From Bacillota bacterium (GTDB taxonomy: Bacteria > Planctomycetota > Phycisphaerae > Tepidisphaerales > Tepidisphaeraceae): DNA of 57,103 nucleotides. Positions within the stretch are counted from its first letter, which is position 1; each line of letters starts with the position of its first letter. The translations under genes and the position numbers were made by a program. The notes beneath the pieces were generated by a model. That model did no database searches and had not been told where the DNA came from. It saw only the letters and a list, made by a program, of their open reading frames with translations. Below, piece by piece: positions 1 through 57,103 of the stretch. The DNA is taken from positions 1 to 57,103 of the forward strand of contig JBLNDH010000042.1 in assembly GCA_050261455.1 (NCBI GenBank). Reading direction: 5' to 3'.

Positions 1-340
1 CGGATCGTAGTCGATGACCAGCCCGCGGACCGTGACATTGCTGCAGCGGCTGACGCTCAGGGCCCGCGTGGTCTCGGTGCAGATCATCTCGACGCCGTCG
101 GCAATGATCTGGAGGTCCTTCAGGTCCCGCAGTACCAGGTGCTGCTGGTTCCTGGGCGTCACGCGGTATCGCCCCGGGCGGCACGACGATGCGCCGGTTG
201 CCGGCCTGGACCTGCTGGTCGATGAAGCCTTGGAGATCGAGGGCGATGCCGTTACCGGGGGTTCCCGCGGGCTGCGTCATCGCCGCCCATGACCCGCCCA
301 ACAGCACGGTTGTCCAAAGGATAGTTTTCAATGTGGCCAT
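1..340 (-). pseudogene. Secreted right-handed beta-helix (pectin-lyase-fold) protein, 5' part. It runs off the window start, and the signal peptide and mature part are in different frames.
   Basis: ATG at 340 gives the signal peptide MATLKTILWTTVLLGGSWAAMTQPAG...RRIVVPPG. After the C4/G4 run at 172-175 the protein-like frame shifts to RYRVTPRNQQHLVLRDLKDLQIIADGVEMICTETTRALSVSRCSNVTVRGLVIDYDP. The original frame turns Arg/Pro-rich. The second frame has no start codon of its own. Confidence 0.5.
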
Positions 341-344
341 CGTG

Positions 345-1868
345 TCATTCCTTGGCTGCCACAACGTCCAACTCGACCGCTGAGACCGAGGCAGGTAGGA
401 AAGACCACAGGTTGGTAACGGGCAGTGCCTTCTGTCGGGGAGCGATCGCCTCAGCTACGTCGCTCCACACCTCCAGTTCCGGATCACAGGCGATTTCGAA
501 CACGTTTCCTGAGCGGATGCTCAGGCCCGCCACGGCCAGTCGGGTTTCGACGGATCGCGTGCGGTGGGTATTCACCACGTGCAGGAAGATCCGATCGCCG
601 CTGCGACTGGCGGTTACGTCCAGGTCCGCAGGGGTATGTGTGACACGAATTGCCTGTTGGCCGACGTGGGCCCGATAGAGGCTCATCACCCGCGCCACCG
701 GCATCATGAACGCCTTTCCACCAGGGACAGGGACCATGACGGCATTGACCGTCCACCGGGTGCCGCAGAAATCGGCGGCGGTGGCGATCTTCAGTACATC
801 GCCGTTGCGGCTGTGGACGTTGAGCAGCCTCGCCATCGACACCCCGGCCGCCCAGGTGGCCAGCAGCGTGCAGCGATTGGGGCCGGGCAGCGCGAAATGG
901 CATTCGGTCAGCGCCAGCGGCAGGCCCGTTCCGCTGGTCTGCTCGCGCATCTGGCGGATTTTCGCCTCGTGCGGCTTGTAGGCATCCATCAGGGCTTGCC
1001 AGGTACGGGCCGGGTCCTTGCGGTACTCGGTGCCCTGCAAGGGTGCGCCGGGGTGGTACATGTGGTGGAAAGCGATGTACTGGAGATGCTCCCCGGCAAT
1101 CTCGATCATCCGTTTTGCCCAGCCACTGTCGCCCCAACCAATCAAGGCGATCTTCGGATCAACTCTGCGCATGGCCTTGGCGAACGCAATGGTCTTCTGG
1201 GCGGCCGTTTCGCAGTCGAAGCCGTTGCGGTCGTAGGAGGTCTCGTTGCCGAGTTGCCAGAGGCGGATCGGACACGGCTCCTTGAGGCCGTGGGCCAGAC
1301 GCATGGCGTTCGCAGGGCTGTTGCAGTAGTCCACCCAGTCGGCGGCTTCTTCGGGGCCTGCCGTGCGGATGCTCCCCTTGGACGTCTTCATCCACCCTTT
1401 GCGCCCATCGGACTCGAAGTTGACGGACATCAGCGGGTCGGCGCCGACCTGGCGGCAGAAGTCAACGAACTCGACGGTGCCGACCTGGTTGCTCTCCATC
1501 CCGCCCCAAAGCAGGTTCTGCATCGGCACGCGCTGATTCCGTGGCCCCACAGCTTCCTTCCAGCGATAGTATGAGCTGAAGCACCCGCCCCAGCGCAAAA
1601 GCGGCGGCGCCAGCCGTCTAGTGACATCGACGACGTCTTCCCGCCAGCAATCCCGATTGAAATCCCACGCGGCTTCCACCGAGCCATCGGTGGTTCCCAG
1701 CGGCTCCATGAACTGCATGTACAGATGCGGCGACAGGTCAAAGGCCGGCTCCGGATTGACTGAAAGCGCCGTCCCCGGCTCGCCGGCCGCGACGACACGC
1801 CTGCCCACCGCCAGAGCCGCGGCTCCGGCCCCGATCGTCTTCAGGACATCACGGCGCGTGGTGCTCAT
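345..1868 (-). CDS. Glycoside hydrolase, clan GH-A, GH51 (alpha-L-arabinofuranosidase)-like, exported
   Basis: 507-aa ORF. Twin-arginine-type signal MSTTRRDVLKTIGAGAAALAV. WQLGNETSYD (LGNE acid/base-type motif) and LALTECHF as candidate nucleophile. TGA stop 5 nt before the next ATG. Confidence 0.75.
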   Translation of the reverse strand: MSTTRRDVLKTIGAGAAALAVGRRVVAAGEPGTALSVNPEPAFDLSPHLYMQFMEPLGTTDGSVEAAWDFNRDCWREDVVDVTRRLAPPLLRWGGCFSSYYRWKEAVGPRNQRVPMQNLLWGGMESNQVGTVEFVDFCRQVGADPLMSVNFESDGRKGWMKTSKGSIRTAGPEEAADWVDYCNSPANAMRLAHGLKEPCPIRLWQLGNETSYDRNGFDCETAAQKTIAFAKAMRRVDPKIALIGWGDSGWAKRMIEIAGEHLQYIAFHHMYHPGAPLQGTEYRKDPARTWQALMDAYKPHEAKIRQMREQTSGTGLPLALTECHFALPGPNRCTLLATWAAGVSMARLLNVHSRNGDVLKIATAADFCGTRWTVNAVMVPVPGGKAFMMPVARVMSLYRAHVGQQAIRVTHTPADLDVTASRSGDRIFLHVVNTHRTRSVETRLAVAGLSIRSGNVFEIACDPELEVWSDVAEAIAPRQKALPVTNLWSFLPASVSAVELDVVAAKE

Positions 1869-1909
1869 GAACAGGACTCCTCATTGCGGGCGAGGCCTGG
1901 AGATGGTCC

Positions 1910-3097
1910 TTATTTACCTTTTGGAAAGACCTGCGTGGCCGTCTTGAGAAACAAATCGCGGGCAGCCCACTGGTCGCCGCTGGTGCACTGCACCATGAAG
2001 ATGGCCACCATTCCCGTCTCGGGATTGACCGACAAATCGGTGCCATAGGCCCCATCGTGGCCAAACATGCCGTTGCGGAGATGATAGCCCAGGCTGTAAT
2101 TGACGTTGGTCGTTCCGGTTTGCTTCTTTTGCAGTTCCTCCATCGCCGCGTGCGACAGGTAGCGCTTGCCATCGAGCTGGCCGTCGTTGGCCAGCATCAG
2201 GCCGTAGCGGAAGATGTCGTGCGTGGTGGAGAAAAGGCCGCCCCCGGCTTCGGGAAAACGGTGGACCTGATCGCTGAGCGGCTTGGTCAGGAAGCCGAGA
2301 TCACCCCGGGTGTAACCATTCTTTTCCTTGTTCGGCCCGTAGGCGCCGGCCAGCCGGGCAATCTGCGCCTCGCTCGGCCAGAAGGTGGTTTCCGTCATTC
2401 CCAGCGGATCGAAGAATCGCTTTTGCAGAAACTCCTCGTAAGGCATGCCGCTGACGATTTCGACGATGCGGGCGGCGATGTTCATGCCTTGATTGCCATA
2501 AGCGTACTTGTCTCCGGGCTGCCATTGGAGCGGACCGGTGACCGAAGCCAGCGCGCGGGCTTTCAGCGGGGTGCTGTCGGAGCCCGTGACCTGCTGAAGC
2601 TCGGACATGCCAGCCAGGCCGCTGGTGTGGCTGAGCACGTGCCGGACCGTGACGGGGCGAACCAGGGGTTTGAGCAGGACATGAGCCCGGTCCTTTTCTT
2701 CAACGACCATCCATCGATCAAGCTGCGGGATGAACTTGGTCACGGGATCGTCCAGGCTGACCTTGCCTTCGTCCACCAGCATCATGATGGAGGCCCCGGC
2801 GAACATTTTGGTCATCGAAGCGATCCAGAAGACGTTGTTCTCGCTGATCGGTTTCCTGGCCTCGACATCCGCATAACCAAGCAAATTCTTGCAGTAAACC
2901 CTTCCGTTCCGGTCGGCAATGATGCCGATGACCCCCGCCAGCTTGTACTGGTCCAGGTAAGGCTGCATGGCCGCCGTGACTTCGGAACTGGCGGGTGGGT
3001 TGTTTTCGGCCGCGAAGGTCGCTGCGGTCAAAACGATCAGCACCAGGCCCAGCGCGACGTTTGTGAGCGGACTTCTCATGCTTCGATTTCCTTTCAT
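1910..3097 (-). CDS. Serine hydrolase of the beta-lactamase / penicillin-binding-protein (class C-like) fold, secreted
   Basis: 395-aa ORF. Signal peptide. SxxK motif in WIASMTKMF and Y-x-N in YAYGNQG. Overall AmpC/esterase-like pattern. Confidence 0.8.
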   Translation of the reverse strand: MKGNRSMRSPLTNVALGLVLIVLTAATFAAENNPPASSEVTAAMQPYLDQYKLAGVIGIIADRNGRVYCKNLLGYADVEARKPISENNVFWIASMTKMFAGASIMMLVDEGKVSLDDPVTKFIPQLDRWMVVEEKDRAHVLLKPLVRPVTVRHVLSHTSGLAGMSELQQVTGSDSTPLKARALASVTGPLQWQPGDKYAYGNQGMNIAARIVEIVSGMPYEEFLQKRFFDPLGMTETTFWPSEAQIARLAGAYGPNKEKNGYTRGDLGFLTKPLSDQVHRFPEAGGGLFSTTHDIFRYGLMLANDGQLDGKRYLSHAAMEELQKKQTGTTNVNYSLGYHLRNGMFGHDGAYGTDLSVNPETGMVAIFMVQCTSGDQWAARDLFLKTATQVFPKGK

Positions 3098-3263
3098 GCG
3101 ATGGTGCTAATAGACCAGCTCACATCATATCAAGGATGGCTGCAATTACTTCGGAAGGCATCCCGAGAAAGTCATCGCCTCCTTTGGCAAGCATATGAAG
3201 TGAGCGTTTGATCGCGAGCGAAAGGGTTTCACGACGGACAAGCGAATGCTCGCCCCTGAGAGT

Positions 3264-4577
3264 TCATTTCTTCTTTGATCGATCTTGGATGGTCTGATCC
3301 AGCCAGGCCAGGTGCGCGGCCGCCCATGTCTTCATTCGCGCGACGTCCTGCTCGAATGTCAGCTGATTCGGGTATCGATTGCGCGTGGCTGCCCAGCGGG
3401 TTGCGTTTCGGCCGGCAGCCGCCGCAATCTCCTTGACGTTGGCCTCGATCATCTTGTGAATGGACTCTGTCGAGAATTGCCTGTCGCGCAGTTGCTGCCA
3501 CCTGGCTGCAAAGCGGTCGCGGTAGTCTGGATCCTCCAGCAGGCGGTCAAACAAGCGGTTTGAGAGCCATAGCTCCGGCGGTAGAGGCGTGGCGTCCCAG
3601 TTCTGTCCAAATACGCCGTCAAAATCCCAGGGGATAAAGAAGAATCGCGCGGGTGAGGCGGCGCTCGGGCGGGGGCGGACCAGGTAGAAGTTCTTGGTGA
3701 TGCCATCGGTATTGGCGGTGACCAGGATCAGCAGGTGAAAGTCAATGGCGTTGTCCAGGTCGAGTTGCGCGGCGATGCCGTTCTGTGGGTTGCGGAACTG
3801 CGCTGCCGGGGCGGTGTGGATGAATTGCGTCAGGTCATCCAATGGCTGCCAATAGGCAAGCAGCGCCGGGTCGGGCACCACTTGCTCGAAGCCGCCATGG
3901 CCGGGCTGGTCGAAACCGGCATCGTGGTTGACTGCCTTGTATACCGCGGTGTGTGCAGCATCCTGCTTGACGTAAGCCGGCAGGCCGGCAAGTTCGTGGT
4001 CCACCTGCTCCATCAGTAGGTAGACACCCTGGTATGTGCCATTCAGGTTCAGCTCAACAAATCGGCTGGAGGCCGCGTAGCGCGGGCGGCCGCGTTCGGA
4101 CAGCGAGCGAAACAGGTCGTATGCGAGCTTATGTCGTATCAATGACCGGTCGATGAACGCGGCGTTGAGGATCCAATGTCGATGGGCGGGCAAGTCCAGC
4201 AAGCCGGTCGGTTTGTGAAGGCACAGTGCGTAGGACTTCTTCGGATAGCTCAGTGATGATGAGCCGCGAAGGCGGACGACGCCCTTGAGCTCTGCCGCTG
4301 CAGCCCGTTCCTGGCCGGTGGACGCCAGAGTCATGGTACACGCCGCGGTCGTATCGCGGGTAAAAGGACCCTTGGCCTCCAGCCAGACCATGGGCAGATC
4401 GGTCGCCCTGGTTGGCGCGGCGAATGGCGCCGGCTGGGCATGCGCTGCTCTGGCGATGGCGCACAGAAGCGTCGCGGCCAGTGCCGCTTGGCGGACGAGG
4501 TTGTAGAAACACGATGATCTATGCTGCGTCATGGTCCTCGCCCGTCGGGGTTCCTTCATGTCCTGGGCGACCTGCAA
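3264..4577 (-). CDS. CotH-family (spore-coat-protein-H-like kinase fold) secreted protein
   Basis: 437-aa ORF (TTG start in the track). Motifs LRGSSSLSYPKKSYAL, HWILNAAFIDRSLIRHKLAYDLF, VELNLNGTYQGVYLLMEQVD and FFFIPWDFDGVFG are typical of CotH. Confidence 0.75.
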   Translation of the reverse strand: MQVAQDMKEPRRARTMTQHRSSCFYNLVRQAALAATLLCAIARAAHAQPAPFAAPTRATDLPMVWLEAKGPFTRDTTAACTMTLASTGQERAAAAELKGVVRLRGSSSLSYPKKSYALCLHKPTGLLDLPAHRHWILNAAFIDRSLIRHKLAYDLFRSLSERGRPRYAASSRFVELNLNGTYQGVYLLMEQVDHELAGLPAYVKQDAAHTAVYKAVNHDAGFDQPGHGGFEQVVPDPALLAYWQPLDDLTQFIHTAPAAQFRNPQNGIAAQLDLDNAIDFHLLILVTANTDGITKNFYLVRPRPSAASPARFFFIPWDFDGVFGQNWDATPLPPELWLSNRLFDRLLEDPDYRDRFAARWQQLRDRQFSTESIHKMIEANVKEIAAAAGRNATRWAATRNRYPNQLTFEQDVARMKTWAAAHLAWLDQTIQDRSKKK

Positions 4578-4651
4578 CGCGATGAGACATCGGCTTCAAG
4601 CGGTCGCCAATAGTCATACCACGATTGGTGCCTGTGCGTTATTTCCACAAG

Positions 4652-5280
4652 ATGGCAAATCGCGTGCGGCTGGGCGCGGGTGCGAAGTTGCTGGCGAAAG
4701 AGGCTTCGGTTGGTTCGCGTGGACGCAGCCATCGCGGAACTCAACATTGTGCCTGGTCGATAGGAGTCATCATATACCGAAGTGCCGCTTTACTGGTTCT
4801 ATTCTTGGCGGGCGTGTCGGCTGCCGCGGAGGTCGTGCCCGGCGAAGACGCTGCGCTTGATGCTTTCTTCCGGGAGTATCTTGAGGCCGGTTTCCAAATG
4901 CGTCCCAGCACGGCCACCGCACTGGGTGATCATCGCTTCGACGATCGGCTCGATGACGTCTCCGCCGGCGCGCGGCTCGGGTGGGCGAAGCAGACCCGCG
5001 AGGCGCTGGACGCCCTGCCGCGGCGGGTGAGCTTCGGCAAGCTGAGCCGGGCGGGGCAGATCGATTACGAGATCCTTGAGCATCACCTGCGGCGATCCCT
5101 CTGGCTGACGGAGCAGTTCAAGCCATTTGTCACCGATCCGCGTAGCTACAGCGGCCTTGTGAGCGGCACGGTCTTCAGCCTGCTGACGCAGTCGACGCTG
5201 CCGTTGGACAAGAACGTTGCCAACTCGGTGGCCAGGATCCGCCAGATTCTGAAAGTGATTGCGGCGGCACGAGAGAGTCT
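4652..5280 (+). pseudogene. DUF885-family protein, N-terminal ~210 aa only (3'-truncated)
   Basis: DAFFREYLEAGFQMRPSTATALGDHRFDDRLDDVSAG...QIDYEILEHHLRRSLWLTEQFKPF matches the DUF885 N-terminus (family length ~580 aa). The similarity stops near 5280, where the antisense integrase scrap begins. The start codon lies unusually far upstream of the signal-like helix. Confidence 0.65.
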
Positions 5281-5461
5281 TGGCGTTCAGCAGTCCGTGA
5301 TCGATGGCATCGTTGAAGAGTTGGCGGGTCTTGTTGACAAAACCGCTCACCGTCGCCGGAGAGTATTCCTTTTCAACTAGCCAGCGGCGGAAGTCCTTCG
5401 CATCGCCCTGGGTGATGGCGGCAGCGGGCTTGTGCTTGAAGAACTCCACACAGCAGCTCAT
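5272..5461 (-). pseudogene. Tyrosine-recombinase N-terminal (SAM-like) domain scrap
   Basis: Minus-strand translation MSCCVEFFKHKPAAAITQGDAKDFRRWLVEKEYSPATVSGFVNKTRQLFNDAIDHGLLNAKTL resembles the integrase core-binding domain. Its ATG overlaps the TGA of the upstream hydrolase (ATGA at 5458-5461). No catalytic domain follows. Confidence 0.5.
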
Positions 5462-8307
5462 TTCTTGGCCGACGGGGAGAATCGCGGGTCGTCCCAGGCG
5501 AAGGGGGCGCGCTGGCCGAGGAAGACGGAGTAGATGTCGTAGTTGGTCTTGATCATCTCCTCGATCATGGGCCTCCAGGGGCGGTCGGCGACGGAGATCA
5601 GGCCAGTGTTGGCGGCCTCGCCGTTGTACTTCTCGAAGAATCGGCCGGTGGCGGCTTGGTCGATGAGGGTGAACCACTCGATGCCGACGACGTAGCCGAG
5701 CGCGGCAGCCTGCTCGACGTAGTGGCGGTAGGCCAGACCGCGGTCGCGCTGGCTGGCGACGTCGTTGCCGCCGCCGGTGAGGCCGCTGTCGGGCGGGGCC
5801 GGGAAATAGAATTCGCTGAAGAACATGGGCTTGTCGCCCATCCAGCCGCGGATGCGGGAGAGCAGGTTGCGATCGAAGCCGTAGCAGTAGTAGTTGAACG
5901 ATACGAGGTCCATGTACTTGCCGCTCAGGCGGCAGAGCGTTTCGTTGTTGATGGTGCCGGGCTGGAAGCGGTTGCCGATGAGCATGTGGTTGCGGTCGTA
6001 CTTGCGATAGGTTTCGGTCACAAGGCGGAAGTAGGCGTCGAGGAAGAGGCCGGTGAACTTCTGCATGTCCTGTTTGGCGGCGGGGGTCTTCACTGGCAGT
6101 CCGCGGGCGGCAACGTCGTCGAAGGAGGCGAGGGTTGTCTGCCAGGCGGCGTTGAAGGCCTCGATGGTCTTGTACTGCTCCTGAAGCATTCTGGCGAGCT
6201 GCTGCTTGCAGGGGTGCGAGCCATCGAGGGCGGCGACGGCGCCGGGGATTTCCTCGTAGAGCGGCTCGTTGGCGAGGAAGTAGCCGATGATGAGCGGATC
6301 GTTGGCTTGCGGGGGGAGCTTCTCGGCGAAGTTCTGTTCGACCTGGGCGCGGACCTTGTCGGAGAAGGGGTCGAAGACGCCGTGGGTGCCGGGAAGGTCG
6401 GGGAAGCCTTCCCAGGTGGAGAGCGGCAGGTGAGCGACGTGGGGGAAGTTCGCCTGGCGGCGGACGACGGCGTCGCCGGCGCCGAACGCGCCGGCGGAGT
6501 TGAAGCCCCACTTGCGGAGGCGCTCGATCATGCGCGTGGTATACGATGCGGGGTCGTAGGACTGGCCGGTCTTGCGGATGGTGTTGGCCAGGTGGAACGA
6601 GGCGGCGAGGGGATTCCAGTAGTCGTTGGGATGCCAGGCGCTCTTGAAGTTGCCTTCGCGGTCGGGAAGCCACTCGTAGATGCGCTCGCGGCCGGCGACG
6701 TAGGTGTAATCATCGGACGGATTCATCGCGCAGACGCCGAGATGGAAGAAGGCGTTGCCTTCGGGATCGACGAGGACCCAGCGGGCGTCCTTCTTCTCAA
6801 CGTGGAAGAAGCCGGTGCGCTGCAAGCCGAGTTTTTCGCGGCTGCCGGGCAGGCCGCCGAAGGAATCGAGCGTGGGCGGCTTGAGGGTGGACAGCCAGGC
6901 GGCTTCGGTCTGGACGTCTTGCCTGAGCTCGTCCTCGCTCTTGACCTTGGCGGGGAAATCGAAGCGCGTGCTCTGGCCGAAGCGATCGACGAGCTTTGGG
7001 GTGTCGGCGGACGGGGCGCCGAGGGTGATCTTGACGCGCATGGGCTCGGCGCCGGTGCGGCAGGGCGCATCAAAGTGCCAGGCGAAGATCTTCCAGCCCC
7101 ACTCGCGGTTGTCGGAGAGCTCCTGGTAGCTGTACTGGGGGATTTCAAGTCTCAGCGTGCCGCCGTCGGCGCTGCGCAGGGCCAGCGAGCCGGCGTTGCC
7201 CTGGAAGATGTGGGGCTTGGCGGGCTTCTGGGCGGGGAATGGCGTCTCGGCGTTGTCGCCGATCTTGTACGAGCCACCGCCGGCGTAGCTGAAGTCGATG
7301 AGCATGGCACCGCGGAGGCTGCGCACGCTGGCCGGGACGTTCACGGGCGTGAGCGTGAGGGTGTTGTCGCTGGGCTGCCAGGCGACGTCGATGCGGGTGT
7401 CGCCGTCAAAGCGGAGGGTGGCGGAATTGCCGGAGACCTTGCGCTCGACCGGCTTGCGGACGTCGTCCCAGCGTTCGCCGACAAACACCGGGTATTCGAG
7501 CTTGAACTGGCCCATGCTGCCAGCCTCGATGGCGAGGCCTTCCTGCGTGAGATGCAGGGAGGTCTTTGGCACTGCGGGCGCGGGCTTGGCGGGGGCGTCC
7601 TTGGACTTGGGCTCGGCTGGCTCATGGTCGGCATCGCCGCCCCAGAGCTTGAAGGTGAACCATGCCTCGGTCTCTTCGCCGCGCGGCATGGCGGTGGTGA
7701 ACACGTAGTCGAAGTTCTCCGAGTTCCACTTGCGGCCGTCCTGGATCTCCTGCCAGCCGTAGGGCAGCGAGATCGTGAACACGCCACCGCGCGGGGTGGT
7801 CAGGGTAAGCGGCTTGGGGTTGCCCTTGAGGACGAACTGCTCGTTGGCGAAGGGATTGGGGAACGGCTTGGCCGGCTCGCCCTTGAGCTGCCACTTGCCG
7901 CCGTCCTTGAACTCGCCGGGGAGGGTCATTTTCATGCGGACGCCGCGGCTGTCGTTGGCGAGGTTGCTGAAGTGCAGCGAGCAGGCGGCGCCGTTGCGCT
8001 CTATGGCGAGCTTTACGGCCTTGGGATACTCGAGGTTGACGGTGTTGCCTTTGACGGCGGCGCTGGTGGGCGCGGTGACGTTCTGGGATTCATCCAGCAG
8101 GGATGGATAGGCCAGCGTCAGTTGGTCGCCGGCGGGCGAGGTGATGACGAAGCCGCTGTTTTCCAAGGTGATGGTCGCTGCTTTGGCGGCCGGGGGTTCG
8201 CCGCCGAGCGACGGCATTGCCAGCCAGGACAGCAGCGGCACCAGAGCGCAAAGCGAGACACGGGCAATGCGAAGCGGAAACTTCATGCGGCAATCCTTCT
8301 GAGACAT
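5458..8307 (-). CDS. Large secreted glycoside hydrolase-like protein with a clan GH-A TIM barrel in the C-terminal half (GH50/GH42-like by recollection)
   Basis: 949-aa ORF. Signal MKFPLRIARVSLCALVPLLSWLAMPSLG (alternative ATG at 8286). GYFLANEPLYEE (NEP acid/base-type motif). FFSEFYF as candidate nucleophile. WGFNSAGAFG. Confidence 0.8.
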   Translation of the reverse strand: MSQKDCRMKFPLRIARVSLCALVPLLSWLAMPSLGGEPPAAKAATITLENSGFVITSPAGDQLTLAYPSLLDESQNVTAPTSAAVKGNTVNLEYPKAVKLAIERNGAACSLHFSNLANDSRGVRMKMTLPGEFKDGGKWQLKGEPAKPFPNPFANEQFVLKGNPKPLTLTTPRGGVFTISLPYGWQEIQDGRKWNSENFDYVFTTAMPRGEETEAWFTFKLWGGDADHEPAEPKSKDAPAKPAPAVPKTSLHLTQEGLAIEAGSMGQFKLEYPVFVGERWDDVRKPVERKVSGNSATLRFDGDTRIDVAWQPSDNTLTLTPVNVPASVRSLRGAMLIDFSYAGGGSYKIGDNAETPFPAQKPAKPHIFQGNAGSLALRSADGGTLRLEIPQYSYQELSDNREWGWKIFAWHFDAPCRTGAEPMRVKITLGAPSADTPKLVDRFGQSTRFDFPAKVKSEDELRQDVQTEAAWLSTLKPPTLDSFGGLPGSREKLGLQRTGFFHVEKKDARWVLVDPEGNAFFHLGVCAMNPSDDYTYVAGRERIYEWLPDREGNFKSAWHPNDYWNPLAASFHLANTIRKTGQSYDPASYTTRMIERLRKWGFNSAGAFGAGDAVVRRQANFPHVAHLPLSTWEGFPDLPGTHGVFDPFSDKVRAQVEQNFAEKLPPQANDPLIIGYFLANEPLYEEIPGAVAALDGSHPCKQQLARMLQEQYKTIEAFNAAWQTTLASFDDVAARGLPVKTPAAKQDMQKFTGLFLDAYFRLVTETYRKYDRNHMLIGNRFQPGTINNETLCRLSGKYMDLVSFNYYCYGFDRNLLSRIRGWMGDKPMFFSEFYFPAPPDSGLTGGGNDVASQRDRGLAYRHYVEQAAALGYVVGIEWFTLIDQAATGRFFEKYNGEAANTGLISVADRPWRPMIEEMIKTNYDIYSVFLGQRAPFAWDDPRFSPSAKK

Positions 8308-8320
8308 CGAGCCGTAGGGT

Positions 8321-8722
8321 CTATTTTGTTCGCCAAGTTACAGCGACCGGCGACGGCGAGGGGATAGCATCGACAAGGATGCGGCCGGCGTCAACGGTGA
8401 GCGTCAGCGGAGTTGCATCGCCTTCACGCCGGGCTTCGGCGGAGACAACATCCTTGGCGTCGATTACAATGGTGAGGGGAACACAGAAGAGCTTCGGGTC
8501 GAGGTCGGATGCGAGCGTGAATAAGACGCCGTTCTGGAGCCTGCGGACAGTGAGACGGGCGGCGTCTCGCTCTTTGACGTAGCGGCCGACGTTGCCGAAG
8601 GTATCGACCCAGAGGCGGCCCTGGAGCTTCTGGACCTAGGCCAGGTGCTGGTCGAGCACCGCGGCGCTGGGGAAGGCGGCGTAGCCGTTTTCGATGGCGT
8701 GGAGCATGGGGTCGGTCACCAT
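8321..8722 (-). pseudogene. Unknown ~133-codon reading frame interrupted by an in-frame TAG
   Basis: ATG at 8722, then MVTDPMLHAIENGYAAFPSAAVLDQHLA, then TAG (8636-8638), then VQKLQGRLWVDTFGNVGRYVKERDAARLTVRRLQNGVLFTLASDLDPKLFCVPLTIVIDAKDVV... to the stop at 8321-8323. Third-position GC bias is strong throughout. There is no start codon after the TAG. Confidence 0.4.
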
Positions 8723-8782
8723 TCATGGGGAAGCCCAGAAGACCTCGTCGGTCATCGCCAACCTCCGCCTTCTGCCCGATTC

Positions 8783-9742
8783 TCAAAAGCGCATGAAGAA
8801 GTCCCATGTCTCTTCGGCAATCCAGTTGACACTAGATCCGGGATCCCGAGCATTGTCCGTGTGCCCGCCTACGAAGGAGCCGAATATCACGGGATATTCC
8901 TCCGGACACCCCTTGAACTCGGTGGTGAGATGTATGGGGGCGGTGGCGATGGGGATTTCAGGCAGTTCTTTGATCCCGTTGTCTGCGAGGTGCGTCAGGA
9001 CGCAATATTTCCCGCCTTGTTTACGCGCATCCGAGTTGATCCACCTGCAAGTGTCGTCACTGGTGCCGGTCGTGCTATAGAACGCAATGGGTTCGTGCTT
9101 GTTGGTCGGAAGATAGATATTCCAATTGGCCGGGGCATAACAGGCAACGGCACGCAGATCTTTCTGGAAATCCAAAGAGAGCGAGTAGGTGACCATCGCG
9201 CCAAAGCTGAAACCGCAGCAAAATATGCGTGAGGTATCCACGCTCAGCTTATCCTTGAACAGTGCGAGCATGTCCGCAAAGAAGATGTGGTCCTTATCAT
9301 CTCTCATCCGCCAGGGCGAACGGTCGGTGTATCCCTCGGGCGCCACGAAGATGACGGGGACATTATCCCGTTCCGCATAGGTCTTGAGTCCGTAAAACTT
9401 GTCATTCACCATCGTGTTCATGTGCCCGCCCATCATGTGCATGGCAAAAATCAACCGGTGGGGTTTGTTCTTGTCGTAATTGGCGGGAATGTCGATGGTG
9501 TATTGGCGGCTAAGACCGGCGCTCGTAATCGTGTAGGTTCCGCTCTTAAAATCGCCGAGCTCTTTGCCACAACCGGCGCTCGGGACGGGGGCGTTCTTCA
9601 ACTTACGAGAGTCTGGAATGGATGATGAGGCCTGCTCCGCCGCCCGCGACCGCTGCATCGGGACCACGAGAAGACTCAATCCCACCAGCAAACCAATGCC
9701 CGCTCTTAATAGAAGACGTCCCGAACTGGCGATCAACATCAC
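8783..9742 (-). CDS. Secreted alpha/beta-hydrolase esterase (CE1 / PHB-depolymerase-type, feruloyl/acetyl-xylan esterase-like)
   Basis: 319-aa ORF. Signal peptide. Nucleophile elbow GFSFG in IFCCGFSFGAMVTY. HRLIFAMHMMGGHMN is consistent with an oxyanion region. Confidence 0.75.
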   Translation of the reverse strand: MMLIASSGRLLLRAGIGLLVGLSLLVVPMQRSRAAEQASSSIPDSRKLKNAPVPSAGCGKELGDFKSGTYTITSAGLSRQYTIDIPANYDKNKPHRLIFAMHMMGGHMNTMVNDKFYGLKTYAERDNVPVIFVAPEGYTDRSPWRMRDDKDHIFFADMLALFKDKLSVDTSRIFCCGFSFGAMVTYSLSLDFQKDLRAVACYAPANWNIYLPTNKHEPIAFYSTTGTSDDTCRWINSDARKQGGKYCVLTHLADNGIKELPEIPIATAPIHLTTEFKGCPEEYPVIFGSFVGGHTDNARDPGSSVNWIAEETWDFFMRF

Positions 9743-9841
9743 GACCTCCGATCCTGAAAAAAGGATGGGTGAAAACCCGTACCAGCGGCAGCGTACAGCA
9801 TATTAGTCGGCGGCGTCCCGGCAAGCGGTGGCAATCGTCGA

Positions 9842-10858
9842 TCAACGAGCGCTTGCCGGAGTCGCGGGTTTCTGGGGGTCGCGATAAGCCGACTTGAGGC
9901 GTTCCAACTCCGCTGCCGTGATCGGCAGCACAGAACCGTGGCGAAGCGGATACGGGAAGCGGAAGTCGGTGGCGCGTGTGAACTGGCCAGTGCTTAGGTC
10001 ATGGCTGACAAACGGCATGTAGCCGAACGCCCCATGGCCAATTCGATCGCTGACATTATCCAGCAGCAGACACCACTCGGGCGGCTGACCGTCAGTGACA
10101 GGTTTCAATTGAAAACAGATCGGGCCTTCGAAGTTCTTTCCCTTCCCGGCCGTGAACTGCTGCACCTCCTGCCAGGGTCCCATGAGCTTCTTGCTGCTCG
10201 CCATGCTTACCGACTTTTCCTTGTCATCCTTGGTGAAACGATAGTAGGTGTCGCCATCGCGCACGATGTTGATGTCGATGACATGATTGGGTCTTTCGAC
10301 ATAGACAAAGGGCTTGTCGAACGTGCGGAAGTCCTTGGTGCGAGCCGCCCAGATGCGCTGCTTGGAGAAGTTGTCGCTCCTGGTTGTCGAAGCCCAGTAG
10401 ACCAGGTAATCGCCGGCCTCTTCATCGTAGATCGCCTCGGGTGCCCAGGCACAACCGGCGTCTTCGGCAGCGACCAGCGCCAGCCGCGGCGGCGACCAAT
10501 GCACCAGATCGCTCGATTCCCAAACGACGATGGACCGACTACCGGCATGGGTGTTCCGATGCCAGTCTCTATTCCTGTTGACGCACAGATCGGTGGCGAT
10601 CAGCCAGACCTTCTTCCCATCGTGAGACCGCAGAAGAAATGAATCGCGCACGCCTTTTTCGCCCACGTCGCTGACCAGCATGGGGTTGCCGTCCTTAAGC
10701 GCTTTCCACTGCCTGCCGTCCTCGCTGATTGCCATGTAGATCTGCTCGGACATCGGCGTAGTCTCGTCTCTGAACGTAGTGAAAAGGAATCCGCCGCCCT
10801 TGGCCGCCGATGCATGGATAGAGAAAGCAATAGACATCAGAAATAGAAGGTTCTTCAT
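9842..10858 (-). CDS. Glycoside hydrolase family 43 (five-bladed beta-propeller)
   Basis: Start chosen at MKNLLFLMSIAFSIHASAAKG (ATG 10858); the track ORF extends to 10975. Motifs VRDSFLLRSHDGKKVWLIATDL, WESSDLVHWS and CAWAPEAIYDEEAGDYLVYWAS. Confidence 0.8.
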   Translation of the reverse strand: MKNLLFLMSIAFSIHASAAKGGGFLFTTFRDETTPMSEQIYMAISEDGRQWKALKDGNPMLVSDVGEKGVRDSFLLRSHDGKKVWLIATDLCVNRNRDWHRNTHAGSRSIVVWESSDLVHWSPPRLALVAAEDAGCAWAPEAIYDEEAGDYLVYWASTTRSDNFSKQRIWAARTKDFRTFDKPFVYVERPNHVIDINIVRDGDTYYRFTKDDKEKSVSMASSKKLMGPWQEVQQFTAGKGKNFEGPICFQLKPVTDGQPPEWCLLLDNVSDRIGHGAFGYMPFVSHDLSTGQFTRATDFRFPYPLRHGSVLPITAAELERLKSAYRDPQKPATPASAR

Positions 10859-11004
10859 TTTGTTCACCGTACTTGCTCTGCGAACTGGAATGGATGTCGC
10901 TCCCCGGCTAAACGGAGAAGCGGAAGGCTCGAGACTTCTTGCCCCACGATACCAACATAACCCCATCGAGGGCAACCGGTTCTGATGTCCAAGTCCTCGG
11001 CGGC

Positions 11005-11105
11005 TCGGAATTGGAGGCCGGCGCCGGCCATTCCAACGAGTCGGCCTTCAGCCACGCGTTCCGCGGAAGCATGGGGCTTTCGCCGGGGCTATACCGCCGA
11101 TGCAA
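11005..11105 (+). pseudogene. AraC-family HTH regulator, last ~30 codons only
   Basis: ELEAGAGHSNESAFSHAFRGSMGLSPGLYRR matches the C-terminal second HTH and tail of AraC/XylS regulators (GFxSxSxFSRxFKxxxGxSPxxYR). Nothing AraC-like lies upstream. Confidence 0.45.
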
Positions 11106-11228
11106 CTCAGTTTATGTGCGTCCGCGCTGACCTGCGGCCGAAAACGCCGCGGAGCCAGATGCTGATCGAGGGGCCGTCGCAGAGTTAAGCCAGGACCGGA
11201 CGACCCAGGAGAAGCCTTGGAGTCAATC

Positions 11229-11630
11229 ATGCGTATCGTTCTTTCCGCTGTTGTCATTCTCGTCATCGCTGCCGTTACGCGTGCCGATGATCTTCCCATC
11301 GGGCGGTTCAAGGGCGAGTCGTACGAAGGCTGGACGGTTGAAGGGGAGGCCTTCAAACCCGGCCCCGTCTCCGGCGACATGCTCACGAAACTCGAGATCG
11401 AGAACGCCACGGACGGCTGGGCGGTCGCCAGCAGTGAGGTCCACGGCGACGGCCCCACCGGCACACTGACGTCCCCACCGTTCAAGGTCGAGCGCAAGTT
11501 CATTGCGTTCACCATCGCCGGCGGAAACTACGAACGCCACACGTGCATCAACCTGCTGATCGACGGCAGGATTGTCCGCAGCGCCACGGGCTACCGTGGG
11601 AAGGTGCTCCTCTACCGGTGGCGACCGTGA
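11229..11630 (+). pseudogene. N-terminal lectin-like module of a GH32/levanase-type secreted enzyme, 3'-truncated
   Basis: MRIVLSAVVILVIAAVTRADD signal, then FKGESYEGWTVEGEAFKPGP...GDGPTGTLTSPPFKVERKFIAFTIAGGNYERHTCINLLIDGRIVRSATG. This module normally precedes a catalytic domain. The ORF stops about 15 codons later. Confidence 0.6.
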
Positions 11631-11827
11631 TTTCGGATCGCGCGCGCCGATTTGCAGCAGGCTTCTTGCCGTTGATGGCCGAAGTCTGGGTTGCGACTTG
11701 CTTGTCGAAAACCCAAGACAGTCGGATCTTGAAGGAGGGAATAGCAGCGCTGCGCGAATGCTCGTAGGATAGGAGCGCATAAACGGGAGAGATCGCACGA
11801 AACACGGGTAGATGAGAGGGACCGAAC

Positions 11828-13795
11828 ATGAAAAAGTACATCACAATCAGCCTGCTGGCGGTGGGTATGGCGCTGGCCAACATCAGCTTTGGGCAGGAGG
11901 CGATACCCGCTGTCGCCAAGACCTTCATTGACTATTTCCTGCCGATGCCCATCACGGACTCCCTCTCCAAGTCTGCTTGGGGCGCGCCGGAAGTTGGGCC
12001 GCGCGATGTCAAGAACGGCTTGGAGGATGTCACCGTCAAGCAGTGGTATTACTGGGACGGCCAGATCATCAAGTCGCCGGACGGCAAGTATCACCTGTTT
12101 GCCAGTCGCTGGGACCAAGCCAGGGGCCACAATGGCTGGTTTGGTTCCAAGGCCGTTCATGCCGTCAGCGACAAGCTCATCGGACCGTACGTGGACAAGG
12201 GCCTGTGCTGGCCGGACAGCCAGGCCGGCAAAGGGCACAACGTCACGGCGCTGGTATTGCCCGACGGTCGCTATGCCGTGGTCATTAGCGAGACGCGCCC
12301 GGGGACGGTCTTTGTCTCCCAATCCCCCGACGGCCCTTGGGAAGAGTTGGGGACAATCAAAGGGGAAGGGTTGCAGGCCTCCAACATCAGCATCATGGTC
12401 CGCCCCGATGGGGACTTCATGATCGTGCCACGTTCGGGACACGTGTTCCTCAGCAAGGCGACCGATGGCGTTCTCGGGCCGTACAAAGATTTTGGGCCTG
12501 CTTTCCCCAGGGGCATCCCCAATCTCGAAGACCCCTGCGTCTTCTATTCCGGCGGCCTCTATCACATCATCGTCAATTCCTGGAGCACGCGCAAGGCTTA
12601 CCACCTGACCTCCATAGACGGCAAGAGCAACTGGGTCAACTGCGGACTGGCTTATGATCCAACCAAAGATTTCATCCGCTACACCGATGGCACCGTTAAC
12701 CATTGGCACAAGCTGGAGCGTCCTGGCGTGGTTATTGAAAACGGTCATGTGGTCGCGATGACGCTGGCGGTGCTGGACATTCCAAAGGAGAAGCAGAAGG
12801 GCAACGACGCCCACGGCAGCAAGGTCATCGTGGTTCCGTTTGACGGTGTTGCCTTCGATCGCGACATGGAGAAAGTCGCCAATGCGCCTCAAGCTGATGT
12901 GAAGGCCGGCAAGCTGGCGCCGCGGCCACTCTTCCGCGATCCACCCTTCGATGCGCCGACGGACCCCGTGCTGTGTTTCAATGCCGAGGCGAACAAGTGG
13001 TACATGTACTACACCGCCCGACGGGCGGCGGCGACCGATGCGCCGGGCGTGAGCTGGGTGCATGGCTCGAACATCGGCATGGCCGAATCGTCCGACGGCG
13101 GCGCGACCTGGACCTACAAAGGCACGGCTGAGATCAGTTATGGGAAGGATGAGCACCCCAGGGACTACACCTATTGGGCTCCGGAGGTCATCTGGGACAA
13201 TGGCGTCTACCACATGTTCCTGAGTTACGTACCGGGGATCTTCAACGACTGGAACCACCCGCGGCAGATCGTGCACCTCACGAGCAAGGATGGTGTGAAA
13301 TGGGAAACCGTCGGCCCGATTGACCTGAAATCCGACCGGGTGATCGACGCGTGCGTCATGCAGGTCCCCGCCGGCGGCTGGCGGATGTGGTACAAGGATG
13401 AACGGGCCCAGAAGTCACTCTGCTATGCTGATAGCGCCGACCTGATGAAGTGGGAGCCCAAGGGCAACGCGGTCACGGAATACAACGGCGAAGGGCCCAA
13501 GGCATTCCATTGGAAGGGCAAGTATTGGCTCGTCGCCGATTGCTGGAGGAACGGCCAGCGCGTCTGGAGTTCGGATGATTGCCTGAACTGGAAGATGCAG
13601 GACAAGACGCTTCTGGGCGGCCATGGCGACGTTGTCGTCAGTGGCGACCGCGCCTGGTGGTTCTACTTCGGTCCCGGCCGCCGAACCGCCATCGACGTCG
13701 TCGAACTCACCGTGGTCGACGGCAGACTCATCGCTGGCGAACCGAACCAGCCGACCTACATCGATCTCAAACCCGAACGAGAACTGGAGAAGTAA
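11828..13795 (+). CDS. Secreted two-domain beta-propeller glycoside hydrolase (GH43/GH117-like)
   Basis: 655-aa ORF. Signal MKKYITISLLAVGMALANISFG. First half WYYWDGQIIKSPDGKYHLFASRWD. Second half FNAEANKWYMYYTARR...MAESSDGGATWTYKG...WAPEVIWDNGVYHMFLSYVPG. Confidence 0.85.
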   Translation: MKKYITISLLAVGMALANISFGQEAIPAVAKTFIDYFLPMPITDSLSKSAWGAPEVGPRDVKNGLEDVTVKQWYYWDGQIIKSPDGKYHLFASRWDQARGHNGWFGSKAVHAVSDKLIGPYVDKGLCWPDSQAGKGHNVTALVLPDGRYAVVISETRPGTVFVSQSPDGPWEELGTIKGEGLQASNISIMVRPDGDFMIVPRSGHVFLSKATDGVLGPYKDFGPAFPRGIPNLEDPCVFYSGGLYHIIVNSWSTRKAYHLTSIDGKSNWVNCGLAYDPTKDFIRYTDGTVNHWHKLERPGVVIENGHVVAMTLAVLDIPKEKQKGNDAHGSKVIVVPFDGVAFDRDMEKVANAPQADVKAGKLAPRPLFRDPPFDAPTDPVLCFNAEANKWYMYYTARRAAATDAPGVSWVHGSNIGMAESSDGGATWTYKGTAEISYGKDEHPRDYTYWAPEVIWDNGVYHMFLSYVPGIFNDWNHPRQIVHLTSKDGVKWETVGPIDLKSDRVIDACVMQVPAGGWRMWYKDERAQKSLCYADSADLMKWEPKGNAVTEYNGEGPKAFHWKGKYWLVADCWRNGQRVWSSDDCLNWKMQDKTLLGGHGDVVVSGDRAWWFYFGPGRRTAIDVVELTVVDGRLIAGEPNQPTYIDLKPERELEK

Positions 13796-13841
13796 CGCCG
13801 GTCCTTTCACGAGCTGTGCTTTGCGGCGGAGGCATCACAAC

Positions 13842-14264
13842 ATGATAACGCGCAAGACCTTCCTCGGCATTGCCACGGCGGTAGTCTGTTTTGCGGTGGC
13901 TGCGGCGCAGGCCCAGCCCGCCACTCAGCCCGCGCGCATACAAAAGCTGCGCGACCTCCGCATGCGAGATGTCTGCATTCTGGCCGATCAGGCATCGAAG
14001 ACATACTACATGATCGGGCCGGCGCGCCGTGGGGTGCGTGCCTACACCAGCAAGGACCTGGCGACATGGGAAGGCCCGCGGGTGATCTACATCGCCCCCA
14101 ACGATGTTTGGGGCGACATTCCCGTCGTCGGCATCTGGGCTCCCGAGCTGCACGACTATGAGGGCAAGTATTACCTGTTCCTGACCTTTGACACCCGCAA
14201 TGAGTTCCCCGAGCAGTGGCGCGACTGGCTGCCGCGTGTGACCCGCGGCTCGCAGGTTCTGGTG
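13842..14264 (+). pseudogene. GH43-family hydrolase, N-terminal 141 codons only. This marks the left edge of the island.
   Basis: MITRKTFLGIATAVVCFAVAAAQA signal, then MRDVCILADQASKTYYMIG...WAPELHDYEGKYYLFLTF...TRGSQVLV. After 14264 the open frame becomes unrelated sequence that contains a repeat. Confidence 0.7.
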
Positions 14265-14327
14265 GACGCCTTGAAGGCGATGAAGGCAGTCACCCGGATA
14301 GCGGAGTTGACGAGAATAGGCGGCGCA

Positions 14328-14374
14328 GGTCAGGTTCACGCTGCCCACGATCCCTCCGCAATCGGCTCCGCAGG
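14328..14374. repeat. Direct repeat copy 1 (47 nt, ~87% identical to 15086-15132)
   Basis: ggtcaggttcacgcTgcccacgaTCcctcCgcaatcggctccGcAgg versus the copy at 15086. There are 6 mismatches out of 47, and the copies are in the same orientation 758 bp apart, bracketing the cupin gene. Confidence 0.8.
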
Positions 14375-14389
14375 TTTGTCCCCGCCGTT

Positions 14390-14944
14390 CTACTCGACCG
14401 GGAGGGGAGGACCAGTGACCGTCATCCCATGGGCCGCAAACGCCCGCGCCACCTCTTCCGGTGTGGGCAGTGTCGCGTGCCTCGTCGTGTTGAGGATGAA
14501 GGTCTCGAAGGTGCCAGCCGGGCTGACAGTTGTGAGCAGCGTGCCAGGCTCGTCGCTGATACAAGCCCAGGCGTGGGGGATCTTTCGCGGGGCAAAGAGC
14601 GAGTCGCCGGGCCTCAGCAAGAATCTCTCGTCGCCGACCTCCATCCGGAACGTCCCCTGGACCACGTAGAACCACTCATCCTGCTCGTGGTGGACGTGGC
14701 GGGGAGGGCCGCCCTTGCCCATGTGTCTGTGCTCGAACACGAATAGTGCCCCTCCCGTGTCCTTCGACGAGACCTTGATGGCCAGCGGGATCAGGCCCCA
14801 GATGCTGAGCGGTTTCTCATGAGAGCGATCTTGACCGGCTGGGACGTGGAACGCATCTGTCAAGTTGTGCAGACCCAAGAACAGGCTCCTTTCGATCAGG
14901 CGACATCCAATAGGGACTGGCCTCGCAGCCAACATCGCCGCCAC
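14390..14944 (-). CDS. Cupin-domain protein
   Basis: 184-aa ORF (GTG start, uncertain). GGALFVFEHRHMGKGGPPRHVHHEQDEWFYVVQGTFRMEVGDERFLLRPGDSLFAPRKIPHAW is a canonical two-motif cupin. Confidence 0.75.
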   Translation of the reverse strand: MAAMLAARPVPIGCRLIERSLFLGLHNLTDAFHVPAGQDRSHEKPLSIWGLIPLAIKVSSKDTGGALFVFEHRHMGKGGPPRHVHHEQDEWFYVVQGTFRMEVGDERFLLRPGDSLFAPRKIPHAWACISDEPGTLLTTVSPAGTFETFILNTTRHATLPTPEEVARAFAAHGMTVTGPPLPVE

Positions 14945-15085
14945 TGGCGGATCCGTTGGCCGCGGGCCGTTTTCGTCTGATCCATCTTATTCCTGCCGTG
15001 TTCAGCTTGGCCACACAAGCGATGGTCGAGATCGTCCGCCTCTCCCGGAAGTGCGGAGGGGCAGCAGGCGGGAATAAGCGGGGTC

Positions 15086-15132
15086 GGTCAGGTTCACGCC
15101 GCCCACGAATCCTCAGCAATCGGCTCCACGGG
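15086..15132. repeat. Direct repeat copy 2. It overlaps the 3' end of an integrase C-terminal scrap.
   Basis: See 14328-14374. On the minus strand both copies read KP(V/A)EPIAE(D/G)SWAA-stop. Confidence 0.8.
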
Positions 15133-15264
15133 CTTCGGCGGCATAGTCGTTCCATTTGTGAACCCCAGCACTTTCTCCAATTGCTCCTGCGCCGCGTGCA
15201 GCCGCTTCCAATCCCGCTCGGCGTAGTGCTTCTTCATCCCCTTTTCGCTGTGGCTCAGGAACAT
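15094..15264 (-). pseudogene. Tyrosine-recombinase C-terminal tail scrap (56 codons)
   Basis: MFLSHSEKGMKKHYAERDWKRLHAAQEQLEKVLGFTNGTTMPPKPVEPIAEDSWAA. The xHSxxxMxxxY pattern resembles the last catalytic-Tyr box of integrases. A TGA lies immediately upstream in frame. Confidence 0.4.
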
Positions 15265-15269
15265 CTCCG

Positions 15270-16802
15270 TCAGCCACCCTCACAAAGCGAAAGTGCTGGT
15301 AAGAGTTCCCGAAAGTGCTGGTAAGAAATCGAGCGAATCTGCGATATTCCGCTAAATAACGGCACTGGAGTCATGTTCGGGTTTTGTTCGAATCCTACCG
15401 CGCCCATTTCCCCCTCATTAACGCCAGTGACTGACAATTGATGCCTATCTCTGGCATTTTCCTCGACTTGCGAGCATTCCTCTGAGGCGATTCCACTGCC
15501 GATGACTGTCAATGAGGACGGGTGACTGGCGGAAATCTCCGCCAGTCTGCCCGCCAGTCGTTCAGCTTTTTTTTGACACATCACATCCGCCGTGGCCGTG
15601 GCCTCGCCTTCCGTACCTGTGGCCGTGAGTGCTTGGCTTCCGGCAGCAGCCGGGATCGGCAGTTTCTCCACCGCTCCAGCCAAATCGAAAATGCGAGGAT
15701 CGGTGTACACCCGCATCGTCAGCTTCAGGTCGGTGTGCCGCATCAGCTCCATGGCTTCACGGGGTGTCACCCCCACTTGGCTCAGGAGCGTGCCATAGGT
15801 GTGGCGGAAGGCATGGAAATCGGCTCGGCGGCCTTCGGAATCCTCCCACTCAATACCCGCACTCTTTAACTACTTTTTGTGCATGTGCATCGTGGGGACG
15901 TCAGGAAACACGCGGTCGCCGCTTTCACGGTCTCCACGCATGGTCTTCAACTCGGCGGCCACGTCAGACCGCAACGGAAGGGTATCAGCCCGCCGAGACT
16001 TCGTAGCCTTGGACCGCAGCTTGAGGAGGGCGGTCTCTGAATCGAGATGCACATCACCCCAGACCAGATCCTTCACCTCCTGTCGCCGAAGGCCGGTGGA
16101 GAGAATGAAGCGATAGACTCGCTGATGATCCTCAGGCACTACGGCAAGGAAGTCTTCAACCTGCTTGGCCGTTAATGCCCGCCTGGCGCGGCGGATGTCG
16201 ATGGACTCATCCACCTTGTCCACCGCCGCCGCTTCCCTGGCGGTTGCCCCAACGGGGTTTGAGGGCAGCCGCTTTCGTTTCACACACCAGTTGCAGAAGG
16301 CTCGAACCACCTCAAGGTACTGGTTCTGTGTGACTGGCCCAATCTCCGGCAGGCCATCTGGCCGCAACGAGATGCTCTCCCGCCAGCGGCAGAACGAATC
16401 GCCGGAAATGTCGCCCAATACCTTCCAGCCACAGGCCTGGATGATGTGGGCGAGCCGGTTGTTAATGTTCTCGCGGTACTTGTCGTCGCGGCCCAGCGTT
16501 TTCAACTCCGTCAGGTAGTCGCCAACGTGCTGGGATAGGGGACGGGTCCGATGCTCGGCATACAGATCGACACAGCCCTGCTCACCGCGGGCGATGGCCT
16601 TCTCCAGTGCGGCGGCCTTCTGCTCACTGGCGAATCTGTCGGTATAGCCCTTGATGCGTCGGCCGTCTGACAATTCGATTGTGTAGGTTCTGTATCGCTT
16701 GCTCTTGCCGGTCTTCTTATCCTTGTACGTCCTGCGGTACACACTTGCCATAATGCATTGCTCCCTGCTCGCTCGATGTCCAACTGTACTCGATTCCATC
16801 AA
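15270..16802 (-). pseudogene. Tyrosine recombinase (integrase 1) with an in-frame TAG between the K and HxxR boxes
   Basis: The 310-aa ORF (16802-15870) ends ...VFPDVPTMHMHKK-TAG. The same frame continues LKSAGIEWEDSEGRRADFHAFRHTYGTLLSQVGVTPREAMELMRHTDLKLTMRVYTD. Catalytic GLRRQE, K, HxxR, H and Y are all present across the stop. Confidence 0.8.
15386..15406 (+). other. tRNA 3'-end-like fragment (T-loop, 3' T-stem, acceptor 3' strand, discriminator); candidate att core
   Basis: gttcgaatcctaccgcgccca equals GTTCGAATC + CCTAC + CGCGCCC + A. There is no matching 5' T-stem or tRNA body upstream. It lies about 240 bp downstream of the AVEKLP end of integrase 1, the same geometry as at 44545. Confidence 0.4.
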
Positions 16803-16811
16803 ATCGCGCTA

Positions 16812-16976
16812 CTACGCAGCGTTTGCTCGTGCCTCTATCCACGCCTCGATGGTCTCCCGCTTCCATAGGCGGACCTTGCCGCCCTCGCTGATATCCGCCT
16901 TGGGGAACCTGCCCGCCGATATCCAACGGAAGAGTGTCCGCTCGGCTAAGCACAGTGATGCTGTTGAGGCTGACGT
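16812..16976 (-). CDS. AlpA/excisionase-type MerR-like HTH protein just upstream of integrase 1. No canonical start (ACG at the expected position).
   Basis: Frame reads (ACG)SASTASLCLAERTLFRWISAGRFPKADISEGGKVRLWKRETIEAWIEARANAA followed by two stop codons (TAG TAG). This is the typical AlpA pattern (STxYRWxxxGxFPxP...W...xxW). It is bounded upstream by TAG at 16977-16979. Confidence 0.5.
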   Translation of the reverse strand, partial: TSASTASLCLAERTLFRWISAGRFPKADISEGGKVRLWKRETIEAWIEARANAA

Positions 16977-19518
16977 CTATGCAATCGGCAGTGAGTTCGT
17001 GCGCAAGCTGGCCGAGCACCTGTCGCAGGCCACAGCGGCGACCATTGCCAAATGGTTCCCTCAGTCCCGGAATCACCGGTTGTGGGGCGACGTAGATCAG
17101 TTCCATACGATCATCTGCAAAGGTTGCTGGCCGCTGTCGCCCTACGCCACATGGTGCATGTTCTACCTCGCTGCTGCCGGCAAGCACTTGCAGGAGCGTT
17201 CTGCGCTGGCGTTGCTGGGCGACATGTTTGGTCGCTTCGCGGGTGCCGAGGTCGTGCAGGGCCGCACGTGGAGGCTTTGGGCAGTAGACCTCTGGTCAGA
17301 CTCGCTGCAGCAGGAGTTGATCAGCTCCGAGGAAACGGGCCAGCAAGGGGCCACGACACACGCCTATGCGTCGGTGATCAGTCGCCATGGATCAGCCCTA
17401 ACGGGAGAGCTGCAGCGTATCCTCTGTGCCGTAGTATTGGCATCGCAGCTGGGATTACAGGTCGACGATAGGAATGAAGCCATCCTCGCCCTTGGTGACC
17501 TCGCCGGAGTTCCCGAGGAGACCGCCCAAGATGCTGTGGGGCGGCTGCAGGACGAGTACAACGTACTCGATTGGGATCAGGCATTCAGGGCATTCGATAT
17601 CCTCGGCGACGCTGTGCCACGCAATCAGTTCCTCGCCTTCGTGCGGCAACGCGTTGCCAGCGCATACGATGAAACCGGAAAGGCACAGCTGTTTGTTAGC
17701 AAGGCGGCGTCGTGGTGCGAGTTGCTCGTTGATCTCGACTGTGATTTCGCCGAAGAGAATAGCATCACAACCCGAGAATGGCGATATCAGGCCGTGACTT
17801 CGAACCTGAACTTCCTGAGGCAGCAGATCGCGATCGCCAGTGACCGGTGGACTGCGGCCGTAGGCGTCGATGAGCCGCGTGGCACGGTCAGCTATACGTA
17901 TGTCGAGCCCAGCCGTGTACCCGTAGACGTTCTCTCCGAGGCCAGCAGGCTCCTGAAGTCCGCGGCGCGCGATGTCGGGGCCTCCGCCCTTCCGATATTG
18001 GTTGTTCTCCTCTGTGACGAGGATGCCATTTCGCAAGGTGTCCAGAATGGCATGTTCCGTGGGAAGTTCATGGACCTGACCGCCCCGCATCGCACTGACC
18101 TGATTCCGGTTGGTGAAGGATCGGCCGAGTGGGAAACGCTGTTGGACGACTGGGAGCAGTGCGAGAGCCACTTGGCTCGGAAGAGTTGCCTCACCCGTTC
18201 CGTCGAACTGAAGACGCGAGTGCCAGTTCCGCCGGCTATCGCATATCGAGAGGCCCGTCTGCGTGAACAAGCCGTCGCGAGCCTGGAAGCCTTGACCAGC
18301 ATGGAGGAGAAGCAGAACGACGCCGCTGCGAAGATCGAGCAAGGACGCGAGAGGTGCGACGTTGGGCTGCTTACTTGGGGCGCTGCGGCGCTGAAGGCCA
18401 CCTGTGACCAGATGGCTGCGGAAAAGCCAGCATGGACTGACGCTCAAATCGCCGAGGTGCAGCCGCTGTGTGAGAAAGCGCGTCAGGCCGTGGTCCTGCT
18501 GTTTCCGGACTGGATTACCCGGCAGTGTCCAAGGAGCGACTCGCCGGACGCGGTGGGCGAGTTCAAGCACAAGATGCTGCATCTTGTAGGTGGCAATCTG
18601 AAGAGGCTGGGACTGGAGGAGCTGTTCCGGCAAACCGAAGTCTGCACTCTCCAGATTATCCGCAAGGCAGAGACGGTTGTTGAAGCTCGGCAGTTGGTTC
18701 GCGATGTACAGTCATGGCTAACAGCCCGTAAGGACGCGACGCGCGTCGTGCGAATCGCAGAGCTGAAAGGGTTCAGGGAGGTCGGAACCGAATACACGCG
18801 GAAACTCCAGGGCATGTGGGAGCGAATCCAGACTCCTGACATTGCGGTTGCGCGTCCCCAGCTATCGGCCTTTCTGTCCGAACTCAAGGAGGCAGAGACC
18901 ACGATTGCGGACAGGGCATCGGCACTGTGGGATGCAAAGATACGAACCGAGGACGACCTCACGCGAATACTGACGGAAGTGGATGCTCTCACCGTCGCAT
19001 ACGATAGCATGCCGGCCGATCTCGAGGACCTTCAGCTGATGCGACGCGCGCTGAAACTCCACCAACGAGCCTACCAGCGACTGTCTGACGAGAAACTAAC
19101 GGATGCGGAACTCGAAGGCGTGGCGGCCGAGATCCGCAGCGAGATCGACGCGGTGATTGGAGAGGATGAACTACCCTGGCCGCCGGATGAGACGATCGAC
19201 GAGTTCCTGGGCGCCATCAGGAAGCATCGAAAGGAGCTCAGTACGAGATGGATCGACAGCCTGGAGAAGGATGCCGACGGAATCCAAGCGATGAGCGCTG
19301 GTGAGGCCAATCGACTCCACGCTCGGCTCAACGCTCCCCCGGCTGTCCTGACGGAACCACACGCGAAGCGGCTGCAACTGATTGCCAAGAAGGTCGATGC
19401 CCGGCTGGATGCCCTGAGTGTGGAATGGTTGATCGAGAAGTTCAGGGAACTGCCGGCGAAGAGCAGAAGGGAGTTCCTCAGCCGAGCGCGCCAGATCATC
19501 GACGAGAGACAGGCATGA
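16849..19518 (+). CDS. Large (~840-890 aa) helical protein. It resembles the post-ATPase part of DUF499/BrxC(PglY)-type P-loop proteins, and its N-terminal NTPase domain is apparently missing.
   Basis: The long ORF (track 16699-19518) has an amino-acid composition typical of real proteins. WPLSPYATWCMFYLAAAGKHLQERSALALL (17128-17220) parallels the YPFHP...FQRTRGVLRLL signature that follows the P-loop domain in DUF499/BrxC. No Walker A is present. The first ~50 codons are antisense to the alpA-like gene. The C-terminal half is coiled-coil-rich. Confidence 0.7.
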   Translation: MVSRFHRRTLPPSLISALGNLPADIQRKSVRSAKHSDAVEADVYAIGSEFVRKLAEHLSQATAATIAKWFPQSRNHRLWGDVDQFHTIICKGCWPLSPYATWCMFYLAAAGKHLQERSALALLGDMFGRFAGAEVVQGRTWRLWAVDLWSDSLQQELISSEETGQQGATTHAYASVISRHGSALTGELQRILCAVVLASQLGLQVDDRNEAILALGDLAGVPEETAQDAVGRLQDEYNVLDWDQAFRAFDILGDAVPRNQFLAFVRQRVASAYDETGKAQLFVSKAASWCELLVDLDCDFAEENSITTREWRYQAVTSNLNFLRQQIAIASDRWTAAVGVDEPRGTVSYTYVEPSRVPVDVLSEASRLLKSAARDVGASALPILVVLLCDEDAISQGVQNGMFRGKFMDLTAPHRTDLIPVGEGSAEWETLLDDWEQCESHLARKSCLTRSVELKTRVPVPPAIAYREARLREQAVASLEALTSMEEKQNDAAAKIEQGRERCDVGLLTWGAAALKATCDQMAAEKPAWTDAQIAEVQPLCEKARQAVVLLFPDWITRQCPRSDSPDAVGEFKHKMLHLVGGNLKRLGLEELFRQTEVCTLQIIRKAETVVEARQLVRDVQSWLTARKDATRVVRIAELKGFREVGTEYTRKLQGMWERIQTPDIAVARPQLSAFLSELKEAETTIADRASALWDAKIRTEDDLTRILTEVDALTVAYDSMPADLEDLQLMRRALKLHQRAYQRLSDEKLTDAELEGVAAEIRSEIDAVIGEDELPWPPDETIDEFLGAIRKHRKELSTRWIDSLEKDADGIQAMSAGEANRLHARLNAPPAVLTEPHAKRLQLIAKKVDARLDALSVEWLIEKFRELPAKSRREFLSRARQIIDERQA

Positions 19519-19581
19519 GCTGCCATTATTTGTGGTCGCCGGCGACCGGCAATGTGCCTTGAGCGAGGTCTAGTTAACGAT

Positions 19582-19995
19582 ATGGGCTCGCAGCGGTTCC
19601 ATCGTCACAAGACGGCCATCGCGCGGAAGGACCTCTCCCGCCCGATGAAACTGGCCGTTGACGCCGAACTCGTGACAAGCGGCGTTACCGTGTTTGACTA
19701 CGGATGCGGGCGCGGAGGCGACTTAAGCATTCTGGCGGGGATGGGCATCAGGGCAGCCGGCTGGGATCCAGTACACCGTCCCGACGCAACCAAAGCGCCG
19801 GCCGACGTGGTAAACCTCGGGTACGTTGTTAACGTTATCGAGGATACCAACGAGCGTGCCGCCACTCTCAAAGCAGCATGGGAGCTCGCGGAGAAGGTCC
19901 TGATCGTTTCGGCTCGTTCTCGACCATGAGCGGGAATCCGGCACCTGGGAACGCTTCGGGGATGGCTTTGTGACGGCACGCGGCACGTTCCAGAA
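19582..19995 (+). pseudogene. DNA-phosphorothioation-associated putative methyltransferase (TIGR04096-like), N-terminal ~140 codons, frameshifted and 3'-truncated
   Basis: MGSQRFHRHKTAIARKDLSRPMKLAV...VFDYGCGRGGDLSILAGMGIRAAGWDPVHRPD...DVVNLGYVVNVIEDTNERAATLKAAWELAEKVLIVSAR, then a stop. The +1 frame continues (V)LDHERESGTWERFGDGFVTARGTFQN. Similarity ends near 19995. Confidence 0.7.
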
Positions 19996-20179
19996 CCAAT
20001 TGGCGGTGCAGTCGCTCAAACTGCCGCTTGTCCTCCAGGGTTCCCGCAGCCGGATTAGCGCACAAGCCATGGCGTCGGCTGTTGAGCTTGGCAATGGCCT
20101 TGCCCCCGGCGGAGCGTGGGCCGGTGCTCAACTGGCTATTGAGCTGGTTGCGTTTCACGATCGCTTGGGTCGATCCCAT
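19990..20179 (-). pseudogene. N-terminal scrap of a small conserved hypothetical protein (STGPR...GK...KHGL motif family)
   Basis: MGSTQAIVKRNQLNSQLSTGPRSAGGKAIAKLNSRRHGLCANPAAGTLEDKRQFERLHRQLVLE. Beyond ~19990 the frame is merely antisense to the methyltransferase scrap. Confidence 0.35.
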
Positions 20180-20700
20180 CCGAAACTTTCTGTGCCCAGC
20201 GCGGTTGCCGGCTGCCTGGACTCCGTAGCTCGTGCCCATTTCTGCCGGGAGCCGAGGCCAGCCATTCCGCCAGCCGGGATTGTACCATGCGCAGGTCTCG
20301 CGGGATTCGCGGCACACAGCTGATTACACGGTGCAGTCCCCTGCTCAGCGCATGCCTGCGACGCGCAATGCTCGTGGGAGCTGCCATGCCCCTACTTCGA
20401 TTGAATCTTTCGCGTAATCGTCGGGTCTGCTCCGTGGCAACGGCAGGAGTATCAGACGCGGCGACACCGAGATACCGTTTCAGCTGCTCCAGCACAGCCG
20501 GATTGCCCGCCGGCGCAGGCTGTACCGGTTGCAGTTGGATCGGCAATGCCTGCGACGCGTCACTTGTTGGCGCGGGCATCTTCTCGGTGCATAACTGCTC
20601 TACGACTGTACCCGCCTGCTTCCCGGCCTCGTTGCAGGCCGCTTGCTCCCTCGTGTTGTCATGCTGAATCGCATTTCCGCTAAAAAGTGGTTTGATCGGT

Positions 20701-20747
20701 TTGACCCTGTTTCTTGACGCCTACTACTATACCATCCGTATGGATGG
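20701..20747 (+). promoter_or_regulatory. Candidate sigma70-like promoter plus inverted-repeat operator upstream of the RHH gene
   Basis: TTGACC (20701-06), 18 nt spacer, TACTAT (20725-30), followed directly by CCATCC-gtat-GGATGG (20732-20747). The AAGGAGG RBS is at 20771 and the ATG at 20783. Confidence 0.3.
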
Positions 20748-20782
20748 CGTTTAGATGATATACAGATGGCAAGGAGGCGGTC

Positions 20783-21172
20783 ATGGCCGGCGAGACGGAG
20801 AAGATCACGATGAACCTGGGTCCCATTGATCTGGGTCAGATCGATCTGCTGGTTCAAGAGGGATTCTACTCCAACCGCACCGACTTTCTCCGCACCGCCA
20901 TCCGCAACCAATTGGCCGCTCATGCTGATGCCGTCCGGCAGGCTGTTGCCCGCAAGACACTCGTGCTCGGGCTGCAGCAGTACACTCGCCAAGACTTGGA
21001 GGCGGTGCGTGCGGCCGGGCAGCGGCTGCAAATCAGGGTCTTGGGCCTGGCCAGTATCGCCGAGGACGTCTCGCCGGAACTGGCCCTGGCCACGATCGAC
21101 AGCATCAGCGTGCTGGGGGCATTTCATGCCAGTGACGCGGTGAAGCGGGCGCTGGCCGAACGGATCACGTAG
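20783..21172 (+). CDS. CopG/ribbon-helix-helix family regulator
   Basis: 129-aa ORF with a strong RBS. KITMNLGPIDLGQIDLLVQEGFYSNRTDFLRTAIRNQL is a canonical RHH N-terminus. Confidence 0.8.
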   Translation: MAGETEKITMNLGPIDLGQIDLLVQEGFYSNRTDFLRTAIRNQLAAHADAVRQAVARKTLVLGLQQYTRQDLEAVRAAGQRLQIRVLGLASIAEDVSPELALATIDSISVLGAFHASDAVKRALAERIT

Positions 21173-21226
21173 CCGGACGTGGTGGCCCAGGTGGCCGCCT
21201 GCAGAACACCCGTGAAAGGACATCTC

Positions 21227-22519
21227 ATGAACACCGGAATACTGGAAGCAATGCGTCTCACGCGCGAAGGGAAGTTGGCCGAGGCGACGGCCCTCATTCA
21301 ACGTACCTTAAAAGGCGGGCACGCTCCGCCCAGCGCCCCCGTAGGCCAAGCGAGTTCAGTAGAACCCATCGCGCTGACGGGACCCGTTGCCACCGAAGCG
21401 GCGGACACAGACCAAGCGACCTCGTCTGAAGCGTCGGCGGCGGCATCAGAGGCGCAGCCACGGTCAACCATCCATGCAAGGGCTCGCCGCATGCCGACCG
21501 GCCGTCCCTTTGTCCCGCCCCTGAAGCCTCCCGTCGAGTCGCGGGTACCTGGATTGGAGGGACTGTTTGGGCGCGGGCCTGTCCTGCAGCCGACTCCGGT
21601 GGACTTGGCGGGACCCGGCCAGTGGATCGCGGGAACCCATACCAGCGCGGCGGGAAAGCGAGACTATAAGCTCTACATTCCCAGCGGGTATCGCGGCCAG
21701 GCCTTGCCGCTGGTGGTCATGCTCCATGGCTGCACGCAGAGCCCCGATGATTTCGCCGCCGGCACCGGCATGAACGCCATGGCGGAAGCGGAAGGGTTCC
21801 TCGTGGCCTATCCGGCACAAGCCCCCACCGCCAACCCCTCGAAATGCTGGAATTGGTTTGACGCCACCCACCAGCAGCGAGACGGTGGCGAGCCCACGCT
21901 CATCGCCGGGATCACGCGTCAGGTGATGGCCCAATACAGCATCGATCCTGGCCGGATCTATGTGGCGGGACTCTCGGCGGGTGGGGCGATGGCGGCAATC
22001 CTGGGGGCGACGTATCCCGACCTCTATGCGGCCGTCGGCGTGCATTCGGGCTTGGCTCCGGGCTGCGCCCAAGACCTTCCGTCGGCCTTTCAGGCGATGC
22101 AGCAAGGCGGCTCCGGGGGGCAGCAGACGCGCATGGGTCGCCTTCCCCCGCTGATCCTCTTCCATGGGGATGGCGATTCCACGGTCCACCCGTGCAATGC
22201 CGATCACCTGGTCCAGCAGTGGACCGCCACCGACGGGTCCCCAGGTCCGGGCGAAAGCGCCCCGCCGGTGACTGTACAGCAGGGGCAGGTACCCGGCGGG
22301 CGAGCCTATACCTGCGAAATCTACCATGACATACGCGGGCAGGCCGTCGTGGAACGGTGGACCGTGCACGGCGCAGGTCACGCGTGGTCGGGGGGAAGTC
22401 GCCACGGTTCGTATACCGATCCTGTCGGCCCGGATGCGTCGCGGGAGTTGGTCCGCTTCTTCCAGGAACACCCGCGGGGATTGGCGGCGCCTTGGCCGGA
22501 AGCGAAGCGGCCGCGGTGA
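21227..22519 (+). CDS. PHB-depolymerase-family esterase (LpqC/TIGR01840-like)
   Basis: Start at MNTGILEAMRL (ATG 21227). DYKLYIPSGYRGQALPLVVMLHGCTQSPDDFAAGTGMN...NPSKCWNWF...IYVAGLSAGGAMAAILG (GLSAG nucleophile elbow). Confidence 0.85.
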   Translation: MNTGILEAMRLTREGKLAEATALIQRTLKGGHAPPSAPVGQASSVEPIALTGPVATEAADTDQATSSEASAAASEAQPRSTIHARARRMPTGRPFVPPLKPPVESRVPGLEGLFGRGPVLQPTPVDLAGPGQWIAGTHTSAAGKRDYKLYIPSGYRGQALPLVVMLHGCTQSPDDFAAGTGMNAMAEAEGFLVAYPAQAPTANPSKCWNWFDATHQQRDGGEPTLIAGITRQVMAQYSIDPGRIYVAGLSAGGAMAAILGATYPDLYAAVGVHSGLAPGCAQDLPSAFQAMQQGGSGGQQTRMGRLPPLILFHGDGDSTVHPCNADHLVQQWTATDGSPGPGESAPPVTVQQGQVPGGRAYTCEIYHDIRGQAVVERWTVHGAGHAWSGGSRHGSYTDPVGPDASRELVRFFQEHPRGLAAPWPEAKRPR

Positions 22520-22792
22520 GTACAGCCACGGCCCGCCAGTTGCCAGGGGTATACCTTCCTGGTGAAGTGTCAAAGCTGAATTAGCGGGTCAGCGTCCGGG
22601 CCGGGGACGGCCCGGCTCGACTTGCGAAAGAGAATCACTCGTCAATGGCCGACTGATGGACCCCTGGTCCATTCAGGTGAACGGAGGGACGGACATGAGA
22701 GAGCCAGTGGATCTTCGATTGACGATCGGCAGCGGCGGCTGTTACGAGGAAGGCCAGGCGCTGGTCGCGAAGCGTGGGCGTAAAGGCATTCT

Positions 22793-23566
22793 ATGAACTC
22801 CGCATCTCTGCATATTCTGGTAACCGGCGCCGGCAGTGGTCTGGGCCGGGGACTCTGCCTGCACTGGGCCCGCACAGGCCACCACCTCATCCTGGCCGAT
22901 CGGAACCCCGCGGCCCTCCGCGAGACCATGCAGCTCATGGGCCCCGCGGCCGAACGGGCCTCGGCTCATGAATTCGACGTCGCTTCCGCCACGCAGGTGC
23001 AGGGTTTTCTCCAAGCCCTCGGCAACCAACCGATCCACGTGCTCATTAACGATGCCGGCGTCCAACACGTCGCCCGGCTGGAGGAGTTTCCCGAGGATCG
23101 CTGGGACCAGTTGGTGGAGGTGATACTCAAAGGGCCGTTTCTCCTGACCCGGGCACTTTTGCCGCGGATGCGGGCGGTCGGATTCGGGCGCATCATCAAC
23201 ATCGGGTCGATCCACTCGCTGGTCGCCTCCCCCTTCAAGTCCGCCTACGTGGCCGCCAAGCATGCGATGCTGGGCTTCTCGAAAGTGGTGGCGCTGGAGA
23301 CGGCGGATGTGGACATCACGATCAACACGATCTGTCCCGCCTATATCCGCACGCCCCTGGTCGAGGCCCAGATCCACGCTCAGGCGCAGACCCGCGGGAT
23401 TGCCGAGCAGGAGGTCATCGACAAAGTCATGCTGGAGCCCATGCCCAAGAAGCGGTTCATCACCGTCGAGGAGGTGGCCGCGACCGTCGAGTTCCTCATG
23501 AGCGCGCACGCCCGGAACATCACCGGCCAGACGATCGTCATCGACGGCGGCTGGACGGCGCGCTAG
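22793..23566 (+). CDS. bdhA: 3-hydroxybutyrate dehydrogenase-like short-chain dehydrogenase
   Basis: 257-aa SDR. TGAGSGLG cofactor motif. YVAAKHAMLG (YxxxK). NTICPAYIRTPLVEAQI and the C-terminal ITGQTIVIDGGWTAR are typical of BdhA. It terminates with TAG at the natural family C-terminus. Confidence 0.75.
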   Translation: MNSASLHILVTGAGSGLGRGLCLHWARTGHHLILADRNPAALRETMQLMGPAAERASAHEFDVASATQVQGFLQALGNQPIHVLINDAGVQHVARLEEFPEDRWDQLVEVILKGPFLLTRALLPRMRAVGFGRIINIGSIHSLVASPFKSAYVAAKHAMLGFSKVVALETADVDITINTICPAYIRTPLVEAQIHAQAQTRGIAEQEVIDKVMLEPMPKKRFITVEEVAATVEFLMSAHARNITGQTIVIDGGWTAR

Positions 23567-23618
23567 AGCCTCGACCTCCCGTGCCGCACGAAATTGGCCC
23601 ATTGACGAGAGGCTATCC

Positions 23619-25679
23619 ATGAACACGGAATCGTTGTCTGCCGAACTGATTCGCCGCGGCCTGGAGATCGCGCCGGCGCGGGAAACGGCCCAATGGATTT
23701 GCCAGGCGATGGATGTCCATCGGCCGCAGGAAGCCTGGTCGCGAATTTGCCGCCAAATCCTCGACCCTCGCCACGACTTCGCTCTTCACGCGTTTCTCTA
23801 CGAACAATGCTATGGCAGTCCCGATGCGACTGCGCCGAGAGGCCCGGCGTGGATCCCCCCGTCCGACGTGATCCAACGCGCCAATATCACCGCGGCGCTG
23901 CAATGGGCGCAAGTGCCCGACTACCCCTCGCTGCACCGCTGGTCCGTGGAGCATCGCGAAGCTTACTGGCAGCGGGTGATCGAGCTTCTGAACATTCGCT
24001 TGCGTCAGCCCTTCCAGACAATCCTCGACGCCTCCGAGCCCACCCGGCCTCGATGGCTGCCCGGCGCGCGATTGAACATCGTCGATAGCTGCTTCAATGC
24101 CAACCGCGATGGGCCGGCCATCGTCTACGCACGCGGCGATGACACCCTGCAACAAATCCGCTACGGCGAGCTGTGTCAACTCAGCGGGCGCGTGGCCAAC
24201 GCCCTCCTCCAGCGAGGCATCCAGCCGGGCGACGCGGTGGCGATCGTCATGCCGATGACGCCCCACGCCGTCGCCATCTATCTGGGAATCCTCGCCGCCG
24301 GGGCCGCGGTCGTCTCGATCGCCGACAGCTTCGCGCCGGAAGAGATGGCCACACGCCTGCGAATTGGCCAGGCGAAAAGGGTCTTCACCCAGGACTACAT
24401 TCACCGCGGCGGCAATCGCCTGCCCCTCTACGACAAGCTCATCACCGCTGGCGCGCCCCCGGCGATTGTCCTGGGCGGCCAAGGGGCGGCGTCGGTCGCC
24501 CTGCGCAGCGGCGACCAGACCTGGGAAGCATTCCTCAGCGCCGATGACCGATTGGCGCCAGTCGCTTGCAACCCCGGCGACGCGATCAACATCCTCTTCT
24601 CCTCCGGCACCACCGGCGAACCCAAGGCCATCCCCTGGGACCACACCACGCCGCTCAAATGCGCCGCCGATGCCTTTTTCCATCACGATATCCATCCCGG
24701 CAATGTGCTCTGCTGGCCGACGAGCCTGGGATGGATGATGGGCCCGTGGCTGATCTTCGCAGCCCTGCTGAACCGGGCCACCATCGCCCTGACCGACCAG
24801 GTGCCGACAAGCCGCGGCTTCGGACAATTCGTACAGAATGCCCATGTCACCATGCTGGGAGTGGTGCCCAGCCTGGTGCGGGTTTGGCGGCAAAGTGCCT
24901 GCATGCAAGGCCTGGACTGGAGCGCCATCCGCGCCTTCAGTTCCACCGGCGAAAGCTCCAACCCGCAGGACATGCTCTACCTGATGCACCTGGCGGGCTA
25001 TCGGCCCGTCATCGAGTACTGCGGCGGCACCGAGATCGGCGGGGCGTACATCACCGGCACGGTGGTGCAACCTTGCGTCCCGGCAACATTCAGCACCCCG
25101 GCTCTCGGGCTGGATTTGGTGCTGCTCGATGAGCAGAACCAGCCGGCATCGCGCGGTGAGGTGTTTCTCATCGGCCCCTCCATCGGGCTATCCACCCGCC
25201 TGCTCAACCGCGATCACGACGCCGTCTACTTCGCCCACACGCCCCCCGGCCCCGGCGGGGTTCCGCTCCGCCGCCACGGCGATGACCTGGAACGCGGACC
25301 CGAAGGCTATTACCGGGTCCTCGGACGTTCAGATGACACCATGAACCTGGGCGGCATCAAGGTGGGCTGTGCCGAGATCGAACGGGTGCTGAACCAGCTG
25401 GAGGCCATCCAGGAAACCGCCGCCATCGCGATCGCCCCGCCGGAAGGCGGACCCTCGCAGTTGGTGATTTACGCGGTGCTGCGGCCGGGGCAGAGCGTAC
25501 CCGTGGCGGAGCTGAAGCCCGCCATGCAGCAGGCCCTTCGCCAGCACCTCAATCCGCTATTCAAAGTACAGGAGGTGCAGTTGATCTCGGCCTTGCCGCG
25601 GACCGCGTCCAACAAGGTGATGCGCCGGGAACTGCGGGCAGAGTACCGAACCGCAGAGCCAGACTGCTCGGCCACGTAA
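23619..25679 (+). CDS. AMP-dependent acyl-CoA synthetase (acetyl/acetoacetyl-CoA synthetase-like)
   Basis: 686-aa ORF. RWLPGARLNIVDSCF. AMP-binding motif ILFSSGTTGEPKAI. GGTEIGG. Late DDTMNLGGIKVGCAEIE and ASNKVMRREL. Confidence 0.85.
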   Translation: MNTESLSAELIRRGLEIAPARETAQWICQAMDVHRPQEAWSRICRQILDPRHDFALHAFLYEQCYGSPDATAPRGPAWIPPSDVIQRANITAALQWAQVPDYPSLHRWSVEHREAYWQRVIELLNIRLRQPFQTILDASEPTRPRWLPGARLNIVDSCFNANRDGPAIVYARGDDTLQQIRYGELCQLSGRVANALLQRGIQPGDAVAIVMPMTPHAVAIYLGILAAGAAVVSIADSFAPEEMATRLRIGQAKRVFTQDYIHRGGNRLPLYDKLITAGAPPAIVLGGQGAASVALRSGDQTWEAFLSADDRLAPVACNPGDAINILFSSGTTGEPKAIPWDHTTPLKCAADAFFHHDIHPGNVLCWPTSLGWMMGPWLIFAALLNRATIALTDQVPTSRGFGQFVQNAHVTMLGVVPSLVRVWRQSACMQGLDWSAIRAFSSTGESSNPQDMLYLMHLAGYRPVIEYCGGTEIGGAYITGTVVQPCVPATFSTPALGLDLVLLDEQNQPASRGEVFLIGPSIGLSTRLLNRDHDAVYFAHTPPGPGGVPLRRHGDDLERGPEGYYRVLGRSDDTMNLGGIKVGCAEIERVLNQLEAIQETAAIAIAPPEGGPSQLVIYAVLRPGQSVPVAELKPAMQQALRQHLNPLFKVQEVQLISALPRTASNKVMRRELRAEYRTAEPDCSAT

Positions 25680-25693
25680 CACGCTCCGTGCTG

Positions 25694-25882
25694 TTATTGG
25701 GCGTCGGTGGTCGTCTCCTCTTCCCAAGCGAGTCGCAGTGCTCGTGCCTCACGGATGGCCGATGGCCTGTCACTGCCCAGGAAGAACTTCTTCTGTGTTC
25801 GTCTTCCGTTCTTTAGATGGAACCCAATGGAGACGGCGTAGAAGCCTTGCTTGGTCAGATATGGCAGACGTTCCTTGCTCAT
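25694..25882 (-). pseudogene. Possible integrase N-terminal (arm-binding) scrap
   Basis: MSKERLPYLTKQGFYAVSIGFHLKNGRRTQKKFFLGSDRPSAIREARALRLAWEEE resembles the N-terminus of planctomycete-type integrases. It stops abutting the synthetase gene. Confidence 0.3.
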
Positions 25883-26060
25883 TGCGTTGCTATGTGATTC
25901 GTCCTTGCAGCCTCAGCTACAACACCGAAACACATTACGCGGGGGGAAAACGCTGGCAAGAGTTGATCCTGGCGGGATTTAGGAAAGTTCACAGGAACCC
26001 CTAAGCTTGGCTCCGGCCGGAACTCAACTGCTATTCTTGAGGCAAGATAGGAAAATCCAA

Positions 26061-26086
26061 CAAAAAACCCCTCGTAAAGAGAGGTT
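26061..26086 (-). terminator. Hairpin plus T-run on the minus strand, 49 nt beyond the tRNA-like 3' end
   Basis: Minus-strand aacctctc-tttac-gaggggtt (7/8 bp) followed by ttttttg. Confidence 0.4.
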
Positions 26087-26134
26087 ACAGGAAAGTACTT
26101 TTTCTACACTAAGCCCTTATGGGATAAGGCTTAA

Positions 26135-26160
26135 TGCATCTTGTAGGACTCGAACCTACA
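26135..26160 (-). repeat. att-like direct repeat A: tRNA T-arm + acceptor 3' strand + discriminator (minus-strand sense)
   Basis: tgcaTcttgtaggactcgaacctaca. Its reverse complement is GTAGG-TTCGAGT-CCTAC-AAGATGC-A. It matches 44545-44570 at 25 of 26 positions. No 5' acceptor strand or D-arm lies at the proper distance. Confidence 0.55.
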
Positions 26161-26406
26161 GAGAATCCTGCGATTTCCTCGGAAAAACAGAAGATCCGCT
26201 TGGCCGAGGGTAGCAAATCGGGTAGCAACCTCTCTGATTCGACCGATCTAGACCATGGTTTGCAGGACATGGCGAAGGTATGGGCCAACCTCCCCGAACA
26301 AACCCGGTCCGAAATCCTCGCTTTGATCCAGGCTGCCAAACCCAAGCAAGATCGATAGCCAATCCCCCTCGCCCATCGGCGGCATCCCGGCAACCTGGCG
26401 GAGCCG

Positions 26407-26882
26407 TTGCCCATTTCCGACGACCTCAGTCTCATCCCCCTCTCTTCAACGCCGCCGCGAGGCGGCTAGACGACTTCCCGGCCGGTTGCCCCATCCGAGT
26501 CATTGCCCATCTGGACCGTTGCCCCTTTGCCCCGTTGCCTGACACACAGGGGGATCAAATCCACCCTGATCGACATCCCCAGGGAGAGCCTTCGCCCCCT
26601 TGCCCAGTGGAACAGAAAAGGCATGGGCGGAGCCACCCGCCGTTGCCCAGTTGCCCGATCTACCGGGGGATCAATTTGCCTTAATCTGAGTGGTGATAGG
26701 CGGTAGCCTTTGCCCGGCAGACTGGAAAAACCCATTGACCAGCAATCCGAAAACCCCTCTTTTGCTCGCCCCCGCCATCCTGGCATCGACAGGGCGAGAG
26801 AACTTGGCTCTTTGCGGCCGTTGCCCCATTATCCGCTTATCGGGAGGATTGACACGCCAGCGGCATGGCCGCGACCTTGCCC
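26407..26882 (+). repeat. Array of 13 same-strand TTGCC(C/T) hexamers in non-coding DNA (iteron / arm-site-like)
   Basis: TTGCCC at 26407, 26486, 26503, 26519, 26527, 26600, 26643, 26651, 26710, 26821 and 26877. TTGCCT at 26535 and 26686. The motif is usually preceded by G/C-(G/T)T. GGGGGATCAA occurs at 26549 and 26665. Confidence 0.85.
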
Positions 26883-27171
26883 CGACTGATAGCCGGGCAG
26901 TACCTACGCCCCCACCTCGCCGACAAAACCCCATGGCTGCAACGCACGGCCCCGATTCAGATGGCGGATGATCAGAAGCCTACGCCAAGGGAGGACGACG
27001 TTGCAGGCGTACAGCCAAGCCCGTAGGACAGCAAACCGGTTACTATGCCCATGATCCCCCTGCTGTACGCGCCCCTGTTGGATGCGAGGGCGAGAGTTCT
27101 TTTTCCTGGCAGCGAAGCAAACAACCCCGGCCATGGCTTATCTGGCCTGATCTTCATGCTGCAACGGGACC

Positions 27172-27209
27172 AAAGAAAAACCCCCGCCTCATGCTGGATG
27201 AGACGGGGG
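27172..27209 (-). terminator. Rho-independent terminator for the 27466-27242 ORF
   Basis: Minus-strand cccccgtctcat-ccagc-atgaggcggggg (11/12 bp) followed by tttttcttt. It lies 33 nt after the ORF stop. Confidence 0.6.
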
Positions 27210-27241
27210 CGTCACGATGGCAACACTTGATGCCCGATTGG

Positions 27242-27466
27242 CTAGGCGATGCCACACGCCAACAGGGCAAGGCGGGCAGCTATTTCCTTACGAACCATGC
27301 TGGGACGGGCAAATTGCTCGCGGACGTAGTCGGGGGCGGCCGGCAGCATTTCATTCTGAATCTGAAGAATGAGGTCGGCCGCCCTCATTAATAACCACAT
27401 CTCCGCCAGGTGTTCCCGGCTGGTCTGCGGGATGGAGTTCTGCACGGGGGTCTGTGTCGTTTGCAT
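27242..27466 (-). CDS. Small hypothetical protein (74 aa)
   Basis: MQTTQTPVQNSIPQTSREHLAEMWLLMRAADLILQIQNEMLPAAPDYVREQFARPSMVRKEIAARLALLACGIA. Support comes from the strong downstream terminator and the AT-rich upstream region. I recognise no family. Confidence 0.45.
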   Translation of the reverse strand: MQTTQTPVQNSIPQTSREHLAEMWLLMRAADLILQIQNEMLPAAPDYVREQFARPSMVRKEIAARLALLACGIA

Positions 27467-28043
27467 GGTTCGCTTTCCTTATGCTTGGACTCGCAAGGTT
27501 CGCCGCTCTGTCCCATGGCCTAGCAATGGTGCAGAGTATGCCTAATGAATCCGAGCGTGGCAAACAAACACATGTTTATACTATAGTCACAATACACGTA
27601 GCATCATCGTTTCACTATACTGCTGGGCATTCGCATGCTCGGCAGTCATCGGGTATGATGTAGCATCCGACGGCAGGATTGCCCCACCCCTCCCCCGGTA
27701 CCACCCTTGAGCTTGGGTCCCATCGGGCAGGATTCCCGTATCTATCATGTCCCGACTATCATGAGATCAACTTTGACAACCTTGACAGCGACTGCTCACC
27801 AGAGTCCGCTGCCATCCATGGCCCCGCTTACGATTCAGCCGAGTCGTAATCAATTCCAGATCGGTACGCAGCACCGAAGCGCAAAACGATATGGCCAATA
27901 TTACATTGCTGCCCCACAATCCCCTGTCGCGAAAACTCGGTTTATTTTACAAGCCGGCCGGAATTTCCTCTAGATAGGGGAGGCTGACGAGCCCCGCGCG
28001 TGTTGCGGGTCGCTACGCAACAGTGTTCTCAACCAGGAGTTTC

Positions 28044-29318
28044 ATGCAACGTCCGCAGAAGCCGTATCCGGAGTTTCCACTGACCGCTTGCACAAACGGA
28101 CAGTGGCGAAAGATCGTCAAGGGCCAGCCCTACTACTTCGGTTCTTGGCGGACCGATCCCAAAGGCGAAAACGCCCTGAGGCTGTGGCTTGCGCGCAAGG
28201 AGGCCATTCTCGCCGGGCTCTACCGCGTGGACACTACCCCGAGCAACACCGCCAATGACCTGACGGTGGGCGAGCTCGTGAACAAATACCTGGCGATCAG
28301 AGGCCGCGACGTGGAGGCGGGCCGTATCGCGCCCGGCACCTACGGCGATTACATGGCCAATCTCAAAGACTTCGCCGACTTTGTTGGCCCCCGCGTGAAA
28401 GTCGCCATCCTCAAGCCGGGGCACTTCTCGGCCTATCGAGCCACCCTCGAATTGCGCAAGCTGGGGGCTCACGCCACCAGGCGGGTGATCGTCAACGTCA
28501 AGACCGCCTTCAAGTACGCCGTGGACGATGGGTGGATCACTTCGATCTGCTTCGGACGCGCATTCGTGGCCCCGCAAACCGATTCCGAAGCCGTGGCCCT
28601 GTCCTGCCTGCGGGCCGGTAAGGAGAACCGCACCGAGCGGATACTGGTCCGGCGCGAGGTCCGGCGGCTTCTTCGGGCCACGACCTTCAAGCCCAAGTGG
28701 CGGGCCATCGTGCTGCTGATGCTCAATGCGGCCATGAACCCCGCGGAAATCGCCCGCCTGAAATGGGCCGAGATCAACTTCAAGAGCGGCCGGCTCCGGC
28801 GTCGGCGGTGGAAGACGGGCATCCTGCAGGAAGCCTATCTCTGGAAGATCACGCGGAAGGCCCTGGAAGCCCTTCCCCGCGACGATGCGGAATGGGTCTT
28901 CGTTCGCCCCAACGGCCAACTGCTCGTGAATACAGAGCCCGTCAAGGGCAAGAAGGGTTCCGGGGAAGAGGCGATCGTGCATATTCGCCGCTCCAACCGC
29001 ATTTCCCGGCCCTTCCGCGATCTGGCGGAGGCCGCCGGCATCGAACGCATCACGCCCTACACCCTGCGTCGCACCGCTCGCACCGTCGCTGCTCATTGTC
29101 CTGATGACAACGCGGCCAAACGAATGATGGGCCAGCGATTGACGGGCCGGGACAATACCTACATCAAGGGCAGGTTCCCCTTGGCCCGACTGAAGGCGAT
29201 CGCCCGGACCCTCCACGATCGTCTGGTTGCGGCAAAGCCACAAGCCCCGAAGGACAAAGGTAGGTCCGGCAACGACGAGAATACCCCAGAGCAAGATAAC
29301 GGCCATTCGGGGCAATAA
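28044..29318 (+). CDS. Tyrosine-recombinase-fold integrase (integrase 2), full length, with apparently non-canonical active-site residues
   Basis: AGGAG RBS 4 nt before ATG 28044. SAM-like domain LTVGELVNKYLAIRGRDVEAGRIAPGTYGDYMANLKDFADFVG. Catalytic-domain pattern ...LNAAMNPAEIARLKWAEINF...RRRRWKTG...ITPYTLRRTARTVAA...MGQRLTGRDNTYIKG. Confidence 0.85.
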   Translation: MQRPQKPYPEFPLTACTNGQWRKIVKGQPYYFGSWRTDPKGENALRLWLARKEAILAGLYRVDTTPSNTANDLTVGELVNKYLAIRGRDVEAGRIAPGTYGDYMANLKDFADFVGPRVKVAILKPGHFSAYRATLELRKLGAHATRRVIVNVKTAFKYAVDDGWITSICFGRAFVAPQTDSEAVALSCLRAGKENRTERILVRREVRRLLRATTFKPKWRAIVLLMLNAAMNPAEIARLKWAEINFKSGRLRRRRWKTGILQEAYLWKITRKALEALPRDDAEWVFVRPNGQLLVNTEPVKGKKGSGEEAIVHIRRSNRISRPFRDLAEAAGIERITPYTLRRTARTVAAHCPDDNAAKRMMGQRLTGRDNTYIKGRFPLARLKAIARTLHDRLVAAKPQAPKDKGRSGNDENTPEQDNGHSGQ

Positions 29319-29337
29319 CCGGCATGCGATCCTCCGT

Positions 29338-30015
29338 TCAGCACCACGATACTTGGAGACAATGTGGCATCGGGTCGAATTGGCCCTCCTCTTGGTCGAT
29401 AGGCTGCTCATGGAGCAACTCAACATCCCGGTTCTCCAGCCATTTCTTGAGATAGAACGTTCTGAATACCTTCTTGATGAAAGCCGTGAAGCACATGGCC
29501 TCATTCACGTGAAGCCGTGCCTCCTCGAACTGCATATGGAGATGAACTAGCGGGTGGTCCTCGCGTTCTTGTTGCGGATCGAAGTCAAACCGCATGGGGG
29601 ATCGCAGACTAAGCTCACATATGTCTCTCGCGGCTCGTGGCGATTCGATGCACATAGCCAGACCATCACACAAGTCGTTCAAGGTCTCAGCCGGTGACGG
29701 AAACTTCACCGGGCATGGCCAGTACCACAGGGTATGCTCGACGATCGAGTTCCCCTCACAGACGTAGGATGCCCTAACAAGTGAATTATCAAACAGAATG
29801 CAGGTAAACTCGCCGCCCTTGACCCATCCCAGATACTGCTCAAGCGACCCGAAAGGATGCTGATGACCGCTTCCAGCCTCGCTGCTTCTCCACGAAATGC
29901 GGGTTCGGCCGTTAGCTGTGACTTCATGCGGCGTGTTGTAAAACCGCACAAGCTTGATCGCGTATAGGCTCTCGCACGTACTGGCAATGTGCTCGGCTAC
30001 CTGCCTAGCGTTCAT
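29338..30015 (-). CDS. DUF2290-like protein (family assignment from memory)
   Basis: ATG 30015 lies inside the 3' end of the upstream helicase ORF, with an 11-nt overlap. 225 aa. Cys/His-rich core ...WYWPCPVKFPSP...MRFDFDPQQEREDHPLVHLHMQFEEARLHV. Confidence 0.7.
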   Translation of the reverse strand: MNARQVAEHIASTCESLYAIKLVRFYNTPHEVTANGRTRISWRSSEAGSGHQHPFGSLEQYLGWVKGGEFTCILFDNSLVRASYVCEGNSIVEHTLWYWPCPVKFPSPAETLNDLCDGLAMCIESPRAARDICELSLRSPMRFDFDPQQEREDHPLVHLHMQFEEARLHVNEAMCFTAFIKKVFRTFYLKKWLENRDVELLHEQPIDQEEGQFDPMPHCLQVSWC

Positions 30016-31140
30016 CGCGTTCACCACCCTCCTTCAGCGCTCGCAGCAGTTCGCGAAGTTGTGGCATCGCATCGGGCGACAGCACACCTTGGCGGACAAG
30101 TTCGATGACTTCCTCCAGGTTCCGAGCAGCCTTCCGGATCTGTCCCTTTTCCTGTGCGGTACGATCACGGTTGATGCGACGCACCTTCTCCAACTCGGGC
30201 GATGTCGGGATACGGAATCGCAGCTTGAAGTCGCGGCTGGTGACCTGGTCGATTTCCTTCTGGAGCGTCGCCATGCCCTGGCCAATGCCGCAAATTCGCA
30301 CCCAGCAGCGGGAGCGGGTAATCCCTGTGAAAAGCACATTTCGCAAGCGGATCATCTCGTGTCCGGATGCACAGTGATCTGCATTGGCGATGTAGACCAT
30401 GGGTGCTTCGTTGCCCTTCGCCCGGAAGATCCCCGATACCGTGACAGCTCCTGTTTCCATGAAGGAATCTCGGTCGTTCGTGACGCCCGCCAAGTTCGAG
30501 GAGATACCATAGCTGTCGAGATGTCTCCGAAGCGCGTAGTATTCATCCTTCGCGGAGATCGCATTGGGCAGGATGATCAGAATGTCATCCGGATCAAGCT
30601 CATCCTCTGTGATGTTCCTTTTCACTTGGTCGGCAATCCAGACATTCTGCTCGTCACGAGACTGGAATGCCTTCACTGCGACGGCGTCTGCAGGGTCCAG
30701 TAGCTCCGTAAAGATCGTGGGATAAGATCGCGGAGCACGGGAAAGGGTTACAGTTTCCCCTTCGGTAAGGCTTCCGTGCTCTACCTGATATCCGATCTCC
30801 TCCCACATGCTTGGATCGTCGAAATGCTGCACGATGTGTGATTCTCGGAACAGGCCGAATCCTAGAGCATGGGCAAGAGTCAAGGCCCACGGCGTGTTGC
30901 GATAGCACACGGGTAGGATGATGTCGCGCTGCGGAGCCTCAGCGACGTTGGCCAGGCTAATCTCTCGGCCGAACAGATCGGGCGCGGAAGCCATGCTGGC
31001 ATCAGACAGGTTCTGCAACTCATCATACGCCCAAACAATCCGTTTCGGCTGCTTGGTCATTGCGTCCACGATCTGGAAGAAGGTCGGTGGCAGGTCCTGG
31101 GCCTCGTCGATGAGAATGGCATCATACAGGTCGAGTTGAG
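30005..31140 (-). pseudogene. Superfamily-1 (UvrD/COG3972-like) helicase lacking its N-terminal Walker A half
   Basis: The frame is open upstream of the track start and reads LDLYDAILIDEAQDLPPTFFQIVDAMTKQPKRIVWAYDELQNL (motif II DEAQD). Later motifs are VCYRNTPWAL, GIFRAKGNEAPMVYI and NVLFTGITRSRCWVRICG. No GxGKT is present. Upstream sequence switches to a transposase-like frame. Confidence 0.75.
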
Positions 31141-31341
31141 TGTCTGCTCCACGCTCGAACGCACCACCCGGTCGAGGTGGCCACGGGCCTTCTCGGCATC
31201 CACCGAAAATGCCGCCTTCAAAGCCTCCGTCTCGGTTCCTTCCGACGCCGAATCTGCTACCTTGTCCATCTGGCTCTCCTTCTTTCGGGTAAGGGTTGTC
31301 TTCACACCAACACCTTCCAGGCGGGAGAGCCGACTTTTCAA
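31140..31341 (-). pseudogene. Possible IS256/mutator-type transposase N-terminal scrap
   Basis: MDKVADSASEGTETEALKAAFSVDAEKARGHLDRVVRSSVEQTLNS resembles the ...LRELVRxxVEETLNALLDAE... N-terminus of IS256-family transposases. Only ~25 residues are similar. Confidence 0.25.
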
Positions 31342-31408
31342 TTGTGCGTAACTTTCAAGACGTTACCCCGCTCCTTCGGTACACTCAATCAGGAAACGCA
31401 CAAGCCCG

Positions 31409-31674
31409 CTACCAAAAGACGCAGCCCACAAGTGCGACCGCTTTCAGCAGGTCCCGGTGAATCCGGATCGCACTCTGGCTCAAGATGGACCCCACCATGT
31501 ACGCCACGCTGTGCTTGGGCGTGGAGGATGAAGCCCTACCATTGGAATGCTCAGGCACATGTACACCTGATCCACCAGGCAGTGGCCTCGCAGAACTTCC
31601 ACCTGCTTCTCCCGACACAGGTCCCGCAGGATTGGCCCGATTCGCCCCCATAGAGGATGATTGCAGCCTTTCAC
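31409..31674 (-). mobile_element. tnpA: IS200/IS605-family TnpA (Y1 transposase) remnant, frameshifted and 5'-truncated
   Basis: Frame 1 reads PLWGRIGPILRDLCREKQVEVLRGHCLVDQVYMCLSIP. Frame 2 reads PKHSVAYMVGSILSQSAIRIHRDLLKAVALVGCVFW. Together these parallel ...LRKLCEYKGVEIIEGHxMxDHIHLLVSIPPKYSVSQFMGYLKGKSSLMIF...NRHFW. Confidence 0.65.
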
Positions 31675-33035
31675 GGGATCACTTCTGTCTCACAACCCTC
31701 CTGAGTCACGGCTCCAGATTGTACGCGGGAGGCATCGCCGGAAGACTGGACACTATCCCGCATCACCTTAAGTGCAAGCATGAGATTCGCCTGGGTCCAC
31801 AGCAGCGGCGTGGCGTCACTTGGCACACGCCGGCCATCTTCGATGTAATACAACTCCGGACACCGCCATTCGGGGAACCCAGAATCGGGGCTGGTCAGTT
31901 GACCGAGCGAACGGTTCAGATACTTCGTCTGAAGGCGGAAAAACTCACCGTTCCGCGTAGCCTGATATCGCAAGCCATAAATAGCCGAGATGATCGGATC
32001 GAATATGCACCACTGCGCCTCATTGCCTCGCTGCGCCATGGTGTCCCGCGCAACCATGTTCTCACTGTAGTCGATCGTGCGTTTCTCCGCCGTTACCTTC
32101 TTTTTGTAGTCCGGTGCCCAGTACGAATCGCCAACGTACCGGCGGACGCCGTGATCGCCCTGGAGGTTCTCAAGGACATCCTGCAGTACGCGGTCAGCAA
32201 TCTTGCCGGTGATGACTTCGAGAGGATAGATGAGGAACAGCAGCGCAGCATCATACCGACGCCTTTGGGGCGACTTGGCCTGAATACACTCGGCAGGCAA
32301 GATCCTTCTTAAGGACGCCCTACCTTTCGCGATCAACTCGTCAAGCAAATGTCTTGGCCTTCTGTGCTTCGCGTTCAACGGAGATGAAGTCCACAGTCGC
32401 CTCAGTTCAAGCAGTCCGGCCACAACCGCTCCGATGCTCGATGCGGATATCTTCCTGATCTCCTCCCAATGTCCGCTGTCTTCATCCTTCCAGAAGGCGA
32501 CGGACTTGAGATACTTGGCCAGAAGCCACAGCGTATCCAAGTCAGTCTGTTCAGGCTTGATTAATCCTTTGCAGGCAAGCTTCGAATAGAACCAGATAAA
32601 ATAGCCCAACGCGTCATTCTGCGCATGCGGCCATTTCTCATCGATATCGCCAAGGGTCAACCCGTCGAACCGAATATGGGGACGACACATGACGTTCTTG
32701 GGGCTAACACCTCTTCTGCTGATCATCGTTCGGCACCGACTGCACTGTTTGCGAAAGTGGTCCATAAGGGCACATGCAGTCCGGGCGGCAACGTCGGCCT
32801 CGCCGAGGACGTAATGGGCATGGGCGATGTGCACGTTATCGCGTACCCAAACGCTGGCGTAGCCAGTGTAGGCCGTCTCGCCAGTGACCGAGGCTGCAGG
32901 AAACAGTCCGTTGTTGAGAGTGGGGAAACTGAAAACGCCCTTGTCAGACAACTCACGTCGGATCGCTCGGACTTTCTCAGACGTGTAATGGAACCGCAGC
33001 AAATCGAGCAGTGCTTCATTCTGAACAACAAGCAT
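31671..33035 (-). CDS. GH15-fold (glucoamylase / phosphorylase-kinase-regulatory-like) protein, no signal peptide
   Basis: Start MLVVQNEALLDLL (ATG 33035). YASVWVRDNVHIAHA, WPHAQNDALGYFIW, EDSGHWEEIRKISASSIGAVVAGL, GVRRYVGDSYW, EAQWCIFDP and TPLLWTQANLMLAL. Confidence 0.8.
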   Translation of the reverse strand: MLVVQNEALLDLLRFHYTSEKVRAIRRELSDKGVFSFPTLNNGLFPAASVTGETAYTGYASVWVRDNVHIAHAHYVLGEADVAARTACALMDHFRKQCSRCRTMISRRGVSPKNVMCRPHIRFDGLTLGDIDEKWPHAQNDALGYFIWFYSKLACKGLIKPEQTDLDTLWLLAKYLKSVAFWKDEDSGHWEEIRKISASSIGAVVAGLLELRRLWTSSPLNAKHRRPRHLLDELIAKGRASLRRILPAECIQAKSPQRRRYDAALLFLIYPLEVITGKIADRVLQDVLENLQGDHGVRRYVGDSYWAPDYKKKVTAEKRTIDYSENMVARDTMAQRGNEAQWCIFDPIISAIYGLRYQATRNGEFFRLQTKYLNRSLGQLTSPDSGFPEWRCPELYYIEDGRRVPSDATPLLWTQANLMLALKVMRDSVQSSGDASRVQSGAVTQEGCETEVIP

Positions 33036-33251
33036 TCGAGTGACCTTTCTGGTCCCCGTTCCAGTACAAAGGCGACACCATAGCATCACTGCGGACCGAA
33101 TCGCCCCCGGTGAACCAGGGTCCGACTGTCTGGCACAGTATCAAAGATCCAGGGATCCTTGCAAGGTCCTTCGAGAGGCATCCCCTGGAGCCACACGACC
33201 GCGGTCACGATCTCCCCCCCCGCATCCGTCATATGCCCCTCTACCAACCTT

Positions 33252-35252
33252 CTATTTGCTCCACGGGAATGCTCGCCAAATCCTGACTAAGAGTTGCCAT
33301 GGAGATCGCGCCGCAATCCCCGCCTTCGATACAATAGCGTATGCAGCTATGCCACCCAACAGCCCAATTGCGAAAGTGCAACCAAGCTTCGCAACCGAAC
33401 ACCGTTTCATATCGTCTATAAAGGGCCAAAAGATTTGAGGGACAGTGAGCGCAGCCACAAAGATCGCCAACCAATCTACAGCGGTTTGGATATCTTCTTC
33501 GCGGAGAGCCCGAAGGTGGGCGTGGATCTCATCCAGTTGTCTCCGCATCTGCTTTACCTGTCCCTGCAGATTGACACCCTTGCTGATCATGAGGAAGAGA
33601 TCATGTAATGCCATTCTCTGCCAGGAGGATACCGATTCCAGTCTCTCCATTATCATGCTACTAGCCTTAAACAGGCGATCTCGATCCTGGCGATTACTAA
33701 TCGCCAACCTCTCGCCCCTGTTCTTGTTCTTATAGTGCCGGTCAATAGTCGCTTTGGCTCGCTCTCGAACCGCCCGGCAGTAGGCCAATTGGATCTCGCA
33801 GTCGATGCACTCAAACAGCCTAGCCAGCGGACCGTGTTCAAGCCCCGCAATAATTGAAGAGACACCAAAGTACTCGGGACACATTCCCCAATAATCCGTC
33901 TCCCAGTAGCGATTCACAGCGTCGATGTAGCTCTCCGGCAAACCCTCTCCACTAGGCTGTGCGTTGCCGGATCGATTCCTTGCACACCCACGCTCTTTAC
34001 CTTTGGTGAAATTTGCCATCAAGACACCACGGCCAAGGGCTACGACTGAGAAGAAGTCGCGAGTGCCCCACTTGCTTTCGAGCCCTCTCTTGGCACATTC
34101 CTCCGGAACAAATTTGTAACCTTCATCCCCTGTGAGCATGCCATAGATGTTTTTGGGATGAGCCACGATGTACTGCTCGGCATCCATTGGCTCGCCGCTT
34201 GCGGTCTCTCCCGCTGTTCCTTCAATTGGGGCCTTCAACTCCACACACCACATGGGATTCGGCTTTCGGTACTTACGCTTGTCCCCCACCTCACCTCCTT
34301 CCAGCGTTTCCGCTTCAGCACCCGAGACTCGTGTTCCTGCTGCATTCGCGGGGAGTCCCATGGCAGGTTGATTGTCAGGGCGACCGACACCTTCCGAATC
34401 GGCAGCCCTTGATGCAATACCTGCGATCGATGGAACTCCTTGTCGGCTATTTCGCATTTTCGTGTTAGGCTCCTCAGCATCCCACACTGGAGCCCAGTCT
34501 ATTTCATAGTCTTTTCTAAACTGCTCTATGCAAGCGTCAGCAACCTCCATGAGCGAGCAGGTGTAGAGGCCAAGGTCTGTACAAGTCCACCTGATTTTGA
34601 CTTGACCTTCAGCGATCTTCTCGCCAGTGTTCTTACATCTGCAGGGTTGTACCCCTTCCCCGCTCGCCGCATTTGGTCGTGAGATCAGGAATCTGTTCGT
34701 GCACCGCTTTGTGAATCCCTCGCTCTCTGCACGTTCATGCGCACTATGAATGAGGGCCACGAAGTCGTGCGCTCGCACGGAATCCAGATGGATGTTCACT
34801 GTCAAATACGCCACACCAGAGCCTACATGAAGATGCACCAAGACAATCACCTTGGCGGTGTCCTGCCCATCGCGGAGATGCACTTTGATCGTATTCGGCC
34901 TGAAAAGGTACCTCTGTATGCTGTCCCCGTCGAGCCTGTCGGAAATGGTTCTCAATGATTCGAATTGCCATGCGAGTCGGGACACCGTATTGGGCCTAGG
35001 AGCCGCTTTATCATGGCCCACAGTTGCACCGTTCAGGTACCAGAAATGAGCGGTGTTCTTCCCCAACAGGCCTTTTGGGTTAACGTCTAACAGTTGAGCG
35101 AATGGATAAATGAAGCAGATGGATGCGCCCGACTCCGCGTCGGTCTCGATGAAATCTTCTTCTACGACCTTCGCCTGTGCGACAGACTCTAGGATGTGGC
35201 CTACGCTTTGGGCCACTGCAGCGCCGCCTTGTGAACTCTGATCTGAATTCAT
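33252..35252 (-). CDS. 666-aa hypothetical protein with a CorA-like C-terminal coiled coil and two-TM hairpin
   Basis: AAGGAGG RBS 6 nt before ATG 35252. The C-terminus reads ...QVKQMRRQLDEIHAHLRALREEDIQTAVDWLAIFVAALTVPQIFWPFIDDM...LGCTFAIGLLGGIAAYAIV. There is a low-complexity linker mid-protein. No GMN motif. Confidence 0.8.
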   Translation of the reverse strand: MNSDQSSQGGAAVAQSVGHILESVAQAKVVEEDFIETDAESGASICFIYPFAQLLDVNPKGLLGKNTAHFWYLNGATVGHDKAAPRPNTVSRLAWQFESLRTISDRLDGDSIQRYLFRPNTIKVHLRDGQDTAKVIVLVHLHVGSGVAYLTVNIHLDSVRAHDFVALIHSAHERAESEGFTKRCTNRFLISRPNAASGEGVQPCRCKNTGEKIAEGQVKIRWTCTDLGLYTCSLMEVADACIEQFRKDYEIDWAPVWDAEEPNTKMRNSRQGVPSIAGIASRAADSEGVGRPDNQPAMGLPANAAGTRVSGAEAETLEGGEVGDKRKYRKPNPMWCVELKAPIEGTAGETASGEPMDAEQYIVAHPKNIYGMLTGDEGYKFVPEECAKRGLESKWGTRDFFSVVALGRGVLMANFTKGKERGCARNRSGNAQPSGEGLPESYIDAVNRYWETDYWGMCPEYFGVSSIIAGLEHGPLARLFECIDCEIQLAYCRAVRERAKATIDRHYKNKNRGERLAISNRQDRDRLFKASSMIMERLESVSSWQRMALHDLFLMISKGVNLQGQVKQMRRQLDEIHAHLRALREEDIQTAVDWLAIFVAALTVPQIFWPFIDDMKRCSVAKLGCTFAIGLLGGIAAYAIVSKAGIAARSPWQLLVRIWRAFPWSK

Positions 35253-35830
35253 AAACGTCCTCCTTCTCTTGAAATGCAGATTCCGAAGGCGAGGCCCCTG
35301 CTACCGATCTCTCCACACAGGACCACCACAGGCCATGACATGACCCCACCTTACTTGGTTGTCGATTTTACTCTTTTTGCTTGGCTACCGCTAACAACTC
35401 TTTCAAGGGAGGCACAACGTAGCCGTAACCGGCGGCACCATTTCGCTCCGGTCCGGGACCTGGGAGCACCGTTACTTCCTTATTTGCAGTCCATTGCCGC
35501 CGAGAACATAGTTGCCGAACTTCGTCCATTCCGAGGGGCTGTCCGACCTAACAACGGCCATCGGTGGGCTGTTGGCAAGCAACAGGCGAACTTGAACGCC
35601 AAGGTGATAGTGATCGGGCAGGAGTGGGGAGGCGTGACAGCCCCTTGCGGGCCGCTTACGTTTTGACCGTTCCGTCAGATGTCGAAGGTGTCGGCAAAGA
35701 TGTGAAGGATAGTGGGTTTAGCGCAACAGGGAAGGCAGCTCGCGCTCAGCATGAATTCCGCTCAATAGGTGTCGCCGGCTACACTCAATGCACCAGTGGC
35801 CCTATTCGCCCAAGTCGCGAAGGACTTGCT

Positions 35831-36391
35831 TCATTCGTCCGTGTGAACAAGCCGAGTGTACCCGGGTGGCGGCCAAGCCGGCCCACTGCTTTGCGGCGTG
35901 GTTGGGTGATGTCTACGCTGTCGCCTTTCTTGCGGGGGTGGCGGTTGGACCGGCTGCACCGTCAGCAATGCGGCCGGATCGATGCGATAGATCTTCTTGC
36001 GAACCGAGCCGTATTCCAGGGCTGGCAGCTTGCCTCTCTCGATCAGCCTGCGGATGGTCCACCGAGACACACAGGCTCGCTCGGCCGCCTGCCTCTCTGT
36101 CAGCAACTCGCCCCGGCGTTCTGATGCTCCCTCACGTCGCACAACAGGATTCGTGAGGGTCAGTCCGTGAATCTCAATCTGGCCGATCTTCTGGCGCACG
36201 ACCTTGGCCGCAAATTCGTGACCATCGGGCACACGGGCGACGAGTTGGACACGGAACCACTCGGCATCCTCCTTATCGCTCGTGGCGATGTGTTCGCCTC
36301 CATGGGGCAGTTCGCTTAACTCGATCGGCTGGGTTTCCCAGGATCGATCGTCAGATGAATGTATGAGTAAAAGTATCTTCATGGGGAACAT
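35831..36391 (-). CDS. Excisionase/MerR-type HTH_17 DNA-binding protein with an unknown N-terminal domain
   Basis: LTERQAAERACVSRWTIRRLIERGKLPALEYGSVRKKIYRIDPAAL is a typical HTH_17/Xis motif. The tail is Pro-rich. Start is ATG 36391 or 36382 (the track gives TTG 36403). Confidence 0.7.
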   Translation of the reverse strand: MFPMKILLLIHSSDDRSWETQPIELSELPHGGEHIATSDKEDAEWFRVQLVARVPDGHEFAAKVVRQKIGQIEIHGLTLTNPVVRREGASERRGELLTERQAAERACVSRWTIRRLIERGKLPALEYGSVRKKIYRIDPAALLTVQPVQPPPPQERRQRRHHPTTPQSSGPAWPPPGYTRLVHTDE

Positions 36392-36573
36392 ATTATGCCC
36401 CAATGTTCGGCGGCTGAACTCCCTCTAAACCGCACACCAGTATTCGGACGTCCGCATGATGCCGCAACAGTCAAGTTACTCAGCAATGTGCCGATGGCAA
36501 GTCAGGGTCAGCGAATGCCTACCCAACGCCTTCGCTTAGATCCGACTCGCGACGGCAGCCAAAGGAGGCCAAC

Positions 36574-37584
36574 TTGCGGAAGCATCGGAGACTTCTGGTT
36601 ATGGCGATCGGGATAGCGTTGCTGATGACTCTCTTCCCGCCATGGCGTGTGCGTGAACGCAGGTACCGGGACGATGCATTCGGGCCTGAATACGCAGGCG
36701 GCTATTCGTTCATCCTGGCTCCGCCCTACGCAACAGCGGAGTTTGGGTCGTGGTGCGAGAAGTACACGACGATGGTTGCCCGCTTGGACTGTGAACAATT
36801 GCTGGCTCAATACTTCGCTGTGGCACTGGGAGCGGGATTGGTGGCTGGGTTAGCAAGCCTCTTCAGGAATCAGGAGACAGCTAATCAGCTTCAACATGGT
36901 GGGGATGGCACAGGCTGGTGGGAACAGAACTGTCCGACATTCACCTCACCATTTCGACGGCGTAGGAAACAGGCTCGGAGGGCGGTTGGTTCCCTTGCAC
37001 GAGGAGAGCGGCAGACGGCGAGTTCTGCCCAACCCATGGTCTACGAAGTGGCAAAGGCACCCGAGCAGGTTGAGCCGGGGCTGAAGCATGAGGGAAAGTG
37101 CCAGCCTCCGCACTCCACGGGGTTCAGGGTATCCCTTGTGTCATTGCTCCTGGCCATATCCATCGCGGCATTCTCCGCCCTACCTGATCTGTTTGAGCCT
37201 TCTGTCTGGCGGCGTATCTCGCCATCGGGTGTAGCCGGAGCTTTTACGGGAAACCTGATAGTCTATCTCACCATCCCAGGATACGTCAGCTACGTGGTCT
37301 GGAAGCTGCGACATCGATCCATGGACTCGGCTACGGTTTCATTCTGTGCCCTTGCCGTTGGGTTATTCGTGTTGCATGGAGAGCTTGACCGAGCGAGGAT
37401 GACTACCGTTGGCGTCGTGTCTACTACTCCCCCGGCAATGCAGCCCCGCATCATCTGGGACGATGAGCCAGCTGCTGTTGTTGCCCCAAAGACTGCTACC
37501 CCGATGAAGCCCGATAGTCGAAGAGGCATTCGCCTGGATCAACTGCTGTTGCAGGAGAATCAAAAAGGGCGTTCGCCTGGATGA
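36574..37584 (+). CDS. Multi-pass membrane protein, unknown function
   Basis: AGGAGG RBS 5 nt before TTG 36574. Hydrophobic segments LLVMAIGIALLMTLF, YFAVALGAGLVAGLASLF, LVSLLLAISIAAFSALP, GVAGAFTGNLIVYLTIPGYVSYVVW and FCALAVGLFVLH. The C-terminus carries GIRLDQLL. Confidence 0.6.
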   Translation: MRKHRRLLVMAIGIALLMTLFPPWRVRERRYRDDAFGPEYAGGYSFILAPPYATAEFGSWCEKYTTMVARLDCEQLLAQYFAVALGAGLVAGLASLFRNQETANQLQHGGDGTGWWEQNCPTFTSPFRRRRKQARRAVGSLARGERQTASSAQPMVYEVAKAPEQVEPGLKHEGKCQPPHSTGFRVSLVSLLLAISIAAFSALPDLFEPSVWRRISPSGVAGAFTGNLIVYLTIPGYVSYVVWKLRHRSMDSATVSFCALAVGLFVLHGELDRARMTTVGVVSTTPPAMQPRIIWDDEPAAVVAPKTATPMKPDSRRGIRLDQLLLQENQKGRSPG

Positions 37585-37726
37585 TCCCCTTGAACGGTCT
37601 GCCGGGCCACGGTTGAGCTTGCGGGCGATATCGCCGTCTGCCGGCCACTTTGTTATAGGATGCTTGCGAAGCATTTGACACACGCTGCCGCATATTGGAA
37701 CCTTGTTGCAACTAAAAGGAGGTCGT

Positions 37727-38031
37727 ATGAGACAACTGCTGTCGGCTGTCGCTGTGACCGTGGCGATTTTTGTGCGGGCACCGTATCTGCGGACGTGTAC
37801 GTGAGGGGGTATTACCGGCAGAATGGCACTTATGTTCAGCCGTACTACCGGACGGGCCCGGACCAGAACTCCTACAACAATTACAGCACCTACCCCAACA
37901 TCAATCCCTACACTGGGCAGCAGGGCACGCGGTACTATCCGCCCCGCTGGTCCTCTGACCGCGAATCCCGGCCCTCGTTTTCGCAGCCGCAATTGGTCTA
38001 TCCGCGGTATCCCATCTATCGCCGCTACTAG
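37727..38031 (+). pseudogene. Small secreted Tyr/Pro/Asn-rich protein. The signal peptide and mature part are in different frames.
   Basis: AAGGAGG RBS, then ATG 37727 giving MRQLLSAVAVTVAIFV... with a stop 26 codons in. The +1 frame gives ...CAGTVSADVYVRGYYRQNGTYVQPYYRTGPDQNSYNNYSTYPNINPYTGQQGTRYYP, a recurrent small-protein family pattern. The shift lies near the T5/G3 runs at ~37770-37780. Confidence 0.6.
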
Positions 38032-38455
38032 GTGGTCGGACACGCGCCCCTGGCTCGGTGGCCCCCTGCCAGGGGCGTTGCCCCAACTGCTCAACCAACT
38101 CCAACCGCCCCCGGTCTTAAGGCAGGCTCGCCGTGGTGATGGATGCAGTGCCTTGCCCGGAAGCTTCGCGAAAGGGCTGTCTGGGATGTCGTGCAGCTCG
38201 CAGGCTACCAAACTACCTTTTACCCTCTCCGACGCGTCTGCGCTCGAGCTAGGGGCCTCCCTGACGGGGCGTCGGGGCAATGCCGGGTCGATCACTCGCC
38301 TTACGGCCAATGCAAACGATTGCGTGATTGTCGGGGTTGTGAAGGACCCCCTCTTTCAGGCAGACCTCGGGCAACTATTGACCCGTGCAACCCTCCCGCC
38401 TCTCCGCACCTAGCGTCAAAGACGCCAAGACCCCTATTATCCCCAGTCAGTGAAT

Positions 38456-38680
38456 ACCTTTGGATCTAAATTATTATTACTACTACACTTATTCAAAGAT
38501 AATGAGTGAGTATCTTTGATGAGTACCTTTGGGTAATACGGGCATCTTTGGAGTATACGAAGATGCTCATCAAAGCTACTCATGTGCTATCTTTGGGGGA
38601 CCCTTGTAAATACTAGACTTACCTTCAAAGGTGCTCATGGGTGTACGGGTAATAGGAAGACGGACATCTTTGGTGAGCAT
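38456..38680. repeat. AT-rich cluster of at least 9 CTTTG/CAAAG-centred 13-mers in both orientations (operator/iteron-like)
   Basis: agtgagtatctttg, gatgagtacctttg, gcatctttgg, atgctcatcaaag, gctatctttgg, caaaggtgctcat and ctttggtgagcat. The consensus is roughly ATGAG(C/T)A(C/T)CTTTG and its complement. Confidence 0.7.
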
Positions 38681-38963
38681 CTTCGGTCCAGCGCTTCAAC
38701 TGATCGCTGAACGCGTCTCCTCGCCAGTGGCCACCAGATCCATAAGAGGCGAGGACCATGGCTATCGGGTGGCAGCCCCAGCATGCCGCTACATGACACG
38801 GGTCGCACGATCACCATATCCGCCAAGTCCGCAGCCGATCACCTTCCATCACTTCACCACAGAACCACGCTTCAAGACTTCCGCAACATTCTGAGTGTCC
38901 TAGCCTGCATTCGCAGGTCATTCTTTACATGAGTAAACATTGCTGAATTGCAACATCGGAGGA

Positions 38964-39290
38964 TTAAAAACTACGAGATTCTCGAAGATGAACTAATTTG
39001 GGTGCCATAATTAAGATAGAGGAACATTGTGTTTCTAACGCCCGGCCCCGTGCATCGCAGGACGGTAGGCAAGGAGATAACGACTTGAAAACTCACAGAT
39101 TTCTGAAGATGGGTTGATTCATCGTTCATAGTTTAGATGGACACACAGTGTTTCTAACGCCCCCTACCCCCGGCATGGCCGGGCAGCGGGCAAAGAGGAA
39201 GAGGATGGTAATTTAAAAACTAGCAGATTTCCGAAGGTGCGATGAATCGTGTGCCATACTTCGTATGGACAGGCATAGGTATTCGACTCT
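38964..39290 (+). repeat. Three degenerate tandem repeats, period 121-127 bp
   Basis: Units start at 38964 (ttaaaaactacgagattctcgaagatg), 39085 (ttgaaaactcacagatttctgaagatg) and 39212 (tttaaaaactagcagatttccgaaggtg). Shared internal blocks are gccataNttNNgatNga and gtgtttctaacgccc (units 1 and 2). Confidence 0.75.
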
Positions 39291-39475
39291 GGTAGGGTTC
39301 ACTGGTTGTCGCCTGTTGGCCCTGCCCTGAGGCTTTCTGCGTCCCGGCCTATGGCTGTCGGACGCATCGCGGAGAAAGGAGGACTCGATGGACTGGTAGC
39401 CTCAAAGAATGATGCAGAGATTATGGCGTAGGATTGCGACGTTGTCAAACAGAATTTCGAAATCGGAGGAGAGAA

Positions 39476-39715
39476 ATGGATCAGGCAAGTTTGGCTACGA
39501 CGGTGGCGGACCTCTTGAGCGATGCGGAGGCAGCGGCACGGGCGAAGGTTTCAGTAACGTCGATCAGGAACTGGATCAAGCGAGGGAAGTTGTCGGCAGT
39601 AAAACTGGGGTGGGCGATGCGGATCTCACGCAGCGAACTCGACGCTTTCTTGGCGAAGCGTGGCGGCAAAGTGTCCTCGGTGGCCACGGAGGGTACCGCC
39701 GATGAACAACGATAG
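39476..39715 (+). CDS. HTH_17/excisionase-family DNA-binding protein
   Basis: GGAGGAG RBS, then ATG 39476. LLSDAEAAARAKVSVTSIRNWIKRGKLSAVKLGWAMRISRSELDAFL. Its stop overlaps the next gene's start. Confidence 0.75.
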   Translation: MDQASLATTVADLLSDAEAAARAKVSVTSIRNWIKRGKLSAVKLGWAMRISRSELDAFLAKRGGKVSSVATEGTADEQR

Positions 39716-41927
39716 AGATGAGCTGCCGCTAAGCATCGCTTCGAAGCGGGATGACGTACGCAAGTGGCTCGCAGGATTGGCACCGTGGCGCTGCGACGAT
39801 CGGGCGTGCTGGCTCGAAGCCGGTATGGTCCTGCAATGGTGGTCAGCCCAGCTTGCGAGAATCGGGTACGACCTGAGCGACGAGTTGTTGGATTTGTGGG
39901 TTGATTGGAGCAGTCAGAGTACCAAGTTCGTTCCGGGCGAGTGTGAGCGGCAATGGGAAGGTTTCGATGCCAGCCGGCCGAATCCCGCGAAGCTCGGAAC
40001 CCTGGCTGCATGGTACAAGGAGGACCAGCAAGCCCCCGACTCCGCATCAACTGAGCTCCAAGCGGCCCAAGATCAAGCGGAGGACTACGGGGAGCGGATC
40101 AAGACCCTGAATGCGGATGAGGTGAAAGCTCTGTCCGCCAAGCTGAAGATCACGAAGTCGGCCAAGCTCGTGGTGACCCCGACGAAGCCCACCAAGCCTG
40201 CGGCGATCATGACAAAGCCGCCACGGCATACGCCGGGCGTTGGAACACTCGATGCCATGATCGCAGCCACGGCCAAGAAGCTCGGTGCCGTGAAAACGAC
40301 GCCGTACCCCTACCCCGAAAGGCCCGATGGGTCACTACTTTGCCCTGTTCGGTTCGACTTGCCAGACGGGGGCAAGGCATTCTGCCAATTCTCCCGGGGT
40401 GCCGATGGCCAGTGGCGGCGTGGGGGACTGGATGGCCCCAGCCCCCTCTACGATCTGCCGAAGATCAAGGCGGCGGACAAGAGCGTGCCGATCTTCGTTG
40501 TTGAGGGTGAGAAGTGTGCTGGCGCGGGAACCGAAATCGGTCTGTTGACGACAACAACCGCTGGCGGTGCTCAGTCGCCCGGCAAGTCCGATCTAACGCC
40601 ACTGGCCGGCAGAACGATCTACCTCTTGCCGGACGCCGACGAGCCCGGCGAGGCGTATTCGCGGAAGCTGCAGCAGTTATTCGCTGAGCTGAACCCGCAG
40701 CCGAAAGTGAAGGTGATTCGCCTGCCCGGCCTGCCGGCGAAGGGCGACTTATACGATTTTGTCCAGATCCGCAAGGCAGAAGGAAAGACGCCGGAGCAGA
40801 CCAAGGCAGAGATACTAAGCCTGGCGGCATCGGCCGAATTGGTCGATTTGCTGGACTTCAGGGGCCGTCCCCTGCTTCGCCGAGCCTCGGACGTGGAGTA
40901 TCAGCCCATCCGTTGGCTGTGGCCCGGCTTCATCGCTCTGGGCAAGCTAGCTCTACTGGCAAGCGACCCCGGCTGCGGGAAGTCAACTCTGTCCTGTGAT
41001 TTGGCTGCCCGCATCTCGCGGGGTATGCCATGGCCCGATGCCCCCAACAGCCCGAACGAATCCGGCAGCGTCTTGATGCTGAATGTGGAGGACGATGCCA
41101 GTGATACGGTGCGTCCCCGCCTTGAGGCGGCCGGAGCGGACCTAAGCAAGATCACAATCCTCGAAGGAGTTCGGCGTCATGACAAGAACGGGAAAACTCG
41201 GGATGAGATGTTCTGCCTTGAACAGCACCTTCCTGCACTGGAGTCGGCGATCCGCCAGACTTCCGAATGTCGTCTGATTGTGCTCGATCCTCTGGGCGCG
41301 ATCATGGGGCGAACCGACGGCAACAAGAATGAGGAGGTGCGGGGACTGCTCGCACCGCTCGCGGCATTGGCCGCCCGGTACGGCGTGGCGATCCTAGGAA
41401 TCACGCACCTAAACAAAAGCTCCGGCGGATCGGTGGCATATCGCGTGTTGGGCTCAATCGGCTTCACCGCTGCGGCCCGATGCGTCTTCGGTGTGGCACG
41501 CGATCGTCAGGACCCGACGCGGCGGCTGTTCGTCCCCCTCAAGTCCAACATCGCCGTCGACACCCACACGTTAGCGTACAAGTTGGAGGAATCCAGCATT
41601 CCTGGGATCGCTCGCCTTCGATGGGAGAGTGTTCCCGTCGATATCCGCCCGGAGGATGCGTTTGGAGATGCAGCCAACTCCACTCCCACCAAGACCGACC
41701 AAGCGGGTGAATGGCTTCGCGAAGCTCTGGCCGAAGGCGAAGTTCCCAGCGAAGAGGTTTTCCGTAAGGGTCGCCGAGACGGATTCGCCGTCAGTGCCAT
41801 CCGCCGAGCTGCAGAAGCCCTCGGTGTGCGGGCACGAAAGCGGGGATTCCAAGGCCCCTGGGTGTGGAGGCTACCTGCTGGTGACGGAAACGACACCGAC
41901 CAAGATGCCAGTCCCAAGGCAGATTAG
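39702..41927 (+). CDS. Primase-helicase fusion: PriCT-2-like region + Toprim + AAA_25/RepA-type (RecA-fold) ATPase
   Basis: ATG 39702 overlaps the upstream stop. CDDRACWLEAGMVLQWW...LWVDWSSQSTKFVPGECERQWEGF (PriCT-2-like). IFVVEGEKCAGAG...IYLLPDADEPGEAY (Toprim). LLASDPGCGKSTLSCDLAARIS (Walker A). LIVLDPL (Walker B). Confidence 0.9.
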   Translation: MNNDRDELPLSIASKRDDVRKWLAGLAPWRCDDRACWLEAGMVLQWWSAQLARIGYDLSDELLDLWVDWSSQSTKFVPGECERQWEGFDASRPNPAKLGTLAAWYKEDQQAPDSASTELQAAQDQAEDYGERIKTLNADEVKALSAKLKITKSAKLVVTPTKPTKPAAIMTKPPRHTPGVGTLDAMIAATAKKLGAVKTTPYPYPERPDGSLLCPVRFDLPDGGKAFCQFSRGADGQWRRGGLDGPSPLYDLPKIKAADKSVPIFVVEGEKCAGAGTEIGLLTTTTAGGAQSPGKSDLTPLAGRTIYLLPDADEPGEAYSRKLQQLFAELNPQPKVKVIRLPGLPAKGDLYDFVQIRKAEGKTPEQTKAEILSLAASAELVDLLDFRGRPLLRRASDVEYQPIRWLWPGFIALGKLALLASDPGCGKSTLSCDLAARISRGMPWPDAPNSPNESGSVLMLNVEDDASDTVRPRLEAAGADLSKITILEGVRRHDKNGKTRDEMFCLEQHLPALESAIRQTSECRLIVLDPLGAIMGRTDGNKNEEVRGLLAPLAALAARYGVAILGITHLNKSSGGSVAYRVLGSIGFTAAARCVFGVARDRQDPTRRLFVPLKSNIAVDTHTLAYKLEESSIPGIARLRWESVPVDIRPEDAFGDAANSTPTKTDQAGEWLREALAEGEVPSEEVFRKGRRDGFAVSAIRRAAEALGVRARKRGFQGPWVWRLPAGDGNDTDQDASPKAD

Positions 41928-41974
41928 CCGGACGAGCGGAGGAGTATCGATTTCACCCTGTTGAGAGGAGGAGA

Positions 41975-43441
41975 ATGAGCATCGAGAACACACAACAAGA
42001 TTGCAGAGAACAACAGCAAGCGTCAGGCGATGGCTACCAGCCATTCCCCACGCACCTATTGTCCGCTCCCGCGGCCACTTTCATCCGCGAAACTGCGGCC
42101 GCGATGGGAGTTGACGAGGCCTTCATCGCCGTACCGATGCTGCCCGTTGTGGCGTCCGCGATCGGCAACAGCCGACGCATCACCTTGAAGCCCGGCTGGT
42201 CCGAGCCCTCCGTGATCTGGGCGGCAACGGTCGCGGAGTCCGGTTCCGCCAAGTCTCCGGCGCTTGCAGCCGCAACGCAGCCCGCGTGGGCTCGCCAGCA
42301 GGTCGCGGATGAATCAAAGCATTTTGTCACTTCCGACACGACGATTCCGGCCCTGATGGATCGCTTGGCCAACAACCCGAGGGGCCTGCTGGTCGTCAAT
42401 GACGAGTTGAGCGGATGGCTGGGCCGATACCGGAACGGCAGGTGGGCAAGTGACCTCGCCGCCTATCTCAGCATGTTCGGGGCCGGACCAGTGAAGATCG
42501 ATCGCAAGGGGGGCCAGGAGCCTTCGCTTTTCATCCCCCGCGCCGCCGTGAGCATTACCGGCGGCGTCCAACCGAAAGTCCTGGGTCGCGTGCTGACCCA
42601 GGAGTTGCTCGATAGCGGGTTGGCCGCCCGGTTCTTGTTCGCCATGCCGCCCCGGCAGGCAAAGATGTGGACGGAGCAGGGCGTCACGCCGGAGACGTCG
42701 GCAGCAATGTTGCGGTTGCTCGATACCCTCTATGGCTTGTCGCCCGCACAGGACAGAGAGCCTATTGATTTGCCGATGACTGAATCGGCCACCGCCCTGT
42801 GGGCAGCTTTCTTCGATGCCCATGCCAAGGAGCAAGCGGAGTTGGGCGACAGCAGATTGGTTGCCGCGTGGGCGAAGCTGGAGGGCTACGCCGCGAGACT
42901 GGCTTTGGTGGTGCATTGCCTTCGGCAAGCCGCCGGGGAAGCAGTGGACCCGTGGCACGTTGACGACAAGAGCCTAGCCGCCGGGGTGGAGTTGGTCTCA
43001 TGGTTCAAGGGCGAAACTCAGAGAATCTATCAGACTCTCGTGAAGGGCAATGGAAGGCGGGCAACACGCTCAGCCTCACCTGCCCAGACCGCCTCAATGC
43101 CTCTCTTCGAAGAGGCTGGGAGGCGAATGAGTGAATTCGAACATCGGTATACCGCGTCACGAATGAGACAGGTGTCCAACCTGCTCATCGCCATTCGTGA
43201 ATGCGTGTCCGGTCAGGGAGAACGCTCCGCTAAGGACGATACGCTGGTCGAGCGGGTTGATGCCTTGATCAGCGGCGTGGCTCGGTTGAGGCTGTTCGGT
43301 CAAGAGGCCGCCCGTGTTGACGGTTTGGGCGAGGTCGTTAGTTATTTCCCCGGCCACTATCTAGAAGACACCCCGTTTGTTGACGACGACTGCGGCAGCG
43401 ACTTCGTGGCAACCATGGAGCGGGCGAGTCAGACGCGGTAG
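41975..43441 (+). CDS. DUF3987 (YfjI-like) protein
   Basis: GAGGAGGAG RBS. FPTHLLSAPAATFIRETAAAMGVDEAFIAVPMLPVVASAIGNSRRI...VAESGSAKSPAL...LLVVNDELSGWLG...ISITGGVQPKVL...LAARFLFAMPP. Confidence 0.85.
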   Translation: MSIENTQQDCREQQQASGDGYQPFPTHLLSAPAATFIRETAAAMGVDEAFIAVPMLPVVASAIGNSRRITLKPGWSEPSVIWAATVAESGSAKSPALAAATQPAWARQQVADESKHFVTSDTTIPALMDRLANNPRGLLVVNDELSGWLGRYRNGRWASDLAAYLSMFGAGPVKIDRKGGQEPSLFIPRAAVSITGGVQPKVLGRVLTQELLDSGLAARFLFAMPPRQAKMWTEQGVTPETSAAMLRLLDTLYGLSPAQDREPIDLPMTESATALWAAFFDAHAKEQAELGDSRLVAAWAKLEGYAARLALVVHCLRQAAGEAVDPWHVDDKSLAAGVELVSWFKGETQRIYQTLVKGNGRRATRSASPAQTASMPLFEEAGRRMSEFEHRYTASRMRQVSNLLIAIRECVSGQGERSAKDDTLVERVDALISGVARLRLFGQEAARVDGLGEVVSYFPGHYLEDTPFVDDDCGSDFVATMERASQTR

Positions 43442-43470
43442 TTCGGGAATCGTTTCGAGGACAAAGGAGG

Positions 43471-43794
43471 ATGAGAGTGCCTATTAGTCTAAAAGACCTA
43501 TTGGAGCGAGAAGGGCTAACTGAGGCGGATGTCGTGTTCGTAGGGCAGCCCGCACAGCCCCACGAATCCGCCACACCGCAACGGGAAATTCGCTTGGATG
43601 AGTTGCTCCGGCAAGCGGGTACCTCCGAATACGCTATTCAGCGTTCGCCGGCTGCGGTGGCGACACCTCAACAGGGAATTCCGCTTGATCAATTGCTGGC
43701 TCAAGCGGGCCAGTCGGCTCCAGACTTCCTTAGCGACGATCAGATAAGCCGCATGGGCGGCGAACCAAGGGGCGCCGAGCACGCCGGGCGTTGA
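43471..43794 (+). CDS. Small hypothetical protein with three (I/L)xLxxLL(x)xxG repeats
   Basis: AAGGAGG RBS, then ATG 43471. ISLKDLLEREG, EIRLDELLRQAG and GIPLDQLLAQAG. Its 3' end runs into the truncated integrase 3. Confidence 0.55.
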   Translation: MRVPISLKDLLEREGLTEADVVFVGQPAQPHESATPQREIRLDELLRQAGTSEYAIQRSPAAVATPQQGIPLDQLLAQAGQSAPDFLSDDQISRMGGEPRGAEHAGR

Positions 43795-44510
43795 CCCCGG
43801 AGCAGGTGATTGCCCTTCTGGATAAGGTGCCACAAAATCACCGACCCGTTTACCGGTTCATCCTCGGCACTGGCCTACGCCGGCAAGAGGCTGTGGACCT
43901 TATTTGGGGCGATGTGCATCTGGACTCGCCCACACCGTTTCTAGCCTTGCGAGCCAAGGCAACGAAGGCACGGCGAGCTGATACGTTGCCCCTGCGGGCG
44001 GACATAGCAACCGAATTGAAGCAATTGCGTGGCGATGCGAACGACGCGGATAGCGTCTTCCCTGCCTTCCCCAGCATGGCCGAGCATCGGGGGTACCTCA
44101 AGGCCGCAGGCATCCCATGGGAGGACGAACAAGGTCGCCGGGCTGACTTCCACGCTTTGAGGCATACCTATGGCACACTGCTGAGCAAGGCTGGCGTGTC
44201 GCCCCGTGAAGCCATGGAACTGATGCGCCACACCGATCTTCGCTTGACCATGAAGGTATATACCGACCCCCGATTGTTCGATTTGGCCGGAGCGGTCGAG
44301 AAACTCCCCTTGCCCACTTTCAAGCCGGCCGCCATTGCCCAGCAAGCGAACGGGACCGATGGGAAGGCTATTAATCAGGATATTGCTTCCGTACAGGTAG
44401 CAGATCGGGTAGCAACTGCTACCCTTCATGGCCCCTCACTACCCCCAATGGCGCGATCATCCGCGTCCGATAATACCGCCGTAAATGCTGGTGCTGCCCC
44501 TAACTGCAAA

Positions 44511-44540
44511 CAAAAACCCCCGATCGTCATTGACCGGGGG
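44511..44540 (-). terminator. Rho-independent terminator 4 nt after the tRNA-like 3' end (minus strand)
   Basis: Minus-strand cccccg-gtcaatgacgat-cggggg followed by tttttg. Confidence 0.55.
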
Positions 44541-44544
44541 TTAG

Positions 44545-44592
44545 TGCACCTTGTAGGACTCGAACCTACAACCTACGGCTCCGTAGGCTCCC
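44545..44592 (-). repeat. att-like direct repeat B: 3' ~48 nt of a tRNA (variable-arm-like hairpin, T-arm, acceptor 3' strand)
   Basis: The reverse complement reads gggagCCTACGGagCCGTAGGtt-GTAGG-TTCGAGT-CCTAC-AAGGTGC-A. No complementary 5' acceptor strand (gcacctt) occurs within 100 nt upstream. The core matches 26135-26160. Confidence 0.6.
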
Positions 44593-44604
44593 GTCAGCAA
44601 ACAC

Positions 44605-45099
44605 ATGACTTCGCAATCAGGGTATAATCACATCGAGTGGCATCCCATCGATAACGCGGTAAGATTGCCCCTCAATATGACGACACGCCGCAATTATTCA
44701 TCCCTGTGCAAGGACCCACATTGCTTCGATGCGGTCAGCGTGAATGGCATCGACTATGTCATTCCGGCACGACCTGGCTCAATGTTCTGGGCCGTGCTGC
44801 GTGTTCTTTACGAACGCTGCAACCAGGCGGTTTTCCCCGAGCAACTCGCAGTGGCCGTGCAGGCGTTGATGTTGGACAGGAATCCGAGAGCTTGGCAGAC
44901 GCACTGCGAACGGCCGAACAGGAAGCCCTGGAAAGAGCGTCTGATGATGACGGCGATGATGCTCACCAGGTCCAGCGGGAATGATCCTGACGGCCTGCGA
45001 CTGGCTGAGCGGGGGCATTTGCTACGCTTGGAACACGACGCCGAAGGGCGGGCGTATTTCATCCTCCGAACCAACGTGGACGCCCCGCTGGACCTTTGA
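44605..45099 (+). CDS. Hypothetical protein (start uncertain: ATG 44605 or 44677)
   Basis: 164-aa ORF. ...CFDAVSVNGIDYVIPARPGSMFWAVLRVLYERCNQAVFPEQLAVAVQALMLDRNPRAWQTHCERPNRKPWKERL...AEGRAYFILRTNV. The composition is protein-like. I recognise no family. Confidence 0.5.
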   Translation: MTSQSGYNHIEWHPIDNAVRLPLNMTTRRNYSSLCKDPHCFDAVSVNGIDYVIPARPGSMFWAVLRVLYERCNQAVFPEQLAVAVQALMLDRNPRAWQTHCERPNRKPWKERLMMTAMMLTRSSGNDPDGLRLAERGHLLRLEHDAEGRAYFILRTNVDAPLDL

Positions 45100-45583
45100 C
45101 CTCAGAAAACCGCACGCTCCGAGCCAATCCGCGCCTGCAATTGCGGACATATCCACCCAAGTATGCTGGCATTTACCAGCAATATTCCTATCGCTATACC
45201 AGCAACTTGACGGGGCGAATAGGAACATATTCCTCGCTGTCAGGTGCTACCACGTGCTCGCCGCTCATGGTTGCAGTCCGGTCATACGGCGCGAGCGAAA
45301 AGACCTTGCCGCTGGTCAGGCGACGACGGCCCTCGGATCCAGCGCGGTTCTCGCTTCGTCGGCTTCAAGTTGCAGCTTGCCTTCCGTCACCGGCGATTCC
45401 AGAATGATCGGCGTGGTCTCTGGAATGAGGTGCGCTAATCCCCACAGTGGCGAAGAACGGCTCGCTGGAACTCATGCTCGAGCCGAACGCCTTCGTGCTG
45501 ATCGAACGCTAATCCACTGCTAGACGGCCATTTCGTTGCGCGTCCGCCAGCAGTCATCTGTCAGTTACAATGTCAGGATCAAT

Positions 45584-46708
45584 ATGAAGAATCTCATTAT
45601 CTTGTGCGTTGCTGTCGTATGCGGTGCCGGGGAGATCTTTGCCAACGATAATCCAGATCACCTGAAACCGCGCTCCACGCCGCTTCTGACCGAGAATCGC
45701 AAAGGACCGAGTTATTCGATCGTGGTTCTGGGCGATACGCACTACGACAAGGCGCCGGCATCCATTTATCACTCGCACTACCTTGAGGAAAACGCGCGGT
45801 TGAACAAGGTGCAGCGTGCAGAGTTTGCGCGTAACGGCGCGATGTGGGCAGAGCGTTGTCCGCGATTGATCGAGGCCGCCGCAAAGCAGGTGCAGACAAA
45901 CACCGTATTCGCCATGCAGATGGGCGACTTGGTTCAAGGCGACTGCGGCGATCCCGAAGTGCACAAGAGGATGCTGGACGACACGCTCGACTACTTTAAG
46001 AAGGTCTTTGGCGGAACCCCCTTCCTCACCGTCACCGGCAACCACGACATCCGTGGCACGGGCGCGGCCAAGGCCTATTACGACAGGATGCCCGTACGGC
46101 TTTCCAAGGAAATGGGATTCGAGATCCCGTCCGTGAATTTCTCGTTCGTGCAGGGACCGGATCTGTTTGTTTTAGTGGACTTCAACGCTCCGGATGCGGC
46201 CGGCATCCGCAAGGCGCTGGAGGAAAACGCCAGCGCGCGTTACAAGTTCATCATCACGCACGGTTCAGTCATCCCGTCGGATAACTCTTCCGTTCGTTGG
46301 TTCCTCTTCGGCCGGGACGACAAACTACGCCGCGAGATGCGCGAGCTGTTCCTCAAGAATGATGTGATCGTCTTCGCCGGTCACTCGCATCTACTGGAGT
46401 TCCAGGAATGCGTCACGGACTCCGGCCGCATCACGCAGGTGGTCGTGAACAGTGTCTGGTCGAAGGACGATCTCGCCATACCCAAGGTCCTTGCCGACAG
46501 GCCTGCCGACTACGGAGAACGCCAGAAGGCGGAACTCGAGAACGGGAACGGCGCGAAGCTTTTGGAGGAGTACAAGCCCGCCATGACGCGTTACTATCTC
46601 GCCCAGTCCGCAGGATTCTGCCGACTCGATGTCTCGCCTTCGGGTGTGGTCGTGCAATACTTTGGCGGGGACGCGAGCACGCCAACGCTCACGTTCAAGC
46701 TTCGGTAA
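45584..46708 (+). CDS. Secreted calcineurin-like metallophosphoesterase
   Basis: Start MKNLIILCVAVVCGAGEIFA (ATG 45584). VVLGDTHYD, MGDLVQGD, VTGNHD, IITHGS and VFAGHSH. Confidence 0.85.
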   Translation: MKNLIILCVAVVCGAGEIFANDNPDHLKPRSTPLLTENRKGPSYSIVVLGDTHYDKAPASIYHSHYLEENARLNKVQRAEFARNGAMWAERCPRLIEAAAKQVQTNTVFAMQMGDLVQGDCGDPEVHKRMLDDTLDYFKKVFGGTPFLTVTGNHDIRGTGAAKAYYDRMPVRLSKEMGFEIPSVNFSFVQGPDLFVLVDFNAPDAAGIRKALEENASARYKFIITHGSVIPSDNSSVRWFLFGRDDKLRREMRELFLKNDVIVFAGHSHLLEFQECVTDSGRITQVVVNSVWSKDDLAIPKVLADRPADYGERQKAELENGNGAKLLEEYKPAMTRYYLAQSAGFCRLDVSPSGVVVQYFGGDASTPTLTFKLR

Positions 46709-46783
46709 GCCTGCAAGTGGCTGGAATTCCATGTCCTGTTTCCGGTTGAAGCGATCCTTCGGTTTCGGGTAAGTTACCTCACC

Positions 46784-49147
46784 ATGGATACGCCTGTTCC
46801 ACGAGGAAATCCTCCCGCTGTGCCGGGCGTCCGTCCGGTGCTGGACAACACCGGAACTTTCTCCAACCCGCGGGTGGCCGGGCATGATCTTCCCGATCAT
46901 CCAGAGACGCGTGCATTTCACCGAGGCTCCGCGCCGTTCATCCGCGCAGGCGCCCGGCTTCGCCGGAGGTGTTGGGCATTCCGGATCGTCCTGCTCGCCG
47001 CTTTCAGCTTCTGCTTTTTCGCCGCCGAAACACACATACACGCAGCGCCCATACCCGTCATTCTGGATACGGACATTGGCGACGACATCGATGACACTTG
47101 GGCCCTGGCCATGCTGCTGGGCATGCCGCAACTGGATCTCAAGCTGGTCGTCACCGACTACGGCAACACCCCGGAGCGAACCCGGCTCGTGGCGAAAATC
47201 CTCCAACGCGCCGGCCGCACGGACATTCCCATCGGCACCGGGATCAAGACTGGAAACGATCCCCTGAACCAGAGGCGTTGGGTGGGCGATTTCGATCTGG
47301 GCACCTATCGGGGCAAAGTTCATGCCGACGGCGTCGCGGCGCTGATTGATACCATCCGCGCGCAGCCGGGCGTCATCACCGTCATCACCATCGGTCCCGT
47401 CCCCAACATCAAGGAAGCCCTCCGCCGGGACCCGGCCATCGTGGCCAAGGCCCGCATCGTCTGCACTGGCGGCCGGATTTACAAAGGCTTTGAGAACGGC
47501 GGGAAGCCCCCGGCGGACTGGAATGTCCGGGCCGACGCCGCCTCCTGGCAGGCGATGGTCGCCGCGCCGTGGACGATCACCACGTCGCCGCTGGACGCTT
47601 CGGAGGAACTGGTGCTTCGCAGCGAGTCCTTCGCAGCGGTAGCGGCTTCGGATCATCCACTGGCCCGCATCGTCATCGAGAACTACGATCTTTGGGCCCA
47701 CCGGCGTAATCACCCCCGGGACACCAGCAGCATCCTGTACGACACGGCAGCGGTCTACCTCACCTATTCCGAGGAATACGCCCTGGTCCAGACCCGGAAA
47801 CTCACCGTAAACGACCAGGGTCACACGCTCGTCACGCCGGACGGTAAGGAAGTGCGCTGCCAACTCGGCTGGAAAGACCGCAAGGCGTTCGACGCTTTCC
47901 TGGTGAAGACGCTCACGGAATCTCCCAGAACCCAATACCATGCCCGGCCGGAACTGGTCCAGGAGGTCTTGGCGGGCAAGCGGCAGGAAGCTCGCGTGTC
48001 GTGGTGGGGATTCGATCCCGCGGATTCCACGTCGCACCTGCAGGACGCCATCAACTCGAGAGTCAAGCGGCTGATTCTCGACCGGCAACCGTCGGCGTGG
48101 GTCACGCGGCCCTTGACCGGAGTGAGCGGCCAGGAACTCGTGTTCGAGGCGGGAACCGAACTGGTGGCGTTGAGAGGCGCCTTTCGAGCCAAGGACGACT
48201 GTCTGCTCTCGTTCCGCGAATGCGAGAACGTCATTGTTCGGGGCGACCGCGGCAAGCCGGCCAGCATCCGCATGCACAAGCGGGATTATCAATCGACCTC
48301 CTATGAAAAGTCGGAATGGCGGCACGGGCTGGTGTTCTCCGGATGCCGCAATGTGCTGGTCGAAGACCTGACGATCGAACAGACGGGAGGCGACGGCATT
48401 TACCTGGGCGCGGCGGCGAAGCAGGTTCCGAACCGGAACGTGACGATCCGGCGGGTGGACTGCAACGCCAACCACCGGCAGGGCATCAGCGTCATCAGCG
48501 CAGAAGATCTGTTGATCGAGGAGTGCCGACTACGCAACACCGACGGCACGGACCCGAAGGCGGGCATTGATTTCGAGCCGAACCACCCCTCGGATTCTCT
48601 GGTCAACTGTGTGGTGCGCCGGTGCGTCGCTGAATCCAACGCGAGAACGGGCTACCAGATCTGTCCGCAGTACTTGAACAGCAGCTCAAAGCCCATCTCG
48701 ATCCACCTCGATCAGTGTGTTTCCCGTGGCAACCGGCAGCATGCCATCCACCTGTGCAGCGCCCCGAAAAATCCTCCGGTCGGACGGCTGCGGATCACAG
48801 GGCTCGTCGCGGAAAACGACGGGATGGCGGGTCTGTCCGTGCAGTTCAATCCACACGATGGGGTGCGCATTGAGATGGAAGATTCCATCCTTCGCGACTG
48901 CGCCCGGAAGGACGCCTTCTTCCCGCCGCTTTACGTGCAGGGCTCCGAGGCGGACAGCCGTCCGGCCGGCAACCTCCACTTCAAGAACGTCACGGTGAAG
49001 GATGATCGCGATCGTTCGATCCTCAAAATCCGCGACCGGAAAGGCCATGGAGTGAAGGCCATCAGCGGTGAAATCATCCTCGAACGTCAGGGCCGGAGAG
49101 AAACCATCACCATAGACGACGCATGGCTGAAAACGATGCGTGAATGA
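46784..49147 (+). CDS. Inosine-uridine-preferring nucleoside-hydrolase-like domain fused to a right-handed beta-helix (pectin-lyase-fold) domain
   Basis: 787-aa ORF. PVILDTDIGDDIDDTWALAMLLG (the DxDxxxDD signature). C-terminal parallel-beta-helix repeats GGDGIYLGAA...NVTIRRVDCNANHRQGISVISAEDLLIEECRLRNTDGTDPKAGIDFEPN. The start is uncertain. Confidence 0.85.
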   Translation: MDTPVPRGNPPAVPGVRPVLDNTGTFSNPRVAGHDLPDHPETRAFHRGSAPFIRAGARLRRRCWAFRIVLLAAFSFCFFAAETHIHAAPIPVILDTDIGDDIDDTWALAMLLGMPQLDLKLVVTDYGNTPERTRLVAKILQRAGRTDIPIGTGIKTGNDPLNQRRWVGDFDLGTYRGKVHADGVAALIDTIRAQPGVITVITIGPVPNIKEALRRDPAIVAKARIVCTGGRIYKGFENGGKPPADWNVRADAASWQAMVAAPWTITTSPLDASEELVLRSESFAAVAASDHPLARIVIENYDLWAHRRNHPRDTSSILYDTAAVYLTYSEEYALVQTRKLTVNDQGHTLVTPDGKEVRCQLGWKDRKAFDAFLVKTLTESPRTQYHARPELVQEVLAGKRQEARVSWWGFDPADSTSHLQDAINSRVKRLILDRQPSAWVTRPLTGVSGQELVFEAGTELVALRGAFRAKDDCLLSFRECENVIVRGDRGKPASIRMHKRDYQSTSYEKSEWRHGLVFSGCRNVLVEDLTIEQTGGDGIYLGAAAKQVPNRNVTIRRVDCNANHRQGISVISAEDLLIEECRLRNTDGTDPKAGIDFEPNHPSDSLVNCVVRRCVAESNARTGYQICPQYLNSSSKPISIHLDQCVSRGNRQHAIHLCSAPKNPPVGRLRITGLVAENDGMAGLSVQFNPHDGVRIEMEDSILRDCARKDAFFPPLYVQGSEADSRPAGNLHFKNVTVKDDRDRSILKIRDRKGHGVKAISGEIILERQGRRETITIDDAWLKTMRE

Positions 49148-49573
49148 GTGTCGCATCCAGACTAAGCCAAGCCCGGTACCGGGCGTCGCATTCATCGGCC
49201 CCCAATTGGGTCCCGGATTATGGTGTTAGAGACGAAGCAATCCCGCGGCACAGGACGCACTACGAGTGCTTTTATGCGGATGGCGGTGAAGTTGTGGAGC
49301 ACCGTATAGCCAGGCCCGTTTGCGTCTATTCTGAAAACAGTGCCGGATCCACTGCTCCCGCCCCTCGAGGTCGTTCCATCGGGGTGGCCAGTTCGGATCC
49401 GTTGCACCGGGCGCGGCGCGGATCTGCAGAAACAGCGGCGTGGCTCCCTGCCTGCCGGGCGACGACGGCCGGCGGCGGTACGCCTTGGCAAGCTGCGGAT
49501 GGAATAAGTGGTGGGCCAGAGCGGCGTGATCGATCGGCATTGTCCAGCGCGGCTTTGTACAATAGCAGGCCGA

Positions 49574-52500
49574 ATGAGAACTCTACGACCATCGATTTTG
49601 TTCGCCAGTTTGCTGGCTGCCTTGCTTCTGCTGTCGCCGCTGGACACCGCTTGGGCCGCTGAAATCGTCGGGCAACGCCCGTACGAGATGGTCTGGGCCG
49701 GGCGTACGGATGATGACCATCCGCCGCTGATCGACTTCGAGGACCTGACCGGCTGGCGCGTCGAGTGCAAGGATGGGAAGGCGACCCTGGAACGCACGCG
49801 TGAGCAGCAGCTTTTCGGCCGGTACGTCGCCAAGCTGACCTACCGCGGCGAAGGTGCCACGCCCGAGGTACGCATCCTGCCGCCCAGGCCCGTGGCAGCC
49901 AATCAGGCCTTCGACGCCGTCACGCTCTGGGTGTATGGGAACAACTGGGGTTGGACCACCGATCCCAGCACGCCCCAGGTCGGCATCACGGCGCTGTTCG
50001 AGGACGCGGCTGGTCGCGAGTTCTCCGTCCGGCTGCATACCGTGAACTGGAAAGAGTGGTTTCTCCTCCACAAGCGATTGGCGGGCGAGCAGATTGACCG
50101 AGCCAAGACCGGCGCGAAATTCAAGGGCCTGCTGGTCACCGGTGGCCGGAACAGCGACAATCGCGTGCTCTTTTTCGACAACCTGGCCGTTTTCACTGAG
50201 CAGTTCCCGCCACTGCAGTTCGAGCCGCGGCCGCAGCGCGGCATCGCGATGTTCCCCGGGCAGTCCCCAGGCGTCAACAGCGGCCCGGGCAAGCTGCCGT
50301 TCCCGACGCGATCGACGACGATCCTGCCCGACAACCTTGTGGCGGGATACAAGAACGCGCTCCGCCCGGCCGCGGAGGGGTATGAGTTCACGTACGAGGG
50401 CCCGGACGGCCGGCTGGTCTACCGCGTGAAGCCGGACACCGGCACGTGGAGCGACATCAATACAGAGTGGACGCCCGCATCGGCAGGACAGGAGAAAGCC
50501 CGGCCGGTCGCCCTGCAGCCCTGCGTCGACGGAGGCGTGCTCCTGGCGACCGCGAAGGGCGAGGTGGCGCCCGAGAAGGCCGAGCATCTCGGCACGCAGG
50601 CCGGGGAATCGGCGGTGGAATCACGCTGGCGCCTGTCGGCCGCGGGTGTGTCGGCCGAGGTCACGTACAACTACCGCATGTGGGGCAAGTCGCTGGTCAT
50701 CGACGTGCTGGCGCCGGGCGGCAACATCGCGGAAGTGCGCTTTGGCCGCGCCGTCGGGCTCGCCAACCCCAGGCTGGTGACCAATCCGTTCTACCCCGCG
50801 GAGGGTGGCCGCCCGGCCGTCGCGGTGGGCGATGCGCCGCAGGGGCCGGTCTTCCTCACGGGCAACGCCGACTGGTACCTCTCCAACGCCTCGACCCTCC
50901 GGGGCGCCAACTCCATCGCAGCCCAGGGCGTCATCTACAACGGCGGCACACGCTATGTCCCGCTCACCAACGGCAAACGCAATGACTGCTTCGAGCGATT
51001 CTTTGTCACGATCTCGCCCCGTTACGAAGAAATGCTGCCACGGATCGCCAACCCGCCTTCGCCATGGAAGCAGATCACCGGTACACGCCTGTGGCGGGCG
51101 CACGGAGCCAGCAACCGCGAGCATGATGCCCGCTATTGGGAGAATGTTCATCGCCATGGTATGACCCAGGTGGTTGTCACCGATCACGAGACGATCTGGC
51201 GCGATGAGGGCGAGAGCTTCACCTTCCGCACCCGTGCCGCGCCGGGCAAAGGCGGCGACAAGGGCGCCTTCGATTATGCCCGCCTGATGCAGGATAAACT
51301 TGGCTTTGTCTATGGCCCGTACAACAACTACACCGATTTCGCGCCGGTGAACGAGTTCTGGAACGTGGATATGGTGTCGCGCGATCCGCAGAACCAGCTT
51401 CAGCACGCGTGGATGCGATGCTACGCGCCCAAGCCTGCCCGCGCCGTCGAGTACTGCGCCCGCCTGGCGCCGCAGATCCAGGAGAAGTTCAAGTTCAGCA
51501 CCGCCTACTGTGACGTACACACGGCCGTGGCGCCGTGGCACCGGGTCGATTATGACCCGCGTGTGCCGGGGGCTGGCACATTCGCCGCCGTCTTCTATGC
51601 CTACGGCGAGATCATGCTTCACCAGAAGAAGGCATGGAGCGGGCCGGTCTATTCGGAGGGCAACTATCACTGCTTTTACATGGGGCTGACCGACGGGAAC
51701 TACGGGCAGGACCAGAGCTATCAGCTGGCCGAGAATCCCTGGCTGGTCGACTTTGACCTGCGACGGATGCACGACCTGGGCTGCAACTTCGGCATGGGCA
51801 ACCTGGAGATGTTCTACTCCAACGTACGACAGCCGCGCAATACTCCCGAAGAACGCGATGCTGAACTCGACCGCTTCCTGGCGGCTACGGTAGCATTCGG
51901 CCATCCAGGATTCCTGGTCATGGAAGGCGGCATGGGCAACGCGTTGCGAAGCTACTACATGCTCCAGCAGCTTCACAGCCGCTACTGCCTGGCGAGCGCT
52001 GCCGACATCCGCTATGCCACCGGCGATGGAAAGCTGCTGGACACCAGCCATGCAGTAGCCAGCGGCGACTACAAGCGTTCCCAGGTGGTCGTTCGCTACA
52101 GCGACGGGACAATCACGGCCGCCAATGGAAGCAAGACGGAACGGATGGTCGTCGAGGCATTCGGGCGAAAGCTCGATCTGCCCCCCAATGGGTATGCCGG
52201 CTGGACCGCCGATGGTGTGATCGATGTTCTCAGCGGCGATATGGGAGGCAAACGCTGCGACTATGCGGCGACGCCTGCCTACCTCTATGTGGACGGCCGC
52301 GGGCAGTTCGTGCGATTCACGAAAGCCGCCGGCAACGGCGCGGGCATCTGCCGGGTCCTTCCCAATGGACAGTACGAGATCATCCCGCACAATGGCGCGG
52401 AATGCGGCTTTGCAGTAGAGGCGACGAAGGCCGTGGCGCTCGACAAGGACCGCAACGAACTTGGCCCCGCGCCGTTGCGCGTTTCCCGCGGGCTGACCTA

Positions 52501-53515
52501 CGTGGTTCCCGTCAAAGGCGCATTCAGCTATCTGCTCAGTAACGCTGGCATCGCGCCCGAAACTCGTCCCAAAACCCGACCCGCATTGAGTTGCGACCGC
52601 GATCGGGTGGTTCCCGGAGAACGGGTGGACGTTCGCGGCGAGAAGACTCACCAGGTCCGCATCCCGGAAAGTGCGCAGCCCGGCCAGCGTCTCTGGATCG
52701 ATTGTGAAGGCGCGGCGATCGACTTCACGGTCGTGCCCCTGGCCGACATCCAGCCCGTTGTTGAAGACAACGTTCTGGGCGTGCGCCTGACGAGCCATCT
52801 CAAGCAGGCGGAGGATTTCACGCTGGCGTTCAAGACCGAGCAGCGCATTCGCCTGGAACCTGATCGGCCCACGCTTGTCACGCTCGACGCCACCCCGCCG
52901 CGCGAAGCGGCCGAAGAGACCCTGCCGCTGATCCTGCGCAGCGGGCCAATGTCACAGCGGATGGAGCTGCGCCTGCGCACGGCTTTGCAGCACGTGAGCC
53001 TCACGCCGCTGGCGGCGAAGTGGACGGGGGGCATCGGCGTTCGGCGGCAACCGGAGGCCGGGGACATGGGAACGACCGGCGCCAGCGTCCACACGCGGTC
53101 CATCGATGTCGGCGGCGTCCACAAGGCTGGCCTGTTCATGCACCCGCCGTATCAGGGGGGCGTCGGCTATGCGTTTGCCCTGTACGATCCCGTCTCGCTG
53201 CCCAGTGGCACGCCCGCGGCGTTCCGCGGCCTCGTTGGCAAAGAGGACGGCAGCGACCTGGGTGACGGCATCCTCTTCAAGCTGGCCGTGGTCGATTCAA
53301 CCGGCACCGAAACGGTGGTGGCGCAGACAACGGTGGCGAAGCACGAGTGGACGCCGCTGGCTGCGGATCTTTCGCGGTGGGCGGGCAAAACCGTCCGCCT
53401 GAAACTCATCGCCGATGTTGGAGTCAAAGATGACTCCAGCGGCGACTGGGCCTGCTGGGCAGACATGCGGATCGAAAGCCTGCAACTGTCGCTGCGCCGC
53501 GCGATCCGAAAGTAA
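49574..53515 (+). CDS. Very large secreted protein of unknown function (CAZyme-context)
   Basis: Start MRTLRPSILFASLLAALLLLSPLDTAWAAE (ATG 49574). ~1313 aa of uninterrupted, compositionally normal ORF. I can name no catalytic motif with confidence. Confidence 0.85.
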   Translation: MRTLRPSILFASLLAALLLLSPLDTAWAAEIVGQRPYEMVWAGRTDDDHPPLIDFEDLTGWRVECKDGKATLERTREQQLFGRYVAKLTYRGEGATPEVRILPPRPVAANQAFDAVTLWVYGNNWGWTTDPSTPQVGITALFEDAAGREFSVRLHTVNWKEWFLLHKRLAGEQIDRAKTGAKFKGLLVTGGRNSDNRVLFFDNLAVFTEQFPPLQFEPRPQRGIAMFPGQSPGVNSGPGKLPFPTRSTTILPDNLVAGYKNALRPAAEGYEFTYEGPDGRLVYRVKPDTGTWSDINTEWTPASAGQEKARPVALQPCVDGGVLLATAKGEVAPEKAEHLGTQAGESAVESRWRLSAAGVSAEVTYNYRMWGKSLVIDVLAPGGNIAEVRFGRAVGLANPRLVTNPFYPAEGGRPAVAVGDAPQGPVFLTGNADWYLSNASTLRGANSIAAQGVIYNGGTRYVPLTNGKRNDCFERFFVTISPRYEEMLPRIANPPSPWKQITGTRLWRAHGASNREHDARYWENVHRHGMTQVVVTDHETIWRDEGESFTFRTRAAPGKGGDKGAFDYARLMQDKLGFVYGPYNNYTDFAPVNEFWNVDMVSRDPQNQLQHAWMRCYAPKPARAVEYCARLAPQIQEKFKFSTAYCDVHTAVAPWHRVDYDPRVPGAGTFAAVFYAYGEIMLHQKKAWSGPVYSEGNYHCFYMGLTDGNYGQDQSYQLAENPWLVDFDLRRMHDLGCNFGMGNLEMFYSNVRQPRNTPEERDAELDRFLAATVAFGHPGFLVMEGGMGNALRSYYMLQQLHSRYCLASAADIRYATGDGKLLDTSHAVASGDYKRSQVVVRYSDGTITAANGSKTERMVVEAFGRKLDLPPNGYAGWTADGVIDVLSGDMGGKRCDYAATPAYLYVDGRGQFVRFTKAAGNGAGICRVLPNGQYEIIPHNGAECGFAVEATKAVALDKDRNELGPAPLRVSRGLTYVVPVKGAFSYLLSNAGIAPETRPKTRPALSCDRDRVVPGERVDVRGEKTHQVRIPESAQPGQRLWIDCEGAAIDFTVVPLADIQPVVEDNVLGVRLTSHLKQAEDFTLAFKTEQRIRLEPDRPTLVTLDATPPREAAEETLPLILRSGPMSQRMELRLRTALQHVSLTPLAAKWTGGIGVRRQPEAGDMGTTGASVHTRSIDVGGVHKAGLFMHPPYQGGVGYAFALYDPVSLPSGTPAAFRGLVGKEDGSDLGDGILFKLAVVDSTGTETVVAQTTVAKHEWTPLAADLSRWAGKTVRLKLIADVGVKDDSSGDWACWADMRIESLQLSLRRAIRK

Positions 53516-53587
53516 CTCGGCGGCGACGGGACCACGCGCAGCATCTCGCAAGAGGCGTGGCCTGCGTCCAACATCCTCGCCAAGGCT

Positions 53588-54697
53588 TCATTTTGCCCCG
53601 ACCAGGGGCGCGAGGGCTTTGGAGAAGGCTTCGGCCTGGCGCATCATGCCCAAGTCGTTGGGATGGCAGCCATCGATGGTGGCTTCGGTGTCTTCGCCGA
53701 GCATCCCTTCACTCGCGAGGAAGAAGATGTTCTTGACGCCGTCGGCGACGAGTTTCTGGTGAATCTCGCGGACGATCTTGCCCTTGATCGTGGGGCAGGT
53801 GTTCTTCACGCTGCAGTCCTCGGCCAGTAGGATCGGGGTGTCGGGTCGGGCGGCGCGAAGCGCTTTCACAAAAGGCTCCACGCGCTGGCTCACCATCTCC
53901 GGCGACATGTTCCACAGGCAATCCAGCACGTACACGGATGCATCGAGTTCGGCGAGCAAGTCGGCCATCGCGGGTTCCATCTTCCCGCTGCCGCTGAAGC
54001 CAAGGTTGATGACGGGCATGTTGAGCTTGCGGCCAACGATGGCGGTGAATGCGAGTCCGGGTCTCGAGGCGCAGCCGCCTTGCGTGATGGAGGTGCCATA
54101 GAAGACGATTGACTTGCGCTTCTGGATCTCGGCAGCATCCGGCACCGAGAGTCGCTTGCCCTTGGGGATGCCGATCTCCACCGAGCTCACGCCGTTGTAC
54201 AGCGGCAAGTACAGCAGGCACTGCTGGCCAGCGGGCGGGGAGAAAGCGGCGGAGTTGGATTCGCCGCCGGGTCTGCCGTTCCCAACAAACGACCACCGGC
54301 CGGAGCTGTCCTGCGTATAGAGGTCGACGCCGCTCACGCCCGTCGCGGGCATGTGGGGCATCGCCAGATTGCCCTTGGGCAGCAGGGTCCAACGCACCTG
54401 GAGGGAGGTGGAATCGGTCGTGAAGCGGATGCACAGTCCGGCGCTATGATGGCTCAGGCCCCAGACGGCCCCGGTCGCTTTTCCTTCGGCTTTGGCGGGG
54501 AGGCGATCGTAGAACGCCTTGGTGTCGGTCCAACCTTTGCCTTCGATGGGCAGGGACTTGCCGTCGTACCAGAGGATCTTGCCATCGGAGCTGGGTGTCG
54601 CCTTTTGCGGATTCGCCTCGGCGGCGACGGCCCGCCCCGCCGCAAGGGTTACGAGAGCAACGAAGAGAACGCGGGTGATCGATTGGATGTTTGCCAT
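53588..54697 (-). CDS. SGNH/GDSL-type esterase with an N-terminal beta-sandwich (acetyl-xylan-esterase-like)
   Basis: 369-aa ORF with a signal peptide. SIVFYGTSITQGG (block I Ser), NLGFSGSG (block II Gly) and DGCHPNDLG (block V DxxH). Confidence 0.85.
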   Translation of the reverse strand: MANIQSITRVLFVALVTLAAGRAVAAEANPQKATPSSDGKILWYDGKSLPIEGKGWTDTKAFYDRLPAKAEGKATGAVWGLSHHSAGLCIRFTTDSTSLQVRWTLLPKGNLAMPHMPATGVSGVDLYTQDSSGRWSFVGNGRPGGESNSAAFSPPAGQQCLLYLPLYNGVSSVEIGIPKGKRLSVPDAAEIQKRKSIVFYGTSITQGGCASRPGLAFTAIVGRKLNMPVINLGFSGSGKMEPAMADLLAELDASVYVLDCLWNMSPEMVSQRVEPFVKALRAARPDTPILLAEDCSVKNTCPTIKGKIVREIHQKLVADGVKNIFFLASEGMLGEDTEATIDGCHPNDLGMMRQAEAFSKALAPLVGAK

Positions 54698-54719
54698 CGG
54701 TTACACCTCTTAACCCGAT

Positions 54720-55260
54720 CTAGCGCAGCACCTCGCCACGTCGCAGCGCCTTGATGAGGTTGTCGAAGCTGTCCCATTCGCGGTAGGTGCCGCACTTGAA
54801 TTCCTTGCCAAGGGCCTCAAGCTCGTCAAGCATCTTGTCGCGAGAAGGCAGCTTGATGCCTTTCTTCGCGGCAGCCTCGGCGATGTCGAAATTGTAACGT
54901 GTAGCCAGCGTCGTGAGAATCGAGGCGTACTGCTGGCGGACGTGGGCGCTCGTGCGGGGATCGTCCTTTGTCGCCTCAATGGCCTTCTCGAACATCGCGT
55001 TACCCCTGAAAAGATCGTCCGGAGTGAAGACGCCCCTGCAGTCGGGCTGATAGGCGCCGCATCCCTTCAGGCCGGAGCGGATCGTCTTGAGCATCTGCAG
55101 GTACTCTTTGATGTAAGGAGCGCCCTTGCCGCACGCGCCGTCGCACCACTGGTTGATGAGCTGAAATTCGCCCTGGTTGGGATTCCACGAGAGTTTCGCG
55201 AATAGCCAGCAGCGCAGGTCGACGAAGTCGCCCAGCGTTCCCCAGGGCAGTTGGGAGAAT
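54720..55260 (-). pseudogene. DUF4838-type (GH20-related) protein, C-terminal ~180 codons only
   Basis: LPWGTLGDFVDLRCWLFAKLSWNPNQGEFQLINQWCDGACGKGAPYIKEYLQML matches the C-terminal helical region of DUF4838 proteins. No catalytic N-terminal part is present. Upstream sequence belongs to an unrelated opposite-strand fragment. Confidence 0.6.
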
Positions 55261-55586
55261 CGTTCGCTAACACGATCGCACTGAAGGTCCAGCAGCTTCG
55301 GCGCTATGTGAAGAAGGGAACCAATCCGGCGCTCACTGGCCATTTCATCGAAGAACTTGTCGGAGGATTTGTGCAAGACTGGCTTGGGCATCGACAGCTT
55401 GTGACCGGAACGTTTTATTCAGACGAGTTCGAGAAGTCGGGACAAACAGCCCTGCAAATCGATGGTATAGTGTACGATCCAACCAGCGGTCCCCCAGTAT
55501 TGCGGCAGGGCAATTTCGTGGTCGTCCACCCAGTATTCTGCACGCGTGTTCTGGAGGTTAAGACAACCTCTTCAGAAAACCTCTGA
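55251..55586 (+). pseudogene. PD-(D/E)xK nuclease-fold fragment (DUF6602-like), truncated just after the EVK motif
   Basis: KGTNPALTGHFIEELVGGFVQDWLGHRQLVTGTFYSDEFEKSGQTALQIDGIVYDPTSGPPVLRQGNFVVVHPVFCTRVLEVKTT parallels HxxxKGxxxExxxRxFLxxxLPxxxxVxxGxxxD...QxDIIIYD...AVIEVKS. TTG start, then a stop 6 codons after EVK. Confidence 0.5.
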
Positions 55587-55619
55587 AAATTCCATGACCG
55601 ACTCAGGTCCATTCACCAG

Positions 55620-56105
55620 TTGTATTTGCACCACCTGACCACGACGCAAGTTATGGGGATAGTGATTGCTGACCCCGACCCCGAAGCCAAGTCGGCCATT
55701 GTCTTTCCAGACGGGACCAAGCGATGGGCGTATGACCGCTACATGGCGCTGAATCTCACCCACCTCTGGGAGGACTCGCCGCACCTGGAGTTTCGCCATC
55801 ACCAGGGCACACTCAACGTCACCACGGCGTGCATGTGGCTACGCTTCTGCCTGGAACTGGTGCAGCACGCCTGCAACCGCAACTGCCAGGCTGCGAGCGA
55901 GCCCACCGCGAATGATCGGCGCGGCATTGAAGCTCTTCTGACCGTCGCCGGCTTCAAAGTGAACACCAAGGTCTACTGCAAGGTCGCCCCCGAACTCCGT
56001 GAATGCGGCAAGTTCATGCTCAAACGGTGGAAGGGCTTCAACGGCAACTGCTCACTGCGGCAAACCAAGGCCGCAACATCGATTGAAACGGCGGAGGTGG
56101 ACTGA
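55620..56105 (+). pseudogene. Amidoligase_2-family (GS-like amidoligase) C-terminal fragment
   Basis: DRYMALNLTHLWEDSPHLEFRHHQGTLNVTTACMWLRFCLELVQHAC matches the xYxALNLxxL...xEFRxHxGTL...W..F signature near the family C-terminus. The N-terminal catalytic ~150 aa are missing. Its stop overlaps the next start (TGAtATG). Confidence 0.55.
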
Positions 56106-56106
56106 T

Positions 56107-56871
56107 ATGTGCGGAATCATCGGGCTGGTAAATTTCTCGCAAGAAGACTGGCGGCAGAGCCACGCCTTGCTGCGGGCGTTGTTTCTCGCCTCGGAGTCTA
56201 GAGGCAGGGACGCGACAGGATATGTAGCTCAACTCCACCGTATGGACGAGCCGTTCGTGGGCCGCACCATCGTCGCCAAAGCGCCCATTACTGCCAGCCG
56301 CTTTGTTGAGGACAATTCGGTGTTTCGGAGGCTGAGGCACCAGCGATGCTCCGTCTTCGTCGGCCATGTTCGCGCCGCTACTCATGGAGCAGCCGATACC
56401 GGCGACAATCGCAACAACCACTCGTTTGTCGGCGAGGATGGTCTGTACCTCGTCCACAATGGCGTCGTCTTGAACCACAGAGAGGTCGCCGATGCCCACG
56501 CCCTCCACCTCGAATCTGAATGCGATTCCGAGGTACTGCTTCGGCTGATTGAAACGGAGGAACATCGCGCACTCGGGCTCGACCTGTGCCTGCGCGAAGT
56601 TCAGGGGTCGATGGCCATCGCGGTGTTCGACAGCGCGGCCGGTCTCGTCTGGCTGGCGAGGAACAAGGGCCGGCCGCTGTGGCTCGCGCGGTTGGAGCGG
56701 GACCGCCGGTGGTTCTTCGCATCAACGGGCACGGTTATCCTTGAGGCATTCCGAAAGGTGCTCGGCAAGGCGGAAAGTCGGTTCGACTATTTTGCCCCGA
56801 TTCCCGAAGATACGCCACTGGCTATCGCCCCTCATGGTGTCGTGCTGGCACCGCTGTCCGGTCCTTCCTAA
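56107..56871 (+). CDS. Class-II (Ntn) glutamine amidotransferase-like protein
   Basis: MCGIIGLVNF has the N-terminal nucleophile Cys directly after Met. RGRDATGY, GHVRAATHG, HNGVVLNH, SECDSEVLLRLIE. 254 aa. Confidence 0.8.
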   Translation: MCGIIGLVNFSQEDWRQSHALLRALFLASESRGRDATGYVAQLHRMDEPFVGRTIVAKAPITASRFVEDNSVFRRLRHQRCSVFVGHVRAATHGAADTGDNRNNHSFVGEDGLYLVHNGVVLNHREVADAHALHLESECDSEVLLRLIETEEHRALGLDLCLREVQGSMAIAVFDSAAGLVWLARNKGRPLWLARLERDRRWFFASTGTVILEAFRKVLGKAESRFDYFAPIPEDTPLAIAPHGVVLAPLSGPS

Positions 56872-56896
56872 CTCCGAGATCCTGCCGAACTACTCA

Positions 56897-56927
56897 CCCA
56901 TCCAAAACCAGAAACGGTTTGGATGGG
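56897..56927 (+). terminator. Stable hairpin 26 nt after the amidotransferase stop (no U-tract)
   Basis: cccatccaaa(a)cc-agaaac-ggtttggatggg: a 12-bp stem with one bulge. Confidence 0.3.
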
Positions 56928-57103
56928 TCGAGGGCGGATCGTGCAGGAGGATCGCGGGAGTGTGTCCGAGTGTGTGCTCATGATCATTCCCCACACTATG
57001 GACGACCTGCCATCTTGGATGGGTCTATTCCTGCTGGATCCATCGACCAGAGACCCTGGTGCCCAGCCCCAGAAGTCACAGGCCCATCAGCCGGCGGAGG
57101 ATG

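Follow-up and report, generated by a model that had tools for sequence, protein, structure and literature searches.

The locus raises the question of what a large open frame without a P-loop and the methyltransferase fragment that follows it are remnants of, and whether the two families ever made up a defence system by themselves. An earlier note on this DNA, made from the letters alone, had taken them for a decayed pair, a DUF499/BrxC-like protein and the N-terminus of a TIGR04096 methyltransferase, and had proposed that intact homologues, if found together elsewhere, would define a modification-dependent module. By the window we mean the whole stretch analysed, 57,103 nucleotides. We put a probability of roughly 85% on the reading that positions 15270-19996 are one end of an integrative defence island, now decayed, with the large frame as the pseudogene remnant of an SspC/BrxC-like ATPase of ~1,429 residues (Table 1). 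This island remnant is most likely non-functional, and the window contains no self-standing two-gene system.

Table 1. Features of the probable island end, with the evidence on which each is drawn
Feature	Position	Strand	Evidence
Tyrosine integrase gene, broken by an in-frame TAG (15870-15872)	15270..16751	-	Phage_integrase profile
5'-truncated AlpA/excisionase-type HTH remnant, 54 codons and stop	16812..16976	-	Translation, Pfam
SspC/BrxC-like ATPase pseudogene, retained block 1	16987..18024	+	Family positions 372-718; profile search of own genome
SspC/BrxC-like ATPase pseudogene, retained block 2	18025..19518	+	Family positions 935-1428 and stop codon; all-helical C-terminal region
TIGR04096 methyltransferase, N-terminal fragment, frame A	19552..19929	+	NCBIfam E 2.3e-50, profile 3-108 of 478
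Methyltransferase continuation, +1 frame	19937..19996	+	tblastn, three-frame translation, frame-B peptide compared with C5 proteins by BLASTP

The large open frame and its intact relatives

The frame is open on the plus strand from 16699 to 19518 (939 codons counted from the first TTG), and in-frame starts at 16849 (ATG), 16876 (TTG) and 16999 (GTG) give products of 889, 880 and 839 residues, in keeping with the ~840-890 stated earlier. Its codons upstream of ~16987 are antisense to the HTH_17/AlpA-like remnant, as had been noticed, and to the integrase start. The Walker A pattern [AG]xxxxGK[ST], already reported as missing, is absent from the entire frame, and the frame matches no Pfam, NCBIfam or PADLOC family profile. 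A homology search returned 342 proteins at E<=1e-3, and among the matches listed the relatives without N-terminal shortening are ~1,420-1,446 residues long. We refer to this family of ~1,429-residue ATPases as SspC' (cluster C0), a label of our own.

Block 1 of the window copy is 68% identical to P0003 (BLASTP), and the copy aligns with the intact relatives solely over the two blocks of Table 1, in one frame and with no stops. The first ~371 family residues, including the entire ATPase core, are missing; block 1 begins right after that AAA+ core and contains the motif WPLSPY...QERSALALL (17128-17217). In the intact relatives, the lost N-terminus carries an invariant Walker A, GYGTGKS (positions 91-97), and an invariant Walker B, LFDEFG (274-279), and both are absent from the window copy; the P-loop is thus missing because the gene is truncated. 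In addition, the junction 18024/18025 marks the in-frame loss of 217 conserved residues (651 nt), a feature absent from the earlier note, and the lost block contains the invariant FPFDGF (801-806) and further invariant columns. Homologues of 1,000-1,294 residues, considered as natural short forms, are all plain N-terminal truncations without internal deletion and are probably partial proteins at contig edges.

The intact relatives have no match in Pfam, DUF499 and BrxC_BrxD included, and the family profile finds nothing below E 0.13 among PDB chain sequences. The PADLOC SspC models match all six intact relatives tested, weakly and in the N-terminal part only (best E 6.6e-7 to 6.9e-13). Profile-profile alignment of the family with four canonical SspC sequences (hhalign) gives a probability of 95% and an E value of 4e-8 over 768 columns at 17% identity, and pairs GCWPLSPY..GKHLQERSAL with the SspC stretch PLHPLS..QNDRTLFTFL, a region that the window keeps; the equivalence drawn from the letters between the motif and the YPFHP...R signature is recovered as the same pairing. 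The AlphaFold model of one intact relative, L003 (residues 1-720; pLDDT 82, pTM 0.67), finds Acinetobacter BrxC chains as its best PDB matches (E 2e-8, TM 0.59-0.60), with ORC/Cdc6 next. We conclude that the large frame belongs to the BrxC/SspC/DUF499-type ATPase superfamily, among AAA+ proteins of the ORC/Cdc6 clade, so that the proposed DUF499/BrxC-like identity holds at the level of the superfamily and not as a Pfam DUF499 match. Structure prediction, which the earlier note had suggested for the 16999-19518 product, gives a BrxC/ORC-like fold for the intact relative, and a Foldseek search of the PDB with the model of the 839-residue remnant itself gives no match at E<=0.001.

With 839 codons free of stops and frameshifts, and an internal deletion exactly in frame, the remnant could still yield a product, for instance from GTG 16999 or by read-through transcription. 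Such an ATPase-less protein might have a role of its own through its helical C-terminal half, as a scaffold, a regulator, or an inhibitor or dominant-negative agent against incoming Ssp-type systems. The survival of the frame through two deletions speaks for this, as does the AlphaFold model of the remnant (pLDDT 75.7, pTM 0.39), in which the N-terminal half is modelled poorly and residues 380-839, the C-terminal 460, are confidently modelled as long helices. We nevertheless regard an own role as unlikely, and retention of the product as a scaffold or inhibitor as the less likely outcome, since the ATPase core and a block with many invariant residues are gone, both flanking genes are broken too, no short form with the two deletions occurs among the 120 homologues listed, and no sigma-70-like site is seen upstream on the plus strand. 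Of the 126 positions at which all other members are invariant, the window copy is also altered at 6 (0-1 in the closest relatives), although this share of 4.8% is matched by some intact, more distant members (4.5-7.4%), which leaves relaxed selection unproven.

Nor were the partner genes of the intact relatives, described below, found in the genome. A tblastn search of the assembly yields no DndH/SspH-, SspB- or SspG-like cassette gene (C1-C3), no SspB, SspC or SspD and no DndC, DndD or DndE, absences that are uncertain in so fragmented an assembly. The SspF-like gene (C4) has one weak 62-residue match, on its kinase part, and the remaining matches are generic cysteine desulfurases at 27-29% identity. 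The F, G, H and SspB-like (SspB') proteins of ten loci have no tblastn match in the window, and neither sspB nor sspD lies there.

The methyltransferase fragment and the intact cassette

The fragment downstream of the large frame scores 171.7 bits against TIGR04096, above the curated NCBIfam cut-off of 150, carries VFDYGCGRGGD in the region of the SAM motif, and shares 45-55% identity with the full-length TIGR04096 genes that adjoin intact cassettes; the family had been named correctly. The frameshift placed at ~19920 falls between ~19912 and 19936, and the +1 frame continues as SGTWERFGDGFVTARGTFQ for about 20 further residues until homology stops at ~19993-19996. About 135 of the 478 profile positions are left, over two frames, and ~340 are absent, so that the fragment falls short of full-length, single-frame coverage of the model. 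This end agrees with the cut placed at ~19995, but the opposite-strand gene scrap to which it had been ascribed finds no family or locus match beyond 19996: the ORFs of 19868-20667 match nothing in Pfam, NCBIfam, PADLOC or the fetched loci, and have no paralogue in the genome.

Intact SspC' occupies the final position in a cassette of five genes, in which it follows an SspF-like gene, an SspG-like gene, a DndH/SspH-like HerA/FtsK translocase gene and an SspB-like DUF4007 gene, in that order; NERD nuclease and Ser/Thr kinase fusions are frequent in the SspF-like gene. In a neighbourhood survey of 80 loci, with counts taken over the loci eligible for each gene, the ATPase gene has upstream of it the DUF4007/SspB-like gene (C2) in 73 of 74, the DndH/SspH-like gene in 60 of 60, the SspG-like gene in 54 of 58 and the SspF-like gene in 50 of 56. 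Canonical SspB-SspC-SspD(-SspA) lies directly upstream of the cassette in four of five extended loci (PADLOC E 1e-110 to 0), and the ten further genomes all have SspD in the same orientation, 0.2-3.5 kb upstream. The fifth extended genome (L024) has, convergent downstream, a ~1,115-residue ORF that clusters with the ATPase family, together with three flanking ORFs; judging from size alone, we read these as SspA-D. Cassette-bearing loci have a separate canonical SspC between SspB and SspD, and SspC' instead closes the restriction cassette. The intact cassette is present in the cultured organisms Desulforhabdus sp. TSK, where the methyltransferase accompanies it, Syntrophorhabdus aromaticivorans UI, Desulfopila sp. 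IMCC35008 and Thiocapsa marina 5811. No description of the five-gene form of the Ssp-linked module was found in the literature searched, nor any literature on SspF, SspG and SspH from 2022 on.

Of the 43 loci in which 1.5 kb or more of downstream DNA is readable, 6 have the TIGR04096 gene alongside the intact ATPase, and 37 are without it. These neighbours are far above chance, given that 6 of 401 genomes of the window's phylum have the methyltransferase, and 6 changes are required to place the association on the ATPase tree, where 7 rows are labelled, a pattern that suggests its recruitment more than once. Both observations would suit a self-standing, modification-dependent two-gene defence module of the large protein and the methyltransferase, decayed here, and the recurrent co-location that the earlier note had looked for does exist. 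What recurs, however, is the larger five-gene cassette instead of a pair: in five of the six methyltransferase-bearing loci the ATPase gene is immediately preceded by an SspB-like gene, and every one of the six has parts of the larger cassette, which in the sixth (L062) is disrupted by inserted ORFs. In the other five TIGR04096-bearing genomes of the phylum, moreover, the methyltransferase neighbours DndCDE or a DndA-like gene, or is set in other contexts, and in none of them does this ATPase or cassette adjoin it. We thus consider a two-gene module very improbable, and on this point depart from the earlier proposal: the near-constant partners of the ATPase are four other genes and SspBCD(A), and the TIGR04096 methyltransferase is a recurrent but minor, optional accessory of the cassette. 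A literature search on TIGR04096 and its names returned mentions of the name only.

Decay of the probable island end and what it points to

On the other side of the large frame, the Phage_integrase profile (172 positions) is matched by the integrase at 2-105 in the upstream piece and at 121-168 after the stop. One frame is continuous across the TAG, which was read directly in the sequence, and the codon is TAC in related soil contigs. The AlpA-like remnant matches Pfam HTH_17 (E 7.5e-6, positions 15-50 of 51) and Phage_AlpA (E 0.029, positions 13-51 of 51), and its frame has no ATG, GTG or TTG start. The region 14500-21600, searched for direct repeats of att type, yielded only short, chance-like ones, and the window has no tRNA gene.

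That the truncations are artefacts of a metagenome-assembled contig, with intact genes in the real genome, is an idea to which the assembly (745 contigs, 89% completeness, 4.4% contamination) and the short, junction-free contigs of public runs give some room, but we find it scarcely credible in view of four separate lesions within 5 kb, among them a clean in-frame loss of 651 nt, a point nonsense codon and a single-frame slip, of kinds unusual for mis-joins, and of missing parts that lie on no other contig of the genome. The public runs are two soil DNA runs of one study, which contain 6-7% of the sampled words from the stretch; their contigs are mostly integrase relatives, with two short pieces at 18457-19104. 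Among the public sequencing runs listed, no RNA run contains the stretch.

We therefore return to the reading of a decayed island end. Directly visible in the window is one rearrangement that joined the inside of the alpA-like gene to ATPase codon ~372 and took away the entire ATPase core; the upstream cassette would have been lost with it if the ancestral locus had the layout usual among its relatives. A second event removed the 217 conserved residues in frame; the methyltransferase is frameshifted and cut, and the integrase has its nonsense codon. The description of both genes as decayed, given from the letters alone, agrees with an ATPase that is truncated and internally deleted and a methyltransferase that is frameshifted and cut. 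The window copy then represents ordinary genome decay: most genes of a defence island are gone, and a crippled open frame is left, which gene calling records as a hypothetical protein of 880 residues. Its value is that of a pointer to an intact module elsewhere.

In that intact system, SspBCD(A) would mark the cell's own DNA with phosphorothioate. As the examples of SspB-SspC and of BrxC suggest, SspB' and SspC' may together bind DNA and scan it or serve as a scaffold, directing the F-G-H nuclease/translocase to unmarked DNA or licensing its attack there, and the TIGR04096 methyltransferase would be an optional add-on. On a wider reading, which we advance tentatively and at somewhat less than even odds, the remnant derives from a five-gene Ssp-linked restriction module undescribed in the literature searched, with SspF-, SspG- and SspH/DndH-like proteins and an old second pair for DNA scanning, SspB'/SspC'; to judge from record titles, the module is mobile among at least 15 phyla, and it has repeatedly recruited TIGR04096. 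If this is true, some hosts combine a backbone-sulfur mark and a base-methyl mark in one defence locus. As the intact relatives show, the published three-gene SspFGH module has a widespread five-gene form with a second SspB/SspC-like pair, which raises the testable question of how the restriction side reads phosphorothioate status; the cultured carriers offer a place to test the intact system. TIGR04096 is a floating accessory of Dnd and Ssp loci alike, and not the partner of one protein.

Comparison with known systems

SspC of SspABCD shares with the SspC' family profile-profile homology over ~770 columns, including the post-ATPase motif [YW]PLxP...R[ST]L. Like SspC, the intact relatives have Walker A and B, and their loci place a DUF4007/SspB-like gene before the ATPase. 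Unlike SspC, the family (17% identical) is ~270 residues longer, with a ~470-residue helical C-terminal extension outside the SspC alignment, and it closes the restriction half with no SspD after it, whereas SspC has its place in the modification operon, flanked by sspB and sspD, and is present in addition; nothing of the ATPase is left in the window copy.

BrxC/PglY of BREX is the best structural match predicted for residues 1-720 of the intact relative (Acinetobacter BrxC, 9zll, 9zdx and 9zn5; ~630 columns, TM taken on the target). At the level of sequence, however, there is no match to PDB chains or to Pfam DUF499 or BrxC_BrxD, and no PglZ, PglX or BrxL lies nearby, the partners of SspC' being Ssp/Dnd F-G-H-like genes.

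Fusions of NERD and of inactive or active kinase domains to DndF have been described (NAR 2024, PMC10853773), in a paper that also covers variants of DndFGH and those HerA/FtsK 'capture' systems that include an Orc/Cdc6 ATPase together with a wHTH protein. The fixed five-gene order beside SspBCD and the 1,429-residue protein do not appear in the available text of that paper, although its figures or supplements could show them. Full-length TIGR04096 members adjoin six intact or partial cassettes and also DndCDE, as compared with the two-frame fragment in the window.

Another close system is SspBCD-SspFGH of Vibrio anguillarum FF-93 (mBio 2021, PMC8092258). The intact loci resemble it in that SspF-, SspG- and SspH/DndH-like genes, similar in size to those of that system, come after SspBCD(A); the F, G and H genes of intact loci match the PADLOC models at E 9e-27, 3e-19 and 3e-23 / 2e-59. 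The window retains no F, G, H or B' gene. The module published there has three genes, and the intact loci differ from it by two extra conserved genes, SspB' and SspC', and by an F gene that often carries NERD and kinase domains.

The large open frame and its family

The large open frame, a truncated SspC/BrxC-like ATPase gene, stays open for 839 codons, and the positions that the earlier note gave for it, its WPLSPY...QERSAL motif, its missing Walker A and its antisense lead were right almost to the base (table). Codons before ~16987 are antisense to two minus-strand genes, the start of a tyrosine integrase and an HTH_17/AlpA-like remnant. The Walker A pattern is absent from the whole frame, no sigma-70-like site was found upstream of it on the plus strand, and the ORF alone has no match in Pfam, NCBIfam or PADLOC.

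Features of the window locus and genes of the cassette in intact relatives
Feature	Position or size	Strand	Detail or match	Upstream of C0 (eligible loci)
Large open frame	16699-19518	+	in-frame starts 16849 (ATG), 16876 (TTG), 16999 (GTG)	
WPLSPY...QERSAL motif	17128-17217			
Family positions 372-718	16987-18027			
Family positions 935-1428	18025-19506			
HTH_17/AlpA-like remnant	16812-16976	-	54 codons, directly after a TAG; profile positions 15-50 of 51	
Tyrosine integrase break	15870-15872	-	in-frame TAG; Phage_integrase profile 2-105 before, 121-168 after	
Methyltransferase ORF	19552-19929	+	TIGR04096, E 2.3e-50	
Methyltransferase, +1 frame	19937 to ~19996		~20 residues, then ends	
RHH_8 ribbon-helix-helix regulator	20783-21172	+	E 5e-53	
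C4	open frames short 770-796 aa or long 1,350-1,531 aa		SspF-like, PADLOC E 9e-27	50/56
C3	~540 aa		SspG-like in C-terminal part, E 3e-19	54/58
C1	~1,800 aa		DndH/SspH-like with HerA/FtsK-type ATPase, E 2e-59 / 3e-23	60/60
C2	~283 aa		weak DUF4007/SspB match, E 1e-7 / 6e-6	73/74

A homology search at E<=1e-3 gave 342 proteins; no Pfam domain is recorded for any of the matches listed, almost all of them are annotated as hypothetical, and those among them without a short N-terminus are ~1,420-1,446 aa long. BLASTP against the best match, P0003, and a profile search of the genome itself agree on two blocks, family positions 372-718 and 935-1428, which share one frame and contain no stops. The internal loss comprises exactly residues 718-934 of P0003, meets at 18024|18025 and is in frame. 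With the N-terminus the window copy has lost the family's invariant Walker A (GYGTGKS, 91-97) and Walker B (LFDEFG, 274-279), and with the internal block the invariant FPFDGF (801-806) together with further invariant columns. Since the beta strands of the ATPase core stop at ~residue 365 in the model of an intact relative, the window copy, starting at 372, begins just past the entire nucleotide-binding core. Of the 126 positions that are invariant among the 27 other members of the alignment, the remnant has changed 6; the relatives closest to it have 0-1 changes there, and some distant intact members 4.5-7.4%. Five homologues starting at family positions 321-371, near the window start (P0028, P0042, P0006, P0008 and P0080), are probably contig-edge partials; the break points of database homologues cluster just behind the ATPase core.

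Weak PADLOC SspC matches were found to N-terminal parts of all six intact relatives tested (best E 6.6e-7 to 6.9e-13), and a profile built from 16 family members, compared with one from four canonical SspC proteins, gave a probability of 95% (E 4e-8, 768 columns), aligning WPLSPY...QERSAL onto an SspC stretch with PLHPLS...QNDRTLFTFL. For residues 1-720 of an intact relative, the AlphaFold model (pLDDT 82.4, pTM 0.67) has as its best PDB matches the solved Acinetobacter BREX BrxC (E 2e-8, TM 0.59-0.60 on target), followed by ORC and Cdc6 proteins, with 27 matches in all at E<=0.001. The earlier description as DUF499/BrxC-like thus holds at the level of the superfamily, but neither the window ORF nor the intact relatives match Pfam DUF499.

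The length of the open frame and the in-frame internal deletion make a product possible, and the C-terminal 460 residues are predicted by AlphaFold to form confident long helices, so that a scaffold-like leftover function of the ATPase-less product is conceivable, though unlikely.

Probable decay of the window locus

We regard the window locus as the dead remnant of an island, with a probability of about 85%, because four adjacent genes carry four lesions and no partners are present anywhere. The AlpA-like remnant has no ATG, GTG or TTG ahead of its helix-turn-helix. The TAG in the integrase looks like a recent nonsense change, since related soil contigs (~95% alike) have TAC (Tyr) at this codon. 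The adjoining methyltransferase was correctly recognized in the earlier note as a frameshifted and cut N-terminus of TIGR04096 (DNA phosphorothioation-associated putative methyltransferase): the match is above the curated cut-off, covers only profile positions 3-108 of 478 and continues in a second frame. None of the cassette genes C1-C4 occurs in the window, and in the genome's own assembly (745 contigs, 89% complete) a second C0, C1-C3, SspB/C/D and DndC/D/E are all absent; the sole matches there are a weak one of 62 aa to a kinase part and generic cysteine desulfurases of 27-29% identity. No sequencing run bridges the junctions, which leaves room for assembly errors, but the kinds of lesion make such errors very improbable.

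Similarity to contigs of two soil runs ends at 15272, two bases beyond the stop codon of the integrase, where the contigs continue differently; an edge of the island may therefore lie here. The case for a right-hand edge, at 20426/20427, is far weaker (86% likeness across 109 bases). A paralogue with 91% identity to the RHH_8 regulator gene lies elsewhere in the genome, on contig C273, and the long antisense ORF 20600-21301 is unlikely to be a gene.

The cassette of intact relatives and the methyltransferase

A scan of one genome per species gave 232 relatives, from which 80 loci were kept and their ORFs clustered. The family of the large ORF (C0, or SspC') closes a fixed co-directional cassette in the order C4-C3-C1-C2-C0; in its long forms C4 also has NERD nuclease and Ser/Thr kinase domains. 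Canonical SspB-SspC-SspD was found in 4/5 upstream-extended loci, one also with SspA (PADLOC E 1e-110 to 0); in the fifth, L024, a ~1,115-aa ORF clustered with the C0 family and three further flanking ORFs lie convergent downstream and are read as SspA-D, judged by size alone. In 10/10 further genomes an SspD gene of the same orientation precedes the locus by 0.2-3.5 kb, the contig number matching the record name in eight and a shared contig being deduced from coordinates and strand in the other two. Being last in a five-gene cassette that adjoins canonical SspBCD(A), C0 is a second, diverged SspC-like gene that belongs to the restriction side of a phosphorothioate locus of eight or nine genes.

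The SspF-like gene is long in L083, L084 and L085 (open frames 1,354-1,531 aa) and short in L086 and L087 (770-796 aa); two long forms scanned with Pfam have the NERD nuclease and Ser/Thr kinase domains, and one scanned with NCBIfam has MADS6- and PglW-kinase likeness below cut-offs. Two Thiocapsa loci (L079 and L080, 1-19863) have a variant layout in which five to six other conserved genes (C23-C26, C9) separate the SspB'/SspC' pair from the DndH-like gene; downstream lies a TIGR04096 protein of extra length (880 aa). Near-identical ATPases (L015 versus L016; L018, L023 and L027; branch lengths 0.002-0.02) come from records labelled Syntrophobacterales, Gammaproteobacteria, Chloroflexota and Myxococcota, which reflects either very recent cassette transfer or binning errors. 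The nearest analogue of the window's state is a decayed copy in a Verrucomicrobiae record (L062, 10720-16727), with the ATPase gene in three pieces and set apart from the SspB-like gene by ~7 kb of other ORFs; downstream, in convergent orientation, lies a full-length TIGR04096 gene.

TIGR04096-type genes lie downstream of C0 in 6/80 loci, or in 6/43 when only loci whose downstream DNA reaches 1.5 kb or more are counted; the four that were scanned have E 1e-173 to 1e-195. Four of the six run in the direction of C0, as does the window's copy, and two are convergent. In the window's phylum TIGR04096 occurs in 6/401 genomes, its own included, so the co-localization that the earlier note had raised is real and far above chance. 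The other five phylum copies have no C0 cassette beside them; one lies by DndC-DndD-DndE, one by a DndA-like desulfurase, and the rest have no PADLOC Ssp/Dnd match nearby. In a FastTree tree of 62 C0 sequences, the seven methyltransferase-bearing rows (window included) need six changes against a shuffled-label mean of 6.8, with 103/500 shuffles as low, and are thus no more clustered than shuffled labels, in a test blurred by scoring rows without downstream DNA as lacking the methyltransferase. The suggested stand-alone system of ATPase and methyltransferase is hardly credible, as this distribution is that of a floating accessory of phosphorothioate loci.

Proposed mechanism and comparison with published systems

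Homology, fold, gene order, co-occurrence and lesions are established directly; from the families named, we infer how an intact locus would act. SspBCD(A) would write the phosphorothioate on the cell's own DNA. The text of PMC10853773 describes SspB as a DNA binder with multiple winged helices and SspC as an ATPase of the ORC/Cdc6 type, considers it likely that the two scan DNA jointly, and proposes NERD and kinase domains of DndF variants as back-up effectors; the text of PMC12839542 proposes a scaffold role for BrxC in BREX. By analogy, the C2-C0 pair would bind and scan DNA, after which it would bring in or license the F-G-H nuclease/translocase to act on unmarked DNA, and the NERD and kinase domains here could likewise be back-up effectors. 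The window copy would perform none of these steps, because it is without ATPase, partners and modification genes.

In the text of PMC8092258, SspFGH is a three-gene module, whereas the C0 loci have a five-gene form. The NAR 2024 reappraisal (PMC10853773) includes, in its text, NERD-kinase DndF forms and Orc/Cdc6-plus-wHTH 'capture' systems, and that of the NAR 2026 BREX survey links BrxC, SspC and DUF4007. The five-gene order and the 1,429-aa protein are unnamed in the passages of these three articles that the comparison covers, and a search of the literature since 2022 for SspF, SspG and SspH together found nothing. We class the intact system as a new form of an already known one, and the window copy as an ordinary relic of it.

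What the first reader, a model, noticed from the sequence alone, without database searches (positions are those of the whole stretch)
26135..44570. 18.4-kb segment bracketed by 25/26-nt direct repeats that are tRNA 3' ends without tRNA bodies
tgcaTcttgtaggactcgaacctaca (26135) and tgcaCcttgtaggactcgaacctaca (44545) are in direct orientation. Read on the minus strand each is T-stem/T-loop/T-stem/acceptor 3' strand/discriminator. Each is followed on the minus strand by a hairpin plus T-run (26061-26086 and 44511-44540), as expected for the native downstream flank of a tRNA gene. Copy B also retains a variable-arm-like hairpin. Neither copy has a 5' acceptor strand, so both look like displaced distal junctions. 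This implies serial integrations into tRNA genes followed by loss of the functional tRNA end.
Basis: partly seen in the sequence, partly recalled or inferred. Interest (0 to 1): 0.62.

Follow-up and report, generated by a model that had tools for sequence, protein, structure and literature searches.

The report
Decayed tRNA-Arg island, integrase spans attP
The two repeats are the true left and right attachment sites of an 18.4-kb, now-crippled mobile island that inserted into an arginine tRNA gene; this is an ordinary kind of element, with the twist that its integrase gene runs across its own attachment site, so integration cuts a conserved tail off the enzyme.

Summary
The repeats at 26135-26160 and 44545-44570 are 25/26 identical, direct, and equal nt 48-73 of a tRNA on the minus strand. 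Each is followed by a terminator, and ARAGORN and Rfam call no tRNA anywhere in the window.

The parent is tRNA-Arg(ACG). The T-arm and acceptor alone also equal tRNA-Lys(CTT) of three MAGs.

A and B are a cognate attR/attL pair of one element:
- A truncated tyrosine integrase ends 235 nt before B. In 34 of 46 relatives an intact convergent tRNA sits at that position.
- The same tandem arm repeat lies in both arms.
- Joining B to the flank of A restores an open integrase frame ending in a conserved tail (…W..LP…IL.IV…). This holds in 7/7 elements, and one natural unsplit protein exists.

So attP lies inside the integrase gene, as in Myxococcus phage Mx8.

B lacks the first 26 nt of the tRNA. 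The most likely cause is a second integration at the anticodon arm, which left an ~0.9-kb remnant to its right.

The island is decayed: one integrase is truncated, the other lacks Arg-I, and a helicase is halved.

The parts
26066..26086 (-). Terminator-like hairpin plus T-run, 49 nt downstream of copy A in tRNA sense. It is the candidate native flank of the target tRNA.
26135..26160 (-). att copy A, the distal junction (attR type, P-O-B'). It equals tRNA nt 48-73 with one mismatch (A for G at nt 70).
26161..26358 (+). Displaced 3' end of the integrase reading frame (P arm). It reads in the same frame as the core and ends in the conserved tail ...MAKVWANLPEQTRSEILALIQAA... (26281-26328), followed by a stop.
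26209..26229 (+). Arm-type tandem repeat GGTAGCAAATCGGGTAGCAAC in the P arm, 49 nt from the core.
28023..29318 (+). Second tyrosine-integrase-like gene (431 aa). It is unrelated in sequence to the att-linked one, and Asn stands where Arg-I is expected.
29338..31069 (-). Candidate defence pair: DUF2290 (29338-30027) plus an SF1 helicase of which only profile positions 353-694 of 707 remain (30005-31069).
31671..36403 (-). Cargo block: GH15-like protein (31671-33089), a 666-aa protein with a weak CorA-like end (33252-35252), and an HTH_17 protein (35831-36403).
39660..43441 (+). Replication backbone: PriCT_2 + AAA_25 primase-helicase-like protein (39660-41927) and DUF3987 protein (41975-43441). 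Homologues lie just upstream of the integrase in related elements (L086, L087, L088, L105).
43791..44627 (+). Truncated att-linked integrase. Only residues 193-365 of the family remain (catalytic domain 43791-44309, 71% identical to the paralogue at 16751-15657). The frame runs on through the P' arm and copy B and stops at 44627 in tRNA-antisense sequence.
44396..44416 (+). Arm-type tandem repeat GGTAGCAGATCGGGTAGCAAC in the P' arm, 129 nt from the core.
44515..44542 (-). Terminator supplied by the element for the rebuilt tRNA. It lies inside the integrase linker frame.
44545..44570 (-). att copy B, the integrase-proximal junction (attL type, B-O-P'). It equals tRNA nt 48-73 exactly.
44571..44595 (-). 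Rest of the target tRNA-Arg(ACG), nt 27-47: the anticodon arm and variable loop, with a 3-nt insertion in the 5' strand of the anticodon stem. tRNA nt 1-26 are absent.
44596..45453 (+). Remnant of about 0.86 kb of a second, unrelated element, or other strain-variable DNA. It holds a 140-aa orphan gene (44677-45099). Related soil strains share sequence only from 45454 rightwards.

Best explanation
**What it is.** The 18.4-kb segment is one integrative element. It entered a tRNA-Arg(ACG) gene on the minus strand by tyrosine-integrase recombination in the T-arm region.

**The two junctions.**
- Copy A is the distal junction. It joins the element's P arm to the old 3' end of the tRNA and its terminator.
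- Copy B is the proximal junction. It joins the tRNA body to the 3' end and terminator supplied by the element, followed by the integrase.

**Integrase layout.**
- In this integrase family attP lies inside the integrase gene, downstream of the catalytic tyrosine.
- The circular form encodes catalytic domain, ~80-aa linker, ~9 residues read antisense from the tRNA core, ~40-aa spacer, and a conserved ~25-aa tail.
- Integration leaves the tail at the far end of the island (26161-26358). The integrase then ends in tRNA-antisense filler.
- This works like phage Mx8 IntP/IntX. Inferred: the tail swap tunes the integration/excision balance.

**Second event (inferred).** A second event with a breakpoint at the anticodon arm replaced tRNA nt 1-26 next to B. 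This was most likely integration of another element, either before or after island 1. Only ~0.9 kb of that DNA remains before the core-like sequence resumes.

**Present state.** The island is now a fossil:
- the att-linked integrase lacks its N-terminal 192 residues;
- the other integrase lacks Arg-I;
- the defence helicase is halved.
For: **Repeat and tRNA identity**
- The repeat is real and beyond chance.
- Contigs of soil runs continue from 44588 with the reverse complement of a tRNA 5' half. The rebuilt 74-mer is called tRNA-Arg(ACG) by ARAGORN.
- B aligns to nt 27-73 of that tRNA and A to nt 48-73.

**Family architecture**
- In 34 of 46 relatives of the integrase, a convergent intact tRNA or tmRNA lies 160-289 nt after the catalytic domain. 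Six more relatives lack enough sequence to tell.
- B lies at 235 nt in the window.
- Six relatives carry the distal repeat within the fetched locus. It is 23-31 nt long, against 26 nt here.

**Arm sites**
- The same tandem word occurs in the P' and P arms in 6 of 7 elements, including the window. None of 200 shuffles reached it.

**attP inside the integrase gene**
- The integrase frame stays open into the tRNA in 34/34 relatives, against 0/68 control frames.
- The in-silico excision joint gives an uninterrupted frame ending in the conserved tail in 7/7 elements.
- A natural unsplit protein, P0006, lies on contig L172. It carries catalytic domain, antisense tRNA core and tail, and the contig has no tRNA call.
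- Integrated-form proteins P0004, P0005, P0007 and P0018 end in tRNA-antisense peptides.

**Element backbone and composition**
- AAA_25 helicase and DUF3987 homologues lie next to the integrase in L086, L087, L088 and L105.
- G+C is 0.54-0.60 across most of the segment, rising to ~0.62 in the replication module at its right end, against 0.64-0.66 in the left flank.

**Decay**
-.
Against: - No intact tRNA adjoins B, and none lies anywhere in the window. The canonical island signature is therefore incomplete.
- No empty site or circle junction was seen in public runs. Only low-depth contigs of related strains were available.
- Related strains diverge at 25636 and 45454, not at A and B. The variable block is therefore ~1.4 kb larger than the island, and its outer history is unresolved.
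- The second element is inferred from 0.86 kb with one orphan gene.
- The window comes from a metagenome assembly. A misjoin at the 51-nt tRNA-like stretch cannot be excluded for the outer flanks.
- The function of the tail is untested.
Confidence: 0.75

Rival explanations
1. Both copies are displaced distal junctions left by serial integrations, and the functional tRNA end has since been lost from the locus and perhaps from the genome.
For: - Neither copy has a tRNA body.
- Both are followed by terminators.
- Related strains share sequence only from 45454 rightwards, and there is no tRNA up to 57103.
Against: - B sits at the integrase-proximal position, where relatives hold the intact tRNA.
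- The terminator after B lies inside the element's own integrase linker frame.
- By general knowledge, tRNA-Arg(ACG) is the usual decoder of CGU/CGC/CGA, so outright loss from the genome is unlikely.
Confidence: 0.2
2. After a single integration, a deletion or illegitimate recombination removed tRNA nt 1-26 and the neighbouring DNA. No second mobile element was involved.
For: - Only 0.86 kb of non-core DNA lies right of B, and no integrase is seen there.
- The island as a whole shows several deletions.
Against: - The breakpoint falls at the 5' edge of the anticodon arm. Sequence 3' of the loop is perfect, while the 5' stem strand is imperfect (3-nt insertion). That pattern is expected of an attP-derived copy at an anticodon-centred site (att sublocations in PMC4383910).
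- The homologous 140-aa gene in another genome also starts ~80 nt from a contig break, at the position equivalent to the edge of the tRNA-like stretch. This suggests it habitually adjoins a repeat.
Confidence: 0.25
3. The target was tRNA-Lys(CTT), not tRNA-Arg(ACG).
For: The 25-mer of copy B is identical to nt 49-73 of tRNA-Lys(CTT) in three MAGs. Copy A alone cannot tell the two tRNAs apart.
Against: The 21 tRNA-derived bases beyond the core at B (44571-44595, which also hold the 3-nt insertion) match the tRNA-Arg(ACG) anticodon arm and variable loop. They do not match tRNA-Lys: alignment score 90 against 50.
Confidence: 0.1
4. This is an assembly artefact. The contig was misjoined at tRNA-like repeats, so the bracket does not exist in any one genome.
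For: - The window comes from a soil metagenome.
- Short-read Logan contigs break exactly at the repeat (L165 starts inside copy B).
Against: - The two inner flanks belong together. They share arm repeats, and the integrase frame and its conserved tail are restored across the joint.
- A 26-nt repeat is shorter than the usual assembly k-mers.
Confidence: 0.07

Closest known systems
tRNA-integrated genomic islands and tandem arrays, as mapped by Islander/TIGER (PMC4383910)
   Same: - A tyrosine integrase is present.
- attP carries a copy of the tRNA 3' part.
- A displaced 3' fragment in the same orientation marks the far end.
- The att site lies in the T-stem region.
- Tandem arrays occur in which inner islands are bounded by fragments.
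   Different: - No intact tRNA remains at the proximal end within the window.
- The array is decayed: one integrase is truncated, and the presumed second element is reduced to ~0.9 kb.
Myxococcus phage Mx8 IntP/IntX, where attP lies inside int (Tojo 1996 and Magrini 1999, as summarised in PMC6070905)
   Same: - It is a tyrosine integrase.
- attP lies in the 3' coding part of int.
- By my own recollection (not stated in PMC6070905), Mx8 likewise integrates at the 3' end of a tRNA gene.
- Integration gives int a new 3' end while the catalytic domain stays whole.
   Different: - No sequence similarity to Mx8 was detected among the 20 hits listed of 368 phage records.
- The host phyla differ (Planctomycetota, Verrucomicrobiota, Acidobacteriota MAGs).
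- The detachable part here ends in a short conserved W..LP...IL.IV tail with no Pfam family.
- The element is a small primase-helicase island, not a phage.
SSV-type 'suicidal' integrases of archaea (PMC7253208)
   Same: The att site lies within the integrase ORF and is translated. Integration splits the gene between the two ends of the element.
   Different: In SSV-type elements the split yields two inactive pseudogenes, and PMC7253208 describes the type as so far restricted to archaea. Here the whole catalytic domain stays intact and only a C-terminal tail is removed.
Small integrative elements with P4-like primase-helicase modules (PriCT_2, AAA_25/DnaB-like, DUF3987/VirE-like) and AlpA/HTH_17 regulators
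   Same: The gene set and its order next to the integrase match.
   Different: No capsid, packaging or conjugation genes were found. Whether the element is a satellite or is mobilisable is unknown.

Membership tests
Canonical tRNA-integrated island (Islander signature) | Tyrosine integrase gene inside the candidate island | tested here: met
   PF00589 hits at 28023-29318 and 43791-44627. Both are defective.
Canonical tRNA-integrated island (Islander signature) | Displaced tRNA 3' fragment at the distal end, in the same orientation as the tRNA | tested here: met
   Copy A equals nt 48-73 and is direct with copy B.
Canonical tRNA-integrated island (Islander signature) | Intact, regenerated tRNA gene at the proximal end | tested here: not met
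   ARAGORN finds 0 genes and Rfam 0. B holds only nt 27-73.
Tandem array of islands at one tRNA | Each member has its own tRNA fragment and its own integrase, and the array ends at the intact tRNA | tested here: inconclusive
   Island 1 has a fragment and an integrase. The presumed second member has a fragment boundary but no integrase, and no tRNA lies within 12.5 kb.
Mx8-type attP-within-int integrases | The att core lies inside the integrase ORF, downstream of the catalytic Tyr | tested here: met
   - The frame is open into the tRNA in 34/34 relatives, against 0/68 controls.
- Joined frames end in the conserved tail in 7/7 elements.
- A natural unsplit protein, P0006/L172, exists.
Mx8-type attP-within-int integrases | Integration into a tRNA gene gives the integrase a different C-terminus | tested here: met
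   Integrated forms end in antisense-tRNA peptides.
Mx8-type attP-within-int integrases | Sequence homology to Mx8 IntP | tested here: inconclusive
   tblastn against 50,697 phage records gave 368 weak hits, all below 60% identity and 21-29% in the 20 listed. No Myxococcus phage was among those 20. No direct pairwise test was made.
Mx8-type attP-within-int integrases | The C-terminal change alters recombination activity or specificity | not testable with these tools
   This needs recombination assays.
SSV-type suicidal integrases | Integration splits the gene into two inactive parts | tested here: not met
   The catalytic domain through the Tyr lies wholly upstream of the core.

The most novel reading that the evidence does not exclude
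A large family of tRNA-targeting tyrosine integrases in Planctomycetota, Verrucomicrobiota and Acidobacteriota uses its own gene structure as a sensor of integration state. Only the excised circle encodes the conserved W..LP...IL.IV tail. The integrated form makes a tail-less enzyme ending in tRNA-antisense filler, and this switch sets directionality without a separate excisionase. The arrangement also means that every fossil island keeps a datable 'tail scrap' at its far end, which pairs its two junctions unambiguously.
Probability: 0.4. Interest if true: 0.6.

Novelty: new member of a known kind. Interest (0 to 1): 0.4.

Why it matters
- **The island itself.** It is an ordinary, decaying tRNA-site island in an uncultured soil planctomycete (Tepidisphaerales-like).
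- **A general annotation tool.** In this integrase family the split reading frame and the paired arm repeats show which two tRNA fragments belong to one element, even when no intact tRNA is left. That helps to dissect island graveyards in metagenome-assembled genomes.
- **Mx8-type layout beyond Myxococcus.**
  - The attP-inside-int layout is the rule in a whole integrase family of three phyla.
  - I found it described in the literature essentially only for Mx8 among bacteria.
  - This gives a set of natural variants for testing whether a detachable C-terminal tail controls integration versus excision.
  - Earlier unchecked notes of this scan report analogous layouts in other families, so the phenomenon may be widespread and under-described.

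Tried and rejected
- **Exact 25-mer in GTDB genomes:** it hit only tRNA-Lys(CTT) of three unrelated MAGs, with no synteny to the window.
- **35-mer of the Arg form in JGI metagenome contigs:** no match.
- **Synteny through the left-flank acyl-CoA synthetase:** the best relative is only 63% identical (a Tepidisphaerales MAG). No tRNA or right-flank genes lie nearby.
- **Extending the contig through exact-protein look-ups:** only 9-kb and 1.8-kb Logan contigs were found. They end at the window edge or inside copy B.
- **A 54-nt contig that looked like an empty site** (loose end ACCTACGGCTCCGTAG at 26160): rejected. It is a high-depth tRNA k-mer unitig that matches copy B exactly.
- **Copy B as an unrecombined attP:** rejected. 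The arm repeat expected in its P arm lies instead beside copy A.
- **The integrase C-terminal extension as a chance open frame in GC-rich DNA:** rejected by the 34/34 versus 0/68 test.
- **IMG/VR search for a free circular form:** one distant relative without this layout.
- **Pfam search of the tails:** nothing.
- **Sequencing runs:** The runs that are served hold only related strains at low depth, so no circle or empty-site joint could be sought.


Full report
**1. Observation**

The two sequences are present as described.
- They are direct and 25/26 identical. The pair extends to 33 nt at 91% identity.
- A 25-mer search allowing three mismatches finds only these two sites, and none in 100 shuffles.
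- ARAGORN calls no tRNA in the whole window, and Rfam gives no match at gathering score.
- Minus-strand terminator-like hairpins with T-runs follow both copies, at 26086-26066 and 44542-44515.

**2. Which tRNA**

- The 25-mer of copy B equals nt 49-73 of tRNA-Lys(CTT) in three unrelated MAGs.
- Contigs of other soil organisms that match 44546-44588 continue rightwards with CGTCGCTCTATCCAATTGAGCTAAAGGTGC. That is the reverse complement of a tRNA 5' half.
- ARAGORN calls the rebuilt 74-mer tRNA-Arg(ACG).
- Copy B aligns to nt 27-73 of this tRNA, with a 3-nt insertion in the 5' strand of the anticodon stem (44545-44595). Copy A aligns only to nt 48-73.
- The target was tRNA-Arg(ACG), whose T-arm and acceptor happen to equal those of a tRNA-Lys(CTT).

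**3. What lies between the repeats**

- Genes:
  - an integrase-like gene (28023-29318);
  - DUF2290 plus the C-terminal half of a PADLOC-listed helicase (profile 353-694 of 707);
  - a GH15-like protein, a 666-aa protein and an HTH_17 protein;
  - a PriCT_2 + AAA_25 primase-helicase-like protein and a DUF3987 protein;
  - an integrase catalytic domain at 43791-44309 whose frame runs through copy B.
- G+C is 0.54-0.60 across most of the segment, rising to ~0.62 in the replication module at its right end, against 0.64-0.66 in the left flank.
- The integrase next to B holds only residues 193-365 of its family. It is 71% identical to a full-length paralogue at 16751-15657, which carries an in-frame TAG.
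- The 431-aa integrase is unrelated to these. Local alignment puts Asn where Arg-I should be.

**4. Family architecture**

I searched GTDB genomes with the paralogue and examined the 46 best-ranked loci (L085-L130), from Planctomycetota, Verrucomicrobiota and Acidobacteriota MAGs.
- In 34 of them an intact tRNA or tmRNA lies convergent, 160-289 nt after the catalytic domain.
- Six more have too little downstream sequence to tell.
- L088 and L110 carry only a T-loop-to-3'-end fragment.
- Copy B lies 235 nt after the domain. It therefore occupies the position of the regenerated tRNA, the integrase-proximal junction.
- In six relatives the distal direct repeat lies within the fetched flank. It is 23-31 nt long, matching the 26 nt here.
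- AAA_25 and DUF3987 homologues lie just upstream of the integrase in L086, L087, L088 and L105. The replication module and the integrase therefore form one backbone.

**5. Proof that A and B belong together**

- The tandem word GGTAGCA(A/G)ATCGGGTAGCAAC occurs only twice in the window. One copy is 129 nt left of B and the other 49 nt right of A.
- Six of seven elements, including the window, share such a word between their P' and P arms at similar distances. None of 200 shuffles reached it.
- The integrase frame reads the core as HLVGLEPT at both copies.
- Joining 44570 to 26161 gives an uninterrupted frame that ends ...DLDHGLQDMAKVWANLPEQTRSEILALIQAAKPKQDR*.
- The same join in the six relatives also gives open frames ending in a conserved tail ((D)L..VV.AW..LP..lkaaILaiV).
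- The integrase frame stays open from the catalytic domain into the tRNA in 34/34 relatives, against 0/68 for the other two frames.
- A natural contig (L172, protein P0006) encodes the unsplit form. It runs catalytic domain, linker, antisense tRNA 3' end, then tail, with no tRNA call.
- Proteins called from integrated copies end in antisense-tRNA peptides.
- attP therefore lies inside the integrase gene, and integration removes the tail.
- Only one such tail exists in the window, beside A.

**6. Why B has no tRNA body**

- The missing part is nt 1-26.
- Sequence is perfect from the anticodon loop to the 3' end and imperfect in the 5' stem strand.
- That is what a distal junction of a second element with an anticodon-centred att site would look like. 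Such sites are one of the two common classes, and tandem arrays are known (PMC4383910).
- The order of the two integrations cannot be told. Both orders give the same product.
- Right of B lie a 140-aa orphan gene and about 0.35 kb of non-coding DNA.
- The few homologues of that gene sit on contigs that begin at the position equivalent to 44596, the edge of the tRNA-like stretch.
- Related strains in soil runs share 25493-25636 at 99% and 45454-55900 at about 96-98%. They diverge at exactly 25636 and 45454.
- The strain-variable block is therefore 25637-45453, about 1.4 kb larger than the island.
- If there was a second element, most of it and the intact tRNA are gone from this place. Alternatively, the block arrived by recombination from a diverged strain.

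**7. Comparison with known systems**

- The island fits the principle of tRNA-site islands. It fails one defining feature, the intact tRNA, so it is best filed as an inner, decayed member of an array.
- The integrase layout works like Mx8 IntP/IntX (PMC6070905). No sequence similarity to Mx8 was detected.
- Earlier unchecked notes of this scan describe the same layout in other integrase families. They are leads only and were not used as support.

**8. Verdict**

B is the proximal junction, its terminator belongs to the element, and loss of the tRNA is unproven.
- This is an ordinary kind of element with an instructive, under-described integrase layout.

**Steps shown:** repeat, tRNA identity, family architecture, split reading frame, arm repeats, decay.

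**Steps inferred:** crossover in the T-arm, a second integration, a regulatory role for the tail.

Noticed in passing
window 15270-16802 (minus strand), 15387-15406 (plus strand): - This is a second integrase-att module of the same family, in inverted orientation.
- The integrase is full length but has an in-frame TAG at 15870-15872.
- 250 nt after its catalytic domain lies a tRNA fragment that holds only the T-loop to the 3' end (TTCGAATCCTACCGCGCCCA). No tRNA body is present, and no matching tail or second copy exists in the window.
- Two perfect 17-nt tandem repeats (15288-15304, 15310-15326) lie beyond the fragment.
   Followed up: partly
L088 and L110 (relatives of the integrase): In these two relatives the integrase is also followed by a tRNA T-loop-to-3'-end fragment with no tRNA body, although 6 kb of downstream sequence is available. 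Junctions without a tRNA body therefore recur in this family.
   Followed up: partly
window 29338-31069: An intact DUF2290 gene is coupled to a helicase of which only the C-terminal half survives (PADLOC PDLC02998 and PDLC03002, profile positions 353-694 of 707). This is a broken candidate defence pair carried as cargo.
   Followed up: partly
window 28023-29318: This is the only full-length integrase-like gene of the island. It shows no significant similarity to the att-linked family, and it aligns Asn to the Arg-I position. It may be catalytically dead or may have another role.
   Followed up: partly
window 25636 and 45454: Related strains in soil runs X2 and X5 are 96-99% identical up to these two points and then diverge. 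The left switch lies 43 nt before the stop codon of the acyl-CoA synthetase. The relatives' ending there is homologous but diverged (MQYQAKAD* against AEYRTAEPDCSAT*), which looks like a recombination tract boundary.
   Followed up: partly
L100, L116 and other Verrucomicrobiota relatives: The arm repeats of these elements (for example GACGCACAAAGA repeated twice) are translated as DAQRDAQR in both the linker and the spacer before the tail of the integrase. The DNA binding sites thus leave a repeated peptide in the protein.
   Followed up: no
window 26407-26882 and 38456-39290: There are dense short repeats inside the island: TTGCCC-type units at 26403-26852, and repeat clusters upstream of the replication module that other first-reader notes report. 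These may be iterons or operators. I did not analyse them.
   Followed up: no
window 1-14700 and 46784-55400: Both outer arms are rich in secreted hydrolases: arabinofuranosidase-like, GH43, GH42-like, BNR, a CotH kinase, a GDSL esterase, and a nucleoside hydrolase fused to a beta-helix. This fits a polysaccharide-degrading soil planctomycete. The best synthetase relative is a Tepidisphaerales MAG at 63% identity.
   Followed up: no

Follow-up and report, generated by a model that had tools for sequence, protein, structure and literature searches.

Background

The helicase of the P4 alpha protein is of the SF3 type. Ziegelin and Lanka reportedly found in 1995 that the alpha primase-helicase binds the type-1 octamers. 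In the RefSeq record of P4 (NC_001609), 8-bp type-1 repeats are annotated in ori and in crr. P4 ori precedes the alpha operon, whose first gene is the excisionase-like ORF88. The crr locus consists of two 120-bp repeats of five octamers each, is located 194 bp from the attP core and is 3' of the primase gene, between this gene and attP (NC_001609). The octamers occur in both orientations.

SaPI and PICI origins contain 6–12 penta- or hexanucleotide iterons, bound by the C-terminal winged helix of Rep (PMC9371898, PMC6092414). The iterons form two sets on the two sides of an AT-rich centre, at least two on each side, and the sets oppose each other. The origin is immediately 3' of rep. The (Pri)Rep helicase is self-loading.

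[quoted passage not shown] The arrays of 186 Apl and P2 Cox have 5–7 contiguous sites at 10–11 bp (PMC7498355, PMC3936717).

The array described here was originally said to have no known counterpart of its form. This was wrong in kind: arrays of 5–8-bp iterons are known in SaPI and PICI (PMC9371898, PMC6092414) and are annotated in P4 ori and crr. If it is of the iteron type, the array would be a known kind of element, not a new kind.

Description of the island

The window is the whole metagenomic contig of 57.1 kb, which looks like Planctomycetota by the names that its homologues bear. It contains an integrative island of 18.4 kb (26161–44537), bounded on both sides by a 33-nt repeat that resembles the 3' end of a tRNA. 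The coordinates of the features are collected in Table 1. The replication operon is composed, in this order, of the genes for an HTH_17 protein (HTH_17a), a primase-helicase, a DUF3987 protein and a 107-aa protein, followed by integrase 1. It is separated by 1.4 kb of non-coding DNA from a second HTH_17 gene (HTH17b), which is on the minus strand. Structural genes are absent from the island. It resembles a satellite in its integrase, AlpA-like HTH protein and primase-helicase. Several ORFs of the island are without a recognisable family.

Table 1. Coordinates of the island features, in contig numbering.
Feature	Position	Strand	Remarks
Terminator-like hairpin near left att	26066–26086	−	
Left att core	26128–26160	−	Fragment like a tRNA 3' end (T-arm), 91% identical to 44538–44570
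Tail ORF	26134–26358	+	In frame with integrase 1 across the att core; ends ...KVWANLPEQTRSEILALIQAA...
21-mer GGTAGCAAATCGGGTAGCAAC, P' side	26209–26229	+	Candidate arm-type integrase site
TTGCC(C/T) array	26407–26882	+	13 hexamers, single orientation, non-coding DNA
Dense core of the array	26486–26715	+	10 of the 13 copies, within 230 bp
Set A	26486–26540	+	5 copies, spacings 17, 16, 8, 8
GGGGGATCAA box, copy 1	26549–26558	+	9 nt past set A
Set B	26643–26715	+	4 copies, spacings 8, 25, 34
GGGGGATCAA box, copy 2	26665–26674	+	8 nt past the tandem pair of set B
Inverted box copy TGATCCCCCTG	27052–27062	−	11-nt perfect complement of 26547–26557
Convergent 74-aa ORF and intrinsic terminator	ORF 27242–27466, terminator 27180–27210	−	Right bound of the non-coding stretch
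Integrase 2	28023–29318	+	Full length; sole full-length integrase of the island
Small TTGCCC cluster	38078–38374	38078 +, 38153 +, 38275 −, 38369 −	Non-coding
Lowest-GC stretch of the contig	38441–38500		22–30% GC; adjoins the small cluster, upstream of the HTH_17-primase operon
AT-rich region with boxes	38441–38690		About 7 direct and 4 inverted (C/T)A(T/C)CTTTGG boxes
Three direct repeats of about 120 bp	38964–39271	+	Upstream of the HTH_17 gene
HTH_17a, excisionase/AlpA-like	39434–39715	+	First gene of the operon
Primase-helicase	39660–41927	+	PriCT_2, Toprim, RepA-like AAA_25, predicted C-terminal winged helix (residues ~678–737)
DUF3987 (YfjI-like), helicase-like	41975–43441	+	Starts 48 nt past the primase-helicase stop
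Integrase 1	43791–44627	+	Catalytic domain only
21-mer GGTAGCAGATCGGGTAGCAAC, P side	44396–44416	+	Followed by an inverted GGTAGCA at 44417
Right att core	44538–44570	−	Adjoining tRNA degenerate; Rfam tRNA model 15.5 bits, below threshold

Description of the hexamer array

That the array exists is confirmed; it is non-coding, strand-pure and not a product of chance. Its span contains 13 TTGCC(C/T) hexamers on the plus strand and none on the minus strand, as originally predicted. Eleven are exact TTGCCC copies (26407, 26486, 26503, 26519, 26527, 26600, 26643, 26651, 26710, 26821 and 26877). The two TTGCCT copies are at 26535, as predicted, and at 26676, which had been misprinted as 26686. Successive spacings are 79, 17, 16, 8, 8, 65, 43, 8, 25, 34, 111 and 56 nt. 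The copies fall in all three phases, which confirms the earlier reading; the prefix (C/G)(G/T) attributed to them is present in 8 of the 13 and missing from the remainder. The extended consensus is approximately (C)CG-TTGCCC-(C/A). The array lies inside the left end of the island, 247 nt from it. The nearest inverted hexamers (27265 and 27307) are both within the 74-aa ORF.

Set A includes three contiguous 8-mers, CGTTGCCC CTTTGCCC CGTTGCCT. Sets A and B open units of about 120 bp, starting at 26515 and 26639. Each unit is composed of 2–3 tandem 8-mers, then a GGGGGATCAA box, a distal hexamer and an A-tract. The 35-nt cores of the units are 80% identical; outside the cores the units are weakly similar. 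The box, noted earlier as a second element present twice (26549 and 26665), is confirmed. The sequence GCCGTTGCCC recurs at 26403, 26515, 26639 and 26817, at spacings of 112, 124 and 178.

The contig background is 0.00078 TTGCC(C/T) per nt per strand, giving a lambda of 0.37 for 476 nt. The Poisson probability of at least 13 copies is 2.8e-16 (Bonferroni-corrected, 3e-11). When the contig was simulated 200 times with an order-3 Markov model, the biggest cluster of any hexamer had 4–7 copies, against the 11 exact TTGCCC observed; 5000 simulations of local composition gave a maximum of 7. A similar same-strand density elsewhere, the outcome that would have spoken against the array, was looked for over the contig: windows of 476 nt elsewhere reach 3 copies at most, whichever the strand. 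Variants with one mismatch do not exceed background (8 on the plus and 9 on the minus strand), so the copies are either perfect or absent.

The predicted non-coding status was borne out: the core has no codon-phase GC signal. Neither strand of the array folds better than shuffles (z +1.6 and +0.9). These two observations together point to a site that acts at the DNA level, and a structured RNA is rejected on the fold scores. A Chi-like or other polar genomic signal is likewise rejected: over the 38 kb of host sequence on the two sides of the island, TTGCCC is neither skewed to one strand nor enriched. The hexamer is not a DnaA box; its flanks are without a TCCACA-like extension.

No match was obtained by BLASTN of 26359–27240 against phage and plasmid collections, or in exact-pattern scans of metagenome and viral contigs for the array signature (TTGCCCNNTTGCCC, 6–20 nt, GGGGGATCAA). 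The looser pattern TTGCCCNNTTGCCCNNTTGCC, three hexamer units at 8-bp spacing, matches 48 stretches of viral DNA, which are simple tandem repeats without relation to the array (e.g., L035) and were set aside.

Outside the array, the small cluster at 38 kb is the only spot of the contig with at least four TTGCCC per 300 bp. Its four copies have a probability of about 4e-4 per given window and of about 0.07 family-wise across the contig, which is borderline.

Attachment sites and the circular form

The window lacks an intact tRNA; scans for tRNA genes and with Rfam gave no hit at threshold. A 21-mer with two GGTAGCA units, GGTAGCARATCGGGTAGCAAC, is present on both att arms, at −142 and +49. The exact 21-mer is shared by 21 other contigs, 16 of metagenomes and 5 of MAGs (Stellaceae, other Alphaproteobacteria, Phycisphaerae). 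In these 21 contigs it adjoins tRNA genes or the 3' ends of integrase genes. It is a better candidate for the arm-type site than TTGCCC. When repeats on both arms are taken as the test of an arm-type site, TTGCCC fails; the hexamers are split 13 to 2 between the arms and reach +720.

The ORF of integrase 1 and the tail ORF share one frame through the att core, so that the reconstructed junction is a single ORF. In the reconstructed circle it ends ...KVWANLPEQTRSEILALIQAAKPKQDR. The islands L058 and L061, which encode related primase-helicases, share this tail layout, with tails ...AVVDAWGTLPEAIRAAITAMV... and ...AVVKAWPTLPERTRREI..., respectively. It follows from the junction ORF that, once the island is circular, 49 nt separate the stop codon of the integrase from the start of the array. 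Past the replication operon, the array is then the first non-coding DNA to follow, about 2.9 kb beyond the stop of the primase-helicase. The distance of 11 kb from the primase given originally is thus wrong for the circle and applies only to the integrated form, for which 12.8 kb was found. The position of the array relative to att and the operon is established.

Replication proteins and their relatives

The helicase domain of the primase-helicase is an AAA_25 domain like that of RSF1010 RepA (PDB 1g8y, E 4e-4), with PriCT_2 and Toprim N-terminal to it. The final ~95 residues form a conserved module. In sequence searches, this C-terminal domain had no meaningful match in Pfam or PDB. In an alignment-based AlphaFold model (residues ~661–755) the pLDDT exceeds 90 over a core of H-H-H plus beta-hairpin. 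The top Foldseek matches of the model are winged-helix DNA-binding domains (ArgR/AhrC, Fur/Zur, PadR, a Rep-DNA complex), with weak E-values of 0.01–0.2. The C-terminus is accordingly a predicted winged helix, as modelled.

The collections searched contain no close relative of the island; the best homologues are at most 43% identical for the primase-helicase and at most 50% for the DUF3987 protein. The TTGCCC array was found in none of the relatives: not in the islands with the closest primase-helicases (L058, L056, L061), not in those with the closest DUF3987 proteins (L147, L149), and not in any of the loci that share the att 21-mer (L064–L079, L152–L156). Since these relatives lack the array, its binding is something that we infer, as are the identity of the binder and the effect on replication. 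Copies of ATCTTTGG in L056 were discounted as support; they sit in coding-looking sequence.

The comparison set contained 67 viral loci that encode relatives of the primase-helicase. Six independent viral lineages with relatives of the primase-helicase or of the DUF3987 module (L104/110, L105, L106, L087/91/108, L097, L083/89) have runs of mainly same-strand repeats in non-coding DNA. These runs contain 6–11 copies with a 5–6 bp core and start 1, 7, 7, 31, 958 or 2323 nt past the gene. Spacings within sets are mostly 8–13 bp, up to 19; sets are 37–55 bp apart, 163 bp in one lineage. Inverted copies are also present in L083/89, L104/110, L105, L106 and L097. The viral arrays are like the array of the island in being non-coding, mainly on one strand and in two sets, and in the protein family that they accompany (26–39% identity). 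They differ in lying 1–2323 nt past the gene, and in that they usually have a few inverted copies and a centre that is palindromic or rich in AT; none of their motifs is related to TTGCCC. We know of no description of these arrays in the literature.

Among the islands, the more distant L061 has 5 direct and 2 inverted GCGCGAAC octamers upstream of its HTH_17-primase pair. L058, the island with the closest primase-helicase, has four 25-bp repeats and GGCATCTT(T)GG boxes straight after the primase-helicase gene. The repeat runs of the relatives make short, tightly packed repeats beside the gene a recurring feature of this primase-helicase family. The box type that L058 has in common with the AT-rich region of the island is CATCTTTGG, not TTGCCC. 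The primase-helicase may read the CATCTTTGG-type box, and another protein TTGCCC.

Proposed function and comparison with known origins

The array is tentatively read as iteron-type binding sites, on double-stranded DNA, for a protein of the island, the likeliest being the replication initiator through its C-terminal winged helix. The chance that this is correct is put a little below even. The helicase-like DUF3987 protein is a less likely binder. Three options were offered originally: iterons of an origin, arm-type or Xis sites, and a centromere. Iterons are the best supported of the three. The arm-type option is weakened by the 21-mer, the Xis option conflicts with the spacing rule of one helix turn (PMC7498355), and for the centromere no partition genes were found.

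After excision, the 18.4-kb circle would bring the array straight behind the operon of HTH_17, primase-helicase, DUF3987, ORF107 and integrase. Many initiator molecules would load side by side on hexamers as little as 8 bp apart. The array, once loaded, would cooperate with the region at 38.0–38.7 kb, in which the small TTGCCC cluster and the AT-rich stretch lie, as P4 crr does with ori. In this comparison the att-proximal array would stand for crr, and the 38.0–38.7 kb region for ori; its part at 38441–38690 is a candidate unwinding element and origin, of a more classical kind than the array, and this counts against the iteron reading of the array. Alternatively, the array would titrate the initiator and serve as a copy-control locus. 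It is also conceivable, and rated as very unlikely, that excision gates a two-part origin: excision would restore the full attP-spanning integrase ORF, put the array behind the operon and let it pair with 38.0–38.7 kb, so that the topology of the circle, and not a repressor alone, would license replication.

The probable resemblance to P4 lies in the following. Short repeats (6–8 bp) form a large set near the attP core, at 194 bp in P4 and at 247 bp in the island, and a smaller one, which in the island is of borderline significance. The smaller set occupies non-coding DNA ahead of the excisionase-like gene with which the primase operon opens. The higher-order register of P4 (120 bp) may have a counterpart in the 112–124 bp register of the island, whose units are weakly similar outside their cores. 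Both initiators are multidomain primase-helicases. The differences are as follows. The P4 repeats are in both orientations, whereas 13 of 13 are one way here. The crr locus is between the primase gene and attP, whereas the array is beyond attP and the attP-spanning integrase ORF. An alpha-type primase with an SF3 helicase is not encoded; the protein here has a RepA-like AAA_25 domain with PriCT_2 and Toprim. The AT-rich region here has the second box type, CATCTTTGG.

The resemblance to the SaPI and PICI origins is in the number and size of the iterons (PMC9371898), with 13 hexamers here, 10 of them within 230 bp; in an initiator with a C-terminal winged helix, here a predicted fold; and in the two iteron sets. 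The island encodes an integrase and an excisionase/AlpA-like protein, a further likeness. The array is, however, not immediately 3' of the initiator gene: the DUF3987 gene intervenes, and 12.8 kb separate array and initiator gene in the integrated island. The 100 bp between the two sets have 55–68% GC, with a local minimum of about 45–47% at 26660–26680, in place of an AT-rich centre. No opposing iterons are present (0 of 13 on the minus strand). With the single orientation and a middle that is not AT-rich, three defining features of the PICI origin fail here. The lack of inverted copies and of an AT-rich middle sets the array apart from P4 crr as well as from SaPI and PICI.

If the array is an iteron set, it would be a testable cis-element of replication in an integrative island whose contig, from a metagenome, looks like Planctomycetota, a phylum in which we know of no characterised replicon. 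RepA-like (SF4) primase-helicases with a C-terminal winged helix would, if this is true, share the short-iteron logic of the SF3 initiators of P4 and SaPI/PICI. Vectors might then be built on a candidate minimal replicon that combines the regions 26.4–26.9 kb and 38.0–39.4 kb with the primase-helicase gene. The wider biology would not be surprising.

Alternative functions of the array

The main rival to iterons is an operator for an excisionase (RDF). In this reading, one of the two HTH_17 proteins would form a polymer along the direct repeats, and the resulting bend in the attP arm would steer recombination towards excision. Like P2 Cox, 186 Apl and P4 Vis, the protein would have a second target in the few sites ahead of its own operon. 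The repeats are indeed direct, strand-pure and 247–720 nt from the att core, HTH_17a heads the operon, and TTGCCC is split between two locations, the 13 copies near att and the cluster of 4 that precedes the operon. In phages of the integrase 2 type, the HTH_17 protein encoded beside int shares 56% identity with HTH17b; a TTGCCC array beside int-xis is absent from these phages. The spacing also departs from the rule for RDF sites: adjacent copies are 8, 8, 8, 16 and 17 apart, followed by irregular gaps of up to 111. Compared with the arrays of Apl and Cox, the array has more sites (13), irregularly placed and with a minimum of 8 bp; they extend across 476 bp, and the first dense set is 326 nt from the core. 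The upstream cluster is in both orientations, with gaps of 75–120 bp, 1.1–1.4 kb from the start of HTH_17a. On this evidence an RDF operator is unlikely.

In favour of a centromere-like or pac-like site, partition and pac sites typically consist of short repeats arrayed on one strand. Such a site would be read by a small protein of the island or by a protein of a helper phage, such as a small terminase. The satellite-like island without structural genes and its several ORFs without a family are compatible with this. Against it, no ParA-, ParB- or ParR-like and no terminase-like protein is present among the island ORFs scanned with Pfam, PHROGs and PADLOC, a weak argument with several small ORFs being without a family. 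The neighbouring 74-aa protein has no family match in Pfam or PHROGs, and no related element pairs such a gene with such an array. This function is considered quite unlikely.

Arm-type sites for integrase 2 are a highly improbable explanation. Integrase 2 has a long N-terminal region before its catalytic domain and is encoded 1.1 kb from the array, and two further TTGCCC on the same strand are present on the other arm (44310 and 44335). It is, however, the 21-mer and not TTGCCC that flanks the core symmetrically and recurs at tRNA-linked island ends. Reference genomes yielded no close relative of integrase 2. Three of its metagenomic homologues (50–64% identity) were looked up; they are on phage-like contigs of up to ~49 kb without a TTGCCC array, and the phage relatives show CGATACT repeats next to int. 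The 13 sites are spread over 476 bp, and we know of no attP arms that spread anywhere near this length. A nested integrase 2 element bounded by repeats was rejected: it has no shared core of at least 12 nt, and shared words are at chance level.

An array without sequence-specific function, either a decaying 8-bp microsatellite (CGTTGCCC)n or a C-rich region of Rho-dependent termination past the operon, is rated as just as improbable as the arm-type sites. Pure (CCGTTGYC)n tandem arrays do occur in phage contigs (e.g., L035) and most spacings are near multiples of 8, but decay should leave many degenerate copies, and the 13 perfect copies with variants at background count against it. For a Rho site, the plus strand is C-rich at 26280–26560 (36–45% C vs 17–27% G), ranks below 98 of 100 shuffles in folding and is without a predicted intrinsic terminator; an exact hexamer is not needed for such a site, however, and the excess of C over G is near, not beyond, the 99th percentile of the contig.

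State of the island and accessory genes

Integrase 1 is N-terminally truncated in comparison with its 431-aa relative in L155, a Phycisphaerae MAG (55% identity). The UvrD-like helicase encoded in the island is also truncated. The island looks partly decayed, and the array may no longer function. A DUF2290 protein is encoded in the island as well; together with the UvrD-like helicase it is a candidate defence pair. The two genes come next to the right of integrase 2, and several ORFs without a family lie between them and HTH17b. The flanks of the island carry ordinary metabolic genes.

The integrase ORF contains the attP core in the window island and in two islands with related primase-helicases (L058, L061). 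When the circular junction is rebuilt, an in-frame ORF is obtained in all three, with the conserved tail motif W..LPE..R..I at its end. Since the attP core lies within this ORF, integration would swap or remove the C-terminus of the integrase. The arrangement resembles Mx8 intP/intX and SSV1. Integrase 1 (43791–44627) lacks the approximately 205 N-terminal residues found in a 431-aa relative (L155), and their position is occupied by a 107-aa ORF (43471–43794). Within this ORF the motif I.L..LL...G occurs three times, and a 90-bp segment is duplicated in tandem (43570, 43660).

The exact 21-mer GGTAGCA(A/G)ATCGGGTAGCAAC, present twice in the window, also occurs in 21 unrelated contigs (L064–L079, L152–L156) from MAGs of Alphaproteobacteria (Stellaceae) and Phycisphaerae and from metagenomes. 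There it is always next to either the 3' end of an integrase gene or a tRNA gene for Ser, Thr, Gly or Gln; an inverted GCTACC unit often accompanies it. The 21-mer is a candidate arm-type site across phyla.

Coordinates of the 21-mer copies, circular junctions and candidate origins
Feature	Locus	Positions	Joined to
21-mer	window	26209–26229	
21-mer	window	44396–44416	
Circular junction	window	43791–44570	26161–26358
Circular junction	L058	11954–13519	7430–7669
Circular junction	L061	12616–13887	2791–3177
Viral candidate origin	L104	8858–8993	
Viral candidate origin	L105	10857–10945	
Viral candidate origin	L083	9327–9570	
Viral candidate origin	L106	5926–6030	
Viral candidate origin	L097	12960–13300	
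Viral candidate origin	L087	9336–9420	

Candidate origins

AT-rich stretch at 38441–38690, the GC minimum of the contig (22–30% GC), flanked by approximately seven direct and four inverted (C/T)A(T/C)CTTTGG boxes; a candidate for a classical-looking origin. In L058, GGCATCTTGGCATCTTTGG and CCAAAGATGCCAAG are found immediately 3' of the primase-helicase. Three direct repeats of approximately 120 bp (38964–39271, spacings 121 and 128) are located shortly 5' of the HTH_17 gene of the replication operon. All three share TT(A/G)AAAACT..AGATT(T)C..GAAG(A/G)TG, and the first two also share GTGTTTCTAACGCCC. Viral contigs encoding related primase-helicases possess putative PICI-like origins, composed of two sets of short iterons about a palindromic or AT-rich centre and starting at most 31 nt from the stop codon in four lineages.

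Integrase 2 and cargo

Integrase 2 (28023–29318) and the second HTH_17 protein (35831–36403) are homologous to an int–HTH_17 pair of phage-like contigs (L001–L007). The two genes are adjacent in those contigs and separated by approximately 6.5 kb of cargo in the window. The segment 29338–31069 encodes a DUF2290 protein together with a UvrD-like helicase, and the two correspond to a candidate defence pair in PADLOC (PDLC02998, PDLC03002). The system is probably truncated, because the match of the helicase ORF is confined to positions 353–694 of the 707-position model.

TTGCCC and the array octamer at other sites

Three minus-strand TTGCCC copies in 51244–51934 (at 51658, 51796 and 51934) are spaced by exactly 138 nt and fall within a 1335-aa ORF (49508–53515). 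They constitute a coding tandem-domain repeat, unrelated to the non-coding hexamer array of the left island end. The unit octamer of that array, CCGTTG(C/T)C, is repeated head to tail approximately 24 times without interruption in non-coding DNA of a 61-kb viral contig (L035, 6100–6290).

Follow-up and report, generated by a model that had tools for sequence, protein, structure and literature searches.

Three diverged direct repeats of a non-coding module of about 125 bp stand just ahead of the replication operon of an integrated island. The repeats are real, lie far above chance and are unique to this locus. We tentatively read them, with a confidence that stops short of probable, as a lineage-specific tandem triplication of a promoter/operator-leader module, that is, as protein-binding DNA in the control region of the island. 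The window, by which we mean the whole 57,103-base stretch of DNA that was analysed, is a piece of chromosome, probably from a planctomycete of soil, and not a phage genome. Its large genes encode glycoside hydrolases, esterases, an acetyl-CoA synthetase-like enzyme and similar chromosomal functions. The island spans about 18.4 kb and is flanked by 33-nt imperfect direct repeats (26128-26160 and 44538-44570) resembling a tRNA gene in its 3' half. Read from left to right, it carries an integrase, a DUF2290 protein with a helicase fragment, a second HTH_17 protein and small plus-strand genes ending at 38413. After a gap come a 79-residue HTH_17 protein, a PriCT_2/AAA_25 primase-helicase, a DUF3987 protein and a second integrase. 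The replication module that the initial annotation had placed downstream of the repeats is indeed present, as the primase-helicase and the DUF3987 protein. The island seems to be decaying in places: the integrase at 43791-44627 has no N-terminal domain, and the match of the helicase beside DUF2290 is restricted to the C-terminal half of its model. The genes that matter for what follows are these:

28023-29318, integrase

35831-36403, second HTH_17 protein

39476-39715, plus strand, HTH_17 (excisionase/MerR-like) protein of 79 amino acids, the first gene after the units (phrog_66, 1.2e-10; PF12728)

39702-41927, plus strand, primase-helicase with PriCT_2 and AAA_25, 741 amino acids, overlapping the end of the HTH gene

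The gap between the two groups of genes is 1,062 bp long and shows no coding signal. The units occupy its right half and end 76 nt ahead of the HTH-primase operon. Its elements are as follows:

38437-38445, TTATCCCCA, an 8/9 match to the DnaA-box consensus, preceding the iterons

38448-38687, both orientations, cluster of 10-11 iterons (R)TGAGYAYCTTTGR of 13-17 nt, found with the repeat finder and a weight matrix

38462-38505, AT-rich tract

38903-38928, plus strand, terminator-like hairpin GCCTGC-ATTC-GCAGGT with a T-rich tail, 36 nt before unit 1

38945-38963, plus strand, 19-nt element GAATTGCAACATCGGAGGA directly before unit 1, found with the repeat finder

38964-39084, plus strand, unit 1, 121 nt (sequence reading, repeat finder, motif and promoter scans)

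39085-39212, plus strand, unit 2, 128 nt (sequence reading, repeat finder, folding, motif and promoter scans)

39213-39400, plus strand, unit 3, about 188 nt including an insertion of about 64 nt (sequence reading, repeat finder, motif search, folding)

39420-39448, minus strand, sigma-70-like promoter TTGACA-17-CATAAT, an 11/12 match with a score of 16.4

39452-39470, plus strand, GAATTTCGAAATCGGAGGA, the other copy of the 19-nt element, which forms the Shine-Dalgarno region of the HTH_17 gene

Three iterons of the cluster form adjacent 13-nt tandem pairs, and with the iteron weight matrix 10 cluster sites score 16-21 bits, against at most 12 elsewhere in the window. The cluster is a candidate iteron-type origin or dense operator array of the island. 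The terminator-like hairpin is a weak one; a single site was found where 1.7 would be expected by chance in 2 kb. The minus-strand promoter is the best sigma-70-like match in the window, in the top 0.001% of 114,134 positions with an E. coli matrix that may not suit the host, and it points leftward into units 3, 2 and 1.

Each unit opens with a 27-nt head motif, TTRAAAACT-N3-AGATTYY-N-GAAGRTG. When the window was searched with TTRAAAACT-N3-AGATTTC-N-GAAGRTG, allowing up to three mismatches, exactly three sites were found, all on the plus strand (38964-38990, 39085-39111 and 39213-39239); dinucleotide shuffles of the window gave none. The common head proposed in the initial annotation is borne out by this search, as are its first two start positions, 38964 and 39085. 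The third unit begins at 39213, one base later than proposed, and of the two periods given there 121 nt stands and 127 nt becomes 128 nt. At these spacings the repeat finder aligned 59-nt ungapped blocks with 61-71% identity between units. We then scanned the 1.06-kb non-coding region for invariant columns over every pair of spacings from 60 to 200 nt. The best triple window fell at 121/128 nt, with 32 of 59 columns invariant across the three units compared with 15-17 in 40 dinucleotide shuffles of the region. By this comparison, which answers to the self-alignment suggested as a check, the similarity is well above that of shuffled sequence. Self-blastn of the region gave E values of 1.8e-5 and 3e-3, and an nhmmer profile built from the three blocks matched the three units alone in the window (E = 1e-14 to 6e-12). 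With this profile, no fourth copy was detected in the window or in the loci fetched from relatives. Tandem Repeats Finder does not report the array because the identity is too low.

The anatomy of the units can be read directly from the DNA:

38964-38990, plus strand, unit 1 head, with a dyad at 38966-38982

38983-38990, minus orientation, unit 1 iteron-core copy CATCTTCG

39003-39011, plus strand, unit 1 TGcCATAAT, an extended -10-like element

39029-39043, plus strand, unit 1 GTGTTTCTAACGCCC

about 39045-39070, unit 1 GC-rich hairpin

39071-39077, plus strand, unit 1 tail AAGGAGA

39085-39111, plus strand, unit 2 head, opening with TTG in place of TTA, with a dyad at 39087-39103

39104-39111, unit 2 iteron core CATCTTCA

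39127-39132, plus strand, unit 2 CATAGT

39148-39162, plus strand, unit 2 GTGTTTCTAACGCCC

39169-39183, unit 2 hairpin CCCGGC-ATG-GCCGGG

39192-39208, plus strand, unit 2 purine tail GAGGAAGAGGA

39213-39239, plus strand, unit 3 head, with a dyad at 39215-39231

39232-39239, unit 3 iteron core CACCTTCG

39252-39260, plus strand, unit 3 TGcCATACT, within the palindrome CCATAC-TTC-GTATGG at 39254-39268

about 39272-39333, unit 3 insertion

39334-39349, plus strand, unit 3 TTTCTGCGTCCCGGCC

39338-39366, unit 3 12-bp hairpin

39371-39383, plus strand, unit 3 tail GGAGAAAGGAGGA, followed by ATG GAC TGG TAG at 39388-39399

With the first base of the head as offset 1, offsets 3-19 form an imperfect dyad, RAAAACT-N3-AGATTTY, with half-site centres 10 bp apart. 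We call it a dyad since the head and its reverse complement align with 2-3 mismatches. A motif search found no further copies of it elsewhere in the island. Offsets 20-27 hold the reverse complement of the 8-nt iteron core, once per unit and in the form CAYCTTCR. At offsets 40-48 the units read TGcCATAAT, gttCATAGT and TGcCATACT, and A2, T3, A4 and T6 of this -10-like CATAnT are invariant in all three. The internal "gccata" once assigned to every unit is found in units 1 and 3; unit 2 has "ttcata". Units 1 and 2 do share an identical GTGTTTCTAACGCCC, as described earlier. The repeat finder defines the second block common to these two units as TTTCTAACGCCC, whose unit 3 copy has diverged and is displaced by 64 nt. 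The end of unit 3 had been set at 39290, which is too early: the copy of the block TTTCT..CG.CCCGGCC lies at 39334-39349, after the insertion, and the hairpin and purine tail carry the unit to about 39400. A GC-rich hairpin occupies the homologous place in all three units, with different sequences and with no T-run after any of them.

A purine-rich, Shine-Dalgarno-like tail closes each unit; after the tails of units 2 and 3 come ATGG and, 2-3 codons on, a stop. The purine-rich GGAGG-like tracts noted before each unit are there in the sequence. The 19-nt element before unit 1 shares 84% identity with the HTH gene's ribosome-binding region, and like the unit tails it resembles the SD-N6-ATGG start region of that gene. 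The duplicated segment thus seems to run from operator/promoter through leader to the ribosome-binding site and start of a first gene. The units have diverged very unevenly: the head keeps 21 of its 27 positions invariant, and a 15-nt block is identical in units 1 and 2, while the intervening 32 nt are 50-62% identical. Conservation is blockwise, with whole triplets varying between invariant blocks and no codon periodicity. Such a pattern would be expected of protein-binding sites rather than codons.

We found no orthologue of the units in any collection searched. The phage and plasmid collections searched yielded no blastn match. When contigs from genomes, viruses and metagenomes were scanned for exact occurrences of the head motif, the matches listed were single sites in unrelated AT-rich genomes, and those inspected lay in coding DNA; a second scan with a composite pattern gave one chance match. 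The proteins next to the units are similarly isolated. The nearest relatives of the primase-helicase, in Planctomycetota assemblies (Pirellulales, Phycisphaerales), are 36-43% identical and none exceeds 43%, and the HTH protein matches itself alone among 5.8 billion proteins. None of the public sequencing runs contains the locus. Soil metagenomes contain related chromosomal DNA, and in four of them no contig covers the units. One soil metagenome, however, yielded a 202-nt contig 80% identical to the HTH gene, so a relative exists in nature.

Two distant relatives have their own short iteron clusters directly upstream of HTH_17-primase operons, with TCAAATCGC four times and GCGCGAAC about six times. 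The planctomycete-type islands L261 and L266 share with ours the gene order of small HTH_17 protein, AAA_25 primase-helicase and integrase, with short repeats directly upstream. Unlike ours, their iterons are 8-9 nt long and sit in gaps of 90-190 bp, and the loci of the distant relatives contain no similar DNA, head motif or 125-bp repeats. An iteron cluster is thus an expected feature of our island, since the short iterons of the relatives and the origin iterons of P4 also lie upstream of the operon or the excisionase-like gene. The 125-bp units, in turn, look like an extra, lineage-specific insertion between this cluster and the operon.

These observations lead us back to a triplicated promoter/operator-leader module. 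On the plus strand each copy would comprise a dyad, an iteron core, CATAnT, a short leader with a GC hairpin, and a Shine-Dalgarno-like tail copying the HTH ribosome-binding region. The dyad is operator-like, and its spacing would fit a dimeric helix-turn-helix protein. Its centre lies about 44 bp upstream of the predicted start site, a position as in an activator-dependent promoter; class II activators bind near -44. Three nested rightward promoters/operators could then feed the operon, from HTH_17 to the primase-helicase and on to DUF3987. They would be governed by one of the island's DNA-binding proteins, with the strong convergent minus-strand promoter at 39448-39420 working against them. 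That a protein binds the units, that they promote transcription and that they do so rightward is what we infer from this arrangement.

Promoters were sought on both strands with a score that combined E. coli hexamer frequencies, spacer penalties and a bonus for TG, and we put the predicted start about 7 nt downstream of the hexamer. With this E. coli matrix, which may not suit the phylum, unit 1 (TCGAAG-18-TGcCATAAT) ranks in the top 0.05% of positions in the window and is the best plus-strand candidate between the terminator-like hairpin at 38903-38928 and the HTH gene. By the same matrix, unit 2 ranks in the top 0.46%, and the score of unit 3 does not reach the 99th percentile; neither value is remarkable. 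All three have a poor -35 hexamer, which matches at three of six positions at most, and the TG extension of units 1 and 3 is absent from unit 2. All three units carry a -10-like hexamer with the A2 and T6 of a sigma-70 promoter, as CATAAT, CATAGT and CATACT at the same offset. As putative promoters, we regard unit 1 as moderately supported and units 2 and 3 as weakly supported. Upstream of the HTH_17-primase operon of L261 there is a promoter, TTGCAC-17-CATAGT, which makes CATAGT-type -10 elements plausible in this group. Repeated promoter/operator units had been one of three options in the initial annotation, and of the three it draws the most sequence support, though a modest amount.

Position favours the same reading: the units lie between the terminator-like hairpin and iterons on one side and, on the other, the gene that opens the replication operon and runs in the same direction as they do. 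In the relatives, regulatory DNA sits upstream of the HTH_17-primase operon with no 125-bp units, so the triplication is best described as a local expansion. Against it, the dyad is confined to the units within the island, and the strongest promoter of the window runs the opposite way, through the units. With three paralogues, moreover, constraint is inseparable from gene conversion or a recent duplication. The control regions of phages and mobile elements do contain tandem or duplicated promoter-operator arrays, for example at the face-to-face promoters of P2 and 186. Like those, the units stand between an origin/operator cluster and an early replication operon with a strong convergent promoter opposite, and have an operator-like dyad about 44 bp before a -10-like hexamer. 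Unlike those, they have a long period of 121-128 bp and poor -35s, and each copy has its own leader hairpin and Shine-Dalgarno-like tail.

The alternative that holds up best, although we consider it unlikely, is that the units form the repeated modules of a non-coding RNA that controls copy number or immunity, in a role like that of P4 CI RNA. The RNA would be either the plus-strand leader of the replication operon itself or a minus-strand transcript that starts at the 39448-39420 promoter and is antisense to this leader. A narrower form of this idea is more doubtful still: three repeated RNA domains would control replication or immunity of the island, likeliest as a leftward antisense transcript from 39448-39420, in a modular architecture unrelated to P4 CI RNA or plasmid copy-control RNA. 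The best sigma-70-like promoter of the window does aim leftward at the units, with about 1 kb lacking coding potential to its left. A transcript from it would bear four pyrimidine tracts complementary to Shine-Dalgarno sequences, one of which, the 19-mer, matches the complement of the HTH ribosome-binding site at 16 of 19 positions. The GC-rich hairpins keep a homologous place despite their different sequences, and units 2 and 3 differ by one possible compensatory change, GCCC/GGGC to GUCC/GGAC; a single change among three paralogues is too little to argue for RNA structure.

The remaining tests speak against an RNA. Rfam searches of the whole window gave no match at gathering thresholds, and at E < 10 there were chance hairpin matches, none of them on the units above noise. 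Whole units and tails, folded on both strands, were no more stable than dinucleotide shuffles (z -1.3 to +0.65). The head, which is the most conserved part, is not in a stable stem. The hairpins have no T-run, whereas the canonical terminators elsewhere in this genome are GC stems followed by five or six T, and we rejected intrinsic terminators within the units on either strand, where stems are too weak or the T-run is absent. The family of small RNAs once suggested for this locus is thus left unsupported by the covariance-model and folding checks put forward with it. In P4 immunity, seqB of CI RNA is complementary to seqA and seqC in the leader. The resemblance to our locus is that repeated short sequences lie in an untranslated region before the replication genes of a primase-bearing island. 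Here, however, all copies are direct repeats with no inverted copy. No repeat is complementary to another in the manner of seqA/seqB/seqC, and the reverse-strand matches are the dyad matching itself, so the logic of P4 is absent. Beyond the strong leftward promoter, nothing appears to favour an RNA function.

Improbable, in our view, is a cis-acting replication element like crr of P4, which would be bound by the initiator and cooperate with the iteron origin at 38448-38687. The comparison is a natural one. We aligned the crr repeats from the annotated P4 record: two 120-bp direct repeats beside the primase gene, which begin with an A6T8 tract and whose conserved blocks are the origin iterons. 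Like them, our units are non-coding direct repeats of about 120 bp (121 and 128 bp) that start with an A/T tract, here an A-tract, and are adjacent to the primase-helicase gene of an integrative element; they lie 280 bp from the iteron cluster. P4 also resembles the island in having an integrase, a small excisionase-like HTH protein heading the replication operon and an iteron-type origin upstream of the HTH gene. Each unit carries one iteron core, YAYCTTYR, at the same offset, and of the 35 matches to this core in the window the 1.06-kb region contains 14, namely 11 in the cluster and the three of the units. The earlier statement that no analogous structure is recognisable was therefore too strong, although the feature that characterises crr, several full origin iterons per repeat, is not found here.

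With the full 17-nt iteron matrix the units reach at most 7.6 bits, compared with 16-21 for true iterons. A unit contains a single 8-nt core from an iteron of 13-17 nt, as against five full 8-bp iterons in each P4 repeat, and the chance of such an 8-mer inside a 27-nt motif is about 1 in 100 by a rough post hoc estimate. The position differs too: P4 has two copies 60 bp apart, downstream of the primase gene, whereas here three contiguous copies lie upstream of the operon. The primase-helicase is of the PriCT_2/AAA_25 family, not the P4 alpha type. Nor are the units themselves iterons, as they repeat every 121-128 bp, are not short and closely spaced, and lie apart from the true iteron cluster. 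The proposal that they are part of an origin thus survives in part: the cluster 280-500 bp upstream looks like an origin, but the units share just the 8-nt core with it.

We hold it equally doubtful that the units are functionless tandem duplications, produced by slippage or unequal recombination, with blocks that reflect recent origin or gene conversion. Several facts would suit such debris. The island shows decay (a truncated integrase, half a helicase) and is an orphan without close relatives, unit 3 carries a 64-nt insertion, and the relatives manage without such units. Divergence would then not be expected to spare the head and the 15-nt block of units 1 and 2 while the stretch between them varies, and the dyad, CATAnT and the stop- and start-like triplets are kept in three of three copies.

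That each unit encodes a very small peptide is the least credible of these readings. The candidates are a minus-strand frame of 14 codons, M-x5-HL(R/Q)(E/K)SxSF-stop, and a plus-strand frame of 10 codons, (M/L)KTxRFxK(M/V)x-stop. The minus-strand ATG is invariant in all three units, units 1 and 3 have their TAA stop in corresponding positions, and two changes are synonymous (CAT/CAC and CGA/CGG). But the ATGs have no Shine-Dalgarno sequence, unit 2 reads through the stop (CAA), and the three codon positions have 7, 6 and 7 variable sites in turn, which is no coding signature. On the plus strand, unit 2 has AAGGAG-N8-TTG and all three frames stop at codon 11, but in units 1 and 3 the frame opens with TTA rather than a start codon, and unit lengths of 121 and 128 shift the frame between units. 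The conclusion that the units are not genes agrees with all this: the upstream start codons differ, TTA opens the plus-strand head frame in two of three units, and third positions show no excess of variable sites.

Other identities can be set aside quickly. A search found no tRNA or tmRNA, integrase arm sites are excluded by the position of the island ends and arm-like repeats (26.1 and 44.4-44.6 kb), integron attC fails on its core sites and on the lack of an IntI, and ECF, sigma-54 and sigma-28 promoter patterns do not fit by eye. The ToxI-like repeats of type III toxin-antitoxin systems are near-identical tandem repeats of about 36 nt followed by an endoribonuclease toxin gene; our units are 121-188 nt long and 61-71% identical, and the next gene is HTH_17. 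Pseudomonas AlpA recognises GGGACG between -35 and -10 and makes its contacts through residues beyond position 140 (PMC9371919), and we rejected AlpA-type antitermination with an HTH protein of 79 residues.

Planctomycetota and other uncultivated phyla commonly contain integrated islands that encode a primase-helicase of their own. For the present, one orphan case such as this has limited general importance. The layout of the locus is nonetheless clear: an iteron cluster, three 125-bp modules, a strong convergent promoter and an HTH-primase operon. If the modules are inert, the locus would be a snapshot of tandem duplication in regulatory DNA. If they are promoters/operators or a crr-like enhancer, they would extend P4-type logic to an unrelated family of replication proteins and to another phylum.

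A pronounced repeat signal in the non-coding gap lies upstream of the three diverged ~125-bp tandem repeats (the units):

38437-38687, both orientations: 10-11 closely packed copies of the iteron (R)TGAGYAYCTTTGR

Three of these iterons are adjacent 13-nt tandem pairs. On the 5′ side of the whole cluster lie TTATCCCCA, which resembles a DnaA box, and a stretch rich in AT. Statistically, the cluster is far stronger than any feature within the units. It is likely the island's replication origin or an operator array.

Two further elements lie near the units and the HTH gene, which encodes a 79-aa HTH_17 protein and heads the primase-helicase operon:

39420-39448, minus strand: TTGACA-17-CATAAT, a promoter close to consensus and the top sigma-70-like match of the 57-kb window
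38945-38963 and 39452-39470: 19-nt element containing ATCGGAGGA, its two copies 84% identical

The promoter stands back-to-back with the ribosome-binding site of the HTH gene and points leftward into ~1 kb of non-coding DNA. The first 19-nt copy is immediately 5′ of unit 1, and the second serves as the HTH gene's ribosome-binding region; the antisense sequence of copy one would pair with copy two.

Further features lie at or near the edges of the 18.4-kb island:

26128-26160 and 44538-44570: 33-nt imperfect direct repeats
26209-26229 and 44396-44416: GGTAGCARATCGGGTAGCAAC repeats close to the island-end repeats
~26065-26095 and ~44505-44535, minus strand: intrinsic terminators of canonical form, a GC stem with 5-6 T after it

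The 33-nt repeats form the boundaries of the island and resemble part of a minus-strand tRNA gene, namely its T-arm and acceptor end; ARAGORN found no intact tRNA. The GGTAGCARATCGGGTAGCAAC repeats resemble integrase arm-type sites. The canonical terminators, found next to the island-end repeat at either end, show that T-run terminators are in use in this genome. Unlike them, the unit hairpins have no T-runs.

Other genes of the island also stand out:

43791-44627: right-hand integrase ORF
29338-31069, minus strand: DUF2290 protein and adjoining helicase
37660-38031: small protein of 123 aa, rich in Tyr, Asn and Pro, whose third codon positions are very high in GC

The catalytic-domain profile match of the integrase ORF begins at residue one, and the protein therefore has no N-terminal domain. 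A 107-aa ORF (43471-43794) shares 4 nt with its start, and 43471-44627 may be a split or frameshifted integrase gene. DUF2290 and the helicase may make up an anti-phage defence pair, apparently in truncated form: the PADLOC model of the DUF2290-accompanying helicase is matched at positions 353-694 of 707, its C-terminal half only. The 123-aa protein has a match (E = 1.3e-11) to phrog_29674, a phage family of unknown function.

In two distant relatives with planctomycete-type HTH_17-primase islands, a short iteron cluster also lies directly 5′ of the HTH_17-primase operon: TCAAATCGC occurs four times at 4500-4600 of L261, and 4590-4740 of L266 has about six copies of GCGCGAAC, on both strands. 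In L261, 6 nt (aggggt) separate the end of the promoter (TTGCAC-17-CATAGT) from the ATG, a spacing that points to a transcript with no leader. A 202-nt contig from a soil metagenome (run X2) is 80% identical to the HTH_17 gene (window 39499-39691). Soil thus harbours diverged relatives of an island that is otherwise an orphan.
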